Positions 1 to 64,000 of a stretch of 64,000 nt of DNA are shown here, in pieces. Numbering within the stretch: position 1 is the stretch's first letter; each line of letters begins with the position of its first letter. The stretch is from an uncultured bacterium (lineage in GTDB: Bacteria > Hydrothermota > UBA3073 > NMUJ01 > CBEVQO01). The stretch spans positions 32,001 through 96,000 of the forward strand of contig CBEVQO010000002.1 of assembly GCA_965552055.1 (NCBI GenBank). Reading direction: 5' to 3'. The notes under the pieces are model-generated. The model did not search any database and was not told the DNA's origin. It was given only the letters and a program-made list of their open reading frames with translations. The position numbers were made by a program, and so were the translations under genes.

Positions 1-21
1 TAACTTTTTTGTATTCTGCCA

Positions 22-2055
22 TCAGTGTAAGAGAGCTTTTCTCGACAGAATGGGACGACCAAGTGGGTCAACATCTATAACCTTACACGCTACCTCATCA
101 CCTACTTTTAAAACATCTTCTACCCTTCTTACTCTTCTCTTATCAAGCTGGGAGATATGTATCATTCCTTCTTTTCCCGGTGCTATCTCTACTATCGCTC
201 CGTAAGGCAAAATACGCGTCACCCTACCTATGTAAATTTTGCCAATTTCTACATCTTCAACTATATTTCTTACAATTTCGGCAGCTCTTTGAGCAGATGA
301 TTCTGTCTGCGCCTTTATATACACTTTTGACTCATTAAAGTCAACAAATACATCTGCACCTGTTCTCTCTTTTATCTCTCTAACGACTTTTCCACCGGGT
401 CCCACCACCATTGCTGCCCTTTCTGGTGGTACGGGCACCACAACGAGCTTTGGTGCATACTGCGATATGGAGCGAGGTTTTTTAATCGTGCCAAACAAAT
501 AATCAAGCGTCTTCATACGAGCTTCGCGTGATTGCTCTATTGCTTTTGCAAGTAAGTCAAGTGATAAACCTTTTTTCTTTATATCGAGTTGAATTGCTGT
601 GATGCCATCTTTTGTCCCTGCTATCTTGAAATCCATATCACCATAATGGTCTTCCTCACCAATAATATCTGTAAGCACGATTTCATCAACAAGTCCCATT
701 GCAACACCTGCCACATGGGTTTTTATGGGCACGCCTGCATCCATCAAAGACATAGATGCACTGCAAACAGTAGCCATAGAAGATGAGCCATTTGAAGATA
801 AAATATCGGAAACAACTCTTATGGTGTATGGGAAGTCATCGGGAGATGGGATAACCGCTTCAAGTGCCCTTTCTGCAAGAAAACCATGCCCTATTTCCCG
901 ACGCGAAGGCGCTCTTAAAGGTTTTGTATCTCCTGTTGAAAAAGGCAAAAAGTTATAATGCAACATAAAACTTTTCCATGTTTCTTCTTCAAATAATTCA
1001 TCCAGTTTTTGTTCGTCTTCTTTTGTTCCGAGTGTTGTTGTGCACAAACTTTGTGTCTCACCCCTTGTAAACAATGCAGAGCCATGAGCACGGGGCAAAA
1101 GTCCAACTTCACATGTTATTGGACGCATATCCGCAGGTCCTCTGCCATCAAGACGCACACCACTTTTCAATATCATATCCCTCACAATTTCTTTCTTCAT
1201 CTCTTCAAATACCATATCTATTTCGATTTCGCTGTATTGCTCTTTAAATTTCTCTTTTGCCTCCTGTTCTATCTCCTGCACTTTTAACTTCCTTTCTTTC
1301 CTATCTTTAATTTCTGCAAGTTCTTTTAACTTATCAAAATAATCTTTTCTTAAAAGTTCTTTTAATTCATCCGAGGGCTTTAAAGGTTCGTAATTACTTT
1401 CTTTTTTGAATTTCTCCTGCCACTCACAAATTCTTTTTATCTCCTTTTCTGCGATTTCAAGAGCTTTTATAATATCCTTTTCGGGAACCTCTTTTGCAGA
1501 TGCTTCTATCATTGTTATTCCTTTTACGGTACCCGCAACAACCATATTTAACTTGCTTTCTTCAAGTTCAGAATATGTTGGATTTATAACAAATTCTCCA
1601 CCTATTAAGCCTATTCTTACAGCTCCAACAGGTCCTTCAAAAGGAATACCGCCCGATAAAAGCGAAATTGACGCACCATTTATCGCAAGCACATCCGCAT
1701 CATTTTCCTGATCAAAAGATAAAACATTACCAACAATATGGATACTGTCCCTGAAATCCGGGGGAAATAAAGGACGGATTGGGCGGTCGATCAACCTTGC
1801 ACTTAAAACCTCTTTATCTGTGGGCTTGCCTTCTCTTTTGAAAAATCCGCCTGGAATTTTACCAGCAGCATCCCTTTTCTCCCTGTAATCACAAATCAAA
1901 GGAACGATGTGGGATTCTTCTCTTTGACCTCTACATGCCGTAACAAGCACAATCGTATCACCATAACGCAAAAGACAGGAACCATCAGCATTACCAGCAA
2001 CTTTGTTTATCTCTATCTGTAATTCCCTACCCCCTATCTCAATCTTATCAAGCAT
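22..2055 (-). CDS. pnp: Polyribonucleotide nucleotidyltransferase (PNPase)
   Basis: 677 aa; GKIPGGFFKREG, ARLIDRPIRPLFP, RREIGHG, SNGSSSMA, GDMDFK motifs; C-terminal KH and S1 domains. Confidence 0.98.
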   Translation of the reverse strand: MLDKIEIGGRELQIEINKVAGNADGSCLLRYGDTIVLVTACRGQREESHIVPLICDYREKRDAAGKIPGGFFKREGKPTDKEVLSARLIDRPIRPLFPPDFRDSIHIVGNVLSFDQENDADVLAINGASISLLSGGIPFEGPVGAVRIGLIGGEFVINPTYSELEESKLNMVVAGTVKGITMIEASAKEVPEKDIIKALEIAEKEIKRICEWQEKFKKESNYEPLKPSDELKELLRKDYFDKLKELAEIKDRKERKLKVQEIEQEAKEKFKEQYSEIEIDMVFEEMKKEIVRDMILKSGVRLDGRGPADMRPITCEVGLLPRAHGSALFTRGETQSLCTTTLGTKEDEQKLDELFEEETWKSFMLHYNFLPFSTGDTKPLRAPSRREIGHGFLAERALEAVIPSPDDFPYTIRVVSDILSSNGSSSMATVCSASMSLMDAGVPIKTHVAGVAMGLVDEIVLTDIIGEEDHYGDMDFKIAGTKDGITAIQLDIKKKGLSLDLLAKAIEQSREARMKTLDYLFGTIKKPRSISQYAPKLVVVPVPPERAAMVVGPGGKVVREIKERTGADVFVDFNESKVYIKAQTESSAQRAAEIVRNIVEDVEIGKIYIGRVTRILPYGAIVEIAPGKEGMIHISQLDKRRVRRVEDVLKVGDEVACKVIDVDPLGRPILSRKALLH

Positions 2056-2060
2056 CTATT

Positions 2061-2087
2061 ATTTTATTAATTTTTCAGGAATGTCAA
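2061..2087 (-). promoter_or_regulatory. Sigma70-like promoter of pnp, probably leaderless
   Basis: TTGACA-N15-TAAAAT-N5-ATG; no Shine-Dalgarno. Confidence 0.75.
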
Positions 2088-2100
2088 CAATTTTTATTAA

Positions 2101-2276
2101 AATTATTAGCCCCGCCTCCGCTGTCCCCACCTTCCCGATTAAGTCAGCCCACTCCTTCAGCTAAAATACGCAGACAGCAGATAAAGCCACAACCCCTGCT
2201 ATAACCACATCCCCGTAATGGGCTGACATATCAACCCATTATGTAATGGGCTCGGCTACGCCTCGCATTAAAAATT
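2101..2276 (-). repeat. Mosaic intergenic repeat, copy A (short, inverted relative to the others)
   Basis: Reverse complement carries both family ends: AATTTTTAATGCGAGGCGTAGCCGAGCCCATTACAT and GGGAAGGTGGGGACAGCGGAGGCGGGGCTAA. Confidence 0.8.
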
Positions 2277-2301
2277 GACAATCCTATTTTTTAATTATCA
2301 T
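2275..2301 (+). promoter_or_regulatory. Sigma70-like promoter of the cupin gene
   Basis: TTGACA-N15-TATCAT, then GGGAGG ribosome-binding site. Confidence 0.65.
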
Positions 2302-2325
2302 TATAGATGTGAAAGGGAGGTTAAA

Positions 2326-2667
2326 ATGAAGGTGAAACATTTTGAAGAAGTAAAGGCTCTGGATGTTGTGCAGGAAGGAGCCAGAGATGTAAAAGTGAGA
2401 TGGCTCATCACCAAAGAAGATGGTGCAAGGAACTTCGCAATGAGATTATTTGAAGTGAAACTAGGAGGCTACACACCCTGTCACAAGCACGACTACGAAC
2501 ATGAAGTTTTCATACTGGAAGGTGAAGGAAAACTGCTCCTTGAAGGTAAAGAGTATGATTTGAAACCGGGAGTTTTTGCATTTGTACCGGAAAATAAAGA
2601 ACACCAGTTTAAGAATACAGGAGAAAAGATATTAAAATTTTTATGCCTCATTCCCAACAAAGATTAA
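2326..2667 (+). CDS. Cupin-domain protein
   Basis: HxH...EHE and HQF cupin motifs; start moved to ATG 2326 after GGGAGG. Confidence 0.9.
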   Translation: MKVKHFEEVKALDVVQEGARDVKVRWLITKEDGARNFAMRLFEVKLGGYTPCHKHDYEHEVFILEGEGKLLLEGKEYDLKPGVFAFVPENKEHQFKNTGEKILKFLCLIPNKD

Positions 2668-2676
2668 TGCGGATAA

Positions 2677-3048
2677 CTACAATTTAAAAGGAAATCTCAA
2701 AATCTCCTTCAAACTATATTTTTTGATATTTTCTTTTTTATCCACGATTATTATTTCCATATCAGGATTGAATTCTGCCATAACCTGCAAACAAGCGCCA
2801 CAAGGATACATCATCTTATCCGAATAAATTACAATTTTTTCAAATTCTTTTTCGCCTTCGGATACGGCTTTCAAAATTGCGACTCTTTCTGCACAAACAG
2901 TAAGGGAATAAGATACATTTTCAACATTACATCCTGTAAATATTTTGCCCGATTTCGTAAGCAGAGCTGAACCTACTTTTATCCCGGAATAGGGAGAATA
3001 TGCGTTTTTAGCCACTTCCTTTGCCTTTTCTATTAATTTGCGCACCAA
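2677..3048 (-). CDS. cdd: Cytidine deaminase
   Basis: AYSPYS, GCNVEN, CAER, PCGAC motifs; start at TTG 3048 or GTG 3045. Confidence 0.95.
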   Translation of the reverse strand: MVRKLIEKAKEVAKNAYSPYSGIKVGSALLTKSGKIFTGCNVENVSYSLTVCAERVAILKAVSEGEKEFEKIVIYSDKMMYPCGACLQVMAEFNPDMEIIIVDKKENIKKYSLKEILRFPFKL

Positions 3049-3051
3049 AAA

Positions 3052-3125
3052 TGCCCCTGGCGGGACTCGAACCCACGACCCCCGGTTTAGGAAACCGGTG
3101 CTCTATCCAACTGAGCTACAGGGGC
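3052..3125 (-). tRNA. tRNA-Arg (anticodon CCT), CCA not encoded
   Basis: GCCCCTG-TA-GCTC-AGTTGGATA-GAGC-A-CCGGT-TTCCTAA-ACCGG-GGGTC-GTGGG-TTCGAGT-CCCGC-CAGGGGC-A folds as a full cloverleaf. Confidence 0.97.
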
Positions 3126-3134
3126 TCATCCTTT

Positions 3135-3161
3135 ATTATAATCATTTTACAAAAATGTCAA
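3135..3161 (-). promoter_or_regulatory. Promoter of tRNA-Arg/cdd
   Basis: TTGACA-N15-TATAAT, 9 nt upstream of the tRNA. Confidence 0.75.
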
Positions 3162-3169
3162 CCTTTTTC

Positions 3170-3196
3170 TTGACATTCAAATATCAAAATTATAAT
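3170..3196 (+). promoter_or_regulatory. Promoter of ABC operon, probably leaderless
   Basis: TTGACA-N15-TATAAT-N6-ATG. Confidence 0.75.
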
Positions 3197-3202
3197 AACA
3201 CG

Positions 3203-3937
3203 ATGCTCAAAATTGAAAATTTGCATTTCACCTATAAAAAACCAGAAGTTTATGCGTTGAAAGGAGTTTCTCTCACAATTGAAAGAGGAAAAGTTTATGC
3301 ACTGCTTGGTCCAAATGGTGCTGGTAAAACAACCCTCATAAACAATGTGCTCGGATTTTTAAAACCAGACAAAGGCAAAATCTATTTTGATGGCGAAATT
3401 TTAACACCACAGAGAAAAGATTTACTGACAAAAATAGGATTTGAGCCACAGGAAACTATTCTATGGGAAGAATTAAATTGCGAGGAGCACTTATTTTTAA
3501 TTGGAACACTTTATGAAATTCCAAAAGATGAATTAAAAGAAAGAGTGCATTTTTTGTTAAACCGCCTGAATTTATATGATAAGCGTAAAACCCGTGCAAA
3601 ACATTTATCCGGGGGTTTACGGCGCAGATTACAGCTTGCTATGGCTTTTTTATCTGACCCTCCCCTTTTGCTTCTTGATGAACCCTCTCTCGGTCTCGAC
3701 CCACAATCACGCCATTTTTTATGGGACTTCATAAAAGAAAAAGTAAAAGAAGGAAAAGCAATTCTTTTAACAACTCATTTGATGGAAGAAGCGCAATCAG
3801 TCGCAGATACAGTGGGAATACTCGATTATGGTAAACTGATTGAAGAAGGAACACCCGAAGAACTCATAAAGAAATATTCTGCAAAAAACCTTGAAGATGT
3901 ATTTTTGAAGCTCACAGGAAGAGAATTAAGAGAATGA
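3203..3937 (+). CDS. ABC transporter ATP-binding protein (DrrA/ABC-2 type)
   Basis: GPNGAGKT, LSGG, LLLLDEP, TTH; the ORF-track N-terminal extension is antisense tRNA, so real start is ATG 3203. Confidence 0.93.
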   Translation: MLKIENLHFTYKKPEVYALKGVSLTIERGKVYALLGPNGAGKTTLINNVLGFLKPDKGKIYFDGEILTPQRKDLLTKIGFEPQETILWEELNCEEHLFLIGTLYEIPKDELKERVHFLLNRLNLYDKRKTRAKHLSGGLRRRLQLAMAFLSDPPLLLLDEPSLGLDPQSRHFLWDFIKEKVKEGKAILLTTHLMEEAQSVADTVGILDYGKLIEEGTPEELIKKYSAKNLEDVFLKLTGRELRE

Positions 3938-5097
3938 AAACCTATGCAATTTTCATAAGCAATTTTAAAGAATGGATAAGGTCAAGAGAAGCAATGTTTT
4001 TCTCGCTTTTCTTTCCACTCATTTTTATCGTAATTTTTTCTTTCATTTTCAAAGGGGGAACTTATTCACCTGAAAGAACTTTTAAAATCGTGATAATTGA
4101 TAAGCAAAAAAGTTTTTATTCAAAAATTTTAATAGATGTGTTGAAAAACAAATTAAAATATCCGAGTGGCAAAAATATGTTTGATGTTATTTTAAAGGAT
4201 AGTATTGATGAAAAAATAATTCAGGATTTGAAATATGGCAAAATTTCGGGGATTATTGAGATACCTTCCGATTTTCCAAAATCCAATCCTATTCTTACAG
4301 GTTTACAGGGGGCGTTTGACTTTGCCATTCTTTCACAGATAATGAACGGGATTCTTGAAAAATTTGATGAATTCATGAAAAAAGGCAAAATTGAACAAAA
4401 AGAGTTTGTAAAGGTAAAATCAATCAGTCCATCAAAATTTACAACTTATGATTTTGTAATTCCGGGGATGTTCATCTTCGGCTTATTAATGCTAATTTCA
4501 AGTGTTGCATCGGGCATAACTTCGTATTACGAAAAGGGTCACATAAAGCTTTTGCGTCTCACAAAGATAACATCCTTTGATTTTCTTGCTGGACACCTAT
4601 TTTCTGCTTTATTAATTTCACTTTTACAATTTTTCATTATGTATTTTACTGCGAGATTATTTGGTTATCATCCGCAAGGCAATGTTTTTGCTGTTTTGCC
4701 TTTTATCCTGATTGGTGGGATTGGTATGGGCTCTATTGGATTATTGATTTCTTCCTTTGTAAAGACAACAAATGGTGCTGTTGCTTTATCAAATGTCATA
4801 GGGATACCTGTTTCTTTTGCATCGGGAGTATTTTACTGGATGAAATCACCCGTACTATTTAAGGATTTCTTTGGACAAAATTTTGAAATACTTGACCTTT
4901 TACCATGGCGTCATCTCTCCGTTTTACTAAAAGTATCGCTAACAATGGGCGAAAATCCCTTTTCACAGCTGCGTCTGATTACTTTCCTCACAATCGGAAG
5001 TTTAATCCTTTTCATTATCTCTATCATCATATTCAACCGCAAAAGATTACGCCATTATTTAGGTGGGAACATTCTTCTTATTAAGAATAAAGCATGA
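3934..5097 (+). CDS. ABC-2 type permease
   Basis: N-terminal TM helix, soluble loop, multi-TM C-terminal half; ATGA overlap with the ATPase. Confidence 0.9.
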   Translation: MKTYAIFISNFKEWIRSREAMFFSLFFPLIFIVIFSFIFKGGTYSPERTFKIVIIDKQKSFYSKILIDVLKNKLKYPSGKNMFDVILKDSIDEKIIQDLKYGKISGIIEIPSDFPKSNPILTGLQGAFDFAILSQIMNGILEKFDEFMKKGKIEQKEFVKVKSISPSKFTTYDFVIPGMFIFGLLMLISSVASGITSYYEKGHIKLLRLTKITSFDFLAGHLFSALLISLLQFFIMYFTARLFGYHPQGNVFAVLPFILIGGIGMGSIGLLISSFVKTTNGAVALSNVIGIPVSFASGVFYWMKSPVLFKDFFGQNFEILDLLPWRHLSVLLKVSLTMGENPFSQLRLITFLTIGSLILFIISIIIFNRKRLRHYLGGNILLIKNKA

Positions 5098-5112
5098 TAC
5101 TGACCCAACAGC

Positions 5113-5140
5113 TTGACAAATTTCAAAAGTTTGCTATAAT
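5113..5140 (+). promoter_or_regulatory. Orphan sigma70-like promoter
   Basis: TTGACA-N16-TATAAT with TG extension; no intact ORF downstream. Confidence 0.45.
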
Positions 5141-5317
5141 TGACTGAATAATTTGGTGAAAAATAGAATGGCTTGAGTTTATAGTCTTAAAATGAAATTG
5201 GGAGAAATCATTAGCAGGAAAGTTCAGATGATAATCACAAATGAGCACAATGAAGTGTAAAGTGTGTCAATTGCAACTTTTAAGTTCCAAACTACGGAAT
5301 TTAAAGACACCTTCACT

Positions 5318-5760
5318 TAATTGTTCATAAAGAGTGGCAATTTCTTACAATTATCAGCCGCTTTCCATGTAACTAATGAAATAAATTGTTTCTCTGCTCC
5401 AAAACGAATTAAATATCATTTTCCATAAGCAATGCCTATATGAATCAAAGAGAAGTTAGCATCTGTTACATATATTAACCTTTTCTCTACAGCATACTTT
5501 TTTAATTTTTCGGCCATATAAAGTAATATCATACAATCTTTTTTTATCTGTACCCAGTTGTTTTCTATGAGTACACAAGCACCATCCCCCGTATGTCCTA
5601 AAAATTGGGCATTATTTTCAAAGTAAAGTCTAAGAAAGGTCTTTAATAGCATTATTTAACTGTTAAATATTATGAACCCTGTATAGTTTTTCTTTTCTCT
5701 GAAATACTCTGTTGATTTTGTAAAATCGACAAACATTTTAATCTGACCTCTACATAGGGG
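5318..5760 (-). pseudogene. Class III nucleotide cyclase-like pseudogene
   Basis: One frame reads MFVDFTKSTEYF...FNS*IMLLK...FLGHTGDGACVL...IHIGIAYGK*YLIRFG...; FxDxxxST, GDG and IGIxxG motifs interrupted by two stops. Confidence 0.6.
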
Positions 5761-5776
5761 GCAAAAGGAATTTCTT

Positions 5777-6967
5777 TCAAATACCACTTATTACTCTTTT
5801 TAGGAAATTTTCTGTGTAAGAAAACCGTAGTTTTTTCAAGAAGATTTCTAAGATTATATTCCTTAAGGTGAAAAATAGCTGTAATTCGTCACACTGGTCG
5901 CCGAGTGCCTTTCTATCTAACTCTCCCCAGTGAAGGAGAGAACCACGGATACTGTGAATTACTTGTATATTTCGCTCTTTGAAGCACCGATATTTTTTAT
6001 AGTCAATTTTATATTTTTCCATTAATAATTTTAAACAAGTCTTACAGAAATTCCCTTTATCTCCTGGCTGTTTGCCCTTGCAGTTTTCGCAAAGTCCCTT
6101 TGACAATATTTCGAGAGATAAGATGATAAAAATTAATCGATGCAAAGAGTTAATTTCACTTTGGCTTTTTAAAAAATAATGCAGCGCATGTAGAAATTGT
6201 TTACCTTCATCTGAAGGCATTTTTATGTAGGCCGGATATGCTTGGTTTAAATATTCTCTAAATAAAGTGGATTGCTATTATAGTAAGGATATTCTGGCCG
6301 ACTATAAGGAACACAATTTTTGAATATTATTTTTGATTTGATTTTTTTCGTCTAAGTATGTCTTTCGGCTCCAAACAACATTATAACCGTAATAGACTCT
6401 AATGAGGGGTAAAATGTTCTCTATAACCTTGTCAGTCTTTTTTTCAATATTTTTATTATTTGGAATATCAAAAAATTGTATGCAATTTGTTACTTGTGGG
6501 AATAAATCAGGTAAAAAGTCTCTTAATGATGGATCTATTAACTCTTTAACCGGATAAATTTGACATTTTAGCCCTTCTATTGGCAATTCAATTGAGGGTA
6601 ACCATGTGTTAATAATTAGGTCATAAATGATTTTATTAAATTTATCACCGTCTTTCCATTTCAATTCAATGAATGTAGCCGGTACACAAACAAAATTATC
6701 TCTTTTATAAATGAATCGTTCGAATTTCAAAGAACCCGAGAAAGGTCCACCTTCTTCTGTTTCTCCAGTAAATAGAACTTTTTTATTGAGCAAGTTGGCT
6801 AAATATAACATAAAATTATCCATGTCCTTTGACTCTAAGTCTTTCATTCGTATTGTAAGTTGCCCGTTAAAAAGTTGCTCTATTTCAAATTCTATGCTCC
6901 GTTGTCGATGATTAAGAGAGAGTTTTCCTTTTCCTTTCAATATTTCTGACCATAACTCCATGTTCAT
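5777..6967 (-). pseudogene. HEPN-domain protein (ApeA-like architecture), split by frameshifts
   Basis: 221-aa and 147-aa ORFs joinable by two frame changes at about 6330 and 6270; C-terminal part has RGSLLH (Rx4H) followed by G. Confidence 0.55.
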
Positions 6968-6971
6968 CGTT

Positions 6972-6999
6972 ATTTTATCTCAGAAAATATTTTTGTCAA
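6972..6999 (-). promoter_or_regulatory. Promoter of the HEPN pseudogene, probably leaderless
   Basis: TTGACA-N16-TAAAAT-N4-ATG. Confidence 0.6.
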
Positions 7000-7062
7000 G
7001 GGAGATTTTTTAATAAGAAGCAATATAAAAAGCTCTTTTATTTTTAAACCCCAAATTATATC

Positions 7063-7089
7063 TTGACTTTTTCAAAAATGTGATAATAT
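7063..7089 (+). promoter_or_regulatory. Promoter upstream of a small stem-loop
   Basis: TTGACT-N15-TAATAT. Confidence 0.5.
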
Positions 7090-7093
7090 AAAA

Positions 7094-7161
7094 ATGGGGC
7101 CGGGAGAAAAATGCCAAAAGAGCTCTGGGACCCAAATATAAAATGCGTCTCCCGGCATCAT
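7094..7161. other. Long-loop inverted repeat (candidate sRNA or terminator)
   Basis: ATGGGGCCGGGAGA ... TCTCCCGGCATCAT arms around a loop of about 40 nt. Confidence 0.4.
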
Positions 7162-7170
7162 TTAACTTTC

Positions 7171-8061
7171 TCATTTAAATTTAAATGAAAAGTCGAGTTT
7201 GTGAGTGTTTTTGAGTTCTGGATGCGTTGAGTAAGCATAATTTATGCCGAAATTCCTGTAATTAAGCCCAAGACCGCAGGTAAATTTGCCATTATCGAGT
7301 CCAAATCTCAACTTCGCTTCTTTAATCATGCTCCACTCGATGCCAGTGTGAAATGTAAAGGGATAACCTGAAGAAAGTATCCTCGATGTCTGCAATGACA
7401 AAATCAACACATCGTATCCTTTCCAGTAAGAGAGAGCTAATCCCACATCTGCAGAAGGTTTGAGTTTATCCGTATATCCTGTGTTCCACTTTATCCTTGT
7501 GAAAATGTCAGAAATTCTTATTCCTGTATAAATTCGCAAAGCAGAAGCAGGTAAATGTATTTTTGGCGCAGAATAGAAAATGCCAAAGTTAAAACCAGCT
7601 CCAAAGCCTTTTGACCTGTGCAACTCCATTCTGTAAAATTTAAGGGTTATACCTGCAGAAAAATCTTTTATTTTATGTCCAATACTTAAATTGTATTCTT
7701 CTGTCAAAAATTTCGCAGTGCCGAGATAGACAATTTCTGGGTAGTTCGTTCCCGGTAAAGTATCGCCTGATGTAGTTTGTTGCCATTCCGTGCTTACCCT
7801 TATTAGCCCAAATCCCATTGGTATATTTCTAAATCTTTTACAGATAGCGATATAATCATATTTTGTCTGTGCAGGAAGCTCTGTATGCATGTAAAGTATT
7901 TCTCCGTGATAAAGTTGAGTTAATGCGGATGGATTGAAGATTACGGAGTTTACATCATAAAGTGCACAGAATGCATTGCCGAGTGCCGAAGGTCTTGCTC
8001 CTGTCCCCACATTCAAATAATCAAAATTTGTTCCCCATGCTATCAAAAATATCAATAACAT
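7171..8061 (-). CDS. PorV/PorQ-like outer-membrane beta-barrel (T9SS-associated family)
   Basis: GARPSALGNAF and FNPSAL N-terminal motifs, amphipathic strands, aromatic C-terminal strand; GGAGGTG RBS. Confidence 0.8.
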   Translation of the reverse strand: MLLIFLIAWGTNFDYLNVGTGARPSALGNAFCALYDVNSVIFNPSALTQLYHGEILYMHTELPAQTKYDYIAICKRFRNIPMGFGLIRVSTEWQQTTSGDTLPGTNYPEIVYLGTAKFLTEEYNLSIGHKIKDFSAGITLKFYRMELHRSKGFGAGFNFGIFYSAPKIHLPASALRIYTGIRISDIFTRIKWNTGYTDKLKPSADVGLALSYWKGYDVLILSLQTSRILSSGYPFTFHTGIEWSMIKEAKLRFGLDNGKFTCGLGLNYRNFGINYAYSTHPELKNTHKLDFSFKFK

Positions 8062-8070
8062 ATCACCTCC

Positions 8071-11000
8071 TTACTTTATAACCGCTATCTTCCAGATTGA
8101 TTCTGCACTTTCCTCCTCTGTCTTCGCTATCACTTTACAGATGTAAACTCCATTGAGCACGATGTCGCCAGCAAAGTTCCTGCCATCCCATGTAATATCC
8201 AGCCTGCCACTTAATACGGGTATTTCCTCGCTCCATATGAGATTGCCTGCAAGTGTATAAATCTTAACTTTCACCTCTGCTGGCTTATTCACCTTCACCG
8301 CTATTTTGGCTGTATTTCTCAATGGATTGAATGGATTTGGATAACTCGCAACTTCAACATTCAAAGGCTCATCCACTGTGAATATAGAAATCGGCATTTT
8401 TACAGCTCCAAATTCAGGTAATTTGAAGCGCTGAACCCTGTCATTGTTTCTGTCTGCTACATAAATCTCTTTTACAACATCACCTTCATAGCAAAGCGAA
8501 ATGCCACAGGGTTTGTTGAATCGCCCCGGTTCTTTTCCAAATTCTCCAAATATCAGTAACCTGTTTCCAAATCTATCGCACATAACAATTCTATCCGCAT
8601 TCCTTTCGCAAATCCATATATTCTTATGTCTTGAGATTTCAACATCTGCGGGATAATCAAAATTCTCTATTTCCATAACCCTGAATGCCGTATCAAATAA
8701 GTTCACATAGTATTTAACAACTTTGCCACTGCAGGCAAGGCATGTGAAAATGTAAGGGCTGTCAACTCCAACTCCTTCACATTTATGTGCAGGAATCGTA
8801 AATACAATGTTTGCAGAATCATCAAGGAATGTTAGCCTATCCCAATTTCTTTCTGCTACAACTATGTAATCGCCATAAAAGTTTATACCTTTTGGATGAT
8901 TTAGTCCCGTTGCTGAATAAACTTCATTTCCTGACAAATCAAATCCAAGCACAGTAAGATGCGTATGACCCCACCACAATGTCGTATAAATTATTTCTCC
9001 ATTGAACCTTACAGCATTTGGATGATGCAAACCTGTTATTTCTCCAACAAAATTACCCCAGTAATCAAAGTATGCAATCCTCTTATTGTTTCTGTCTGCT
9101 ACATAAATCCATGAGTTTCCATCTGGTAAAATGTGCACACCTTCAGGTTTATGCAGACCTGTTATTGCGAGGTCAAATTGTGGCTCACAGCGAAAGATTA
9201 TCCTTCGAAATTCAGAAGTGTTTAACACAACATCCTGTGCTGTTAATCTCAAAACATAAATTCCGTCGGATAAATCTTTTGCATTGAACCAGCCAAGGAT
9301 TGTGTCTATCATCTGACTTTTGCCCTCGGAGATGATTATCCAGTCGGATGGTGAAATTCCCTCTCCATACTCTAATTTCCACCATGCAAAGTGAACATCA
9401 CTTACCCTTCCATAAACCGGCACATTTTGGTTTACCATGCAGGACTCTGTTGGTGAGATTATAAAACATTCAGGCTGTGTATCATCCAGTATAAATTCAT
9501 GGGATTTTACATCTTCTGTGTTTTCCACATTGTCAACCGCATAATGGGAGATTGTGTGTATGCCATCCTGTCCCTGCAAGCCCCAATCTTCCAGAGTGAA
9601 TACAAAGTGAGTATCCGGTATCTCCTGCCATGGCATGGAATCCACTCTATAAACTATCTTTTGCACGCCCGATGCAACATCTGCGGATAATGGGTCTTCT
9701 GCTCGCAATGTGAAATCAGTATGCGATGTGATAATAGTTGAATCACCATAGCTATAAGAAGGTGTGCCAGTTATCAGTTCAGAAACAGGCGGTGTATCAT
9801 CCACTGCTAGTGATTTTTCCTTTGTTTCTTCACGATTACCGAGTTTATCAACTCCATAGTAGTAAAGTGTATGCAAGCCTTCACCCCATTCAGCGAGTGT
9901 GAATGTTGTCTCTGCAACATAAATCCTCTTTTGTGATGCATCGCACCACCAGTAGCCAGTATCTACTCCGCATCCTTCGTCCGTTATTGTGAGAGTTAAA
10001 TCCGTATGTGATGTAATGTACATTGGATTGTAGCTGTATCTGGGTTCACCGATTGTCAGTTGGCTTACAGGTGGTGTGTTATCGAGGTAAACCGTGATTA
10101 TTTTGTGTCCTTCTTCATTTCCAATGTTATCAATTGCCCAGTATTCAATCTGATATTCTCCATCTTCTCCTGTTATTGTGAATGCCACGCTATCGCCTAA
10201 AATTACATTTTCCAAACCATTTATCATGTAGTGAATTTCTTTTACTCCGCTTGATGCATAACTTATCACTGGGTCTTGTGCTTTAAGTGTTATTTTAGTG
10301 CTTGATGTTAGCCACAGCTTGCCTTCTTCATCCTGATATTTTGGTTCACCGAATGTGATTTGTGTTTGAGGCGGTGTTTCATCGATTATAACTTCTTTTT
10401 GATTTACATCTTCTGTATTCAGGACATTATCTTTTGCATAATGGTAGATTGTGTGTAGTCCATCTTCTCCTTGCAAGCCGAAATCAGCAAGTGTAAACAC
10501 AATTTGGGTATCACTAACAGATTGCCATTTATTTTCATCCACTTTATAAATTATTTCTTTAACTCCTGATGCTACACCTGCAGAAACAGGGTCAATCGCC
10601 GATATTTTTAAAGGTGTCTCTGAACGCACAAATATCATATTTTCTGCTTCATATCGTGGTTCTCCTATTTCAATATTTGACACAGGCGATGTATTATCAA
10701 CATAAATTGTCTGGAATTCGGTTCTTTCCGTATTTCCAAGATTATCCACAGCATAGTATTTTACATTGTAAATTCCCTCCGATGGCAGAGTGAATTCTCC
10801 TCCCTCTACCCAGTATCCTGCAAAGTTGTAGTATCTGCTTTTCACTCCACAGCCTTCATCTATTGAGAAAATCATAATCAATGAATTAGAAGTCACAAAT
10901 CTTTTACCATCAATCAAAATAGTAGGTGGCTCGAAAGTAAGATGTGAAGAGGGTGGTGTATTGTCGAGGTAAACAATGGTATCAATGGTTAAACTTCTAT

Positions 11001-14000
11001 GTCCGAGATTGTCGAAAGTCCAACAAATTATTGAATACTTGCCGTCTTTCCTTGCAATAATGTTATAAACAATGCTATCAGAAAATGTTGAATCAGCATC
11101 AATCTTTGTCGTATTATAATAAACTTCGTAATTAATTTCTTTTACACCGCTTGCAATTCCATTTATAATGAGGTCTTCCGCTTTCATGATAATATCTGTT
11201 TGAGAAGTAATCCACATTTTATCGCTTACATATTTTGGCAAGGTTATTGTGATTTGTGCAACAGGAGAAGTATTGTCAATCCTTACAATTTGTGATTTTA
11301 TATCTTCTCTGTTTTTCGCTCTATCAACGCTATTGTAATAAATTGTGTATTCCCCATCAGGATATTGTAATTTGAAGGAATAAGGCAACAAATCAGTGGT
11401 AAGTGCATGAGTTATGCCATTTATCTTGTAGTATGTTGTATCAACTCCGCTTTTATCATCCCATGCGGAAATTGTTATTTGAGTCGTAGAGTCTATATAA
11501 GGTGGTGAGCCGTAATTTGGTGTGCCAATGGATATCTCCGTAACAGGTGGAACAGTATCTTCTATTATTTCAATTGAGAATGCAATTGTTTGATAATTTT
11601 CTGCATAATCCCTGGCTGTAATGTGGCACATGTAAATCCCTGCTGGTAAAACCTTTCCAGAAAAATCTTTACCATCCCAGATTTCGGTATAGCTGCCTTC
11701 TTTTAGATCAAAATAAGATTTATGATAAACACCTGCTCCTATCGGGTTCTCAATCATAATTTCTACAATTTTACATGATTCGGATAAAGTGAAATGGATA
11801 TAGGTTTCTTCTCCTGTTGAAGGCATAAAAGTAGTGGGTTCTGCATAAGCAGTTATTTGAGGAGGCACCCTATCCACCAGCCAGTAGCCTGTCGTATCCG
11901 AACGATTACCCACTTTATCATAAGCATATATCTGGAAGAGATATATTCCATCTGGAGCATTTATAGGAATAAACAAAGTTTCTTCCGTTGAAATATTAAA
12001 TAAATCTGATTGCTCAATGTCACCGAATGAATTAAATCTCAAGTAATAAATTTTTCCTGCTTCATTTAAGTGAACTTTGAGCGTATCATTCTTATTGGCA
12101 TTTACTATTACAACATTTTTGTTTATCCAAATTAGAGGTGGAGAATTATCGTAGGTAACTTTTGCTATTCCTACAACGCAATTTCTTATGCCTTCACCTT
12201 CAAAAGGCGATTCTATTCCTTTCATAACCCTTACACCGTGTCGCAGTGCATGAGCATTTCCGGCAAAAATTATATTTTTTCCTTTGAATAACTTTACCTT
12301 TTTGGCAAAATATCCATAAGCATCGGTAACTACACTTACAGTCTCTGCGATAATATTTGAACTGGGAATAGAATTATCTGACTGAAAGTCAGGTTCATTT
12401 ATGTTAAACGAAGTTGAAGATAAAGTAAATGTTTTAGATACTTTTTGGGATGCTACTGCTTTTAATGCCTCGTAAATATTTGTAGCTGGGTCGGTTATGA
12501 CAAGTAAAAGGGTATCCATTGGTCTCCAGTGCCCTTTTATCGTTATCGATTCTTCCTTTGTGTCATAGCATTTGTAGATTACGGGACGCAAAGTATCGAC
12601 TTCATCTTTTTCCATTATTGCAAAATGTTTCGCAGGTAAGTCACCAAAAATTATGGAGTCTTCCGGAGGAATAGAATCTTCTGGAGGAAGTTCAGGTCCA
12701 CTAATTAACATTGGCGAAACTGTACTGTATCTCGTTGTTAAAGTATAAATACTATCTTGAAATACGGGGGAACCTGGTGTTAATGGCACAGGTTTTCCTT
12801 CTTTTGTTATTGCATAAATTTTAAGGTCATTCGGGTCGATGCCGTAATAATCAACTTCTTCAGCAGTGTATTTATAAGTGAGTGTCGGCAAAATATTGAA
12901 TTTGATTTCAGCTGGCAAGATTTGAATTACAGGGTCAGAAATATACATGCTGTAAGTATCTGTAAAGACAATCTCTGGTTTTACTCTCCTTAGTCTAATT
13001 ATTGTGTCATCTATTGCATTTGACGCTATATTTAGCTGAGCCCTGTAATAAGGTGTATTCGCAAGTCCTCCTTCTGATGTCACTATGTCTCCGATGTAAA
13101 AATCTTTTACTTTTCGTAGAACAGGTCCTACAAATTCTTGAACAGGATTAACCCCTTGCTTTATGTTTTGTTGCACTGGTTCATATAAGTCCATAATTAT
13201 TGTTGTTTTACCGCATACTTTCGTTGCATCGAGGTAAGCAAGTTCTCCCGATTTTGGATGCATTATATTTTCTGTTAATTCAAATATTTTTCCGTTATTG
13301 AAGGCATACATTTTATATCCATATCCTGATGCCGAGCCACAAATAGGTATTAAGGCATAAGGCAAAGAAGTATCTAAGAAGTGCTCTACTTTGAAATAAT
13401 CAAAAAGATTTTGACCGAGATTTTCTGCATTAATGTTAATTAAAGTATCTTCTGAATATCTGGATATCAATCGCAAATCTTTATGTGGTTTGCCAGTGAT
13501 ATCATGAATTTTCACATTCCATTCAGTTATTTTGAGATACGGATTTGGCTCATTTCCGCAATCCCAGAAAGTAGCTTTTACATCTTTACCTCCTGCAGAA
13601 ACTGTTTTATTATATCCTTCTCTGAATAAAATTTTGTCACTTAATCCATGTTTTCTAAAGCCTTTTGTTTTATCTGTAAATTTCTCTTTTAGCCAGCCGA
13701 TATGGTGTGTGTAAGGGTCTTTATTCATTGTCCATGCGGGATTCCAGTTTTTAACAGTGCAAATTATGCAGGTGTCTATATCGTAAGAAAGATAAGCATC
13801 GACATATTGAGAATTTTGCTTTACTATAGGCTTTGAGAAAGAAAATCCATGAGGCACCACACTATCAGGAATGGAACACATTTGACGCCAGTAAATTTTT
13901 ACAGGGTTGTAATTGCCATTTATATTTGGCATTATTATACTATCGTATTGAGCAACGCATTGCCATTTTGAATGAGGACTATCAGGGTCACACTTTGCTT

Positions 14001-17000
14001 CAACATTGCCCGAAGAATAAAATCTGACTGTTACTCCATTAATTGTAGTCTCCCAATAAGTTACCGTTGTATCAAGCCAGCATGATGAATCGATGATATT
14101 GTCAATTCGTGCAAAATATTTATATTGGGGTGTCATTCTTCCGCCATGTACAGGCGTAAAAGGATATGTTTCAAATTCTTCGATTTTTGTGAAAGATTGT
14201 TGATTTCCAGCTATGGTATCATTATACCATTTTCTTTTAGAAGAAATAAGTAAGCATCCGCCCCCTGCAGGCCATTTTGCAGATATGAAAAATTTATATT
14301 GTTGACCGGGCGTTAAAATTAATGTATCTTTTTTCCATCTCCATACAAGTGTTTTAGACCATACAATGTTATCATACATATCTGAAATATATGCTATTGC
14401 ATTGAGTCCTATGTACGAGCAAAAAACCGTTTCGTTTTCAGTAATAAAGCAATTTCTCACACTAGTAGAAGAGCCCGAATAAGATAGGCTCCCTTCAATT
14501 CCTTTAAAATATTCGCTTAAACGAGGGTCAAGCTTCTTATAATACACAAACATCGAACATCGTGCAGTTCCTGTGCTTGCAGCTGCTCGTGTTTTGAATT
14601 TATAAACTTCTCCTGAATCAACATTTATTGTATCAATAATGTTGTAATAATCTTCATAGCTGGTGATATCTCCATCTTTATGCCCGTAGTAAATAATTTG
14701 ATCATTAGAAACTTTCTTTAACCACCATGTTATATCTCCACTATTTCCTATGTATCCTTTTATTCTACAAATAACTCTATCACTATGAGGAGTAAAATAT
14801 CGCCATTCACTTTCATCCACATCAGCAGCATCAAATGGGTTAGTTCCTCCATTTACAGTTCTGGTGCCTGCTTTTTTCATTGTATTTTTTAAACCATACC
14901 ACAGTTCCTGCGCTTTTATCGCAACGCTCCATTTTATATTTCTCCATTTATATCCTTTAATTGTATCTTCTATTTTAAATTGCTGTGGCGGATAATACTC
15001 TCCCTCTGCGGTCGCATACCATTTAAATTCCGGGTCAGCATCGTAAACCGGATTTCCATGTAAATAGCCTGTTATGTATTCATCTGGGATGTAAAAATCA
15101 CCTTCTACAATAGGTATTGCTGGTATTACCCTGAAACTCGCACTATCCCATGCTGTATCACAATAGTTCCATGGTATAGCCCTTATCTTAAACCAATATT
15201 CGCCTGTATCTGCAATAGCACCACCATAAACTCCATCCCAGCTAACTTCCCCTTCTAAATCGCCATAATAATCTTTATTTTGAAGCAATTTTATTATGGT
15301 ATCTCCATCTTTTTCTATCCACACATCTACATGTGCATCCTGATTCACTTTAAATGAAAATGTAACAACATTAAATTCTAAAGAAGTGTCCATAGGTGAA
15401 AATTCCTGCGGATTTACTTCCGATTTCGTAATCTTTAAATTCGACTTTACATTTATTAATATCTCTTTCACATCGACATTAGCTTTTCCATAAGCTGTGA
15501 GTCTTATTGTATAATTACCACCTGTTACAAAGCCAAATTCTTTTCTCCCATCCCAGTAAATTGTGTAATATTTATATGGTAACAGATTTTCTTCACTTTG
15601 ATGCCATACCGAAAGCCCTCTCCAGTCAATGACATCAATATCAGCATCACAAAATGCTCCTCCCATTCTGAAAACTATTTTTATTTCATCGATGCCGGGC
15701 GAAAATTCATTGTCTCCATCTTCATCGATTAATTCCACAAACAAAGTATCAATGTAAATCTGCGGTAACAATGTATCTTTTACATAAATTTCTACGGTAT
15801 CTGCAAGACAGGATGAATCTTCCTCGTATGATGCAAGCATAATTTGATATCTCCCTGTGTCACATTTGAAATACCCAAGTAAATTCTCACTACCAACTTC
15901 TTTTAGTCCTCTATTGGGATACGCTGTATCACGCAATGCAGGTATTACCCAAATACTTTCTGCATGCCATGATGACTCACTTTTTCTTTTCCATTTCAAC
16001 TCAAAATAAGTAAATGGAACTGCATTTATCTGTGGGTCTGTTGCCACTCCGTATATCATCACGCATCCTTTCGCACATGTATCACCTTCTTCTGGCTTTG
16101 CAATATATGTACCGAGGCTCATGTAGCAGACCTGTGCAATCGCAGTATCAACATTTCCCCATGTATCTTTTACAACTATTTCAACTTCTTTAGGACCTAC
16201 TCTCGTGGTATCAATTTTTATTTCCTTATAAATTGTCAAAGATGTGCTACCTGGGGTTGCAGTTTCTCTAAAAAGAACTTCACCTTTATGTATCACAATA
16301 ATCGAATCTGTTGCTCTATTTTCAATGTAATCTTTACTTTCTGACAATGTTATTCTCAATTCCGTTAAGCCTGTTTCATCTGTTATGTAAGGCACGCATG
16401 CAGATGATACGACTTGGGGAGAAGTTCTATCAACCCTTAAATAATCTGTGCCGAGTACAATATCTGAAGATATTGCGGTATCATTCCCCACTTTGTCTTC
16501 TGCATAAAGCGTAAGTTTATAAAGCTGGTCTGGCAGATATCCCCAGAAGCCTTTTTTGAGATATAATGTGCAAATAGTTGGTGGATAATTTTTCAAAGGA
16601 ACTGTGTAAGTATAGGTTATGCTATCTTTATCTGTGAATTTTGCAATAAATTTCACATCTTCATTTGTTGTAAATAATATTCTCATCACGGTATCTTTTG
16701 ATGTAAACGGATTAGGTTCCAGTGTTTGCACAATTGTAATATGAGGTGGCTCTGAATCTAACTTGAATTCTACTGAATCCTTCGCCATATTACCCGCTTT
16801 ATCCTTAATGCTTGCTATAAGCCAGAACCTACCATTCAAAATTTTATTCCCCGTATTATCTTTGAAATCCCACAGATACCATTGTGCAAGATTGTAATAA
16901 CATCTCTTTAAGACATCTGTTCTTATAATATTTCCTGTTGAATCTTTAATTTTTATGTAAATCGCATTATCTTTTGGTGAAGGAAGCAGTGAATCAAGAT

Positions 17001-18177
17001 TATCGCTTATATGGAAGACGAACGATAAGTTTCCCTTTCTTGCGGTGAAAGTTTCGATGGTATCTTTTGAAGGTTTTACGATTTCGATTTCCGGTGGTGT
17101 ATCATCCACATAGAAAGGCACTCTGTAATCTACATCATTACCTAGATTATCCGATACTTTTACTTTTACAGTGTGTTTGCCTTCTGCGAAACCCGACAAA
17201 GGAACATTTGCTATAAGTAGTGTATCGTAAGTGGTGGCGGGGTAAACTGTGGCATCCACGAAAAGAGTTTCAGAGCCCGCCATTATGCCCTCCGGGTCTT
17301 TATAGATTGCTTTGACAAACAATGTGCTATCACTCCTAAAAGCAGAATTCCACTTTGGTGATTTTATGTGAAGCGAAGGAACCTGTGAGTTTATCTGGAC
17401 TACACCTGCAAATTCTTCAACGGGAGGATTTGCCTCATCCCATGCGTGTATGTAAATGTAGTAAAAGCCATCGGGTAGTTGTGAGCCATCATTTCGTTTG
17501 CCATACCATGTGAAAAATGTGTCTCTGGCATATGCGGTGTTTGAGATAAATATAAGATTATCATTGCTATCATAAATCCTGCACCAAGTACTGCACTGCT
17601 CAGATGCATTAAAATGAATTTCTACTCTATCATCAAAACTAATAATGTTTTTTGTAAAGTAAATATCATAAATTGTCGGTTTTTCGCAGTCAATCTTAAC
17701 GATAAAATAATTATATTTTAAAATTACAGGGTACCAATATATATCCTTCCCTTTACTTCTTTTCTTAAGCTCTCTGTAATTCCATCCATAATGGTTATTA
17801 ACTTTAACGGGACCGTACACTTTTCTTTTATAACCCTCCCACCACCATTTACCAGGCTGTTTTAAAACACATAAATATACGCCATCTTTCACTTTAACCT
17901 TTTTATCAGGATAAAATCGCCTGTGTTCCGCTCCCTTATTAGTAATAGGATAGAATTGATAATAATAGTAATCTGACATCCAGTTTCGTGTCAACTTATA
18001 GGATGGCGTAAACCAGCGTTTCTTAGTGTAATATAAGCGCAATTTCTTTCCTTCCCACCGGTATCTATAATCGGACCATGTTAATAAAGGAATTTTTAGA
18101 GTATCCTTATACCCGTCCCAATTCGGAGAGAACTTAGGTAATTCTAATGTATAAATTAAAAAGAAAGGCTCCTCTTC
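8071..18177 (-). CDS. Giant surface protein, C-terminal part: FlgD-Ig/Big domains, about 7 DxTPP Ig-like repeats, NHL propeller, T9SS/FlgD-like C-terminal domain
   Basis: 3323-aa ORF whose frame is open up to 18177 (EEEPFF...FSPNWDGYKDTLKI); WDGxxxxG motifs, IYVADRNN NHL blades, terminal YPNPFNP...VKIYTLAG...NGVYICKV; no RBS or signal peptide of its own. Confidence 0.85.
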   Translation of the reverse strand, partial: EEEPFFLIYTLELPKFSPNWDGYKDTLKIPLLTWSDYRYRWEGKKLRLYYTKKRWFTPSYKLTRNWMSDYYYYQFYPITNKGAEHRRFYPDKKVKVKDGVYLCVLKQPGKWWWEGYKRKVYGPVKVNNHYGWNYRELKKRSKGKDIYWYPVILKYNYFIVKIDCEKPTIYDIYFTKNIISFDDRVEIHFNASEQCSTWCRIYDSNDNLIFISNTAYARDTFFTWYGKRNDGSQLPDGFYYIYIHAWDEANPPVEEFAGVVQINSQVPSLHIKSPKWNSAFRSDSTLFVKAIYKDPEGIMAGSETLFVDATVYPATTYDTLLIANVPLSGFAEGKHTVKVKVSDNLGNDVDYRVPFYVDDTPPEIEIVKPSKDTIETFTARKGNLSFVFHISDNLDSLLPSPKDNAIYIKIKDSTGNIIRTDVLKRCYYNLAQWYLWDFKDNTGNKILNGRFWLIASIKDKAGNMAKDSVEFKLDSEPPHITIVQTLEPNPFTSKDTVMRILFTTNEDVKFIAKFTDKDSITYTYTVPLKNYPPTICTLYLKKGFWGYLPDQLYKLTLYAEDKVGNDTAISSDIVLGTDYLRVDRTSPQVVSSACVPYITDETGLTELRITLSESKDYIENRATDSIIVIHKGEVLFRETATPGSTSLTIYKEIKIDTTRVGPKEVEIVVKDTWGNVDTAIAQVCYMSLGTYIAKPEEGDTCAKGCVMIYGVATDPQINAVPFTYFELKWKRKSESSWHAESIWVIPALRDTAYPNRGLKEVGSENLLGYFKCDTGRYQIMLASYEEDSSCLADTVEIYVKDTLLPQIYIDTLFVELIDEDGDNEFSPGIDEIKIVFRMGGAFCDADIDVIDWRGLSVWHQSEENLLPYKYYTIYWDGRKEFGFVTGGNYTIRLTAYGKANVDVKEILINVKSNLKITKSEVNPQEFSPMDTSLEFNVVTFSFKVNQDAHVDVWIEKDGDTIIKLLQNKDYYGDLEGEVSWDGVYGGAIADTGEYWFKIRAIPWNYCDTAWDSASFRVIPAIPIVEGDFYIPDEYITGYLHGNPVYDADPEFKWYATAEGEYYPPQQFKIEDTIKGYKWRNIKWSVAIKAQELWYGLKNTMKKAGTRTVNGGTNPFDAADVDESEWRYFTPHSDRVICRIKGYIGNSGDITWWLKKVSNDQIIYYGHKDGDITSYEDYYNIIDTINVDSGEVYKFKTRAAASTGTARCSMFVYYKKLDPRLSEYFKGIEGSLSYSGSSTSVRNCFITENETVFCSYIGLNAIAYISDMYDNIVWSKTLVWRWKKDTLILTPGQQYKFFISAKWPAGGGCLLISSKRKWYNDTIAGNQQSFTKIEEFETYPFTPVHGGRMTPQYKYFARIDNIIDSSCWLDTTVTYWETTINGVTVRFYSSGNVEAKCDPDSPHSKWQCVAQYDSIIMPNINGNYNPVKIYWRQMCSIPDSVVPHGFSFSKPIVKQNSQYVDAYLSYDIDTCIICTVKNWNPAWTMNKDPYTHHIGWLKEKFTDKTKGFRKHGLSDKILFREGYNKTVSAGGKDVKATFWDCGNEPNPYLKITEWNVKIHDITGKPHKDLRLISRYSEDTLININAENLGQNLFDYFKVEHFLDTSLPYALIPICGSASGYGYKMYAFNNGKIFELTENIMHPKSGELAYLDATKVCGKTTIIMDLYEPVQQNIKQGVNPVQEFVGPVLRKVKDFYIGDIVTSEGGLANTPYYRAQLNIASNAIDDTIIRLRRVKPEIVFTDTYSMYISDPVIQILPAEIKFNILPTLTYKYTAEEVDYYGIDPNDLKIYAITKEGKPVPLTPGSPVFQDSIYTLTTRYSTVSPMLISGPELPPEDSIPPEDSIIFGDLPAKHFAIMEKDEVDTLRPVIYKCYDTKEESITIKGHWRPMDTLLLVITDPATNIYEALKAVASQKVSKTFTLSSTSFNINEPDFQSDNSIPSSNIIAETVSVVTDAYGYFAKKVKLFKGKNIIFAGNAHALRHGVRVMKGIESPFEGEGIRNCVVGIAKVTYDNSPPLIWINKNVVIVNANKNDTLKVHLNEAGKIYYLRFNSFGDIEQSDLFNISTEETLFIPINAPDGIYLFQIYAYDKVGNRSDTTGYWLVDRVPPQITAYAEPTTFMPSTGEETYIHFTLSESCKIVEIMIENPIGAGVYHKSYFDLKEGSYTEIWDGKDFSGKVLPAGIYMCHITARDYAENYQTIAFSIEIIEDTVPPVTEISIGTPNYGSPPYIDSTTQITISAWDDKSGVDTTYYKINGITHALTTDLLPYSFKLQYPDGEYTIYYNSVDRAKNREDIKSQIVRIDNTSPVAQITITLPKYVSDKMWITSQTDIIMKAEDLIINGIASGVKEINYEVYYNTTKIDADSTFSDSIVYNIIARKDGKYSIICWTFDNLGHRSLTIDTIVYLDNTPPSSHLTFEPPTILIDGKRFVTSNSLIMIFSIDEGCGVKSRYYNFAGYWVEGGEFTLPSEGIYNVKYYAVDNLGNTERTEFQTIYVDNTSPVSNIEIGEPRYEAENMIFVRSETPLKISAIDPVSAGVASGVKEIIYKVDENKWQSVSDTQIVFTLADFGLQGEDGLHTIYHYAKDNVLNTEDVNQKEVIIDETPPQTQITFGEPKYQDEEGKLWLTSSTKITLKAQDPVISYASSGVKEIHYMINGLENVILGDSVAFTITGEDGEYQIEYWAIDNIGNEEGHKIITVYLDNTPPVSQLTIGEPRYSYNPMYITSHTDLTLTITDEGCGVDTGYWWCDASQKRIYVAETTFTLAEWGEGLHTLYYYGVDKLGNREETKEKSLAVDDTPPVSELITGTPSYSYGDSTIITSHTDFTLRAEDPLSADVASGVQKIVYRVDSMPWQEIPDTHFVFTLEDWGLQGQDGIHTISHYAVDNVENTEDVKSHEFILDDTQPECFIISPTESCMVNQNVPVYGRVSDVHFAWWKLEYGEGISPSDWIIISEGKSQMIDTILGWFNAKDLSDGIYVLRLTAQDVVLNTSEFRRIIFRCEPQFDLAITGLHKPEGVHILPDGNSWIYVADRNNKRIAYFDYWGNFVGEITGLHHPNAVRFNGEIIYTTLWWGHTHLTVLGFDLSGNEVYSATGLNHPKGINFYGDYIVVAERNWDRLTFLDDSANIVFTIPAHKCEGVGVDSPYIFTCLACSGKVVKYYVNLFDTAFRVMEIENFDYPADVEISRHKNIWICERNADRIVMCDRFGNRLLIFGEFGKEPGRFNKPCGISLCYEGDVVKEIYVADRNNDRVQRFKLPEFGAVKMPISIFTVDEPLNVEVASYPNPFNPLRNTAKIAVKVNKPAEVKVKIYTLAGNLIWSEEIPVLSGRLDITWDGRNFAGDIVLNGVYICKVIAKTEEESAESIWKIAVIK
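9480..11562 (-). repeat. Intragenic tandem Ig-like repeats (about 100 aa x7)
   Basis: Units start DTVPP/DNTSP/DNTPP/DETPP/DDTPP and contain GV..I.Y...DG.(H/Y).I.Y.A.DN.GN.E. Confidence 0.8.
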
Positions 18178-20208
18178 TTATCCTTCCTCCTCTTCATCTC
18201 CTTCCTCTATTTCTCCTAATCGGAATTTCATCATCTCCCAGAAAGTTGTATCATGAAGGTTATAGCATACATTGAGATGAAGAATTATGGGACTCCATCC
18301 ATCCCAGTCGAGTATGAAAAAAGAGTTAATACAAGTATCACTTTTACCTGCTCCTATTGTATCGTAAATAACTCTATCAGCCCATGGTATTACTTCTGCG
18401 TCACCAGAATCTACAGATAGATTTGCGAGCACACCAGATATCCTTTCACTCGCATTATTCTTTAAAATAGGTTTTAAAAAATAAACATAACCGTAATCAT
18501 CTATATAGCCAGGTCTTATGATAATGGATTCAGCGAGAGGCACAGACATTTTGCCAAAAGAAATTATTCTATTTGTCGGCAAGAATACTTTTATACTTTC
18601 TGGCTCTAATTTCGTGTTACTATAAATCTTAAATTTAAATCCTAACTTTTGTGGTAGAAAGGTATCTCTAATTAAAGTTTTAAATGGCGAAACATTAAAT
18701 TTCACGCTCTCAGGAGCGAGCTCTCCGTAGTAATAAGAGGAAAATTGGTCATTTATTTTAATAAAATTTTCATATCCTTCCGCTACATTGAGTTCTCCCG
18801 ATACATAAGCGGTTTCAGAAGATTTATTTATAATACCTGCATGTATGCAAAGAGACTCTGCACGCTCAGGTATTAAGTCGCCATCACCTGCAATTTCCTT
18901 AAATCTGAAAGCCCATAGTTCAAAAATCCTTGGATTGCCTCTAAACTTAATGGTATCAATGCATTCATTACCAGCAAGGTCGTAAACATTTCGGCATATC
19001 AAAATATAATCTGTATCCTTTAGAGGAGTTTCTAATTTAAACTCATATTCATACCATAAATCAACACAGAATATAGAATCATTGTCAGTGTATATGTAGT
19101 ATTTCACAGTATCTATGTGTAATATTATTGTATCAATTTTTACTTCTCCCTTATAAGCACATGGAAAGATTCTGTAATTATTAGGGTCACAAGCAGAAGG
19201 CCCCATTTCCTCGGAAAACCACACCCTAAAACCATACTTCCATATCCAGTAGATGACTTGCATCCAAGGAGACCAATTGTCGATAATTACAGGTATTTCC
19301 ACGGTATCTGCGTTATTCCTTATATCTGCTGCAATAATGCGCAAAGTATATCTGCCATCATCAATTGATTCTGTGTTCCATGCGGAATTGTAATTTCCGT
19401 AAGGGTTAAATGGTTTGTTTGTAACGAAATAATAATATTTGCTCCAGTCACTTTTTATAGTGTCATATACAAAAGGCAAAGCGTCTTTATCGGGCACATT
19501 GTCAAATACTATCCAGTTTTGATATTTTGGAGTAGTGCCTTTCAATACCTCTACACCTATTTTGTAAACCCCGCACTGATGAGCAGGCCATTCAAAAGGA
19601 TAGCCATTCTCATCAACCCTCGGGTCACCTGCATGTACTACTATATCGATTTCACCCGATAAATCCTTGCGATAAACAGTATCGCCATAGTCAGATTGTC
19701 GGAATTCAATGGCAAAAATTTCGGGTTTTCCATTATCTACAAATGGATATAAACCAGTATCCGAATTGCAGCGGAGAGGGTTATAAATTGGTCTAATGCA
19801 ACCTGGTTTGCGCTCCTCAAAGTGCAAATGATTCGCTTCATCAATCCAACCTAAAATTGTTTGACCTGCATAGATAGGTTTATTTATTGTTATAATAGAA
19901 GTATCAGGGTTAGGTATTATATGGTAATATTTAAATCCGCGTTTGGTGTAAATAGAGCGACGTTTTATCTTGTCAATTGTATCATCCACAACAGGATAAA
20001 CAGCAGTATTGTATGGCTCTGCAATATCTACACCTTTATGGAAATGCATAGAATGAGTGTCACCCTGAGCATCAACATAAGTAGGTCTATACTCTCCAAG
20101 AGTTGAAGTTATTTTATGTTGGCTCGAGAAGGGGTAAATAGGCCAATCATAGGCATAAAGAGAAGATAGGGATATTATCCCAAGAAATGTAAAAATTTGC
20201 CGCTTCAT
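18178..20208 (-). CDS. Giant surface protein, N-terminal part: signal peptide, M23 peptidase domain (variant C), Ig-like domains
   Basis: HKGVD (HxxxD), YYH, HLH motifs; ends GDEEEEG-TAA in frame with the downstream giant ORF. Confidence 0.85.
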   Translation of the reverse strand: MKRQIFTFLGIISLSSLYAYDWPIYPFSSQHKITSTLGEYRPTYVDAQGDTHSMHFHKGVDIAEPYNTAVYPVVDDTIDKIKRRSIYTKRGFKYYHIIPNPDTSIITINKPIYAGQTILGWIDEANHLHFEERKPGCIRPIYNPLRCNSDTGLYPFVDNGKPEIFAIEFRQSDYGDTVYRKDLSGEIDIVVHAGDPRVDENGYPFEWPAHQCGVYKIGVEVLKGTTPKYQNWIVFDNVPDKDALPFVYDTIKSDWSKYYYFVTNKPFNPYGNYNSAWNTESIDDGRYTLRIIAADIRNNADTVEIPVIIDNWSPWMQVIYWIWKYGFRVWFSEEMGPSACDPNNYRIFPCAYKGEVKIDTIILHIDTVKYYIYTDNDSIFCVDLWYEYEFKLETPLKDTDYILICRNVYDLAGNECIDTIKFRGNPRIFELWAFRFKEIAGDGDLIPERAESLCIHAGIINKSSETAYVSGELNVAEGYENFIKINDQFSSYYYGELAPESVKFNVSPFKTLIRDTFLPQKLGFKFKIYSNTKLEPESIKVFLPTNRIISFGKMSVPLAESIIIRPGYIDDYGYVYFLKPILKNNASERISGVLANLSVDSGDAEVIPWADRVIYDTIGAGKSDTCINSFFILDWDGWSPIILHLNVCYNLHDTTFWEMMKFRLGEIEEGDEEEEG

Positions 20209-21035
20209 TTTCGCCTCCTTTTTGGTTTCAATATTTTTATAATTTTTCCTTTTTCATTTAAAATAATTTCAACATCTTTGTGTACTAGCATTAAGTAAAG
20301 AGTATTATTCTTATTAAATAATTTCATACGATAAGGACTTCCTTCTAAAACTTTCTGAAAAATTAATTTAAAGCTACTATCGTATAGAGCCACATAAGTA
20401 ACTTCATTTTTGTTTACTCTCCCTCCACAGTATATCGCAAACTTACTTCCATCCTGAGTGAATCTAACGAAATCCACAAGAAAATCGATTGGTGGGTTTA
20501 AAAGCTGTTCCATATTTAATTTTTGTACTTTATTAGGAGATAAAAAATATAACCGAGGCACATGCTCGTCATAAGATATTCCTACTGCATATCTTCCCGA
20601 TGGAGATAAATCAATGTCAGCTGCTCCCGATTCTATACTCCAACATTTTTTTCCTTCTGTCGTATATACTTTAAACTCTGAACCAAAAATACCTTCATAT
20701 CCTATTTCAAGCGGAATAGTCAATCCAATATATTTCCCATTATGCGTGATCTGCACTCTACCTTTTACTTTTCTGTATTTCTCTTTTGGCGGCGAAGGAA
20801 ATGCTTTCGGCGGTAAATATGCCATACCCCATCTTGAAACTGTCTTTTTCACCTTGCCTGTTTCATCCAAAAATTTTATATCGTCGGATGTCACCACTGC
20901 TTTCACAACTGGCTTACCTTTTTCTTCCACTATCGCCATTTGCTCAATCTTTACTCCGAGTTTATTCTCCCAGTATGTCTTTAAACTATCTCTAACATGT
21001 TTCGGTACCATCAAAAATAAAACCAACATTAACAT
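20205..21035 (-). CDS. Exported beta-propeller-like protein C (candidate immunity/inhibitor)
   Basis: Short hydrophobic N-terminus; FKVYTTEGKKCWS, LSPSGRYAVG, FTQDGSKF WD40/PQQ-like blades; ATGA overlap with the M23 gene. Confidence 0.75.
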   Translation of the reverse strand: MLMLVLFLMVPKHVRDSLKTYWENKLGVKIEQMAIVEEKGKPVVKAVVTSDDIKFLDETGKVKKTVSRWGMAYLPPKAFPSPPKEKYRKVKGRVQITHNGKYIGLTIPLEIGYEGIFGSEFKVYTTEGKKCWSIESGAADIDLSPSGRYAVGISYDEHVPRLYFLSPNKVQKLNMEQLLNPPIDFLVDFVRFTQDGSKFAIYCGGRVNKNEVTYVALYDSSFKLIFQKVLEGSPYRMKLFNKNNTLYLMLVHKDVEIILNEKGKIIKILKPKRRRK

Positions 21036-21799
21036 ATCACACCTCCTAATTCAATCACTGATTTATTTAATTCAATTATTTTTATGTCAATGTCAATTAA
21101 ATTTTTCTCAGGTATGGTGTTGAATATCACATTTTTGTATCTGCGAATCACACTGTTTGATTTTAAAATTTGATATTCCAGCGAATAAACACCGCACATG
21201 CCTGAATCTCGTGGAATATGTCCACCTGGTGCAACCCTGAAGTCCTTACAGCAAACAGTTATGTCAACTTTTCCGGATAAATCGTTGGGATTAAGCATGC
21301 TATCCGTTCCTTGCCTCCAGAATCTTATACTGCCTTCCGCAATCACAGGCGGAGTAGAATCAACAAAACCATCCAAACCACCTTTACGCAATGGATTACG
21401 CAAACCCCGAAGCTCCTCAAAGTGGAGGTGGTTATAAGCATCAATTTGACCAATAGTGTCGTTTGCTGAAATGAACATACCTTCTTCTAACGAAAAAGTG
21501 TCAATTCCGATTACCACACTTTTGATGTGAGCATAAGTAAATTTTCCTATTGAATAATACCTTTCCCCTCGTTTTGTTACTATCCCGCTATCAACTGCTA
21601 TAACAATTTCTCCTGAATCAGCATCAATATCGATACCTCTATGAAATCTAACATAAGGCGGATTAGAACCTCTCATGCCTCGAGGTTCTCCTAATGTCGA
21701 GTTAATCTTGCGTACCGTGTCTGCAGGAAAAGGCCATTTATACCCAGAAACTTCTAAAGAAACAAAACAGAGCATAATTATAATTTTTCTTTTGCTCAT
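21029..21799 (-). CDS. Truncated secreted M23 peptidase cassette B
   Basis: Signal peptide, WP...INSTLGEPR, HRGID, YAH, HLH; last ~20 codons read through the next unit's promoter. Confidence 0.8.
   Translation of the reverse strand: MSKRKIIIMLCFVSLEVSGYKWPFPADTVRKINSTLGEPRGMRGSNPPYVRFHRGIDIDADSGEIVIAVDSGIVTKRGERYYSIGKFTYAHIKSVVIGIDTFSLEEGMFISANDTIGQIDAYNHLHFEELRGLRNPLRKGGLDGFVDSTPPVIAEGSIRFWRQGTDSMLNPNDLSGKVDITVCCKDFRVAPGGHIPRDSGMCGVYSLEYQILKSNSVIRRYKNVIFNTIPEKNLIDIDIKIIELNKSVIELGGVIC
21031..21090 (-). repeat. Cassette promoter/leader repeat, copy 3 (diverged)
   Basis: TTGACA-N15-TAAATA...GTGATTGAATTAGGAGGTG; -35 box starts 55 nt before the ATG, as in copies 1 and 2. Confidence 0.8.
21259..21430. 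repeat. Direct repeat shared by M23 cassettes B and A (matches 23123-23294)
   Basis: About 98 bp identical (21259-21356 vs 23123-23220), then high similarity through the HLHFEE codons. Confidence 0.9.
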
Positions 21800-22941
21800 T
21801 TTCCCTCCTCTCTATGAATTGAAATTATCGAATATTTTCTTTTTTCTAAATTCAAAATCATAAATTTATTAGAAGATATCGGCATTAGTCGAATGCAAGA
21901 GGGAATTATCTCATACGAAAAAAGTATTTTTTTATCAAAGTTTAGAATATGAAAGTATCTTTTTGGACTCCCAAAAGAATATCCAACAAAGATTATATCG
22001 TTCCCTACTCCTTGCATGCTTTTAATTGCATACGAAAATCGTCTTTTTTTAACATAATGAGCACCTTTTATTATTTTACTTGTATATATTAAATTGTGTT
22101 TTTCTAAATCTATCAAATAAAATTCACCCGTCATAAATGCCAATGTTAAAATTTTTATATTGTCATTAAAATAGAAATAAACCCTACCTTTTCCTCCTTT
22201 TAATTTTAAATCACTTGCAATATTGCCTAACATATCAAGAAAAATTATTTTTTGCCCTTCTCTAGACGCAGATGAAATACACACAATGCATATTTCTTCT
22301 TCCAATACCTTCACCCCCGTGATTAGACAGTTTATTTTTTTATTCCATTTTAAATTTTTATTTTCAAAAAATTTTATTCGCCCACTTAGTGTAGTCACAA
22401 CAAAATATTTACCATCTGAGGAAAAACTGATATCTCTCCACGAATTTTTTGTGGGGGGCTCTTTATCTATTTCAACTTTATTACTCTCAAGAATAAATAA
22501 AGGCTCTTCAAACATGGGTAATCCCACTGCATACTCACCGTTTGGCGCTAAATAAATATCCATGTCTTCTGGATGTGGATCAATTGTTACACTCCATAAT
22601 TCGTTACCATTAATATCAAAAACTTTGAAAATGCCAGCCATATTTAAATATCCCTTGGGTTTAGCCCAAATTTCGTGTACCCCTATGTATTTGCGATTAT
22701 CAGACAGTCTAACTTTATGATACTTCTTCTCAAATTTGTATTCTTTTATCTCCTTCCCTTTTACATCTAACCATACAATTTTATCTTTACCGATAAGCAC
22801 TCTTAAATTGCCAAATGAATCCACTATTGCATCTTGCACATCAAAATCAAATTCCCTTTCCCATACTACCTTCAACTCGCCCATATCCCTTATCTTGAAT
22901 TCTGCGGCTCCTAAACTTATTAGCAGGATAACACTTAACAT
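21796..22941 (-). CDS. Exported beta-propeller-like protein B (candidate immunity/inhibitor)
   Basis: MLSVILLISLGAAEF N-terminus; FDINGNELWS, LAPNGEYAVG, ISFSSDGKYF blades. Confidence 0.8.
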   Translation of the reverse strand: MLSVILLISLGAAEFKIRDMGELKVVWEREFDFDVQDAIVDSFGNLRVLIGKDKIVWLDVKGKEIKEYKFEKKYHKVRLSDNRKYIGVHEIWAKPKGYLNMAGIFKVFDINGNELWSVTIDPHPEDMDIYLAPNGEYAVGLPMFEEPLFILESNKVEIDKEPPTKNSWRDISFSSDGKYFVVTTLSGRIKFFENKNLKWNKKINCLITGVKVLEEEICIVCISSASREGQKIIFLDMLGNIASDLKLKGGKGRVYFYFNDNIKILTLAFMTGEFYLIDLEKHNLIYTSKIIKGAHYVKKRRFSYAIKSMQGVGNDIIFVGYSFGSPKRYFHILNFDKKILFSYEIIPSCIRLMPISSNKFMILNLEKRKYSIISIHREEGK

Positions 22942-22996
22942 GGTGCACCTCCTAATCCAATCATTAAATTATTTAATTCAATTACCAGAGTGTCAA
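22844..22996 (-). repeat. Cassette promoter + leader + first ~33 codons, copy 2 (matches 24729-24881)
   Basis: 153-bp near-identical direct repeat at offset 1885. Confidence 0.92.
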
Positions 22997-23681
22997 CAAA
23001 AAGATTTATTTCATCAGTGAATATTAATCTAAATTCATACCTCCATATCCAATAAATGTACCATATCCAAGAAGGATCATTGTCGATAATTACAGGTATT
23101 TCCACGGTATCTGCGTTATTCCTTATGTCAACTTTTCCGGATAAATCGTTGGGATTAAGCATGCTATCCGTTCCTTGCCTCCAGAATCTTATACTGCCTT
23201 CCGCAATCACAGGCGGAGTATTATCAACAAAATCGTCTAACCCACCATCACGCAAAGGATTACGCAAACCTCGAAGCTCCTCAAAGTGGAGGTGAGGATG
23301 CTTAAGGCTGGCGATTTTTCCGATGGTATCACCTATGCTGACATATTTTCCTATCCAAATCATCGTATCCATCGTATCAATATGCACATAAGAGAAATCA
23401 CCTATTCTTACACGATACTGTTCAACCCATACTCCATTTTCCCATCGAGAAATATCAATGATAGTGTCAACTATGTTATTACTCACAGAAATTACAGGTG
23501 TCCCTTTTGTAGCATTTATATCAACACCCTGATGAAAGCGGTAATAGGGCGGATTCGGAGGCCTTGGTTCACCGAGAGTGGAGTTTATCTGACAAACACT
23601 ATCTCCGGGAGGTATTGGCCATGGATAGCCAAGAAGTATAAAAGGAAACATTAACACGATGTATAGAAGATAATGCTTCAT
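22935..23681 (-). CDS. Truncated, internally deleted secreted M23 peptidase cassette A
   Basis: Signal peptide, HQGVD, YVH, HLH; 48 bp (23079-23126) identical to 19276-19323 of the full gene; tail reads through the next promoter. Confidence 0.8.
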   Translation of the reverse strand: MKHYLLYIVLMFPFILLGYPWPIPPGDSVCQINSTLGEPRPPNPPYYRFHQGVDINATKGTPVISVSNNIVDTIIDISRWENGVWVEQYRVRIGDFSYVHIDTMDTMIWIGKYVSIGDTIGKIASLKHPHLHFEELRGLRNPLRDGGLDDFVDNTPPVIAEGSIRFWRQGTDSMLNPNDLSGKVDIRNNADTVEIPVIIDNDPSWIWYIYWIWRYEFRLIFTDEINLFVDTLVIELNNLMIGLGGAPC

Positions 23682-24826
23682 TTGCCCTCCTTTTTTAAAG
23701 GTACTCCCAGAAGAAATATTCTATCAAAAGGTTTTTCCCTCGATTTTATTTTTTCACGCCAACTTTTTGCTGTTCTTCGCGGGAATCCGTAAACTTTATT
23801 CTCGATCCAAATAATTTTACCAACATTTTCTGGGAAACAATATTTTTGTATAATTTTATTTCGATAATCCAAGTATTTTATTCCTCTTCCTCCTATAATA
23901 ATAAACTTTTTTATTTTTGGAGAGAACTTTATCTTTGTGCCTCGTTTGGAGGATTGCTCCCATACGAGTTCACCTGAAAACATATTATATAAAAACAACA
24001 TTGGAGAATTGCCTGTCCAATTTACACATAATATTGATTCACTTTCATCTATTGCAAAATCTGCGCTTCCTAGCCAAAGTTTCCTTTCCCATAATAAATT
24101 CCCATCAGCGTCAAATACTCTTAATATATCTCCTCCTCTGCCCACTATGTAATCTTTAAATACTTTACCTTCCTCTATTCCCGGTCTTTTTCGCCAAATT
24201 TCCTTACCTTCGCTATCATATTTTAATAACCAACCGCCTAGCGAAATGATACAGTAATCCCCTTCTTCAGTAAAATCTAAAAACACATACTCCGTTTTAT
24301 AAGAAGGTAAATCCTTATAGGGATGCAATTTTTTTACAATCCCTTTAGACGACAAAATCCATATAGCAGAGGGCGCAAAAGCACCAGGCAATCCTACTGC
24401 CCATTTACCATTTGGAGACGGGATTATCTTCCACGGTGGTTCCTCTAAATAAACATCTTCCTGTATATCTCTTTCTAAATGCAGTGACCACAATAAATTT
24501 CCTTCAGTGTCTATTAAATCAAACCAACCTTCATAAACATATTCTCCGGATTCATCGCTTCGAGTACGATAAAGTCCAATGAACTTTTTATTTTTAGTTA
24601 TTTGTGTTGCTCCTTCGAATTTCTTTATCACTTTACCTGACTTGTCATAAAATCTTACTTCACCTCTCCCAACAGCAAGTTTTTTGTTACCCTTTTCATC
24701 GGTTATTATCTCATAAAGATAATTGGGGAAATCAAATTCCCTTTCCCATACTACCTTCAACTCGCCCATATCCTTTACTTTGAATTCTGCGGCTCCTAAA
24801 CTTATTAGCAGGATAATACTTAACAT
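23678..24826 (-). CDS. Exported beta-propeller-like protein A (candidate immunity/inhibitor)
   Basis: Almost the same first 33 aa as protein B, then divergent PQQ-like blades (DTEGNLLWS, DSEGKEIWR, DADGNLLWE). Confidence 0.8.
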   Translation of the reverse strand: MLSIILLISLGAAEFKVKDMGELKVVWEREFDFPNYLYEIITDEKGNKKLAVGRGEVRFYDKSGKVIKKFEGATQITKNKKFIGLYRTRSDESGEYVYEGWFDLIDTEGNLLWSLHLERDIQEDVYLEEPPWKIIPSPNGKWAVGLPGAFAPSAIWILSSKGIVKKLHPYKDLPSYKTEYVFLDFTEEGDYCIISLGGWLLKYDSEGKEIWRKRPGIEEGKVFKDYIVGRGGDILRVFDADGNLLWERKLWLGSADFAIDESESILCVNWTGNSPMLFLYNMFSGELVWEQSSKRGTKIKFSPKIKKFIIIGGRGIKYLDYRNKIIQKYCFPENVGKIIWIENKVYGFPRRTAKSWREKIKSREKPFDRIFLLGVPLKKEGK

Positions 24827-24881
24827 GGTACACCTCCTAATCCAATCACTAAATTATTTAATTCAATTACCAGAGTGTCAA
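24729..24881 (-). repeat. Cassette promoter + leader + first ~33 codons, copy 1
   Basis: Near-identical to 22844-22996. Confidence 0.92.
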
Positions 24882-24887
24882 GAAAAA

Positions 24888-27158
24888 TTAAATTGTCAAA
24901 TCTACTCTCAAATCTGCTCTTAGTTCGAGTGTTTTATAAACTGGGCGGGAAGATTTTGCGTATCTACCCTTTAAATTCAAATTTATCCTCTTAATCTTCG
25001 ATGTAATCTTTATCTGGGTCTCTTCCAGTGTTCGCCGTAAGCCTCCCGTTGAGTAACAGTAAGAATGCGATAACTCAAAGTTAACTCCTTTGAAATTTGC
25101 CTTTATACCTGGCATAATCTTTAAATTATACCATATTGCCACTTTATCTTTCTGCAACAAAAAAGGGTCCTGTCCTTCTGTTCTGTCAAAACTGAAAATC
25201 GCCTGTGTGCTTATAAAATCTGTAATTTTTCTCCTCACTTCAAAATTTATACCATGGGATTTTGTCTTCGTTGGTAAAGAATCCGGCAACTGCCAGAAAT
25301 ATCCAACATAGTCATAATATGACCGTAATGTCAGAAATTCACCTCTATAAACAACTCCTGATTTTACCTCAAATTTCCTCTCTACCTTATATAACTCAAC
25401 CGTATCCCCGGGTATCCCAGACGCTACTGCAAATCTAAACAAACCCTGTTTCCTCAAAGAATCCACCTGTAACTCAAATCCCCACCTTTCACCAAAACCA
25501 TAATTGAAAAGAATTTGCCTCTGTATAACATAATTATCATAAAGTTTGCGATTGGGATTTAATTCATCAAATCTCAATGCCCTTTGATTGAAATGCAGAA
25601 AGGATAATTTTGAGTCTTTGAAAGGACTTAAATTTACAAAAATCCTCAATCCAGATAAATCTTTAACTCTGTTTCCAGCGGATATTGTATAGGAAAATGT
25701 AGGTATTACCTGTAGAGATATTATCCTGTGCGGTTTTACAGATGTTATCCATCTGTTTGTGAACTCCTCTGAACCGCCATACAATGTCTGTGTCTTTGCC
25801 GTGTGATTTCCATCCACCTTTATCCAACTTGCAGGTAAAATTTTGTATTGAAGTGAAAAACTAATCTGGCGTTTTTCTGATTGAAGTAAACTTCCTGTCA
25901 GACGCAATTTCCAGAAAGAAAGATTGAGAAAAGCACTTGCACTGTAAACATCATATAAAATATCGTGCCTGTAAGAGAAATCAAAATTAAAGAGTTTGAG
26001 ATTCAGTGAAAATCCCGCATTGTAAACCGTTTGTGAGCGAACACTATCCCTTATTAGCCATTTTCTACCTATACCTGCAGAAACTTCATAAAATTTGTGA
26101 GAAAATGAAAAATTTGCAGAATGCTCTTTTTCTTCCTGATAGATTGAATCCGAACTTTGTTTAATCCATATATTTTTCTGCGATATTTTAATCTTTTTGA
26201 AGTCAAAATCCTCTGATAAAGTTTGCTGATAGATATTTATATCCTCTTTTTCTTCTTTTGACCATTTATGTGAAATTGTTAAGAAATTGAAGAAAAGGAA
26301 TTGCGTTGATAGTTCAAGTTTTCTTGAATTGGGGAATATCCCCGTGCCTATAGGTGAAAAGCCAGATTCTACTTTTTGATAACTGCCTGATAATTTGAAT
26401 TTCCAGAAATTTATTTTTGTCATCGTATTGTATGCTCTGGCTGATTCTGATTGTGCGATGGAGGAATTGAGATTTAGAGGTTTAAAATTAAAGCCAATGT
26501 CTATGCCAGCAACTCTTTTCCCCTTTAATGTATCTTTTTCTTCTGCAACAGCATCTGCTATTTTGATAAATTTGTATTGAGTTTCAAGCATTAGACCTTG
26601 CAATCTGTTTCCCGCTACCGGCTGATACTCGTATTCTACTTCGATTAATTCATCTTCTGTGATTATCCTTTGAAATGTAATCCATCCTCTTTCGTAATTA
26701 ATAGTATAATCTTTGTCACGCTCTAATTTTTTCAGATTAAGTCCTTTGCCAACTCGCACTTTTTCGGAATTGTAAACCACATTTTGATGCCGTAATTCAT
26801 AAGGACCCACAGAATTTTTACCCCATATTCTTTCAAAAGCGGGAATGCCCTTTGATATTGATTTTATCACTTTCGCTGAAAATTTGCCGTCTTTTCGATA
26901 AAATTCACCAGTTGCTATTATCCCCATTATTGATTTTGATGAAAGGACAAGTGGAATTAAACTTGCTTCACAATCCCCCAATTCTGCTTTGAGATTTTGC
27001 TTTTGAACTTAGAGATAATAGCGATTGAGATAAGGGAAGGCAGATTGCTGACTTACATTTCCCTCTATTTTTATCCCATGAAGCTGTCCATCGATTGTTA
27101 GAAAAAGTGCATCATAGCGTACACTGTGAGGGAAAAATTCGGATTTATATCCCTGAAC
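24888..27158 (-). pseudogene. Large outer-membrane beta-barrel protein (SprA-like motif), 5'-truncated with an in-frame stop
   Basis: 697-aa ORF with DYTINYERGWITF...IEVEYEY and many amphipathic strands; frame continues upstream past a TAA at 27009-27011 (LFLTIDGQLHGIKIEGNV) up to the neighbouring gene end; no signal peptide. Confidence 0.6.
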
Positions 27159-27159
27159 C

Positions 27160-28413
27160 TTAAAATACTTTTCCTTTTATTAACATACACACATTTTCGT
27201 TCACTACAAAGCATTCTCTACGATTAGAATAAACTATATCTTCAATGACACTATAAGAAGGATGTCCATAGAAATTATTTAATCCTACTGAAATAACCCA
27301 AAATTTGCTATTCTGAGCATCTTTCATTATTTCCTTATTCCAATTTTGCTTTGCTCCATGATGTGGAACTTGTGTAATTAGTATGCTTTTAAAGTATTTT
27401 TTATAATGCCGCTTCAATGTATCGTATTTAAAATTAAGGTCTGCATCTCCTGTTAAAAATTGCCCGAAATTATTCACCGTAAATAAAAATTCTTTGATTT
27501 GATAAAAGTATAAATGAGGAAATATATAAGGGTATAAAAGAATATTTTCCTTATGTTTGCCTATAGGGCCATGATATAAAATTAATGAAGTATTATTAAA
27601 TTTTCTTAAGTCCTTCTTCAATAGTTCGTAACACTCTTTAAGTTTTTTCCTTTCTTTTTTTACTCTGATCGCCTTTTTTATACTTTTTGTATCTTCTGTG
27701 ACAAGACCCGATTTTTCTAAACAATTTTTCAATTCGTTTATTGTAGGCAGTGAAATTTTATAATTAAAAAATCTAAATAACCAAAAACCTAATGCAACAG
27801 CATAACCTATATGGTTTTTAATAATTAATTTTTCACCTATATATTTTTCCCAATCTCTGTCATATTGCAAAATGCTCTTTTTTAATTTCTCGTCATCTTT
27901 AAGTTCTCCGACATCAAATTTTTCTTCCGGAGGGAAAGGCCCAACTTCTTCAGGAACATCTTCTTCATATCCTTCGTCTCCTCCCAAAATTATAACTTTT
28001 CTGACTCCTCTTTCAAGTAAGTATCTTACTGGATCAGCAAGAAATTCATAATACCATGATGGCATATTTATTTTTCTAAATGCAATTAACAATCTTTCTA
28101 TTGGCGAAAAGTAAGGGAGTATGACTTCCATAATTTCAAAATTGTTAAATAACTCCTCTAACCCATTCACATGGTCTGAATGCAAATGAGAGATGATTAA
28201 TAAATTTATTTTATCACCATAAGCATCTTGTTTAAATCTGCGAATCGCAGTCGTTAACGCTTGAATATTCTTTGAACCACAGTCATATACAAATCTAAAA
28301 ATAGTTCCCAAAGCCCGTATTTCTCCAGAGTAAAATAATCCCTGACCTACATTGTGATACATAAACATAGTTTCTACTGAATTCATTTGCTTAGTCATTT
28401 TCTCTAAATACAA
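27160..28413 (-). CDS. Stand-alone ComEC/Rec2-like MBL-fold metallohydrolase
   Basis: NVGQG, YDCG, SHLHSDHVNG, TGD, VPHHG, YGHP motifs; exact start uncertain. Confidence 0.85.
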   Translation of the reverse strand: MYLEKMTKQMNSVETMFMYHNVGQGLFYSGEIRALGTIFRFVYDCGSKNIQALTTAIRRFKQDAYGDKINLLIISHLHSDHVNGLEELFNNFEIMEVILPYFSPIERLLIAFRKINMPSWYYEFLADPVRYLLERGVRKVIILGGDEGYEEDVPEEVGPFPPEEKFDVGELKDDEKLKKSILQYDRDWEKYIGEKLIIKNHIGYAVALGFWLFRFFNYKISLPTINELKNCLEKSGLVTEDTKSIKKAIRVKKERKKLKECYELLKKDLRKFNNTSLILYHGPIGKHKENILLYPYIFPHLYFYQIKEFLFTVNNFGQFLTGDADLNFKYDTLKRHYKKYFKSILITQVPHHGAKQNWNKEIMKDAQNSKFWVISVGLNNFYGHPSYSVIEDIVYSNRRECFVVNENVCMLIKGKVF

Positions 28414-28490
28414 ATTTTATTATTCCACTCTCTATTCGCTTTCCTTTATCTCGAGTTTCCCTTGTTTTGTTATAACACATTGTTCGCATA

Positions 28491-29819
28491 TTAGCCAAGC
28501 ATTAAATGTGCTATTCCGAGAAAAATACCCGTTCCTATTATATCTGCCAAAGTTGTTATAAGAGGGGTACTCGCTGCTGCGGGGTCTTTCTTAAGTTTTA
28601 CAAAAATAAAAGGCAGCAAAACTCCAATGATGGATCCAACTATAACATTTATTATCATTGCCAAAACTACAACCTGAGCAATCAAAATGCTTCTTCCTCG
28701 TATAATCCCCATAACGGAGATTCCAATTCCCATTGCAACTCCTAACGCCCCGGCAACAAGTAACTCTCTGCCTAAAAGATAAGCCCAATCACTTATCTTT
28801 ACTGTTCCGAGTGCCAGAGCCCTTATCACAAGAGTAGCGGATTGAGAGCCTGCGTTTCCTGCTGTGTCTATCAAAACAGGGAGAAATGTCACAAGCACCA
28901 CATATTTCGCGATTGTGTCTTCAAAACCTTGAATGATACCCCCTGTAATAAGGTCCATTATTAAGAGTGCCAAAAGCCATATAATCCTTGCCCGGAATAT
29001 TTTCCTTAACGGAACTTCCTTTAATCTGGTAATAAAATCCAGCCCAATATGTTTTGTTTCAATTGCTGAAAATTTAGTAAAATCCTCGGTTTGTTCTTCG
29101 CGCAGTGCATCGATTATGTCATCAACAGTTACTATTCCTAATAAATGTCCTTCCGAATCTGTAACGGGAATAGCAACAAGGTCATATTTCTCAAAGAGTT
29201 TTATAGCTTCTTCTTGATCTGAATCTGCAGTTATAGAAACAAATTGACGATTAGCCAAAATTAATCTTCGTATAGGCATATCATCTAAAAGCCGCCATTC
29301 ATCATCAACTCCATATACTATATCAATTGTTTCCGCATCTTTCCCAAATTTACGAATATGCTCTATTGCCTTTTTAACTGTCCAATCAGCTTTAAGGGCG
29401 ATATAATCCGGAGTCATTAATCTACCAACACTACCTTCTGGATACCCAAGAAGCTGGAGCGCCATCTTCCTTTCTTCTGAAGAAAGTAGATTTATAAGCC
29501 TTCTTGTAAGTTCAGGAGGCATTTCTTCAAATAATTCAGTTCTGTCATCAGGTTCCATTTCTGTAATAATTGACTTAACATGATTATCTGTAAGACTTTT
29601 GAGAATCCCTTCCTGTATATCACTATCAAGATAGGAAAAAACTTCCGTTTGTAGTTTTTGAGGAAGAAGTCTTAAAATAATTGCACAATCTTTGACATCA
29701 ATTTCTCTAAACAAATCCGCTATATCAGCGGCGTGCCATGTCGATATAACATCCTTTAACACTCTCCAGCGTTTGTTTTTAATTAGTTCTTCGACTTCCG
29801 GCTGAAGTAAATGTACCAT
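28491..29819 (-). CDS. mgtE: Magnesium transporter MgtE
   Basis: MgtE N-domain, CBS pair, GNAGSQ, DPAAAS.P.ITT..D motifs. Confidence 0.95.
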   Translation of the reverse strand: MVHLLQPEVEELIKNKRWRVLKDVISTWHAADIADLFREIDVKDCAIILRLLPQKLQTEVFSYLDSDIQEGILKSLTDNHVKSIITEMEPDDRTELFEEMPPELTRRLINLLSSEERKMALQLLGYPEGSVGRLMTPDYIALKADWTVKKAIEHIRKFGKDAETIDIVYGVDDEWRLLDDMPIRRLILANRQFVSITADSDQEEAIKLFEKYDLVAIPVTDSEGHLLGIVTVDDIIDALREEQTEDFTKFSAIETKHIGLDFITRLKEVPLRKIFRARIIWLLALLIMDLITGGIIQGFEDTIAKYVVLVTFLPVLIDTAGNAGSQSATLVIRALALGTVKISDWAYLLGRELLVAGALGVAMGIGISVMGIIRGRSILIAQVVVLAMIINVIVGSIIGVLLPFIFVKLKKDPAAASTPLITTLADIIGTGIFLGIAHLMLG

Positions 29820-29972
29820 CGAGTTTAAGATTTTTTATCTCTTTTCACAACTTCACCCCCTTATGAACAACCTCATTCAAACTTCCATTATTTTTGTTTT
29901 TACTCATTTTTGCTTCTTTAAAAACATTGAGCGTATTTTTTAGCATTATAACAAACAACATAACCACTTTTT

Positions 29973-29999
29973 ATTTTAAACGCAATATAAGTTTGTCAA
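29973..29999 (-). promoter_or_regulatory. Promoter upstream of mgtE
   Basis: TTGACA-N15-TAAAAT. Confidence 0.65.
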
Positions 30000-30033
30000 G
30001 TATTTAAATCCGTCTTGAGCGTCAAATCGTTTA

Positions 30034-30060
30034 TTGACATTTTGGTTATGTGGATAAATT
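30034..30060 (+). promoter_or_regulatory. Promoter pointing into repeat copy B
   Basis: TTGACA-N15-TAAATT; no credible ORF downstream. Confidence 0.5.
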
Positions 30061-30144
30061 AAAATGTGCTTTACATAACTTAATAGATGGCTCCACACTT
30101 ATTGAAGTTCCAGAATTTCGAGTTACACTCGGTGGAAATGTATT

Positions 30145-30789
30145 TGAGGTTGGGTTGTAGGTCGACACCGCGAGAGGTTAGAGCGGGACTGCACTTTAGG
30201 GGCATGTTTGCGGTTAGTTTGCTGATGGGAGTTATAAAAGCGGAATAGGTCGGGAGAAGCTACAATTTTAGAAGTTGCGAGGATATTTGGGAGGTTGAAA
30301 GGTTGTGTCGAGGAAGCGTTAAGAGTTGCGAACTTGCTTTTAAATTTTTTAACTCTTATATTAAAATTTTTAATGCGAGCGTAAGCGAGCATATTACATA
30401 TGGGTTTTTTGTCACACCCCGAGCGGTTAGAGCGGAACCACATTTTGAAAGGTGTTTTGGGCTTTTTGGCTGATGAGGTTTTGAAAGCGAAATGCAGTAA
30501 GGTGGTGATTGCGTTTTAGGTGGGAATTGGGGAATTTTAAGGGCGATGGGTAAGGAAGTGGATGAAGGTTTTGTGGTGCGATACCACACTTATTATGGGC
30601 AAAGCGTTTTAGAAAGCCACATCGGTGTCAAGGCTGTGCCGAGCGGGATACACTGCGTTTTGATAGGCGATATAGGACGGTTGACTTGACTTATTACGGA
30701 TAAAGCGTTTCAAGTAGCCACAGCGTGTCGGGACTGTGTCCCGCGAGGGGTGTGCACATGGGAAGGCGGGGACTGGGAGGCGGGGCTAA
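30145..30789 (+). repeat. Mosaic intergenic repeat, copy B (core 30361-30789 plus extra upstream modules)
   Basis: Core matches 33890-34318 with about 17 mismatches in 429 bp by eye; upstream modules resemble parts of copies D and E. Confidence 0.92.
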
Positions 30790-30805
30790 TAATTATAAAT
30801 AAAAA

Positions 30806-32176
30806 TTACAAAATTGATTTGCCTTCTGCTTCTTTATTTTCTATACCAAACAATTTCAAAATCGTTGGCGCTATATCCAGAATGTTTACTTCATCCAGCT
30901 TTTGATGCTTTATGTCTTTCCCCGATAGCACAAATATTCCATAAAGTGAATGCATTGCGTCGTCCGGACCTGTATCGTTCTCATAAGTGTAAATTGTGTT
31001 GTAACCTACGGATGCTATGCTTCGCCATCTGAAATCTCCAAAAAATGCCATCAAATCTGGAGCATCTCCCCTCACAACAGGATAAATCTCTTCTGGACGA
31101 ACAACAAGCGTATTTAAGGGATTGCCTTCTTCATCTTTTAACTCGCTTAACTTCTGCTTTATTTCATCTCTCACCTTTTCATAATCCTTTTTGTCTATTT
31201 TGCCTTCGGGTTCTCTTCCTTTTACATTTAAGAAAATCCTTGCATAATAACCGCCCCAGCCCCAGGCAATTGTGTCTCCCCAGTCAACTTCCACATCCTG
31301 AAAGCGCGTCTGACCAGATGGATAACTTTTTAACTTTAAATAACCTTCTTTTATAAACCATTCATTTATCGCAATACAGCCATCCATCCTTTGTGCACCA
31401 TGGTCCGATACAACAAAAATATAAGTGTCTTCGGGAATAATCTCAAGAACCTCTCCTATTTTTTCATCAAGGTATTTTGCATAGTTTAAAAGTTCATTTT
31501 TATATTTGTGATCTGGAGTGTATCTTCTGTGTTGTGGGTCCTGATACTTCCAGAAAGCATGGTTCATCCTGTCGAGCGCTATCTCCATAATCATAGCAAA
31601 ATCCCATTCTTCTGTTTGTAAAAGATGTTTGAAAACTTTAAAATGAATATCCGTTATCTCATAACTTTCTCTTTTTACCCTCTCTTTATCTTCTGTTCTA
31701 AAATTTCTCACATCGAATTTATATTCGCCTACTAATTTTTTAATTTTTTCGGAATATTCTGGTGGATATGTGAATTTTACCTTATCGGATGGCGTTAAAA
31801 AACCTGATATTAGCACACCTTTTAAGGGCTTTGGAGGATAAGTTTGTGGCACACCCAGCACTATCGAGCGCTTGCCATGCTGTGATAAAATCTCCCATAC
31901 TGTTTTTGATGTTATATAATAGGAATTTGCAATCATAATTTCGTTGTAAGTTCCGCTTTTTCTTATTCTGAAGCCATAAGCTCCCAATCTACCTGGTGAA
32001 TGCGAGGTCATCATCGTCATCCATGCAGGACAGGTTATGGGAGGCAATGTTGTGTGCATCCGTGCTACAATTCCATTTTCATACAGTTTTTTGAAGTTAG
32101 GCAGGTCATTTATCCATTTTTCGTAATATAGCTCCGGGGGTGCACAATCAATCCCTATTACGAGCACTTTACTCAT
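30806..32176 (-). CDS. Alkaline phosphatase superfamily protein (phosphodiesterase/sulfatase-like)
   Basis: VIGIDCA, PPITCPAW, DRMNH, VSDHG, DAMH, DIAPTIL motifs. Confidence 0.9.
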   Translation of the reverse strand: MSKVLVIGIDCAPPELYYEKWINDLPNFKKLYENGIVARMHTTLPPITCPAWMTMMTSHSPGRLGAYGFRIRKSGTYNEIMIANSYYITSKTVWEILSQHGKRSIVLGVPQTYPPKPLKGVLISGFLTPSDKVKFTYPPEYSEKIKKLVGEYKFDVRNFRTEDKERVKRESYEITDIHFKVFKHLLQTEEWDFAMIMEIALDRMNHAFWKYQDPQHRRYTPDHKYKNELLNYAKYLDEKIGEVLEIIPEDTYIFVVSDHGAQRMDGCIAINEWFIKEGYLKLKSYPSGQTRFQDVEVDWGDTIAWGWGGYYARIFLNVKGREPEGKIDKKDYEKVRDEIKQKLSELKDEEGNPLNTLVVRPEEIYPVVRGDAPDLMAFFGDFRWRSIASVGYNTIYTYENDTGPDDAMHSLYGIFVLSGKDIKHQKLDEVNILDIAPTILKLFGIENKEAEGKSIL

Positions 32177-32325
32177 TTCTCCTCCTTTTTAGTTTTTGAT
32201 TTGGTCTTTAATCTGTCTGCTTCGAATCTGTCTATTTCTTCAAAGGATTTACCTTCGCTGAACCACTTTTTGAGTTGCCATTCAAAAGCTTTCTCTATTG
32301 TTTTAAATTTTAAAATTTCAGCCAC
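32173..32325 (-). CDS. Small 50-aa ORF or C-terminal gene remnant
   Basis: GTG-started frame VAEILKFKTIEKAFEWQLKKWFSEG...KKEEK fills the intergenic gap and overlaps the next start (ATGA). Confidence 0.4.
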   Translation of the reverse strand: MAEILKFKTIEKAFEWQLKKWFSEGKSFEEIDRFEADRLKTKSKTKKEEK

Positions 32326-32327
32326 TT

Positions 32328-33662
32328 TTATTTTATCTCTTTAACCCACTCAAATTCATAGACATAGGTATCAAACGAAGTTGCATATATTCTTAATTTG
32401 CCCTCATTTCTACCATCTCCTATCGCTATACGCCACACTGGCCATAAAGCCGAGCCTACATCTCTTTTCACCCAATCTGAGCCTGTCCATTCAAACTCAT
32501 AAACATGCCAGTCACCGCATGCAGAATATACTCTTGGCTTGCCATCTTCTTTTACTTCACCTATTGCTACACCTGCCATACCACCTTCACCTGAACCTAA
32601 ATCAACTTTATTCCAGCCCGTGCCTGTACATTCGAATTCATAAACATGGTCATCCGCAGAACCTACATATATTCTTTGCTTGCCATCACCTCTGCCATCT
32701 CCTATCGCTATGCCTCTTATCACATTTTCACATGTTCCAACAGTATTCTTCGTCCAGCTTGAACCTGTCCATTCGAATTCATAAAGATAACAATCCCAGC
32801 CACCTGCATATACTCTTGGTTTGCCGTCTCCTTTAACCCTGCCTATTGCTACAACTACCATTTTATCTTTGCCTGAACCCACAATAGATTTAACCCATTC
32901 CGTTCCTGTCCATTCAAATTCATAAATATTACTATCATGACAGGCAGCATAAACTCGTGGTTTGCCATCGCCTCTGCCATCACCTATTGCTATCATCCTC
33001 ATACCACTTCCACCATACCCTATATCATTTTTTACCCAATCAGAACCTGTGTATTCAAATTCATAGACATGTGCGTCATCGCATCCAACATAAATCCTTA
33101 ATTTGCCATCACCCCTGCCATCGCCTATTGTTACGCCTTCCATCCAGCCGTTCCCTGTGCCCACATCTTTTTGTGTCCAATTTTCTCCTGTCCATTCAAA
33201 TTCATATAAAGAATAATCTCTACTTCCAGCATAAACACAGTATTTGCCTTTTATATTTCCAACTGCGATTCCGAGCATCCTGTCCCAGCCCGCACCTATT
33301 GCCATTTGAGACCATTTACCCTGAACTATCAACCTATAACCCTGTGACCATTTTGAAAGATTGCCTTTTATATCTTTTGCCTGTGCCCTAATGTAATAAG
33401 TATCTGCCGATGAATACAGATGACTCATAGAGATTAAATGTCCTGTCAAAGTGTAATAACTCCAGTCAGATGCGAAGCCATCGCCCCAATCGACTCTTAT
33501 TGCTACTTCATCGCTGTCAGGGTCATCCGCACTCACTATGATTACAGCAGTATCACCTATTTTGATGCATGTATCACCTGAAATCGCAGGTGTATCTGGA
33601 GGCTTGTTTATAGCCCGCTTGCACCCAACTATAATGATTACTAAAATTAAGAAACGCTTCAT
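32328..33662 (-). CDS. Lipoprotein with PKD domain and 7-fold 44-aa beta-propeller repeat
   Basis: IVGC lipobox; DPDSD...DWGDG PKD module; repeats IAIGDGRGDGK.RVY....D...YEFEWTG..W. Confidence 0.88.
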   Translation of the reverse strand: MKRFLILVIIIVGCKRAINKPPDTPAISGDTCIKIGDTAVIIVSADDPDSDEVAIRVDWGDGFASDWSYYTLTGHLISMSHLYSSADTYYIRAQAKDIKGNLSKWSQGYRLIVQGKWSQMAIGAGWDRMLGIAVGNIKGKYCVYAGSRDYSLYEFEWTGENWTQKDVGTGNGWMEGVTIGDGRGDGKLRIYVGCDDAHVYEFEYTGSDWVKNDIGYGGSGMRMIAIGDGRGDGKPRVYAACHDSNIYEFEWTGTEWVKSIVGSGKDKMVVVAIGRVKGDGKPRVYAGGWDCYLYEFEWTGSSWTKNTVGTCENVIRGIAIGDGRGDGKQRIYVGSADDHVYEFECTGTGWNKVDLGSGEGGMAGVAIGEVKEDGKPRVYSACGDWHVYEFEWTGSDWVKRDVGSALWPVWRIAIGDGRNEGKLRIYATSFDTYVYEFEWVKEIK

Positions 33663-33693
33663 ACCTCCTCCTTATTCAACCAGACCACTTTTT

Positions 33694-33720
33694 ATTTTAT
33701 ACACCTTAGAATTTTGTCAA
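33694..33720 (-). promoter_or_regulatory. Promoter of the lipoprotein gene
   Basis: TTGACA-N15-TAAAAT, then GGAGGAGG RBS. Confidence 0.7.
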
Positions 33721-33889
33721 GAAGAGATTTTATAAAGTTACAAATTCTGGCAAAAGAGATGACAAAGATGGTTATGTTTGGGTTTCTGGCAACGAAATTT
33801 AATTTTTTAGTTTTAATTAAGGATGCTTTTGTTGGACATAAGGGGTTTTCTCGTAATAAGTTACAAGTGCTTCGCGAGTATGCATGTTA

Positions 33890-34318
33890 TTAAAATTTTT
33901 AATGCGAGCGTAAGCGAGCCTATTACATAAGGGTTGTTTGTCACACCCCGAGCGGTTAGAGCGGAACTGCATTTTGAGGGATGTTTTGGACTTTTTGGCT
34001 GATGAGGTTTTGAAAGCGAAATGCAGTAAGGTGGTGATTGCGCTTTAGGTGGGAATTGGGGAATTTTAAGGGCGATGGGTACGGAAGCGGATGAAGGTTT
34101 TGTGGTGCGATACCACACTTATTACGGGCAAAGCGTTTTAAAAAGCCACATCGGTGTCAAGGCTGTGCCGAGCGGGATGCACTGCGTTTTGATAGGCGAT
34201 ATAGGACGGTTGACTTGACTTATTACGGATAAAGCGTTTCAAGTAGCCACAGCGTGTCAGGACTGTGTCCCGCGAGGGGTGTGCACATGGGAAGGTGGGG
34301 ACTGGGAGGCGGGGCTAA
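33890..34318 (+). repeat. Mosaic intergenic repeat, copy C
   Basis: Direct repeat of 30361-30789 at offset 3529. Confidence 0.95.
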
Positions 34319-34336
34319 AAATTATAAAAATAGATT

Positions 34337-35824
34337 TTATTCCTTCCAGGTTTCGATTTGTGCTCTCTGTAATCTTCCCGAGTAATCTATATAAACTGTT
34401 TGAATTTCTGTGAAGATTTCGTAAACTGTCCATCCGCCTTCTCTATGTCCATTTCCTGTGTTCTTTATGCCTCCAAATGGCAAATGACACTCTGCTCCTA
34501 TCGTCGGTGCATTCACATAGGTTATCCCTGCTTCTATCAATTCGATTGCCTTCATAGCCTTCACAACATCTCTTGTATAAATGGATGAAGATAAACCATA
34601 ATTCGTCGAATTCATAACTTCTATTGCTTCTTCAAAACTTTTTACCTTTATCACGGATAACACGGGTCCAAAAATTTCTTCCTGTGCTATTCTCATATCG
34701 GGTTTTACATCTATGAAAATCGTTGGCTCATAGAAATATCCTTTATCGCATCCATTTTCGGTGTAGCGTTTGCCACCGCATACGAGTTTTGCACCTTCTT
34801 TTTTACCGAGTTCAACATAATATTCCACTTTTTTCAATTGCTTTTCACTTACAAGTGGTCCCATTTCTGTTTCGGGCTTCAATCCATCCCCTATCTTTAT
34901 CTTTTTTGCCCTTTCTACCAGCATTTCTACGAACCGGTCGTGTATTTTCTCGTGCAGGATAAGGCGTGATGTAGCGGTACAGCGCTGCCCTGTTGTACCA
35001 AATGCTCCCCATATTACTCCATCAAGGGCAAGTTCCAAATCTGCATCATCCATAACGATTTGTGCATTTTTGCCACCAAGTTCAAGGGATACCTTTTTCA
35101 ATGTTTTGCTTGATAGCTCACTTATTCTCTTACCTACTTCAACGGAACCCGTAAATGAAATGAGGTCTATTCCGGGATGACTGGCTATTGCTTCGCCTAT
35201 CACACCACCGGGTCCGTGCACAAGGTTTATAACTCCTTCTGGTACTCCTGCTTCGAGCAATATTTCCACAAGCTTTGTGGCTGTGTGAGGTGCTTCACGG
35301 GAAGGTTTGAAAACAACTGCATTTCCGCACACTATCGCAGGAAGTATCTTCCAGCATGGTATCGCCATCGGGAAATTCCAGGGCGTTATTATTCCGCAAA
35401 CTCCCACCGGTCGCCTGAATGTTATACAAACTTTATCTGTGAGCTCGGATGGCGTCGTAAAGCTGAACAATCTCCTTCCTTCTCCAAATGCGTAATATGC
35501 GGTGTCTATCCCTTCCTGCACATCTGCTTCTGTTTCCAGCAATATCTTACCCATTTCTCTTGTTGCTATTTTAGCGAGTTCTTTTTTTCTCTGCACGAGT
35601 AAGTCACCTACTTTTTTCATAACCTCTGCGCGCTTGGGTGCAGGTACCTGTCGCCACATCTTATACGCCTTTCTCGCAGCTTCTACTGCTTTCTCAACAT
35701 CTTCCGGAGTAGATTCAGGAAAAGTCCCTATTACATCGTCAACATTAGCAGGATTCCTTTTTTCGAAGCGCTTACCGGATACCGAATCACACCACTTACC
35801 ATTTATGAAATTTTTAAAATCCAT
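34337..35824 (-). CDS. NAD(P)-dependent aldehyde dehydrogenase
   Basis: ITPWNFP, FTGS, LELGGKN, GQRCT, EEIFGPV motifs. Confidence 0.96.
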   Translation of the reverse strand: MDFKNFINGKWCDSVSGKRFEKRNPANVDDVIGTFPESTPEDVEKAVEAARKAYKMWRQVPAPKRAEVMKKVGDLLVQRKKELAKIATREMGKILLETEADVQEGIDTAYYAFGEGRRLFSFTTPSELTDKVCITFRRPVGVCGIITPWNFPMAIPCWKILPAIVCGNAVVFKPSREAPHTATKLVEILLEAGVPEGVINLVHGPGGVIGEAIASHPGIDLISFTGSVEVGKRISELSSKTLKKVSLELGGKNAQIVMDDADLELALDGVIWGAFGTTGQRCTATSRLILHEKIHDRFVEMLVERAKKIKIGDGLKPETEMGPLVSEKQLKKVEYYVELGKKEGAKLVCGGKRYTENGCDKGYFYEPTIFIDVKPDMRIAQEEIFGPVLSVIKVKSFEEAIEVMNSTNYGLSSSIYTRDVVKAMKAIELIEAGITYVNAPTIGAECHLPFGGIKNTGNGHREGGWTVYEIFTEIQTVYIDYSGRLQRAQIETWKE

Positions 35825-35841
35825 AACCCCTCCTGTTTAAA

Positions 35842-36573
35842 TCATTTTTCAAGTTTTTTAAGTAATCTTTTGCCTTCATTTAAACTTTTCTCATCTATTT
35901 CATCCAATGGTTTCATTTTTATCGCTTCTTTAAGAATTTTTTCTGCTTTTTCTTTTTCTTTTATTTTTAAATATGTTTTTGCAAGTTCTACTCTGTATTT
36001 TATTCTTTCTGGCTTTAATGCTATTGCTTTTTGTATGTAGAATATCGCTGAATCAAGGTAAGCCGGAGGCAATCCGCCGTAGATTATTTTCGCAAATGTT
36101 TTTAAAAAAGGAGACAAGGTAGCAACTTCTCTGTGCCACATCCCCAGAATAAACATTGCTTCGGGATAATCTGGTTTCAACTTTAAAGCAATTTGTGCAT
36201 GATGCTTTACTTCTTTAGATAATCTTACTTTGGCTTTGCCTCCCTTAAACAATGCAAGTTCACCTGAATTCCTTGCTATTTCGAAATGTAGTTCAGGAAC
36301 ATCATTTTTTATCTTTAGAGCCTCTTTTAAATAATTATCCGCAAGCTGAAAATATTTGCCACAAATTTTACCAGTGGTATCTTCTCCCAATCTATTGTAT
36401 GTTTTGCCTATGCGAAATTTTATGTCAAAATTATTATGATATAAACTATCTGCTTTGAGATAAAATTTTAATGCCCCGTGATATTTTTGAACCCGAAACA
36501 AACTATCGCCTATCTTAACATAGTGATTTATTGAAATTGTTTTCAGTATAAAAATTAAAATGGAAAATTTCAT
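35842..36573 (-). CDS. Exported TPR-like protein
   Basis: Short hydrophobic N-terminus, helical repeats with KAIALKP-type motifs. Confidence 0.75.
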   Translation of the reverse strand: MKFSILIFILKTISINHYVKIGDSLFRVQKYHGALKFYLKADSLYHNNFDIKFRIGKTYNRLGEDTTGKICGKYFQLADNYLKEALKIKNDVPELHFEIARNSGELALFKGGKAKVRLSKEVKHHAQIALKLKPDYPEAMFILGMWHREVATLSPFLKTFAKIIYGGLPPAYLDSAIFYIQKAIALKPERIKYRVELAKTYLKIKEKEKAEKILKEAIKMKPLDEIDEKSLNEGKRLLKKLEK

Positions 36574-36580
36574 TCTCCTC

Positions 36581-37621
36581 CTATTTTATTTTAATTATTT
36601 CGTAATCTTTTTTGCCAAGACCAATTTTTTCACCATACTCAATTTGTATTAAAGGTTCTGTTTTGGGATTTGCCTCTTTGAATAAATCTTTTTCTTTACA
36701 TATCATATCGTAAGACGCTTTATCGATTGCTACCGGGTCAAAACCCGCCAGTATCCCTTTGTCCTCACATAGTAATTTGCCGGATGTCCCTGCACAATCG
36801 CACAATGGTGTTATATCGATTAAAAAATTTATAAAACAAATTGGTTTTTGAAGTTTTAACACTCCGAGTGCATGTTCACATATTAACTCCTGAACCTTCC
36901 TTGTATCATCTTCCCATTTGATTCTTATTGCCCTTTGAGGACATGCGCCTATGCATTCAGCACATCCTATGCATTTTTCTTCGATTATCTTTTTGCTTTT
37001 ATAGTCAATTGCATCTGCTGGACAATGTTTTGCGCAAATACCACAGGAAATGCATTTTTCCTGGTCAATATAGGGTTTAACCTGGGAATGCATCTTTAAC
37101 TTTGCTTCTCTCGGTGTACACCCCATTCCAAGATTTTTTATGGCGCCACCGAATCCTGTGATTAAATGTCCAGTAAAGTGTGATACCACACAAACAGCAT
37201 CTGCTTCTGCTATTGCTTTTGCAATTTTTACTTTCTTAAAATTGGGTGCATCTATTTCAACTTCAACAAAATCCGTCCCGAGTAATCCATCTGCAATTAT
37301 AACAGGTGCAAAGTCAAATCCATGCTTTTTTGTGAGATTGAGATAATCTACTGCGTTCATCCTTTCACCACGATAAAGTGCAACGGTGTCTGTTAAAAAT
37401 GGTTTTAAGCCCTTTTCTTTTAATTTTTCATAAATCAATCGTATGAAAAGCGGATGCACATAAGTATAAACACCTTCTTCTCCCATGTGACATTTTATCG
37501 CACAAAGCCCACCTTTGGGGAAATTTTTAAATAAATCTGATTTTTCGATTAAATCTTCGAGTTTATCAAACATATTACGAGAAAGTGAAACTTCCATATC
37601 GATATAATAAATTTTTTTCAT
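36581..37621 (-). CDS. DUF362 family protein with 2x[4Fe-4S] domain
   Basis: IKCHMGE, GFGGAIKNLGMG, two CxxCxxCxxxCP motifs, DPVAID; start at ATG 37621. Confidence 0.9.
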   Translation of the reverse strand: MKKIYYIDMEVSLSRNMFDKLEDLIEKSDLFKNFPKGGLCAIKCHMGEEGVYTYVHPLFIRLIYEKLKEKGLKPFLTDTVALYRGERMNAVDYLNLTKKHGFDFAPVIIADGLLGTDFVEVEIDAPNFKKVKIAKAIAEADAVCVVSHFTGHLITGFGGAIKNLGMGCTPREAKLKMHSQVKPYIDQEKCISCGICAKHCPADAIDYKSKKIIEEKCIGCAECIGACPQRAIRIKWEDDTRKVQELICEHALGVLKLQKPICFINFLIDITPLCDCAGTSGKLLCEDKGILAGFDPVAIDKASYDMICKEKDLFKEANPKTEPLIQIEYGEKIGLGKKDYEIIKIK

Positions 37622-37626
37622 CTGCA

Positions 37627-37653
37627 ATTATAAATAAATTGTGAGGATGTCAA
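37627..37653 (-). promoter_or_regulatory. Promoter of the DUF362 operon, probably leaderless
   Basis: TTGACA-N15-TATAAT-N5-ATG. Confidence 0.78.
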
Positions 37654-37775
37654 TGATTTTTAAAATTGTTTATCCCACCCACCCAGAGGTTTTTTCGAAG
37701 GGCTTCGCCCTCCGTGACCCATTTCTAAATCGTCAATATTACATAACTTTTTTTCAGCATTTTCTTAAAATTTTA

Positions 37776-37802
37776 TTGACAATTTAAGGAAGTGATTATA
37801 AA
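37776..37802 (+). promoter_or_regulatory. Promoter of the tld operon, probably leaderless
   Basis: TTGACA-N15-TATAAA-N6-ATG. Confidence 0.65.
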
Positions 37803-37808
37803 AAGAGT

Positions 37809-38024
37809 ATGGAAGTTACGAGAAATACCCGGGTTGATGAGCTTATTGACAGGTATCCCGATGTTATAAAGATTTTTCTTGATTTTGGACTATCAGGTAT
37901 TGCATGTGGTGATGCCTTCTGGGGGACAATTGAAGACCTTGCACGCTACAAAAATTTACCCGAAGAAAAATTACAAAAATTAATTGATGAAATTAATAAA
38001 ATGATTTCCAAAAAGGAGGGGTGA
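37809..38024 (+). CDS. DUF1858-like small protein
   Basis: V.ELI..YP....IF..FGL...C.......TIE..A pattern. Confidence 0.75.
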   Translation: MEVTRNTRVDELIDRYPDVIKIFLDFGLSGIACGDAFWGTIEDLARYKNLPEEKLQKLIDEINKMISKKEG

Positions 38025-38025
38025 T

Positions 38026-38388
38026 ATGGAAAAGAAATTTCAATTGTGGGAAATTGATTTTAAAAGTATCGGAAAATTAACTCCCGAAAAGGTAAGGGAT
38101 TTGATAATAGAATGCTTTTTTCATGCTCAAAAAGAAACTTTTAAATATACTAAGAAAAAACTTTATAAAAAAGAACCTACGGACGATGAGATAAGAAACA
38201 GCGTTATAACATTAGTCCAGATGACTTTTAAAGAAATAGGCGGTGACTTTGATAATCCTTCTCTGGATGCTTTAAAGAAAGTGGTAGAAAATCTGGCTAA
38301 AAAAGCAAAAGCATGGGGTACACCCGATGAAATAATAAATCATCATAAAAATCAAATCGAAAAATTAATAAAAATAGCAGGAGGCTAA
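38026..38388 (+). CDS. Hypothetical protein
   Basis: 120-aa ORF with GGAGG RBS inside the operon. Confidence 0.75.
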   Translation: MEKKFQLWEIDFKSIGKLTPEKVRDLIIECFFHAQKETFKYTKKKLYKKEPTDDEIRNSVITLVQMTFKEIGGDFDNPSLDALKKVVENLAKKAKAWGTPDEIINHHKNQIEKLIKIAGG

Positions 38389-38389
38389 A

Positions 38390-39751
38390 ATGATAGAAAA
38401 ATTAGAAAAACTTGTAAATGAATTTAAAGTTGATTATATGGATATAAGATTTGAGGAAGACCGTCTCATAAAAATATCTTTCAAAGGAAAGGAGCTCGAA
38501 AATCTATCTGACAGCATTACAAAGGGCTTTCATATCAGGGTCATCGCTGATGGCGGATTTGCCACCTGCACTGTAAATAATGAAAAAGAATTAAAAAGTG
38601 CTATTGAGCAAACAATTAGAGCTGCAAGATTATCTGCTAAATTCAATCCCAAAAAGGTAAAATTTAAATTACCCGAACCAGTAAAAGACGAAGTTTATCT
38701 AAAAATTAAGGACGATCCGAGAAAAATAAGTATAGATGAAAAATTTGAAATCCTGAAAAAATACAATGATTTGGTTTTAAGTTATGAAAAAATACAATCA
38801 ACTCAAATGGAATATGAAGAATGGAATAAGAAAAAATTTTTTGTAAGTTCCCATGGCACATCACTTTATTTTGAAGAAGTAATATGTGAAATATTTGGGC
38901 GTATTTTTGCGGGTGATGGCACAAAAGTTGAAGATGTGCGTGCAAGAGCAGGAGGTTCTCTTTCCTTTGATAAAATAAGGAATCGTGAAGAATTATTTGA
39001 AAACAGAACAAAAATAGCGATCGACCTTTTAAAAGCAAAAAAAGTTCCATCTGGCAGACACAGGGTATTGCTAAACCCGGACATGGTAGGTGTATTCATC
39101 CACGAAGCTTTTGGACATTTTAGCGAAGCAGACCATATAAAAGACCATCCAAAACTTCTCGAAAAATTCAAAATAGGTGAGAAAATAGCATCAGATTGCC
39201 TTACGGTGATAGATGACCCAACGATAAAAGGTATCCCCGGTTTTAAAATCTATGACGATGAAGGAGTGAAATCAAAGAAAACCTATCTCATAAAAAATGG
39301 TATATTAACAGGCAGATTACATTCTATGAGGACTGCTTATGAAATGGGAGAAGACCTGACTGGCAATGCTGTTGCGGTATCATGGCGATTTACACCCATT
39401 GTGCGTATGAGCAACATCTTTGTTAATAAAGGTGATAAAACTTTTTCAGAATTACTCGAGATTCTTGGTGATGGACTTTATATCTGTGATGCGAAAGGTG
39501 GTCAAACTATGGGCGATATGTTTTCGTTTGGAGCACAGTATGGGTTTGAAGTAAAAAATGGTAAAATTGGCAAAATGTACAAAGGAATAAATTTATCCGG
39601 AAATTTATTTACCACACTGATGAACATTGAAGCAGTTGGCAATGATTTATGCTTTGCTGAGGGCGGTGGTTGTGGTAAAGGAGGGCAATTGAATCCTCAA
39701 TCTGGTACAGGTGGCCCTCATATGATAATAAAAGAAGTAATAATAGGATAG
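38390..39751 (+). CDS. tldD: TldD metalloprotease subunit
   Basis: HEAFGHFSEAD, DDEGV, RMSN and C-terminal GCGK motifs. Confidence 0.93.
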   Translation: MIEKLEKLVNEFKVDYMDIRFEEDRLIKISFKGKELENLSDSITKGFHIRVIADGGFATCTVNNEKELKSAIEQTIRAARLSAKFNPKKVKFKLPEPVKDEVYLKIKDDPRKISIDEKFEILKKYNDLVLSYEKIQSTQMEYEEWNKKKFFVSSHGTSLYFEEVICEIFGRIFAGDGTKVEDVRARAGGSLSFDKIRNREELFENRTKIAIDLLKAKKVPSGRHRVLLNPDMVGVFIHEAFGHFSEADHIKDHPKLLEKFKIGEKIASDCLTVIDDPTIKGIPGFKIYDDEGVKSKKTYLIKNGILTGRLHSMRTAYEMGEDLTGNAVAVSWRFTPIVRMSNIFVNKGDKTFSELLEILGDGLYICDAKGGQTMGDMFSFGAQYGFEVKNGKIGKMYKGINLSGNLFTTLMNIEAVGNDLCFAEGGGCGKGGQLNPQSGTGGPHMIIKEVIIG

Positions 39752-39759
39752 GAGGAAAA

Positions 39760-41061
39760 ATGGACAAAATTTTGAAATTAGCAAAAGAATATGTTGATGA
39801 AGCCGAAGTTTATTATTTAAGGTCAAAGTCAATACCAATCGAGTTTCGTGATGAGAAAATGGAAGAGATATCAATGCACGAATATACGGAAGTCGCACTT
39901 AGGGTAATAAAAGATGGCAAACTCGGTATGAGCTATGGTTCTCCTGATGAACCTGATATCCTTGTAAAAAGTGCAGTAAAATCCGCAGAAACAGGTCCTA
40001 AAGTGAAATTTTCTTTTCCTGAGAAATCACAAATTATTGATTTTGAAAACTATGATGCGGAAATGGAAAATCCACCTGTTGAAGATTTTGCAGAAAAAAT
40101 GTTGAACAGAATAAAATGGATTAAAAAACACAATATAAAAACACCTGTTATGTGTTGGACAGGGATTGGCATTGCAGAAGTTACAATCGCAAATACAAAA
40201 GGACTAAATGTAAATTATAAAGTAAGTGCATTTACGCAATATTGGGTGATTGTATTACCTCAATCAGAGATGGGCCCTTATATAGTTGATGTTGACTACA
40301 AATTTAAAGAACTTGATGAACAAAAATTTGAAGAATTGATTAAAAAATTTGAAATCGCTCAGAAAAATGTCGATATTCCTACGAAGAAAATGAAAATTTT
40401 ATTTTCCCCCGAAGCTTTATGGACACTTGAATGGCGCATAATCGAAGCAATATCCGGTAAGAATTTAATCGAACATTTATCTCCTCTCGAAAATAAAATT
40501 GATGAAAAAATATTTGATGATAAAATAACGATTTACGAAGATCCGCATGCAAAAGGTTATTATTGGTCAAGACCTTTTGACGACGAAGGAGTACCTACTA
40601 AAAGGTTTCCCATAATCGAAAAAGGCGTTTTTAAAAATTTTATTTTTGACTTAAGAACAGCATCGGAATATGGCACAGAAAGCACGGGCAATGGCTACAA
40701 AAAAGGTCGCTGGTCAAGCGATGTGATTTCAGAACCTGTATCCCCTCACCCCTGTCATCTCGTCTGGGAACCTGGTGACCTCTCTGTAAAAGAACAAATT
40801 GAATCCATTGACGAAGGACTTATTTGTGAAGATTTGCTCGGAGCACACTCTGGAAACATTATCGCAGGACAATTCTCAATGAATGTAGGTATGGGATTTT
40901 ATGTAAAAGATGGAAAAATTCTTGGAAGAGCAGTAGATACAATGATTTCCGGAAACATCTATGATATTTTTAAAAATATACATTCTATAAGCAAAGAAAG
41001 AAACTACAGTTTAAAACCATGGATTTTATTTAATGAAATTCAGGTTGCAGGTAAAGGTTAG
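39760..41061 (+). CDS. pmbA: TldE/PmbA subunit
   Basis: FDDEG, STGNG, GQFS, ISGNI motifs; lacks HExxxH; follows tldD. Confidence 0.88.
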   Translation: MDKILKLAKEYVDEAEVYYLRSKSIPIEFRDEKMEEISMHEYTEVALRVIKDGKLGMSYGSPDEPDILVKSAVKSAETGPKVKFSFPEKSQIIDFENYDAEMENPPVEDFAEKMLNRIKWIKKHNIKTPVMCWTGIGIAEVTIANTKGLNVNYKVSAFTQYWVIVLPQSEMGPYIVDVDYKFKELDEQKFEELIKKFEIAQKNVDIPTKKMKILFSPEALWTLEWRIIEAISGKNLIEHLSPLENKIDEKIFDDKITIYEDPHAKGYYWSRPFDDEGVPTKRFPIIEKGVFKNFIFDLRTASEYGTESTGNGYKKGRWSSDVISEPVSPHPCHLVWEPGDLSVKEQIESIDEGLICEDLLGAHSGNIIAGQFSMNVGMGFYVKDGKILGRAVDTMISGNIYDIFKNIHSISKERNYSLKPWILFNEIQVAGKG

Positions 41062-41063
41062 AT

Positions 41064-41984
41064 TTATTTTATCAACTCAATTAATTTTGAAAATAAGAGG
41101 GAAAGCGATAGCACATCCTGTCTATTATGCTCTATCAAAGGCACAAGTGGACCCGGATTTTTATGTCTCAAATATTCTCTGTAAAAATAAGGAACAAGAT
41201 AACTATCTACATCTTCTTCTCTATTTATCCCAAGTACACGTTTTTCTATCGTCAACAATCTACAATTTGGCAACTTGCCACGCCATACTCTTCTTGAGAA
41301 AAGCAGAAGGTCAAAATTAGCACGCCTTAAGTCATAACATAGCCCATGATAGCGTAACCTCTCGGCAATAAACGGAACATCGAATTTTTTGCCATTAAAG
41401 GTGACAAAAGCACTCTTATCTGTAATCATTTTCATAAATTCAAATAAAATACTTTTTTCTTCGTCAATATCTCTTGCGAGAAATTGTTTTACAGAAAGTG
41501 CACCATTTTCAAATCGTGCTACACCGATCAAAATAACAGGATTAAATGTGCTCAAACCCATTGTCTCAATATCAAAAAATAAAAAATCCGTCTTTTTATG
41601 AAAGCCCGAAAGAAACAAACTTAAAGGATGAGATTTTGAAAAGCGCCTCTCCACTATTCTTTGCAATTCATAAGTATTTCTTCTGTAATAAACTTCCAGA
41701 AAATCTCTCGCATAAAGACAATAATGGGGATGATTTAAAAGTTTGTCTATCGTTCGATAACCCTGTGATTTCAACATCCTCTCTGTGGAACGCCTTATCT
41801 CCCTTATCAGCTTTAAATCTGTTATAAATCTACGATGCACACGCTCAGGAGAATAATTTGCCAATTTCACATCATACCTGTTTTCTATCAAATAGCATCT
41901 ACCAAATTCGTTTTCTATCTCTATTCCTTTGAAAATATCTTCCAGTAATTTGCCCTTATATCTCTCAAGGTATTCTCTAACCAT
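41064..41984 (-). CDS. YprB-like RNase H-fold exonuclease domain protein
   Basis: FFDIETMGL, TFNGKKFDVPF, HNRQDV motifs. Confidence 0.85.
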   Translation of the reverse strand: MVREYLERYKGKLLEDIFKGIEIENEFGRCYLIENRYDVKLANYSPERVHRRFITDLKLIREIRRSTERMLKSQGYRTIDKLLNHPHYCLYARDFLEVYYRRNTYELQRIVERRFSKSHPLSLFLSGFHKKTDFLFFDIETMGLSTFNPVILIGVARFENGALSVKQFLARDIDEEKSILFEFMKMITDKSAFVTFNGKKFDVPFIAERLRYHGLCYDLRRANFDLLLFSRRVWRGKLPNCRLLTIEKRVLGINREEDVDSYLVPYFYREYLRHKNPGPLVPLIEHNRQDVLSLSLLFSKLIELIK

Positions 41985-42870
41985 CTTCCAAAATCTTTTT
42001 TACAGCTTCAGTATAAGATACTTCCGATAAATCTATCCACCTCACATTTTCAAATTTTTTAAAAAATGTAATCTGATGCTTTGCATATCTTTTTGTATTC
42101 TTTTTTATTAGATTAACGGCGTCCAGTAAATTCATCTTCCCGCTCAAATATTCAATTATCTCCTTATAACCTATCGTCTGCAAAGAATTAAGATTTGGAG
42201 GATATCTTGAAAGCAAATTTTTAACTTCTTCTACAAGACCCTGATTTATCATTCTATCCACTCTTTTCTCTATTCTCCTGTAAAGCTCTCTTCTATCCAT
42301 TATCAACCCGAAATATATTGGTTCAAATTCTCTTTTTACTTTTTGTTTTTTCAACTCCGATATTCTTTTTCCTGTCGCTCTATAAATTTCCAATGCTCTT
42401 ACTATTCTCTTTTTATCATTTGGATGTAATTTTTGCGCTGTTTCAAAATCTACTTTTTTTAATTCTTCATATAAATCTTTTGTCGGCAATTTCATCAATT
42501 CTTCTCTTATTTCTTTTATTTTATCTTTCACATCGTCAGGTAACCTAAAAAAGCCTTCAAATAACGCTTTCATGTAAAGAGGAGAACCTCCAACTACAAT
42601 TTTTTCTTTGCCATTTTTCAAAATATTGCCTGCTTCTTCTGCATACATAAATGCATTATATTCTTCATCGGGATAAATTATATCTATCATATAGTGCTTC
42701 ACTGCTTCCAGTTGCTCTTTCGTGGGCTTATTTGTCCCTATATCCATATACTTATAAATCTGACGCGAATCACATGATACTATTTCGGCACCCAGTTTTT
42801 GCGCAACTTCAATGCTTATCTCGGTCTTACCAATAGCAGTTGGTCCAAGTATTACTTTTATTTTTTTCAT
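41977..42870 (-). CDS. miaA: tRNA dimethylallyltransferase
   Basis: GPTAIGKT, DSRQIYKYMDIGT, VGGS.LY, RIVRALE, IGYKE; start moved to ATG 42870. Confidence 0.97.
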   Translation of the reverse strand: MKKIKVILGPTAIGKTEISIEVAQKLGAEIVSCDSRQIYKYMDIGTNKPTKEQLEAVKHYMIDIIYPDEEYNAFMYAEEAGNILKNGKEKIVVGGSPLYMKALFEGFFRLPDDVKDKIKEIREELMKLPTKDLYEELKKVDFETAQKLHPNDKKRIVRALEIYRATGKRISELKKQKVKREFEPIYFGLIMDRRELYRRIEKRVDRMINQGLVEEVKNLLSRYPPNLNSLQTIGYKEIIEYLSGKMNLLDAVNLIKKNTKRYAKHQITFFKKFENVRWIDLSEVSYTEAVKKILEDG

Positions 42871-43445
42871 TTCAATTTGTAAATAAAAGTTATTGTCCCT
42901 TTCTGGATTTTTTGTGGCAAATTCGGTGGTAACTCTTCGAATTTCCATTCTCTTAAAGCATTAAGTGTTATATCATCAAAAGGTGCACCTCCTCTTTTTA
43001 ACAATTTCATTTTCACAATTTCACCCGATGGTGCAACATAAATCTCTACTTTTACACGGGCTTCTCTCTGTACTCCTTCAGGATATTTTGGTATCACTTT
43101 CTTTATAATTTTCCTTGTTATTATTTCTCCTGTTATTACAAATGGTAATTTTTCTGCCGTATCTTCAAAAACAGGTTGCAGTTTTTCTATCCCTTCTTTT
43201 GGTGTGATTTCTATTTTTTCTTTTTCTACTGGTATTTTTATCTCCTCTGCTGGGGTGCGGGCTTCAGGTAGCGTTATAAAGGGTTGCTCGGCTGATGAGG
43301 GTAGCTCGGGGGACTTTTCTTCCTTAATCAAACCAACTTCAACAAAAAATGCCTCTTTTATCTCACTTCTTATATGTATTGCCCTGAAAATAAAAAATAA
43401 ACCAGCATGAATGAGCAAAGAAATTATCAATCCCCTGATAATCAT
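42867..43445 (-). CDS. TonB C-terminal domain protein
   Basis: N-terminal TM helix with SLLIH, P/E-rich linker, PKYP...V.V...V...G...W.F domain. Confidence 0.85.
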   Translation of the reverse strand: MIIRGLIISLLIHAGLFFIFRAIHIRSEIKEAFFVEVGLIKEEKSPELPSSAEQPFITLPEARTPAEEIKIPVEKEKIEITPKEGIEKLQPVFEDTAEKLPFVITGEIITRKIIKKVIPKYPEGVQREARVKVEIYVAPSGEIVKMKLLKRGGAPFDDITLNALREWKFEELPPNLPQKIQKGTITFIYKLK

Positions 43446-45397
43446 TTTTTAAGGAAAAGCCACTTATCGGATAAATTCGCCATCAACTCTTTTAACCTTT
43501 TGAAATCAGCATAATCCAGAGTATCAATAAAATCCGTGTTTATAAAATATTCATCCTCAAAAATCAATTTATTTTTACCTTTCTTAAATCTCGCCTCATA
43601 ACTTCCTATTTTCGTATTAATTTTTACATTTTCGGGCAGTGCTTCAATCTTATATCCTTCTGGCAGTATTATTTCTATCCTGTTTATCTCTTTTATCTTT
43701 CTTCCTATTTTAAATGGATATTTTCTCTTTTCTATTCCAACATCTCTTGCAGAGTATTTTATTCCTGGCAATTTTAACAGCATATAATCGCCCGCTATTT
43801 TTGCAACATCTTTTGCATGGTATTTCAATTTTATCCTCATTTTTTTGTTAAAGTTCTCAAAATCTGTAATTTTATAATCCAAAAGTTCGGCTCCCGGGAA
43901 TACTTCATTTATCAGATTTTCCACCCGCTTTTTAACTTCCTCCGGATATAGTTCTTTCCACTTCCTGATTTCTGTTTCCGTTTCTCCATTCAAATAAATT
44001 TCTTCAAAAATCTCAGCATCTCCTTTTTCATCTAATTTCACCTTTTTAATATCCTCTACCTTTTCTGCATTTTCATTCATCAAAGGTATTTCTACAATTT
44101 CTCCTTCATTTATCGACAGCCCTTTAGTCCCCTGATAACATGGTTTTATGTATCCAAATTTTATAACATCATCTTCGGGATTTAGGTAAACATCTCCCAG
44201 TTTTACGATTGCTGATGTAAACTGTAAAAGCGAAGGGACTTTTTCTGCTAAATCACCCTTACATTTTCTTCTACACAAAATAAGGTCCGCATCATAGCCC
44301 GCTTTTCTCAATTTATAATAAAGTAAAAACGCTTTATCAAGACCATTACCTGCTTTTTCTTTCAAAATTTCATCTACATTTTTAGGATAAACTTTGTAAT
44401 TTCTGCTACTTATATTAATGTATTTTATTTTCTTCAAAACCTCATAGTAAATATCTTTTGCTTTTCTCTTTTTTTCCTTTTTAATTTCTCCAATTCTTTC
44501 CCTGAATTTTTTTGCTAAAGTTTGCCAATCTGTTTTCAATGCAACTATTACTTTTGGTAAAATTCTCGATAATTTTGGCATGGATGGTTCTTTAAAAATA
44601 CCTTTATATTCTTTAATCTCAAAAATGTAAATTTTTTTCTCACCTTTTTCAAAGATTTTTGGCTTGCCCATTCTAAAAGTTTGATAATTTACAGGTAATT
44701 CTGTTTCGATTATCAGCCTGCTTTCTATTACTGGTTCTTTATCTCCCATTAAAATTTCGAACTCTACTGGATGCTCTTCATCTGGTTTGCCCTTTTTCAC
44801 GATACAAAAATCTGTAATCGCTCCTACTTCTGCTGCTGGCAACGCAAATTTTAAATAACTCAAATTCTGATATTGTGGAACTGAAGAATAAGCTATCATT
44901 TTCTCGATAGCATTATCCCTTATCGATATCACCCTACCATCTCTACTTACTGTGCGTGCAAATAAAACATCGGCATTTTCATTCGAAGATAAATAAGGAT
45001 ATATCACATTTGCGCTCACTTTCCCCTGTTCCGTCAAAATTTTTCTTATCACTCTTTTTCTCAAAATATAACTGCTATCACTTTTAATTTTTATGTGTGT
45101 TTCAACAAACAGGTTAACATAATTTGCATATGTATATTTTGAAACATCTTCTTTTAATGTTTTCTTCAAAACGCTATCTGTAATGTCCTCTGCTCTCTCC
45201 CACTCATCTCCTTCTCTCCTTTTACTTAAATCTATCGAAGTAACGCTATCAATTGAAATCTCAATGGTATCTCCTTCAGCCAAAAATTCAACATTTGCAC
45301 TATCAAGATACAACAATTTTCCTCTTAATTCTTCACCATTTTTGAGATACAAAATATCTCCAGCAAAAACAAAGATGAATAACAATATCTTTATCAT
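43442..45397 (-). CDS. DUF3857/transglutaminase-like protein, probably catalytically inactive
   Basis: Paralogue of the upstream gene; GNGLDKA and FTSAI replace GDCxDKA and NHAI. Confidence 0.8.
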   Translation of the reverse strand: MIKILLFIFVFAGDILYLKNGEELRGKLLYLDSANVEFLAEGDTIEISIDSVTSIDLSKRREGDEWERAEDITDSVLKKTLKEDVSKYTYANYVNLFVETHIKIKSDSSYILRKRVIRKILTEQGKVSANVIYPYLSSNENADVLFARTVSRDGRVISIRDNAIEKMIAYSSVPQYQNLSYLKFALPAAEVGAITDFCIVKKGKPDEEHPVEFEILMGDKEPVIESRLIIETELPVNYQTFRMGKPKIFEKGEKKIYIFEIKEYKGIFKEPSMPKLSRILPKVIVALKTDWQTLAKKFRERIGEIKKEKKRKAKDIYYEVLKKIKYINISSRNYKVYPKNVDEILKEKAGNGLDKAFLLYYKLRKAGYDADLILCRRKCKGDLAEKVPSLLQFTSAIVKLGDVYLNPEDDVIKFGYIKPCYQGTKGLSINEGEIVEIPLMNENAEKVEDIKKVKLDEKGDAEIFEEIYLNGETETEIRKWKELYPEEVKKRVENLINEVFPGAELLDYKITDFENFNKKMRIKLKYHAKDVAKIAGDYMLLKLPGIKYSARDVGIEKRKYPFKIGRKIKEINRIEIILPEGYKIEALPENVKINTKIGSYEARFKKGKNKLIFEDEYFINTDFIDTLDYADFKRLKELMANLSDKWLFLKK

Positions 45398-47415
45398 AAC
45401 TCCTCCCTGTAAACAAAAATAATGGGCTTAGAAACCCAATTCCTTATCTTTTGTATGAATTCCCTAAATGCAGGATAATCCTTAACTCCTACTCTTTGAC
45501 CTTCTCTGTAATAATAATCTTCATAAATTAAAGTATCACCCCTTAAATAAACTTTGCCATTGAATCCTGCAAAACCTATCTCTTCTTTTATCTCTTCAGG
45601 AAGATATTCAACTTTCAAATTTTTGGGAAGTAAAAGTTTAAAGCAATGTCTTATTCCCTGGGAACTCGGATACATCAATGGATATTTTCTATCTACCAGG
45701 TTTACTTCAGAAAAACTGTATCTTCTTTTTATCTCGGGAAAGCTAAAAACTCCTATCTTTCCTGTTTTTTGAATATAATTGGCAATCTTATATTTCATTC
45801 GCAATGCAAAAGGTTTATCGAGGTTCCACAGATTTTCAATTTTATAGGATATCAATTCTGCATCGGGTGACTCCGCTTTTACCATTTCTTTGAATCTCAT
45901 CTCATATTCTGCGGGCTTTACACTTTGCCAGTAATATCTCAGCCAGCATTCATAATCGCCATTGTATTTTGCATAAAAATCAACATATAGAGTATCTTTT
46001 ACCAGCTTTAAGTCATAATTATATTCTCTCAAATTCTGTTCTGGCTTTAAAACCGGTGTCAAACTTATTTTCCTTTTCTGTGCGTTTATAGCCCAAACTC
46101 CCTGATCCATATCGGCATAATGTGGATAGCGGGAATTCCTTCCAGTAGGGTCAAGAAAAATATTTCTTCCGTCCTTCAAAAATACTTCAACAATTGCATG
46201 ATTGCCCGTGAAACTCGGCATACTGACAATTGTAGTATCTTCGTCATTTGTCGTTACATAAACTGGATACGCCTCTATTCCTGCTGCTCTTAGCATCGTG
46301 GAGAATAATATCGCTTTGTCTGTGCAATCACCATAGCCATTCTTCAAAGTCTCATCCGCTCTGTGACCGGATACCCCGGAAGCTGCTGCACCCTTTATCG
46401 AAATGTATCTTATATTTCTTTGCACCCAGTGGTATAACTTCGCTATCTTTGCTTCTTCAGTTTGCAAACCATTTATCAAACTATCGACCAGATTTTTAAT
46501 TTCATCTGTTATTATCATCCTATTTTTTTGAAATTTAGAATACCAATCGAATATTTTATCCCATGTTTTGTTTATGGAAGTGCTTAATCTCGGTATAAAA
46601 ATGGCAATGGGTGGCATATTTGGTTCTTCGATGACCGGTTCGACATCACGCATACTGAACTTATAAATTTTATAACTATCTGTAAATGTGCTCTCTATCT
46701 CTACATTTTTAGCTTTTATCAGTGTAAAGTAAAGATTTTTATCTTTTGGGATTTTTATCTCAATTTGCGAGAATAACACTGGGGTAGTTCCTCCGAAAAA
46801 CCATTCGGGTGAAAATTCTTCTTTATACCATGGATTAAAGACCTCATATTCATACTTATACTCGATAATATCACCAACTTCCACTTCTGGTAGAGAAAAA
46901 GAAAGTGCTTTACTTTTGCCGTAATAAACTATTCCTCTGTAAGGTGTTATAACCTTTATATCTTCGGGCTTCAAACTTAAAATTCTGCCATCGGGCTTTA
47001 TTGTCCTTGCAAGCAAAATTTTTACCCTGCTTTCTTCTTCATCATACCATATTGTTTTTGTACCCCATTTTCTTTTCTCCTGTTTTAATATGAGACCTGA
47101 ATAATGTATTTTATAAATTCTTTTACCATCTGGCTTTAATATTGCGGTCATTTTATCTTCTAGCACAATTGCAGGTGCATTGGGATATTTTTTACGACCA
47201 TCTTTTGCGAGCCTGAGAAGATTATAAATGTTAGAATCGGCTTTTATCGCTGTTTCGTATTTTTTCGCAGTAAATTTTATGGATTTCACTTCATTACGGG
47301 TAAAGAAAGTATCATCCGTAAACAAAGTATCGTTTCGATAAAGATAATTGAATAAATCTAAGGATTTACCCGAATAGAGTTCAACCTTTATTATCAGAAT
47401 TAAAATCCACAGCAT
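45394..47415 (-). CDS. DUF3857 + transglutaminase-like protein
   Basis: GYGDCTDKA, NHAI, FLDPT Cys-His-Asp triad. Confidence 0.88.
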   Translation of the reverse strand: MLWILILIIKVELYSGKSLDLFNYLYRNDTLFTDDTFFTRNEVKSIKFTAKKYETAIKADSNIYNLLRLAKDGRKKYPNAPAIVLEDKMTAILKPDGKRIYKIHYSGLILKQEKRKWGTKTIWYDEEESRVKILLARTIKPDGRILSLKPEDIKVITPYRGIVYYGKSKALSFSLPEVEVGDIIEYKYEYEVFNPWYKEEFSPEWFFGGTTPVLFSQIEIKIPKDKNLYFTLIKAKNVEIESTFTDSYKIYKFSMRDVEPVIEEPNMPPIAIFIPRLSTSINKTWDKIFDWYSKFQKNRMIITDEIKNLVDSLINGLQTEEAKIAKLYHWVQRNIRYISIKGAAASGVSGHRADETLKNGYGDCTDKAILFSTMLRAAGIEAYPVYVTTNDEDTTIVSMPSFTGNHAIVEVFLKDGRNIFLDPTGRNSRYPHYADMDQGVWAINAQKRKISLTPVLKPEQNLREYNYDLKLVKDTLYVDFYAKYNGDYECWLRYYWQSVKPAEYEMRFKEMVKAESPDAELISYKIENLWNLDKPFALRMKYKIANYIQKTGKIGVFSFPEIKRRYSFSEVNLVDRKYPLMYPSSQGIRHCFKLLLPKNLKVEYLPEEIKEEIGFAGFNGKVYLRGDTLIYEDYYYREGQRVGVKDYPAFREFIQKIRNWVSKPIIFVYREEL

Positions 47416-47421
47416 ACACTA

Positions 47422-47448
47422 ATTATAATCGATTTATCATCCTGTCAA
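47422..47448 (-). promoter_or_regulatory. Promoter of the DUF3857-tonB-miaA operon, probably leaderless
   Basis: TTGACA-N15-TATAAT-N6-ATG. Confidence 0.78.
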
Positions 47449-47467
47449 GTTGTTTTCAACGGGAACC

Positions 47468-47958
47468 CGGTTAAATTACGGGTAGGAGGTTAAAAGAGCC
47501 ACAGCGGAGTCAAGACATTGCCTTAGTAACGAGGGATGTGATTAAAATTTTTAACAACTTTATTAAAATTTTTAAATTTTTTGTTAAATTTTTTAACATT
47601 GATATCAAAATTTTTAAAATTTGTGTTAAATTTTTTATCACGAGCGAAGCGAGTGCATTACCAATGGGTTGTGAGCCAACACCCCGAGCGGTAAGGGCGG
47701 GACTACACTTTGGAAGCGTTTTTGCGACTGGTTTTATTTATTGGGTTTAAAAGCGGAGAAGCGTTAGGAGTTGGGAACATGACTTATTACGGGTGGGCGT
47801 ATAAGTGCGGTTAAGGGTTTTGTGGTGATTTGAGGATTTTGATGGAGAATCTGGCTAAATTACGGGTAGTAGGTTAAAGAAGCCACATCGGTGTCAGGTC
47901 TGTGACCTGCGTAGCGAGGGGTGTGCACGAGGGCGGTGGGGACAGGGAGGCGGGGCTA
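47468..47958 (+). repeat. Mosaic intergenic repeat, copy D
   Basis: CGAGCGAAGCGAG, ACACCCCGAGCGG, ATTACGGG, AGCCACA and GGGAGGCGGGGCTAA modules. Confidence 0.88.
47541..47645 (+). repeat. Five tandem 21-bp AT-rich units
   Basis: RT(T/C)AAA(A/T)TTTTTA core starting at 47541, 47562, 47583, 47604, 47625. Confidence 0.85.
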
Positions 47959-47960
47959 AA

Positions 47961-48938
47961 TTAAATCTCCAATGTTTTATATCCTTTTTCTAAATAGTTT
48001 TTCACATAATCATCTACTCCCATTTCGAGTTCTATAAAATCTTTTTTGTATCCTGCTTTGCGTAATTTTGTAATGTCTGCCTGTGTAAAATACTGATATT
48101 TATCCCTTAAATCTTCTGGCATCTCGATATACTTTATTCTGGGTTTCTTTCCCAGTGCATTGAAAATTGATACCGCCAAAGCATTCCATTCGCGTGCTTT
48201 ACCCGTGCCCACATTGTAAATGCCAGATAATCCTCCATTTTTATAGAAAAATAGAGTAACTTCGACTGCATCTTTCACATAGATAAAATCACGCTTCTGC
48301 TCACCATGTTTATACTCTGGCTTATAGGATTTGAATAACCTTATGAACCCATATTTTTTTATCTGTTCGTATCCTTTTAAAACTACGCTACGCATTTCGC
48401 CTTTGTGATATTCGTTTGGTCCGTAAACATTGAAATATTTTAGCCCAACGATTTCCTTTAAATAACCCTTTCTGTATGCCCACAGGTCAAAGATGTGTTT
48501 TGAAAAAGCATAGGGGTTTAAAGGTCTCAATTTATATAAATTTTTTTCGTCATCGGAGAAACCTTCTTCACCTGTTCCGTAAGTAGCTGCACTTGAAGCG
48601 TATATGAATCTCACTCCATTTTTTATCGCCCATTCGCATAAAATTTTTGAATATTCGAAATTATTTTTTATGAGATAACTCATATTTCGTTCAAGGGTAG
48701 AAGTGCATGCACCAAGATGGAAGATACACTCTATTTCTTTGCCAAATTTATTTTTTAAAATTGCTTCAAGGAAATCTCCTTTTTCCATGTAATCTGCAAA
48801 TTTTAGTGGATTTAAATTTTTCCATTTATCAGATGTTGAAAGATTATCAACAACAATGATGTCGTCTATCCCTTCTTTATTGAGTCGCCATATCAATGCA
48901 CTTCCTATGAATCCTGCTCCACCTGTTACAATAATCAT
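47961..48938 (-). CDS. hldD: ADP-L-glycero-D-manno-heptose 6-epimerase
   Basis: TGGAGFIGS, HLGACTST, YASSAATYG, YFNVYGPNEYHKG, YQYFTQAD motifs. Confidence 0.95.
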   Translation of the reverse strand: MIIVTGGAGFIGSALIWRLNKEGIDDIIVVDNLSTSDKWKNLNPLKFADYMEKGDFLEAILKNKFGKEIECIFHLGACTSTLERNMSYLIKNNFEYSKILCEWAIKNGVRFIYASSAATYGTGEEGFSDDEKNLYKLRPLNPYAFSKHIFDLWAYRKGYLKEIVGLKYFNVYGPNEYHKGEMRSVVLKGYEQIKKYGFIRLFKSYKPEYKHGEQKRDFIYVKDAVEVTLFFYKNGGLSGIYNVGTGKAREWNALAVSIFNALGKKPRIKYIEMPEDLRDKYQYFTQADITKLRKAGYKKDFIELEMGVDDYVKNYLEKGYKTLEI

Positions 48939-49483
48939 ACTTCTAACAATTTTTTGATTTCATTATAAATTCTCATATCCTGTGCCATATCCGAAAATTT
49001 CTCTGCCCATTTTATCAAATATTCTTTATCTATTTTTTCTTTCCATCTTATCATTATTTTTTCTGCATCTGCCGTGTCTTGTTTTCTACCCGCTACTACC
49101 TTAAACAATATCAAATCCTCTGGAGAAGGAAAATTTGCCTCTACTCCAAATATTTCTATTCTCTGTCTTCTATTAAATGCTTCTTTTTCAAAATCTGTTG
49201 ATGCTATTATGAAATCAATTCTCACCTCATCGTATTTTATTGCGAAGGTGCCGAAAAGTTTTGCCCTTTTTGTTTGCCTTTCCACATCAAAGGTGAATCC
49301 TTCTTTTGCGAATTTCTCTAAAATTTGTTGTATTTTATCTTTTTCAATAAAAATGCAAATATCAATGTCTTCTGTGAAGCGTGGCTCACCGAGTATGGAA
49401 GATGCAATTCCTCCTATTACAAGGTAATTTATTTTTTCATTTTCAAGGAAATTTATTATTTTTCTAAATGTTTCTTTTAGCAT
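48935..49483 (-). CDS. Predicted nucleotidyltransferase (DUF6036/AbiEii-like)
   Basis: IGG.A....G.PRFTEDID, PSPEDLI..K....R.QD..D motifs. Confidence 0.8.
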   Translation of the reverse strand: MLKETFRKIINFLENEKINYLVIGGIASSILGEPRFTEDIDICIFIEKDKIQQILEKFAKEGFTFDVERQTKRAKLFGTFAIKYDEVRIDFIIASTDFEKEAFNRRQRIEIFGVEANFPSPEDLILFKVVAGRKQDTADAEKIMIRWKEKIDKEYLIKWAEKFSDMAQDMRIYNEIKKLLEV

Positions 49484-49673
49484 TTTTCAATGTATAGATT
49501 AAGGATTTAGGTTCGTCTTCTTTTAAATTTCTTTTCATTATTTCGGGTAATTCTATTGATAGCAGATTTTGTGTCCTTCTTACTGCTTCTTTTATTGTTA
49601 AATTTTTCAGCATTTCTTCTTTTTCTTTTTTCCATAATTTAAATCTTTCTTTATCCAGCAATGTTCCTTTCAT
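49464..49673 (-). CDS. Small hypothetical protein, possible partner of the nucleotidyltransferase
   Basis: 69 aa, overlaps both neighbours. Confidence 0.6.
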   Translation of the reverse strand: MKGTLLDKERFKLWKKEKEEMLKNLTIKEAVRRTQNLLSIELPEIMKRNLKEDEPKSLIYTLKNAKRNI

Positions 49674-50155
49674 AGCCAGCCTTTTTCTTTGAAGCCTTCT
49701 TTTAATATTTTTTGTGTTTCTTTAAGTGCTTGTGGTATAACCTTTGTATCGCCGAGCACCGGCATAAAGTTTGTATCTCCTTCCCATCTTGGCACGATGT
49801 GAATATGCAGGTGGTCTCTTATCCCTGCACCCGCGCATCTCCCGATATTCACACCGATGTTAAAACCATGAGGATTTATCTTTTCTCTCAAAACTTCTAT
49901 TGATTGAGTGATGAGTTCAAAAATATCGAGTATTTCTTCCTGTGTTAAATCTTTGAATTCTGCTTTGTGTGCAATCGGTGCAATCATTACATGACCTGAA
50001 TTATAGGGATATGCATTTAATATGACAAACGCTTTTTTGCTTATTTTTACAACATATTTTTCATCTGGATTTTTGAGTGCTTCACAAAATATACATCCAG
50101 TTTTATCTGCCTTTTTGATATATTCAATCCTCCATGGTGCCCACAATTTCTCCAT
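49670..50155 (-). CDS. HIT family hydrolase
   Basis: LWAPWR, CIFC, YPYNSGH, HLHIHIVPRW motifs. Confidence 0.95.
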   Translation of the reverse strand: MEKLWAPWRIEYIKKADKTGCIFCEALKNPDEKYVVKISKKAFVILNAYPYNSGHVMIAPIAHKAEFKDLTQEEILDIFELITQSIEVLREKINPHGFNIGVNIGRCAGAGIRDHLHIHIVPRWEGDTNFMPVLGDTKVIPQALKETQKILKEGFKEKGWL

Positions 50156-50160
50156 CTAAA

Positions 50161-50187
50161 ATTTTAAATATAATATCAAAATGTCAA
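50161..50187 (-). promoter_or_regulatory. Promoter of the HIT operon, probably leaderless
   Basis: TTGACA-N15-TAAAAT-N5-ATG. Confidence 0.75.
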
Positions 50188-50193
50188 GATTAA

Positions 50194-50385
50194 TTATCCT
50201 TCGGATAGAGCTATTTGTTTTTTCTTAGGAGGTTTGCCGTATTTTTGTATTATATCTTCCATTTCTTTATCTGATACATAGGGTAGAGATTGGAGTATGA
50301 GTTTTATTTTTTCTTCCTGAATTACCTCTCGTACTGCTTCTTTTATGATATTTTTCAATTCGCTCAATTCTATTGCTACTTTCAT
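50194..50385 (-). CDS. Small hypothetical protein (antitoxin-like)
   Basis: 63 aa, ELKNIIKEAVREV...PYVSDKE; has its own promoter and GGGGG RBS. Confidence 0.65.
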   Translation of the reverse strand: MKVAIELSELKNIIKEAVREVIQEEKIKLILQSLPYVSDKEMEDIIQKYGKPPKKKQIALSEG

Positions 50386-50400
50386 ATTCCCCCTTATACT

Positions 50401-50427
50401 ATTTTATCCATTATTTTTATGTGTCAA
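50401..50427 (-). promoter_or_regulatory. Promoter of the small gene
   Basis: TTGACA-N15-TAAAAT. Confidence 0.7.
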
Positions 50428-50492
50428 TAAATTTTTCAATAGCAGGCATCCCGAACGACATCATTTTGAAATCGCTAAAAAGAATTTCATTT

Positions 50493-53113
50493 TCAATAAT
50501 TTCGCTTTGTTAATTTCTTTACATAACTTTCGTAAAGTGCTTTTATTTCTTCATCGGATAATGCACGATTGTAAATGCGTACTTCGTCAATTATACCATG
50601 AAGGTAATTCCCGTTAACAGGACATCTACCAATATTTATACCTTCTGTATTTCTTGTCCCTGAAATTACAATAGCAGTTGATGTATCAAATATTCCATTT
50701 ATGAAAAGACTAATATTAGAGGTATTAAAAACTGCCACTAAAAAGTACCAAGTACCCGTATCTGGGTGAATAGAACTGAATAACCGATTTTCTGTCCAAC
50801 CATCCCATGCTGCTACCCTAAAAGCATAATTTTCGCCAGTCACAGGATCGGTAGCTCTGTAACCAATATACCATGAGATTGGGCAATTAGTTTCTTCTCT
50901 GTCGATGCAAAAAGTGTAATCACCTGAAGATGGTAAAGTCTTAAGGTTTACCCATAATGCAATTGAATATTCTTGATTTGATATCTCAAAACTTGTAAAA
51001 CCCTCATTTACCACTTTCACATAATCATCTACTCCGTCAAAATATAGGGCGTTTCCGGATATTCCCTGTGTCCATGTTGCTCCGTATATTACTCCGTGGT
51101 TACCATGTCCTGAATAATCATAAGCAGTGTCACCCTCTCCTTCGTCGAAGGAAAGGTATAGAACGAGACCTGTTGTATCAACACCTGTTTCGTATATCAC
51201 AATTTGATGTGCGGTTGACCAGCCAGATAATGCCCCATTTTCATCTTTTGCCTGTGCTTTCACATAGTAAGTGCCTGTGGATGTGTAAGTATGGCTCATT
51301 GATATTGATTGTCCTGATGATACATAAGAGCTCCAGGAAGAAGTATCTCCATCACCCCAATCAAATCTTATTGCTACATTATCACCATCTGGGTCTGTTG
51401 CACTTGCTGTGAAAGTTACACTCTCATTTACCTGTGCACTATCTGAACCCGAAATTACAGGTGCATCAGGCGGATTATTTTGTACCTCTCCTATTGTTAC
51501 TGTGAGTGCTGTTTTCCAGTTCCATGTGTATCTTGCACCTTTTGTATCTTTTGCCTGCACCATAACTGTATATGTACCTGCATTTGTATAAGTGTGCTCC
51601 ATTGAGATACTTTGCCCTGAACTTACAAAATTACTCCATCCAGAAGTATCGCCATCGCCCCATGAAAATCTGTAACTTATTTCATCGCCATCTGGATCGG
51701 TTGTAACTGCTGAAAATGTCAAACTTTCTCCTGTATTGCCAGAAGTTGGACCACTTAATTGTGGTGGAGCAGGTGCCCTATCTCTTACACAGATAACAAA
51801 ATTCCCATTGCTGTTTTGTTCAACAAACCAGTAAACCGGTGCTTCACATTTAAATAAATCGGCAAAATAAATAATAAGGTCTCTACCATAAGTAGCGATT
51901 GAAAGTGCCTGTCCTATCGCCTTTAATACTTTTCCAACAACTTTTAACAATTTGGATGTTGATTGAGATGCATTTTCAACTTGTTGTGAAGAAATACCTT
52001 CTTTGCATATTTCATCTGCATTATCTTTTATCCATATTATTATTGTTTTATACAGCGCTGGAGAATTATCAGCTATTATTTTGAAAGTTTCTTTCACATC
52101 CACTGCCTGTTTCAAATACTCCACCGTATTTTTGAATAAATCCTGTGTTGATTGTGAAGACATAATAATGGTTACTAATTGCGTTAAATCTGGCAATGGC
52201 ACTTCTGACAGGAATATACCTGCTAAGAGATTTGCCACATGCAATACACCCTTCACAATGTTAGCTACTGCTACTTCTCCGTATATTGTTGATAAATCCC
52301 ACTTTTCAAATCCTTTTATCAATGTGAATTGTTCGAGTTGTAATGGATTTTGCAGTGCCACAGTTTGCTCTGGCACACGCTTCCAAGGTGGTAAAGCCCA
52401 TGCCCATTCTACTTTACCCGGTATTATTAATCCCGTTGTAGTATCATATCCCGATGATGTCGCTATAAATCCATAATAAATCGTTACCGAATCTTCAAAT
52501 AAAATTGTGTTTCCTGTTCCATCAACCGGATGTGGTGGTGAGAATGTTAACTTTTTCTCTCTTTTCTTTTCACTCAATACACTATAGATTATTTCAACTG
52601 CTTTGTTGTAAATTTCTGGATGCTTATCGTAATCTGATAGATTTTCTGGGTCATTTTTCAGTATTTCTTCTATCATGTCCACGAGTTCCTGGAATTCTGC
52701 TTTTTGTTGTGCTTCCTGTATAAATTGTGTTTTCACATCGTCATCTGCCAGTGCGAAGACTGGATTTAAGAGCAGTAAAGCTATTGCTGTTGAGCGAGCA
52801 TTCAGTTTGCATTTTTCCATTGAATCGGGCGTTATGTATCCCATCAATACTGGTACCGAATCTTTTGTAAATGCCACTATCAACTGATATGATGGCACTT
52901 CGTATGTATTCACTTCGAATGAGCCGTCACTTTGCACCTGTGTTTCACCTGCAGGTGTCACTACTGTGAGTTCATCTGGGCTCAGTGGTGATTCTGCTGG
53001 CAATTCTGTTTCGCCTTTTGTGTAGCCCATTTCTACTTTTTTCTTCTTGCAATTTGTCACCAGCAGTCCCCAATTATTACTGCAATGGAGAGGATTGAAA
53101 TTACACGCCTCAT
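50493..53113 (-). pseudogene. Lipoprotein with two PKD domains and a LamG-like domain, frameshifted in its signal peptide
   Basis: GGAGG RBS + ATG 53113 gives MRRVISILSIAVIIG, out of frame by one base at GGGG 53068-53071 with LLVTNC-KKKK; DPDGD...WGDG x2; ALYFDGVDDYV...IDEVRIYNRALS. Confidence 0.8.
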
Positions 53114-53131
53114 AACCCCTCCTTTTAAAAA

Positions 53132-53158
53132 ATTATAGTGATTATGTGAGTATGTCAA
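53132..53158 (-). promoter_or_regulatory. Promoter of the PKD/LamG lipoprotein gene
   Basis: TTGACA-N15-TATAAT. Confidence 0.75.
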
Positions 53159-53174
53159 GAAATTTTCGCCAACC

Positions 53175-53201
53175 TTGACTGAGTGAATATTTGATTATAT
53201 T
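53175..53201 (+). promoter_or_regulatory. Promoter of a hypothetical gene, probably leaderless
   Basis: TTGACT-N15-TATATT-N5-ATG. Confidence 0.6.
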
Positions 53202-53206
53202 GATTG

Positions 53207-54148
53207 ATGGGCATAGATTTCATAATTACCATAGAAAATAAGTCAAACAGGACGAAATCTGAGGTTGATAAGTTTCTTGAAGGCGAATGGGAGTTGTTCA
53301 CCTGGCGTAGCAAGAAATATGCTACAATGTTACACACACCAAGGGCATTTGGTGTTGCATGGGGACAAACCTGGGATTATTTACCACGCTGGGAAAGGAT
53401 AGAATGGGAATGTTTACGCCAGGAGATATATAAAGCATGGGAGTTCTTCGGCAAGGGCAAGGTTTATGTTGGCGATGACTTATTTCGCAAAGCAATACCT
53501 GATAATGAAGATGATGAAGAATTTTCTTTACCATGCGAACTCGATAAAGAGATGTTGTTTCCACCTGATTATAGGAAATATCCAGAATTGAAGTATGTGA
53601 AGGAGAAAAAAGTCTGCACCCAATGGCTAATTCCTTATAAGAAGGTATCCAGAGAGATTTTGCGTCAGGAGAAAGAAAGAGTAAGTGATGAACTCGAATG
53701 GCTGATACATGGTTTATTTATCCCCACGCTGTCAAGGTTTATAGCAAAACATAAACTAAAAATACGCACTATAATAAGCTGGAATGATCACCACGAGCAC
53801 GAACTTTCTGCTGTTTATTCAGGTAAAAAGATTTGTATACGCATAAGATTTAGATATCACTGGTTTGAAGATGACTTATATAAATTCTTTAAAGATGTGT
53901 CCAGAGAGCTTCGTTTCCTCAATTTAGATTATGAGTATTTGTTGCTCATAATAGGTGTTAAAGAATTTGAAAATAAATCTATTTTAAGGGATTTGCGTAA
54001 GAAAAATTGTTATGTGAGCGTTTACCAAAGTGAAGACATGCTTATGCGCATGTTTAAGCCCTTACCGCCATATCCTGCAAAATTAAATTCACTCATATGC
54101 TATCCTGTAGAGTTATTTCTTAAAATTGCCAATAAGGAATCAAAATAG
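53207..54148 (+). CDS. Hypothetical protein
   Basis: 313-aa ORF; no family recognised. Confidence 0.7.
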   Translation: MGIDFIITIENKSNRTKSEVDKFLEGEWELFTWRSKKYATMLHTPRAFGVAWGQTWDYLPRWERIEWECLRQEIYKAWEFFGKGKVYVGDDLFRKAIPDNEDDEEFSLPCELDKEMLFPPDYRKYPELKYVKEKKVCTQWLIPYKKVSREILRQEKERVSDELEWLIHGLFIPTLSRFIAKHKLKIRTIISWNDHHEHELSAVYSGKKICIRIRFRYHWFEDDLYKFFKDVSRELRFLNLDYEYLLLIIGVKEFENKSILRDLRKKNCYVSVYQSEDMLMRMFKPLPPYPAKLNSLICYPVELFLKIANKESK

Positions 54149-54149
54149 C

Positions 54150-54482
54150 ATTGCGAGCGAAGCGAGCATAATACCTGTGGGTTATAAAAGCGGAATAGTT
54201 TGTGAGCGGAACCACATTTCAGGAGTTGAAGGTATTTGGGACTTTGCTTTTATATTTTTAATAATTTGTTAAAATTTTTAAATTTTTTATTACGAGCGAA
54301 GCGAGTGCATTACATATGGGTTGTGAGTCAACACCCCGAGCGGGACACATACTTTTGGTAGAGGGTATGGGATGTTTGACTTGACTTATTACGGGTAAAA
54401 CGCTTCAAGTAGCCACAGCGTGTCGGGACTGTGTCCCGCGAGGGGTGTGCACGAGGGCGGTGGGGACAGGGAGGCGGGGCTA
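54150..54482 (+). repeat. Mosaic intergenic repeat, copy E
   Basis: Two CGAGCGAAGCGAG modules, TTGACTTGACTTATTACGG...AGCCACAGCGTGTCGGGACTGTGTCCCG, terminal GGGAGGCGGGGCTA overlapping the rnhC stop. Confidence 0.9.
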
Positions 54483-55115
54483 TAATCTATTGAATATAGA
54501 AAAATGAACTTTTGCAACTTCTATCAATCTGCTTTTACCATATCTTTTTATAAATTCTCTGGCAGGTTCTGTAACAAGAAATGTCGCTCCCCTCTTAAAT
54601 TCTATACCATATCTCTCTATCAACTGATTGAATCTTCGTAAAAATTCTGCACGCGCTAAAATGGAAGCAGATGCTACGCAAATCTCTTCCTCTGCCTTTG
54701 GTATCTGTAAAAGTTTTATTTTCCTACCTTTCTTCATAAGCGCTCTTTTTAGCCATTTTTCATCTCCAAATTTATCCGAAATCGCAACAATATCTTCTTC
54801 TTCAACATCTATATCCTTCAAAACATTTTCGAGCGCACGAGCATGTCCCCATGCAAGTATCTTATTTATCGAACCCATCTTTAAATGCAGTTCATTATAT
54901 CTCTTCGGCGATATATATACAACGGAATATTTGCTGATCTCCTTTATCAAATTTTCAAGTTTAAAAATTTTTTTCTCCGATAATTTTTTGCAATCTTTAA
55001 CACCTGCTTCTTTTAGTTCTTTTTCCTTTTCAACTGCTATCAATACAGCTGCTATTGATAATCCACCGAAGAAATCACCTTTGCCCGATTCATCTATTCC
55101 TATTTTGATATGCAC
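54480..55115 (-). CDS. rnhC: Ribonuclease HIII-type, catalytic domain only
   Basis: IGIDESGKGDFFG, GVKDCKKL, YNEL, ILAWGH, VASASILAR, AKVHF motifs. Confidence 0.85.
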   Translation of the reverse strand: MHIKIGIDESGKGDFFGGLSIAAVLIAVEKEKELKEAGVKDCKKLSEKKIFKLENLIKEISKYSVVYISPKRYNELHLKMGSINKILAWGHARALENVLKDIDVEEEDIVAISDKFGDEKWLKRALMKKGRKIKLLQIPKAEEEICVASASILARAEFLRRFNQLIERYGIEFKRGATFLVTEPAREFIKRYGKSRLIEVAKVHFSIFNRL

Positions 55116-55819
55116 CTCAAACTATCTTTTTTTGTGACCGTTACTGCACAAAATAAAATTAGAGGATTTTCCGATAATTCCGGTAATCTGTTTGTGTAAT
55201 GTACATCATACCAGCTGCCATTTACTGCGCACACATCATAAATATATAAACCTGTATCCTGTAAGCCAGATGCAAATTCCCATTCTGTTTCTTTTGTGTA
55301 ATAAAGAGTTGTATCACTATCGTGTATCATTCTCAAAATATAAAATTCAGCATAATTGCATGCGGAACACCATTTCAGAACAAAATATTGCCCGGTATAT
55401 ACTGTGTCGGGATTGCATTCCGATATCGTGAAAGTAAGCGGTAAGATGGCTGGAGATGAATTCTCACCTTTTCCCTTTATATCAACATCTGCAACATAAA
55501 GCGTTTCTTCTTCCAAACTTATATTTTGATTTAAGAAAATTCCCTCTCCTTTATATTCGAGTTCGATATTGTTTATTTTAACTTCTGCATTGTATGCATA
55601 TTCGAAACCTTCTGGGATTGAAGGTGAAGTATCACCTATGAATGGCATCTCTGCATATTTTTTATCGTCCGGATTTTTGTAATATCTTTTTGATATGAGG
55701 AAAAGAGCAATGCACTTACCTGACTCAAACTTTGCGATATATCCTGTTGCTATGTATTGTGTGCGTAAAGGATGTTCACAGAAAAGAATCAGTGGCAATA
55801 GTAGTAATATCTTCTTCAT
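55100..55819 (-). CDS. Hypothetical lipoprotein
   Basis: MKKILLLLPLILFC signal ending in Cys. Confidence 0.7.
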   Translation of the reverse strand: MKKILLLLPLILFCEHPLRTQYIATGYIAKFESGKCIALFLISKRYYKNPDDKKYAEMPFIGDTSPSIPEGFEYAYNAEVKINNIELEYKGEGIFLNQNISLEEETLYVADVDIKGKGENSSPAILPLTFTISECNPDTVYTGQYFVLKWCSACNYAEFYILRMIHDSDTTLYYTKETEWEFASGLQDTGLYIYDVCAVNGSWYDVHYTNRLPELSENPLILFCAVTVTKKDSLRCISK

Positions 55820-57132
55820 AAATTGAACTTATCTTTTATTATGTCTTTGAGGTTTGGGGATGTAAGTTCCTGCAATTCGTATCTCACATGAATTATAGGT
55901 TTATCTGTTTTTACAACTCTGTTTAAATCAATTGGTGTTGCTGCTACTATGACATCGCACGGAGTTTTGTTTATCGTTTCCTGTAATTCTTTTATTTGCT
56001 TTTCTCCGTATCCCATTGCAGGTAGCAATTTTCCTATATGCTTATATTTCTCAAAAGTTTCTTTTATTGAACCCACTGCATAGGGTCTTGGGTCTATTAA
56101 TTCCTTTGCTCCGTATTTTTGTGCAACGATAACAGCTGCTCCATAGGGCATCTCACCGTGTGTCAATGTTGGACCATCTTCCACAGCGAGAACCTTTTTA
56201 CCTTTTATTTTTTCTGCTTCTTCGACGAAGATAGGCGATGCTGCTTCTACTACTATAGCATCTGGATTTGTTTCTTTTATTGATTTTTTGACCTTTTCGA
56301 CATTTTCCTTTTCCGCTGTATCCACTTTGTTTATCACCACAACATCTGCCATCCTCAAATTTGTTTCACCAGGATGATATTTTACTTCGTGACCAGGGCG
56401 ATGTGGGTCTGCTACAACTATATGAAGGTCGGGCTTATAGAATGGGAAATCATTATTACCGCCATCCCATACGATAAAATCTGCTTCTTTTTCTGCTTCT
56501 TCAAGAATTTTTTGATAATCAACCCCTGCATATACAACATTTCCTGCTCTTATGTGAGGTTCATATTCTTCTCTTTCTTCGATTGTGCATTTATGTTTAT
56601 CGAGGTCTTCGAAAGATGCGAATCTCTGGCATATTTGCTTTCTCAGGTCTCCATAGGGCATTGGATGTCGTATTACTGCTACTTTTTTGCCGAATTCTCT
56701 TAAAATTTTTGCTACTCTTCTCGTTGTCTGGCTTTTACCGCTTCCTGTTCTCACAGCACAAACAGATATTACGGGTTTTTTGGATTTTAGCATAGTGGAT
56801 TTTGGACCCATGAGCATGTAGTCTGCACCTGATGCAAGTGCGATTGATGCCCTGTGCATAACATATTCGTGAGAAACATCACTGTAGGCAAATACAACAA
56901 GGTCAACATTGTGTTTTTTAATTAGTTCGGGCAAATCTTCTTCCGGGAATATGGGTATTCCCTTTGGATATAATTTTCCTGCGAGTTCTTTTGGATAAAC
57001 TCTACCTTCGATATCTGGTATCTGGGTAGCTGTGAAAGCTACCACTTCGTAATCTTCATTATCTCTGAAAAATACATTGAAATTATGGAAATCCCTTCCT
57101 GCTGCTCCCATTATAATCACTTTACGCCTCAT
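55816..57132 (-). CDS. COG2403 P-loop protein (cyclic 2,3-diphosphoglycerate synthetase-like; arginine synthetase-type subfamily)
   Basis: GAAGRDFHNFN, AVRTGSGKSQT, IEEREEYE, WDGGNND, EDGPTLTHG, LPAMGY motifs. Confidence 0.85.
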   Translation of the reverse strand: MRRKVIIMGAAGRDFHNFNVFFRDNEDYEVVAFTATQIPDIEGRVYPKELAGKLYPKGIPIFPEEDLPELIKKHNVDLVVFAYSDVSHEYVMHRASIALASGADYMLMGPKSTMLKSKKPVISVCAVRTGSGKSQTTRRVAKILREFGKKVAVIRHPMPYGDLRKQICQRFASFEDLDKHKCTIEEREEYEPHIRAGNVVYAGVDYQKILEEAEKEADFIVWDGGNNDFPFYKPDLHIVVADPHRPGHEVKYHPGETNLRMADVVVINKVDTAEKENVEKVKKSIKETNPDAIVVEAASPIFVEEAEKIKGKKVLAVEDGPTLTHGEMPYGAAVIVAQKYGAKELIDPRPYAVGSIKETFEKYKHIGKLLPAMGYGEKQIKELQETINKTPCDVIVAATPIDLNRVVKTDKPIIHVRYELQELTSPNLKDIIKDKFNL

Positions 57133-57509
57133 AACCCCTCCTTTTTATCTTCCAGATTTTTGTAAAATTCTTTTATCTCTTCCAATCTCATTTCAATTTC
57201 TTCAAACATCGGGTCTCTATCGTAATAACCTGTGATATGAAACACTTCTCTCACTTTTTCAAATAAATCAATGAGTTCTTTCCCGCCATGCTTCACAACC
57301 ATAAATCTTGTGCCCCTGTAAGTCTTCGGTAATTCCTCCTCTTTCACACCTTTTTGCAATAAAAATTCTTTTAATGCGAGATTGAAAGATAGCCATATCT
57401 TTTCACAGCCATTAATTGCCTTTTCGATAATATTTTTCTCTTTGCCTTCTTTTATCTCCTTTTCACCTATCTCAAGATATTTTTTTGCTTCTTCAAGGTA
57501 TTTACCCAT
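57129..57509 (-). CDS. PaREP1/HEPN-like helical protein, tandem copy 4
   Basis: YLEEA...GCEKIW.SF..AL...FHITGYYD; paralogue of copies 1-3. Confidence 0.75.
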   Translation of the reverse strand: MGKYLEEAKKYLEIGEKEIKEGKEKNIIEKAINGCEKIWLSFNLALKEFLLQKGVKEEELPKTYRGTRFMVVKHGGKELIDLFEKVREVFHITGYYDRDPMFEEIEMRLEEIKEFYKNLEDKKEGL

Positions 57510-57879
57510 ATTTCTTATCCTCCAGATTTTTGTAAAATTCTTTTATTTCTTCTAATCTCATTTCAATTTCTTTAAACATAGGACATCTATCGTAAAATCC
57601 AGTAAGATGAAATACTTCTCTCACTGCTTCGAAAAATTTCGTGAATTCTCTGTCACCATGTTTAACAAGCATATACCTTAAGCCTCGAATAGTGCCAGGC
57701 AATTCTTCCTCCTTTATACCTTTTTGCAATAAAAATTCTTTTAATGCGAGATTGAAAGATAACCATATCTTTTCACAGCCATTAACCGCTTTTTCGATAA
57801 TGTTTTTCTCTTTGCCTTCTTTTATCTCCTTTTCACCTATCTCAAGATATTTTTTTGCTTCTTCAAGGTATTTACCCAT
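57502..57879 (-). CDS. PaREP1/HEPN-like helical protein, tandem copy 3
   Basis: 125 aa from ATG 57879, set by alignment with the paralogues. Confidence 0.75.
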   Translation of the reverse strand: MGKYLEEAKKYLEIGEKEIKEGKEKNIIEKAVNGCEKIWLSFNLALKEFLLQKGIKEEELPGTIRGLRYMLVKHGDREFTKFFEAVREVFHLTGFYDRCPMFKEIEMRLEEIKEFYKNLEDKKYG

Positions 57880-58249
57880 ATTTCTTATCCTCCAGATTTT
57901 CATAAAATTCTTTTATTTTTTTTAATACCACTACAATTTCTTCGAATATCGGAGTTCTCTCGTAAAAACCCGTTGTATGAAAGACATCCCTTACATCTCC
58001 GAATAACTGGATTAACTCTTCATCGCCATATTTTACAACCATAAATCTCAACCCCCTGGCAGTATTCGGTAACTGCTCCTCCTTTACTCCTTTTTGCAAT
58101 AAAAATTCTTTTAATGCAAGATTGAAAGATAACCATATCTTTTCACAGCCATTAACCGCTTTCTCAATTATGTTTTTCTCCTTGCCTTCTTTTATCTCTT
58201 TCTCACCTATCTCAAGATATTTCTTTGCTTCTTCGAGATATTTACCCAT
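57872..58249 (-). CDS. PaREP1/HEPN-like helical protein, tandem copy 2
   Basis: 125 aa paralogue. Confidence 0.75.
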   Translation of the reverse strand: MGKYLEEAKKYLEIGEKEIKEGKEKNIIEKAVNGCEKIWLSFNLALKEFLLQKGVKEEQLPNTARGLRFMVVKYGDEELIQLFGDVRDVFHTTGFYERTPIFEEIVVVLKKIKEFYENLEDKKYG

Positions 58250-58619
58250 ATTTCTTATCCTCCAGATTTTTATAAAATTCTTTTATCTCGGATAATAGTT
58301 CTTCAATTTCTTCAAATATGGGATCTCTATCATAAAATCCCGTTATATGAAACTCTTCTCTTACTTTACGGAATAAATCGAATAACTCTTTTCCGCCATA
58401 CTTTCTGGTCATAAATCTTAATCCCCGAGTAGTCCCCGGTAATTCCTTCTCTTTCACACCCTTTTGCAATAAAAATTCTTTCAAAGCGAGATTGAAAGAT
58501 AACCATATCTTTTCACAACCATTAACCGCTTTCTCAATTATGTTTTTCTCCTTACCTTCTTTTATCTCCTTTTCACCTATCGCAAGACATCTTTTTGCTT
58601 CTTCAAGGTATTTACCCAT
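58242..58619 (-). CDS. PaREP1/HEPN-like helical protein, tandem copy 1
   Basis: 125 aa paralogue; start overlaps the sat stop (TAATG). Confidence 0.75.
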   Translation of the reverse strand: MGKYLEEAKRCLAIGEKEIKEGKEKNIIEKAVNGCEKIWLSFNLALKEFLLQKGVKEKELPGTTRGLRFMTRKYGGKELFDLFRKVREEFHITGFYDRDPIFEEIEELLSEIKEFYKNLEDKKYG

Positions 58620-59752
58620 TATTCAACAAATGGATTATCATATTTCATTATAAATTCGGCAACTTCTGGACGGAAAATTTCTTCAGGTGGACATTTACCC
58701 TGTTGAAACATCTCCCTTATCTTCGTGCCACTAAAATAAATCCTATCATCTTTATGAGGACATGTTTTTTCATTCATTATTGATTTGCATTTTTTACAGT
58801 AGAAAAATGTAGTGAAAAATATCGGCTGTATCTCAAGGTCTGGAAAATCCTTAAATATTTCGTGAGCTGCAAATGGATGATAGAAATTTCCAACACCTGC
58901 GTGGTCTCTTCCTATCAAAATATGTGTACAGCCAAAATTTTTCCTTATTATGGCATGATGGATTGCTTCAAGGGGTCCTGCATATCTCATCTGCATCGGC
59001 AATATCCCGAGAAATACCCTATCTTCAGGATAATAATTCTTAATCAATATCTCGTATGATTTCAAAATAACATCATCTTTAAAATCTCCTTTCTTTTTTC
59101 TTCCGATAACAGGATTTATGAACAGTCCATCGAGAAAAGAAAGTGCTGTTTTCTGCAAGAATTCGTGTCCCATGTGCGGTGCATTACGCGTCTGAAAGCC
59201 CACAACTTGTTCCCAGCTCCTTTTGGAGAATTCAGAGCGAGTTTCTTCAGGAGTATAAAAATATTTCTTAAATTCACCAAGCAAATCTTTAAAATCTTCA
59301 AAAATTTTAACTTCTCCTGCAAAAATAACATCGCCATATTCTGCAAGGCGTGCAACACCTGGATGACGCACATCAACCGTTTGAAAAACACATCTCGCAA
59401 ATTCTTCTTTGTTAAACTTATATTTCTCATGCAAATGCAAAATGCCTATCTTTCTGCCCTTTTTATCGCACAATAAAATCTCACTATCAATTGAAAATTC
59501 TTTTGATTTTTCTTCTTCAACCGGTAAAATTATTGGAATGGTCCAAGGAGTACCGTCTGTTAATCTTTTTTCATGTAAAACAGATTGATATTCTTTTTCG
59601 GGTAAGAAACCGGTTAAAGGACTGTAAATCCCGCAACCTATATCAATCACATCATAAACAAAATCATCATGAATCACAAGTTTTTTGTCGGGTAACTCTT
59701 TTTCCTTACTAACTATATTTTTCACAAGTATTTTGCCATGTGGCTTTATCAT
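58619..59752 (-). CDS. sat: Sulfate adenylyltransferase
   Basis: YSPLTGF, FQTRNAPHMGHE, MRYAGP.EA..HA..RKNFGCTH..IGRDHAGVG motifs. Confidence 0.96.
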   Translation of the reverse strand: MIKPHGKILVKNIVSKEKELPDKKLVIHDDFVYDVIDIGCGIYSPLTGFLPEKEYQSVLHEKRLTDGTPWTIPIILPVEEEKSKEFSIDSEILLCDKKGRKIGILHLHEKYKFNKEEFARCVFQTVDVRHPGVARLAEYGDVIFAGEVKIFEDFKDLLGEFKKYFYTPEETRSEFSKRSWEQVVGFQTRNAPHMGHEFLQKTALSFLDGLFINPVIGRKKKGDFKDDVILKSYEILIKNYYPEDRVFLGILPMQMRYAGPLEAIHHAIIRKNFGCTHILIGRDHAGVGNFYHPFAAHEIFKDFPDLEIQPIFFTTFFYCKKCKSIMNEKTCPHKDDRIYFSGTKIREMFQQGKCPPEEIFRPEVAEFIMKYDNPFVE

Positions 59753-60861
59753 CTCTTTATCAATTCAAAAATCAATTTCGTTGCATTCACCATATCACTT
59801 ATTTTGATAAACTCCTGATGGGTATGTACTTTTTGCATCCCAGTTCCCAGAATTACACATTTTATCCCCTTTTCATTGAAAACATTGGCATCGCTACCAC
59901 CGCCAGAAATAGCTGTATGCATATCAAAGCCAAGATGCCTCCCCGCTTCAAATACTTCTTTTACAATCTCATCATCTTCCGAAATTCTAAAGCATTTATA
60001 ATCTTTCCTTATATCAATTTCATCCCTTGCAAATTTTAATTCTCCATCGATAATTTTCGCAGATTCTTTAATAGCATCGAAGACACATTTTTTGATTTCA
60101 TTCACAACCATTTCAAGTTTATATTCTTTATGGCTTCTTGCTTCTGCTTTAATTTCGACATAATCTGGCACAATGTTTGAAGCAGTTCCTCCTTTTATAA
60201 CACCGACATTTGCTGTTGTTTCAGAATCTATTCTGCCACAGGGCATCCTTGCAATCGCTTTACTGGCTACCTGAATTGCGTTTATACCTTTCTCGGGCGA
60301 TGCACCGGCATGTGCTTTTATACCATAAATTTTTATATGGATGCGACAGGCAGAAGGTGCACCCACAACGACTTCATCAACATCACCATGGTCAAGAACA
60401 AAGCCATATTTTGACTTCAATTTTGAATAGTCAAGATTTTTCGCACCATACAAGCCTATCTCTTCTTCACGCGTAAACACAATTTCGAGTGACCTGTGTT
60501 TTAAACCATTTTCCTTTATCATCCTTATAGCCTCTATTATCTCCGCTACACCTGATTTTGCATCGGCACCCAAAATCGTCTTACCATCTGTCTTTATAAT
60601 ATCACCATTTATTTGAACATTGATATCAGGAGTATCTTCAACTGTATCAAGATGGGAATTTAGCATCACAAAATTACCTTCGCCATTAAAGCGAATTATC
60701 AAATTACGATAATTATCATAAAAAATCTCATCGGCATTTAAATCTCTAAAAATTTTCTCAATATAACGGGAAATCTCCTCTTCCTTCTTAGATGGACTTC
60801 TTATCTTCGCAAGATTTAAAAAAGTTTCTATCAATCTTTCTTTATTAACTTCAATAGACAT
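59749..60861 (-). CDS. M20 family peptidase (peptidase T-like)
   Basis: SHLDTV, LGADAKSG, EEIG, AHAG..PEKG, GGSDAN, VHT motifs. Confidence 0.92.
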   Translation of the reverse strand: MSIEVNKERLIETFLNLAKIRSPSKKEEEISRYIEKIFRDLNADEIFYDNYRNLIIRFNGEGNFVMLNSHLDTVEDTPDINVQINGDIIKTDGKTILGADAKSGVAEIIEAIRMIKENGLKHRSLEIVFTREEEIGLYGAKNLDYSKLKSKYGFVLDHGDVDEVVVGAPSACRIHIKIYGIKAHAGASPEKGINAIQVASKAIARMPCGRIDSETTANVGVIKGGTASNIVPDYVEIKAEARSHKEYKLEMVVNEIKKCVFDAIKESAKIIDGELKFARDEIDIRKDYKCFRISEDDEIVKEVFEAGRHLGFDMHTAISGGGSDANVFNEKGIKCVILGTGMQKVHTHQEFIKISDMVNATKLIFELIKR

Positions 60862-60866
60862 CCCTT

Positions 60867-60893
60867 ATAATAAGCATTTTACGAATTTGTCAA
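60867..60893 (-). promoter_or_regulatory. Internal promoter of the peptidase-sat operon, probably leaderless
   Basis: TTGACA-N15-TATTAT-N5-ATG, overlapping the upstream gene end. Confidence 0.6.
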
Positions 60894-61955
60894 CAACTTT
60901 TTTAATATTATGGGATACAATTTCTTAACAGGTGAAATATTATGGAACAAAATAGAAACTTCTCCCCCAAATTTTTCTATTTCTTTCTTCCCTTTTCTTA
61001 TTTTTTCCCAGATATTTTCATTATTTTTTAGCATTCTGTAAATTGCACTATCCATTATGAAAAGAGGATAAACTTTCACTTTCAATTTTCTGTCAAATGC
61101 TGTACTGTAAGCCCGGAATGGTCTGCATGTGCCACATTTAAAACCAATTTTATCCCTATAACCCATCGAAAAATCATACAAGATGCCAGACTTTTCATAT
61201 TCTAATAAGTCAGAAGGATAATTGAGTAAAAGATAATGAGCCCTCGCACTCCTCACGCTTTTACGGGATAATTTCTCTATTATCTTTTTATCCCTGATTA
61301 TTTTTTTAACATTCGCTATATGTAAACCTATTTCGGAAAAGAAATAACGGGATAAAAAAATTAAAGGTCTGCAAAAAATAGAATTTGCCCTGTAATTGCT
61401 GCCATAAGGACGCTCTATACCCGACAGGAAAAAAATCTTAGTATCGGGAAAATATTTTTTATACTTCCTGTTTATCAAATAAAGTTCATAAAAATCCACA
61501 AAATTTAAAGGATAAAGTTTTTTCCTTATTAAATCGACATCGTGTGTCAAAATTATTTTCTTTTCCTTTTTCATTCCAAACTCAACTCCCTTTTGTTTTG
61601 CAACTTTTCTTAACAATTCAAACAACAAATCACAATAATAATCTGTGAGTGGTGTTAAATAAAGTCCATTTTCCTCAATATATTCGATGCCCCTCTTTGT
61701 AAAAGTCAGGAAAAATATGGCTTTTATCAAATCGAACTCTATCTTTCCTTTCTCCTTCATTTCTTCGACTTCTTCTATTTTTACAATTTTAACTTCTTTT
61801 TCACAGGGAATAAAAACATCTCCATCACAGCCATAGCCAATTGTCAAATCTTCTCCTTCTTTCAGATTATGCCATTCTTTAAATGTATCAAAAACATGTT
61901 TTGCTTTACCTTCAAAATCTTTTTCACATTTTAAATTTACTTTTATCCCACTCAT
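60879..61955 (-). CDS. Polysaccharide deacetylase-like protein
   Basis: LTHDVD, EIGLH, RAHYL, YDFSMGY, GFKCGTC.PF, IMD, LFHN motifs. Confidence 0.8.
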   Translation of the reverse strand: MSGIKVNLKCEKDFEGKAKHVFDTFKEWHNLKEGEDLTIGYGCDGDVFIPCEKEVKIVKIEEVEEMKEKGKIEFDLIKAIFFLTFTKRGIEYIEENGLYLTPLTDYYCDLLFELLRKVAKQKGVEFGMKKEKKIILTHDVDLIRKKLYPLNFVDFYELYLINRKYKKYFPDTKIFFLSGIERPYGSNYRANSIFCRPLIFLSRYFFSEIGLHIANVKKIIRDKKIIEKLSRKSVRSARAHYLLLNYPSDLLEYEKSGILYDFSMGYRDKIGFKCGTCRPFRAYSTAFDRKLKVKVYPLFIMDSAIYRMLKNNENIWEKIRKGKKEIEKFGGEVSILFHNISPVKKLYPIILKKLLTNS

Positions 61956-62917
61956 ACTCTTAAATCTTTAACCCAATCCCAGTTATCTTTGAACCATTTT
62001 ACTGTTCTTTCTATTCCTTCTTCGAGACTTATTTTGGGCTCCCATTTTAACATTTTCTTCGCTTTTGTAATATCCGCCCATGTATGCCGAATATCTGCCT
62101 TATGAAAATTTTTATAAACTATTCTCATTTTCTTACCCGTAAATTTTTCTATCAACTCTATTAAATAATTTAATTTGTGGGGATTGTCTCCTCCCAAATT
62201 TATTATATGAAAATCCGAAAGCGTTAGAGACCTTATGGTCCCTTCTGATATATCATCAACATGCGTAAAATCCCTGCTTTGTGTTCCATCACCATAAACT
62301 TCGATTTCTTTCCCTTCCATTACCTTTTTGATAAACTTAAATACACTCATATCGGGTCTTCCTGCTTCTCCATAAACTGTGAAGTATCTCAAGATTATCA
62401 CATTGATACCATAAAGATAGTGATAAGTATAAGCGAGCATCTCTGCTGCTTTCTTTGACGCTGCATAGGGAGAAATTGGCGAATTCACAGGTAAATCTTC
62501 TTTAAAAGGAAGGGGACAGCCAGCATAAAGTGAAGAAGTTGAAGCCAATATAAATTTCTTAACATTATATTTTTTGCAGAGCTCAAGTAAATTCAATGTA
62601 CCTTTTACATTTGTTGAAAAGTAAACATGTGGATTCTCGATGGAGTATCTAACACCTGCCCGTGCTGCTTCGTTTATGACAATATCAAATTCGTACTCTT
62701 TAAATATCTTCTCCAATTCTTTAAAATTCTCAATGTCTATTTTAAAAAATCTAAAATTTTTAAATTTTTTGAGATGCTCAAGACGCCATTCTTTCAATCT
62801 GACATCATAATAATCGTTAAGATTATCTATGCCGATCACATAGTGTCCCTTTTCCAATAATTTTTCTGCAACTTTCGCACCTATAAATCCTGCAGCACCT
62901 GGTAGTAAAATATTCAC
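61952..62917 (-). CDS. NAD-dependent sugar epimerase (UDP-glucuronate 4-epimerase-like)
   Basis: GAAGFIG, DNLNDYYD, AGVRYS.ENP, YAASK, GRPDM motifs; start at GTG 62917. Confidence 0.92.
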   Translation of the reverse strand: MNILLPGAAGFIGAKVAEKLLEKGHYVIGIDNLNDYYDVRLKEWRLEHLKKFKNFRFFKIDIENFKELEKIFKEYEFDIVINEAARAGVRYSIENPHVYFSTNVKGTLNLLELCKKYNVKKFILASTSSLYAGCPLPFKEDLPVNSPISPYAASKKAAEMLAYTYHYLYGINVIILRYFTVYGEAGRPDMSVFKFIKKVMEGKEIEVYGDGTQSRDFTHVDDISEGTIRSLTLSDFHIINLGGDNPHKLNYLIELIEKFTGKKMRIVYKNFHKADIRHTWADITKAKKMLKWEPKISLEEGIERTVKWFKDNWDWVKDLRV

Positions 62918-62922
62918 CAATT

Positions 62923-62949
62923 AATTTAAAAAATTTACAGAATAGTCAA
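62923..62949 (-). promoter_or_regulatory. Promoter of the epimerase operon, probably leaderless
   Basis: TTGACT-N15-TAAATT-N5-GTG. Confidence 0.6.
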
Positions 62950-62964
62950 GTCTTTTCCTTTACT

Positions 62965-64000
62965 TTATAGCAAATCAATTAAAGGTCTAATAGATAACCA
63001 TTCTGCCGATGTAATAAGATTTTTCTTTCCTTTAGCATAATCGAGAACTTCTTTAACTCTTTCACGCCACTTTTTATCACGCAGTAGATGATGGTCATAG
63101 ATTATAAGCTCGGACTTTACATTTTCTACTATCCTTTTCATATTCTTTATCGCACGATTTAAATTCGTTCTATTCATCATGTATCCAAATAAATATGTTG
63201 GCGGACCGTCAACCGTAAGGAAATCGGGATTCTCCATGATTATCCAGTCTGCATAATCTTCAATTTGGGGACCCTGCAAATCCGAGCTGTATAAAATCTT
63301 TTTACCCTTATAACTTAATGTAAATGCCACCACCCAGCCAATCCTGTCATATTCAATGCCATGAAATAAAGGCAAAGTAAATTTTATCTCGGTATCCCCA
63401 AACTTAAAAGTTTTTCCATCGCAAAAGATTATTTCAAATCTTTCCTTTTTAAACTCCTTAATCCATTGTGATTTGAGCCACTTCTCTTTTAATTTCAAAA
63501 ACCATTTTTTACCTTTTTTAAAAAGTTCCTTTCTCCTTTCTGTATAATCACCGAAATCCAAATCCTTTGACTTCAATTTTTCAACAGGGTCTTCGATTTC
63601 AATCTTTTCAGGCTCATTTAAAATTTCTTCAAAATTAAATTCATAAATCTGTGATAATTGGGAAAAAAATAATCTCGCTCTTTCCCATTGTGAATTATTT
63701 ATGAATATATTGGGATTTTTCATCAGAATTTTTTTATCCTCATAGATTATAGATGCTTCCTGTGGTTTTACATGGTGGTCATAATGGTAATGTGTGATTA
63801 TCACGATATCTGCTTTTTTGGAGAACTCTATTATCGTTTCCAATGCCTTTTTCCTGAATAATGCCCTATAACGCTCTGCCATTGGATAACCGGGTTGCAT
63901 CCCGGCGCAACCAGGGTCACACAGCACACTTACATCGGGCGTCTCTATAAAGATTGACGAGGACTTAGCACCATAAGAATCAAACCATACAGGTCTTACC
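62965..64000 (-). CDS. MBL-fold hydrolase (UPF0282-like); 5' end lies beyond the window
   Basis: Frame open to the window edge (VRPVWFDSYGAKSS...DPG); THYHYDH, HG, SSDLQGP, DGPPTY, DHHLLRD motifs. Confidence 0.85.
   Translation of the reverse strand, partial: VRPVWFDSYGAKSSSIFIETPDVSVLCDPGCAGMQPGYPMAERYRALFRKKALETIIEFSKKADIVIITHYHYDHHVKPQEASIIYEDKKILMKNPNIFINNSQWERARLFFSQLSQIYEFNFEEILNEPEKIEIEDPVEKLKSKDLDFGDYTERRKELFKKGKKWFLKLKEKWLKSQWIKEFKKERFEIIFCDGKTFKFGDTEIKFTLPLFHGIEYDRIGWVVAFTLSYKGKKILYSSDLQGPQIEDYADWIIMENPDFLTVDGPPTYLFGYMMNRTNLNRAIKNMKRIVENVKSELIIYDHHLLRDKKWRERVKEVLDYAKGKKNLITSAEWLSIRPLIDLL

Follow-up and report, generated by a model that had tools for sequence, protein, structure and literature searches.

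Locus architecture

The locus lies on the minus strand of a 64,000-nucleotide (nt) window, the whole stretch of DNA that was analysed, from a bacterium of candidate division WOR-3. It comprises three tandem units, A, B and C, in each of which a promoter/RBS block is followed by a propeller gene and then an overlapping M23 gene, and 3′ of the units lie a ~4,040-codon frame encoding Ig, OmpL47 and NHL domains plus a T9SS sorting domain, and a gene resembling PorV/PorQ. Unit A opens with a junction block, J (24729–24887), that is 96% identical over 159 nt to the J block of unit B (22844–23002). The propA gene (23678–24826) encodes a propeller of 382 aa for which a signal peptide is predicted (propeller-family HMM, E 1.3e-65), and M23A (22935–23681) encodes 248 aa without a CTD. 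In unit B, propB (21796–22941) encodes a 381-aa propeller, eight-bladed in its structure model and assigned by that model and Foldseek, followed by M23B (21029–21799; 256 aa, also without a CTD). Unit C has a diverged J copy (21029–21103; 50–55 nt at 84–88% identity to those of A and B), propC (20205–21035; 276 aa) and M23C (18181–20208, or 18178–20208 including its TAA codon), which encodes 676 aa comprising a signal peptide, an M23 head, an Ig-like domain 2 and further domains. The stalk reading frame (8071–18177) and a 296-aa gene for a PorV/PorQ-family-like outer-membrane barrel (7171–8061) follow. A 697-aa gene (24888–26981), which received no family assignment, bounds the variable region upstream and is conserved in a paralogue and in a close strain.

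The propeller stop codon and the M23 start codon overlap by 4 nt in each unit, and the stop codons of the short M23 genes, M23A and M23B, overlap the start of the next propeller gene by 7 nt. All six open reading frames (ORFs) of the units are open, with catalytic residues intact. The ORF coordinates, overlaps and J blocks thus bear out the three tandem units proposed by the first-pass annotation, which had also described near-identical flanking blocks. This description holds for A and B, but the resemblance of unit C is much weaker; M23A and M23C share 101 nt at 83%.

M23 heads and truncated mosaics

M23A and M23B score above the cut-off of Pfam Peptidase_M23 (PF01551; 28.7 bits), with 37.4 bits (E 2.9e-9) and 35.2 bits (E 1.5e-8), respectively, and M23C gave no match in a Pfam scan at E ≤ 0.01. 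A profile of the head family, built from 24 sequences, matches the solved M23 enzymes 9gy1 (E 4.9e-10), LytM and lysostaphin, and the model of M23C (pLDDT 84.3) resembles M23/LytM folds with a Foldseek probability of 1.00. The HxxxD motif, the Y-x-H histidine and the HxH motif do not vary among the aligned heads (24 of 24); they include HQGVD at residue 50 and HxH at residue 130 of M23A, HRGID at 53 and HxH at 124 of M23B, and HKGVD at 57 and HxH at 127 of M23C. Pfam, the family profile, the structure model and the motifs therefore agree with the earlier assignment of these proteins as M23 peptidases with intact HxxxD and HxH.

Downstream of the catalytic motifs, the short genes are composite. 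M23A joins its own M23 head to a second block common to M23B, a third common to M23C and a tail derived from J, whereas M23B consists of an M23 head and part of domain 2 followed by a J-derived tail. The ends of both are read-through of the Shine–Dalgarno sequence and start codon (GGAGGTG..ATG) of the next unit. This organization marks M23A and M23B as mosaics truncated by recombination. Promoter-like sites, signal peptides and every catalytic residue are nevertheless present in the short upstream M23 genes, which could encode working periplasmic enzymes rather than leftovers. The view of them as CDI/Rhs-like orphans stacked 5′ is right as to the truncated heads lying upstream, but these retained features mean that the upstream units are not silent in the CDI/Rhs sense.

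Probable cassette exchange within the genome

The genome holds five units of propeller and M23 gene (A–E), with D and E 25 kb apart. In both the A/B and D/E pairs, flanks of 82–100% identity enclose a centre of 35–60%, with equal boundaries in the two pairs; for A and B alone, the values are 82–98% and 37–60%. Besides J, A and B share a 172-nt block at 94% (23123–23294 versus 21259–21430). The J block of unit A contains a promoter-like TTGACA-17-AATAAT, one of the two best sigma-70-like matches in 17900–25100 (11/12), a GGAGGTG Shine–Dalgarno sequence and the first ~33 codons of propA. Similarly, the 5′ block of D and E (213 nt at 96%) spans the promoter, the RBS and the first 30 propeller codons, and their 3′ block (79 nt at 91%) begins just past HxH. 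A 108-nt copy of the interior of M23E (95%) lies upstream of unit D, and the 697-aa flank gene is 93.7% identical to its paralogue upstream of the locus on contig C1. Cassette exchange is well supported.

Stalk and T9SS components

The stalk frame carries Ig-like domains, six OmpL47-type barrels, FlgD_ig, NHL repeats and a T9SS type A sorting domain (TIGR04183, 35.3 bits; cut-off 23), and has no signal peptide of its own. Unit C had been described as running into a ~4,000-aa stalk protein. It is indeed the only unit in frame with the stalk, but one TAA codon (18178–18180), located within a poly-Glu linker (GDEEEEG*EEEPFF), splits M23C from a 3,323-codon ORF; the first start codon of the stalk, TTG at 18042, gives 3,323 aa. 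The homologous genes are uninterrupted in the close strain (contig L065), in the C1 paralogue and in the WOR-3 relative G030. Relative to propA and propB, propC lacks ~110 C-terminal residues in the alignment, and its HMM match covers profile positions 29–267 only. The stalk-linked unit is thus the most damaged here, and the system may therefore be inactive in this genome.

The downstream barrel gene matches the PorV/PorQ family NF033709 over positions 2–326 of 326 (E 4.2e-22), with a score of 79.1 bits that is below the cut-off of 90 bits, and shares 96.6% identity with its counterpart that follows the paralogous giant gene on contig C1. The genome, assembled in 15 contigs, encodes a PorU homologue (462.9 bits; cut-off 420), 11 PorV/PorQ-family matches and many large CTD proteins. 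PorU–PorV and PorZ–PorQ are pairs with a PorV/PorQ-type barrel.

Recurrence in a close strain and other WOR-3 families

In the metagenome contig of the close strain, the upstream gene and the J block match the window at 93.4% (93% at the 3′ end of the 697-aa gene), and the stalk matches at 97.4%. Between these flanks lie a single unrelated propeller and head, the latter in one open frame with the stalk. This head has H-V-D where other heads have HxH, so catalysis is perhaps not always needed. In other WOR-3 families, arrays of one to several units recur, in which a long M23 gene is preceded by short ones that lack a CTD. High-identity patches occur at the truncation point in G134 (51 nt, 90%), G055 (77 nt, 91%) and G173 (38 nt, 89%). 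Por_Secre_tail was found in 4 of the 5 long relatives scanned, G030 among these but below the Pfam cut-off, whereas the sorting domain was found in none of 8 short upstream M23 genes and, in the same scan, was absent from a 472-aa gene of G025. As had been predicted, variable 5′ cassettes thus sit on a conserved stalk and PorV backbone in relatives, as seen in the swap in the close strain and the varying unit number.

The 15-contig assembly, the short repeats, the existence of strain variants, the TAA codon and the shortened propC would suit a misassembly that strung strain variants together via the J block, or a dead pseudogene cluster. We consider this very improbable, as the truncation junctions of the array are unique sequence, the six unit ORFs are open with intact catalytic residues, the independent contig of the close strain confirms the flanks, and genomes of four other families, assembled independently, show the architecture together with its scars. 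The comparison indicates that the layout is a real, recurrent cassette architecture.

Pairing of propeller and M23 genes

Among the best 30 propeller loci, an M23 gene lies directly downstream in 22, is absent in 4 (of 26 assessable), and the remaining 4 loci are cut by a contig end; without the five training loci, an M23 gene lies directly downstream in 17 of the 21 assessable loci. Starting from M23 genes instead, a propeller gene was found upstream in all 8 assessable loci. G262 and G025 carry tandem propellers without an M23 gene, as expected of orphan immunity genes.

The propB model (pLDDT 82.6, pTM 0.84) resembles the eight-bladed BamB and ODA16, with BamB 4imm as the best Foldseek match (E 2e-11). 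The first-pass annotation had proposed that each propeller binds its M23 partner. Co-folding of one cognate pair, propB (residues 14–381) with M23B (20–235), gave weak support for direct binding, with a median score of 0.58 (runs 0.76, 0.58 and 0.57), contact agreement of at least 77%, a partner pLDDT of at least 68 and a best of three controls of 0.01. Of 157 solved complexes, 116 attained the mark used, as did 2 of 215 mismatched pairs, and scores of 0.60 or under comprised 18 of the 157 complexes plus both mismatches that passed; we used our own alignments, and these counts apply only roughly. The pairing of the genes themselves is tight.

Tight pairing with start/stop overlap, the co-fold, which gives no site, and the common use of propellers as binding modules would also fit an assembly factor, or an adhesin bound at the tip, that accompanies the M23 head or docks it and determines the surface to which it attaches. 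Such a role is improbable: profile scans found no sorting domain in the propeller, which is therefore without a known export route beyond the periplasm, and propellers also accompany truncated, CTD-less heads unable to reach the surface.

Discussion

We propose that the locus contains three diverged cassettes of a propeller gene and an M23 head, likely exchanged through homologous recombination in their conserved flanks before a giant T9SS-type stalk gene, with each propeller likely a periplasmic inhibitor that stays bound to its own head up to the point at which the head would move to the cell surface, a reading that we consider about an even call. The M23 protein would be exported by Sec and fold in the periplasm without a propeptide, because its mature N terminus (Y-x-W-P) starts the catalytic domain, and the co-translated propeller would prevent the head from attacking the peptidoglycan of the producer. 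Passage of the M23–stalk protein through T9SS would be directed by its C-terminal sorting domain and would leave the head at the distal tip of the Ig/OmpL47/NHL stalk, kept close to a private PorV-like barrel. New cassettes would enter by crossover just past the HxH motif or in domain 2, and the previous head would be left upstream, its gene truncated and continuing into the promoter and RBS of the next unit. The retained upstream propellers may still guard against matching heads of neighbours, in which case the system would serve as a weapon as well as an enzyme. We infer the inhibitor or immunity role, and any antagonism, from the genes.

The heads could instead be surface enzymes for feeding that gain nutrients by digesting peptidoglycan from dead cells or from Gram-positive prey, with the propeller as a transit inhibitor or chaperone serving self-protection only and the arrays arising by neutral unequal crossing-over among paralogues. 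Gingipains and chitinases are ordinary T9SS cargo with an N-terminal enzyme, an Ig stalk and a CTD, and the protein studied here has that build: a signal peptide, an N-terminal enzyme, Ig-like spacers and a type A sorting domain, with a PorV/PorQ-like gene adjoining and a PorU homologue in the genome. The many large CTD proteins, a paralogous locus with phospholipase-C heads and no propeller, and the short M23 genes, which are not silenced, point the same way. Unlike ordinary cargo, however, the locus has a dedicated upstream propeller gene, tandem truncated heads and strain-level head replacement. Feeding leaves unexplained why head and propeller are replaced between strains with a 97%-identical stalk, why propeller bodies diverge faster (27% identity for A/B and 25% for D/E, against 54% and 53% for the M23 heads) and why tandem propellers stand alone without an M23 gene, and we regard it as rather unlikely.

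Several known systems offer parallels. Tse1–Tsi1 is a T6SS peptidoglycan-hydrolase effector/immunity pair, M23-type T6SS effectors are mentioned in the literature and all-beta immunity proteins have precedent. As there, a cell-wall hydrolase is paired here with a periplasmic protein that would neutralize it, but the setting is not that of a T6SS, the enzyme crosses the periplasm of the cell that makes it and would then be tethered to the surface rather than injected, and the partner is an eight-bladed propeller of ~380 aa. As in pilE/pilS silent-cassette antigenic variation, partial copies share short blocks with the expressed gene and can donate variable segments; here, however, the upstream units are complete small operons without an observed switching event.

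The arrangement also corresponds to that of CDI and Rhs loci, where a long conserved delivery protein with a variable enzymatic end is likewise joined by a small adjacent gene that co-varies with this end, modules that have been displaced and truncated retain a stretch homologous to the main gene, and modules are replaced between close strains. The variable end is C-terminal in those systems but N-terminal here, with its partner gene 5′ of it and the displaced modules accumulating on that side as well. Each displaced head retains a start codon, a signal peptide and a promoter-like site of its own, the export route would combine Sec with T9SS, and toxicity and immunity are putative. We know of no route that would bring an M23 enzyme tethered at the cell surface to the peptidoglycan of a diderm target. 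Orphan toxin–immunity modules are described for CDI (cdiA-CT/cdiI) and Rhs loci (PMC3150448, PMC3967940). The TANFOR-domain polymorphic toxins of Bacteroidetes, as described in PMC7073777, also come from an FCB-group lineage and are large polymorphic proteins with signal peptides whose genes lie near T9SS cargo genes. Their conserved domain is N-terminal, their toxin C-terminal and their immunity gene downstream, and T9SS export is put forward there as speculation (PMC7073777), whereas in the present locus the protein carries its own sorting domain and varies at its N terminus. If the propeller blocks its own enzyme inside the producer, the locus would be a mirror image of known toxin–immunity gene arrays.

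Organization of the three-unit locus

All genes of the three-unit locus lie on the minus strand of the window, where three tandem pairs of a propeller gene and an M23 head gene precede a giant stalk frame. Unit A consists of propA (24826–23678; 382 aa) and M23A (23681–22935; 248 aa), unit B of propB (22941–21796; 381 aa) and M23B (21799–21029; 256 aa), and unit C of propC (21035–20205; 276 aa) and M23C (20208–18178; 676 aa). Within every unit, the end of the propeller gene and the start of the M23 gene overlap by 4 nt, and M23A and M23B each terminate 7 nt inside the following propeller gene. These open reading frames, and the motifs kept in all heads of the genome, confirm the three tandem propeller–M23 units with intact HxxxD and HxH motifs described in the first-pass annotation.

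The stalk ORF extends from a TTG at 18042 to 8071 (minus strand; 3,323 aa) without a signal peptide of its own, and is followed by a PorV/PorQ-like gene (8061–7171, minus strand; 296 aa). Unit C had been proposed to continue into the giant protein. The two do share a reading frame, which resumes beyond M23C and runs to 8071, but they do not form an uninterrupted protein: a single TAA at 18178–18180 splits the linker (GDEEEEG*EEEPFF), so that the signal peptide of M23C and the CTD frame are not on one polypeptide as assembled. By contrast, head and stalk form one uninterrupted frame in relatives, in a close strain represented by a metagenome contig (L065) and in a further unit of the same genome, unit E. 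The stalk-linked unit C is the most damaged of the three, with a shortened propC and the TAA before the stalk. This damage would fit an array that is a misassembly or a dead locus, a reading that we consider very improbable, as the sequence of the junctions is unique and the same pattern occurs in independent assemblies.

Upstream, a 697-aa gene (24888–26981, minus strand) has no family assignment and only a weak, chance-level match. In the window, in a paralogous locus on contig C1 of the same genome and in the close strain's contig, it is conserved and bounds the variable region on the 5′ side; it may belong to the system.

M23 peptidase heads

By their motifs, profile and modelled fold, the heads are members of peptidase family M23. 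M23A and M23B score above the cut-off of Pfam PF01551 (Peptidase_M23), and M23C has no Pfam match at E ≤ 0.01. A 24-member family profile matches solved M23 enzymes in the PDB (9gy1, E 4.9e-10; also LytM and lysostaphin), and the best Foldseek matches of an AlphaFold model of M23C residues 1–335 (pLDDT 84.3, pTM 0.83) are M23/LytM domains (probability 1.00, E 2.6e-4). In this model, an Ig-like second domain lies C-terminal to the catalytic domain. All 24 aligned heads have the HxxxD motif, the histidine of Y-x-H and the HxH motif (H57, D61, H96, H127 and H129 by the numbering of M23C), and the catalytic residues are kept in all five heads of the window's genome. Because the catalytic domain, with its conserved Y-x-W-P, begins directly after the predicted signal peptide, the heads have no propeptide. 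Three relatives have a different architecture, in which the gene directly after the propeller (L028:2607–4100, L037:2595–4091 and L041:2–1390) encodes some 340 additional residues that separate the signal peptide from the M23 domain. When used as queries in the related-locus search, M23C alone found no relative and the head from genome G134 found its own record only.

Propeller partners

The propellers belong, by predicted fold and repeat profile, to the WD40/PQQ-like class of eight-bladed β-propellers. The propB model (pLDDT 82.6, pTM 0.84) has 33 strands and matches eight-bladed propellers in Foldseek (BamB 4imm, E 2e-11; ODA16, TM 0.66/0.73), and the family profile matches a WD40-type propeller of known structure (PDB 2ymu, E 1.2e-49). 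The propellers have hydrophobic N-terminal leaders, which in most relatives are canonical signal peptides with ...LYAQE at their end, and profile scans found a sorting domain in none of them. A BamB-like function was considered and rejected: the fold match is generic, the protein lacks a lipobox and its gene accompanies M23 heads.

A gene of the M23 subfamily lies directly downstream in 22 of the 30 best propeller loci; it is missing in four, and a contig end cuts the other four. Adjacency thus holds in 22 of 26 assessable loci, or in 17 of 21 once the five loci used to train the profile are omitted, and conversely, starting from M23, a propeller lies upstream in all eight assessable loci. At one of the four propeller loci without an M23 gene, a 73-aa ORF has an M23-head-like start. 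This ORF (L026:1585–1806, in genome G002 of the same order as the window's genome) overlaps the end of the family propeller gene and encodes a signal peptide followed by G-F-I-W-P, where it breaks off; it is likely a decayed M23 head. Tandem family propeller genes without an adjoining M23 gene occur at L055:5713–8549 (G262:C2) and L059:1348–4074 (G025:C87).

Co-folding of one cognate pair, propB and M23B, returned weak support for binding: a median score of 0.58 against 0.01 for the best control, with no interface given, and this value falls in the range (≤0.60) that in calibration held 18 of 157 true complexes together with both mismatches that passed. At least 77% of contacts were common to the runs, with a partner pLDDT of at least 68. 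Fused propeller–M23 proteins were also sought among sequence representatives. Of the 160,110 matches of the propeller profile at E ≤ 0.001, 1,857 reach E ≤ 1e-30, and the weaker ones are indistinguishable from generic WD40/PQQ propellers. None of the 150 representatives listed (88 of them 320–520 aa long) matches the M23 profile, and a Pfam scan of four longer ones found no M23 domain.

Mosaic units and recombination scars

Units A and B are near-identical at two flanks and divergent between them. The 5′ block (159 nt, 96% identity) contains a promoter-like TTGACA-17-AATAAT, a GGAGGTG Shine–Dalgarno sequence and the first ~33 propeller codons; the second block (172 nt, 94%) starts directly after the HxH motif; and the centre has an identity of 37–60%. 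The overall scan found 26 promoter-like sites against 29.6 expected by chance, and only the position of the two best is used here. M23A and M23C have a 101-nt segment in common (83%), and 50–55 nt of the junction are kept at unit C (84–88%). Given the blocks common to B and to C, M23A is therefore a mosaic of its own head, a B-shared segment, a C-shared segment and a tail. Moreover, the C termini of M23A and M23B read through the Shine–Dalgarno sequence and ATG of the next unit (GGxPC*), a feature that identifies them as recombination scars, not designed ends.

Together with units D and E on contig C2, the genome carries five units. Unit D (C2:1–1631) lies at the start of the contig, and its M23 gene is cut off by the contig end; unit E (C2:25857–30442) comprises a 399-aa propeller and a 1,129-aa M23-headed protein with a Por_Secre_tail. 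These units, 25 kb apart, show the pattern of A and B again, bounded at the same points: a 5′ block of 213 nt (96%), a 3′ block from just after HxH (91%) and a centre of 33–63% identity. Within the A/B and D/E pairs, the heads are 53–54% identical and the propeller bodies 25–27%. A 108-nt stretch upstream of unit D is 95% identical to an interior part of the M23E gene and, judged by this match, is the scar of yet another unit.

Cassette replacement in a close strain

A pattern from the junction block, which spans the promoter-like site to the first propeller codons, retrieved L065, a single metagenome contig of 4,506 nt. Its ends are 93.4% identical to the window's 697-aa gene plus junction and 97.4% identical to the stalk (window 16443–17399). 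Between these flanks lies a single unit, whose propeller matches the family profile (E 1.1e-38) and whose head shows no similarity in nucleotide sequence to those of A, B or C. Variable 5′ cassettes on a conserved backbone had been predicted, and this strain bears the prediction out, with one unrelated unit versus three between the same flank gene and stalk. A single open reading frame of at least 1,015 aa spans head and stalk, which shows, at the level of reading frames, that they are normally one gene. The head retains HxxxD and the Y-x-H histidine and carries H-V-D instead of HxH. The frame (L065:2–3046, minus strand) also has an odd hydrophobic stretch, VILFIIFVMLF, between head and stalk.

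Recurrence in WOR-3 and a paralogous locus

The propeller profile has matches at E ≤ 1e-5 in 120 of 272 genomes of candidate division WOR-3, and at E ≤ 1e-20 in 28 (counted from the table); the weaker matches may be generic propellers. At least five further genomes have tandem arrays (G134, G055, G173, G158 and G035), and in all three arrays that include a long gene, short M23 genes lie 5′ of it. Por_Secre_tail is present in four of five long relatives scanned (one below Pfam's cut-off) and in none of eight short upstream genes. Small high-identity patches are common to the short and long genes at the truncation point in G134, G055 and G173, and whole junction blocks are repeated in G158 and G035.

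The paralogue on contig C1 (C1:205948–227627; retrieved as L062, C1:204500–224000) is a segmental copy of the window's locus, with identities of 93.7% for the upstream gene, 96.6% for the PorV-like gene and 70% for the last 1,200 stalk residues. Its heads are zinc phospholipase-C domains, on a 3,970-aa giant and a 1,247-aa neighbour, and it also encodes a 417-aa CTD protein; a propeller gene is absent from this locus. As M23 and phospholipase-C heads sit on paralogous carriers, heads of different enzyme classes have therefore been exchanged.

Stalk, sorting domain and T9SS components

The stalk comprises six OmpL47-type barrels, FlgD-Ig, NHL repeats and a type A sorting domain. Its C terminus scores 35.3 bits with TIGR04183 (cut-off 23) and 17.3 bits with Pfam PF18962, below the cut-off of 27. 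The downstream 296-aa gene matches the PorV/PorQ profile NF033709 over its full length (E 4.2e-22) at 79.1 bits, below the cut-off of 90; the genome has 11 matches to this family, and four other copies score above the cut-off. A PorU homologue is present (NF033707, 462.9 bits; cut-off 420), and the SprA_N match is weak (23.8 bits, or 29.1 with neighbouring stretches included). Several PorV/PorQ-family genes adjoin large CTD proteins (for example, C4:124270–125621 and C4:156584–157413), an arrangement that suggests private barrels for individual cargoes. The genome's longest open frame, with 6,192 codons, lies outside the window at C2:293181–311756 (minus strand).

Discussion

Exchange of cassettes at this locus is well supported by the sequence comparisons. 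In the model that we propose, homologous recombination in the conserved flanks would exchange cassettes. A new junction–propeller–head segment would enter by crossover, either directly after HxH or within domain 2, and would leave the old head on its upstream side, cut short after the homology patch that has been duplicated. Every scar observed in the sequences agrees with this model. The propeller would likely bind its M23 head in the periplasm and keep it off the producer's wall; the enzyme lacks a propeptide and must fold before T9SS export. Such an inhibitor role is plausible, with weak support from the co-folded pair. After export, the head would stand at the distal end of the stalk.

The displayed M23 head may attack living neighbours. 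Three observations favour such an attack: the propeller diverges faster than the head, heads are swapped between strains, and G262 and G025 carry tandem propellers that stand alone. The H-V-D head of L065 counts against it, as does the lack of a known route for the head to the wall of a diderm target. A fuller reading, which we put forward as possible but rather doubtful, is that the locus encodes an N-terminally polymorphic, T9SS-based interbacterial weapon of WOR-3, in which swappable M23 and phospholipase-C heads would share a common stalk, each M23 head would have an upstream propeller immunity gene, and the truncated 5′ units would both archive immunity and donate cassettes for the switching of heads by recombination.

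Polymorphic toxin systems are defined by the swapping of C-terminal toxins. Like CDI and Rhs, the present locus has a variable enzymatic end on a conserved carrier that is replaced between strains (as in L065, in the A/B and D/E mosaics, and in M23 versus phospholipase-C on a 70% identical stalk), and its orphan modules keep homology to the main gene (the M23A segments common to M23B and M23C, and the patches in G134, G055 and G173). However, the toxin of CDI/Rhs is C-terminal with its immunity gene downstream, whereas here the head is N-terminal and the partner gene upstream, in mirrored order. The variable end of a T9SS cargo must be N-terminal, because the export signal is C-terminal. The TANFOR toxins of Bacteroidetes, the nearest case in the literature, are described with the usual C-terminal toxin layout, and their T9SS export is only speculated (PMC7073777). 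Full-text literature searches turned up no T9SS cargo that combines N-terminal polymorphism with an M23 head and a propeller partner.

The logic of polymorphic toxins, with a conserved carrier, a swapped enzymatic end, a co-varying partner and displaced truncated modules, thus appears here at the N terminus. If the propeller is an inhibitor, it would represent a new class of proteinaceous M23 inhibitors, and, given the strain-level replacement of heads, cloned pairs offer a direct test of the idea. If the weapon reading is true, this would be the first toxin–immunity system that mirrors CDI/Rhs and the first assigned to the T9SS. In WOR-3, a phylum that to our knowledge is known from metagenomes only, it would be the first genetic signature tying a T9SS cargo to inter-strain conflict.
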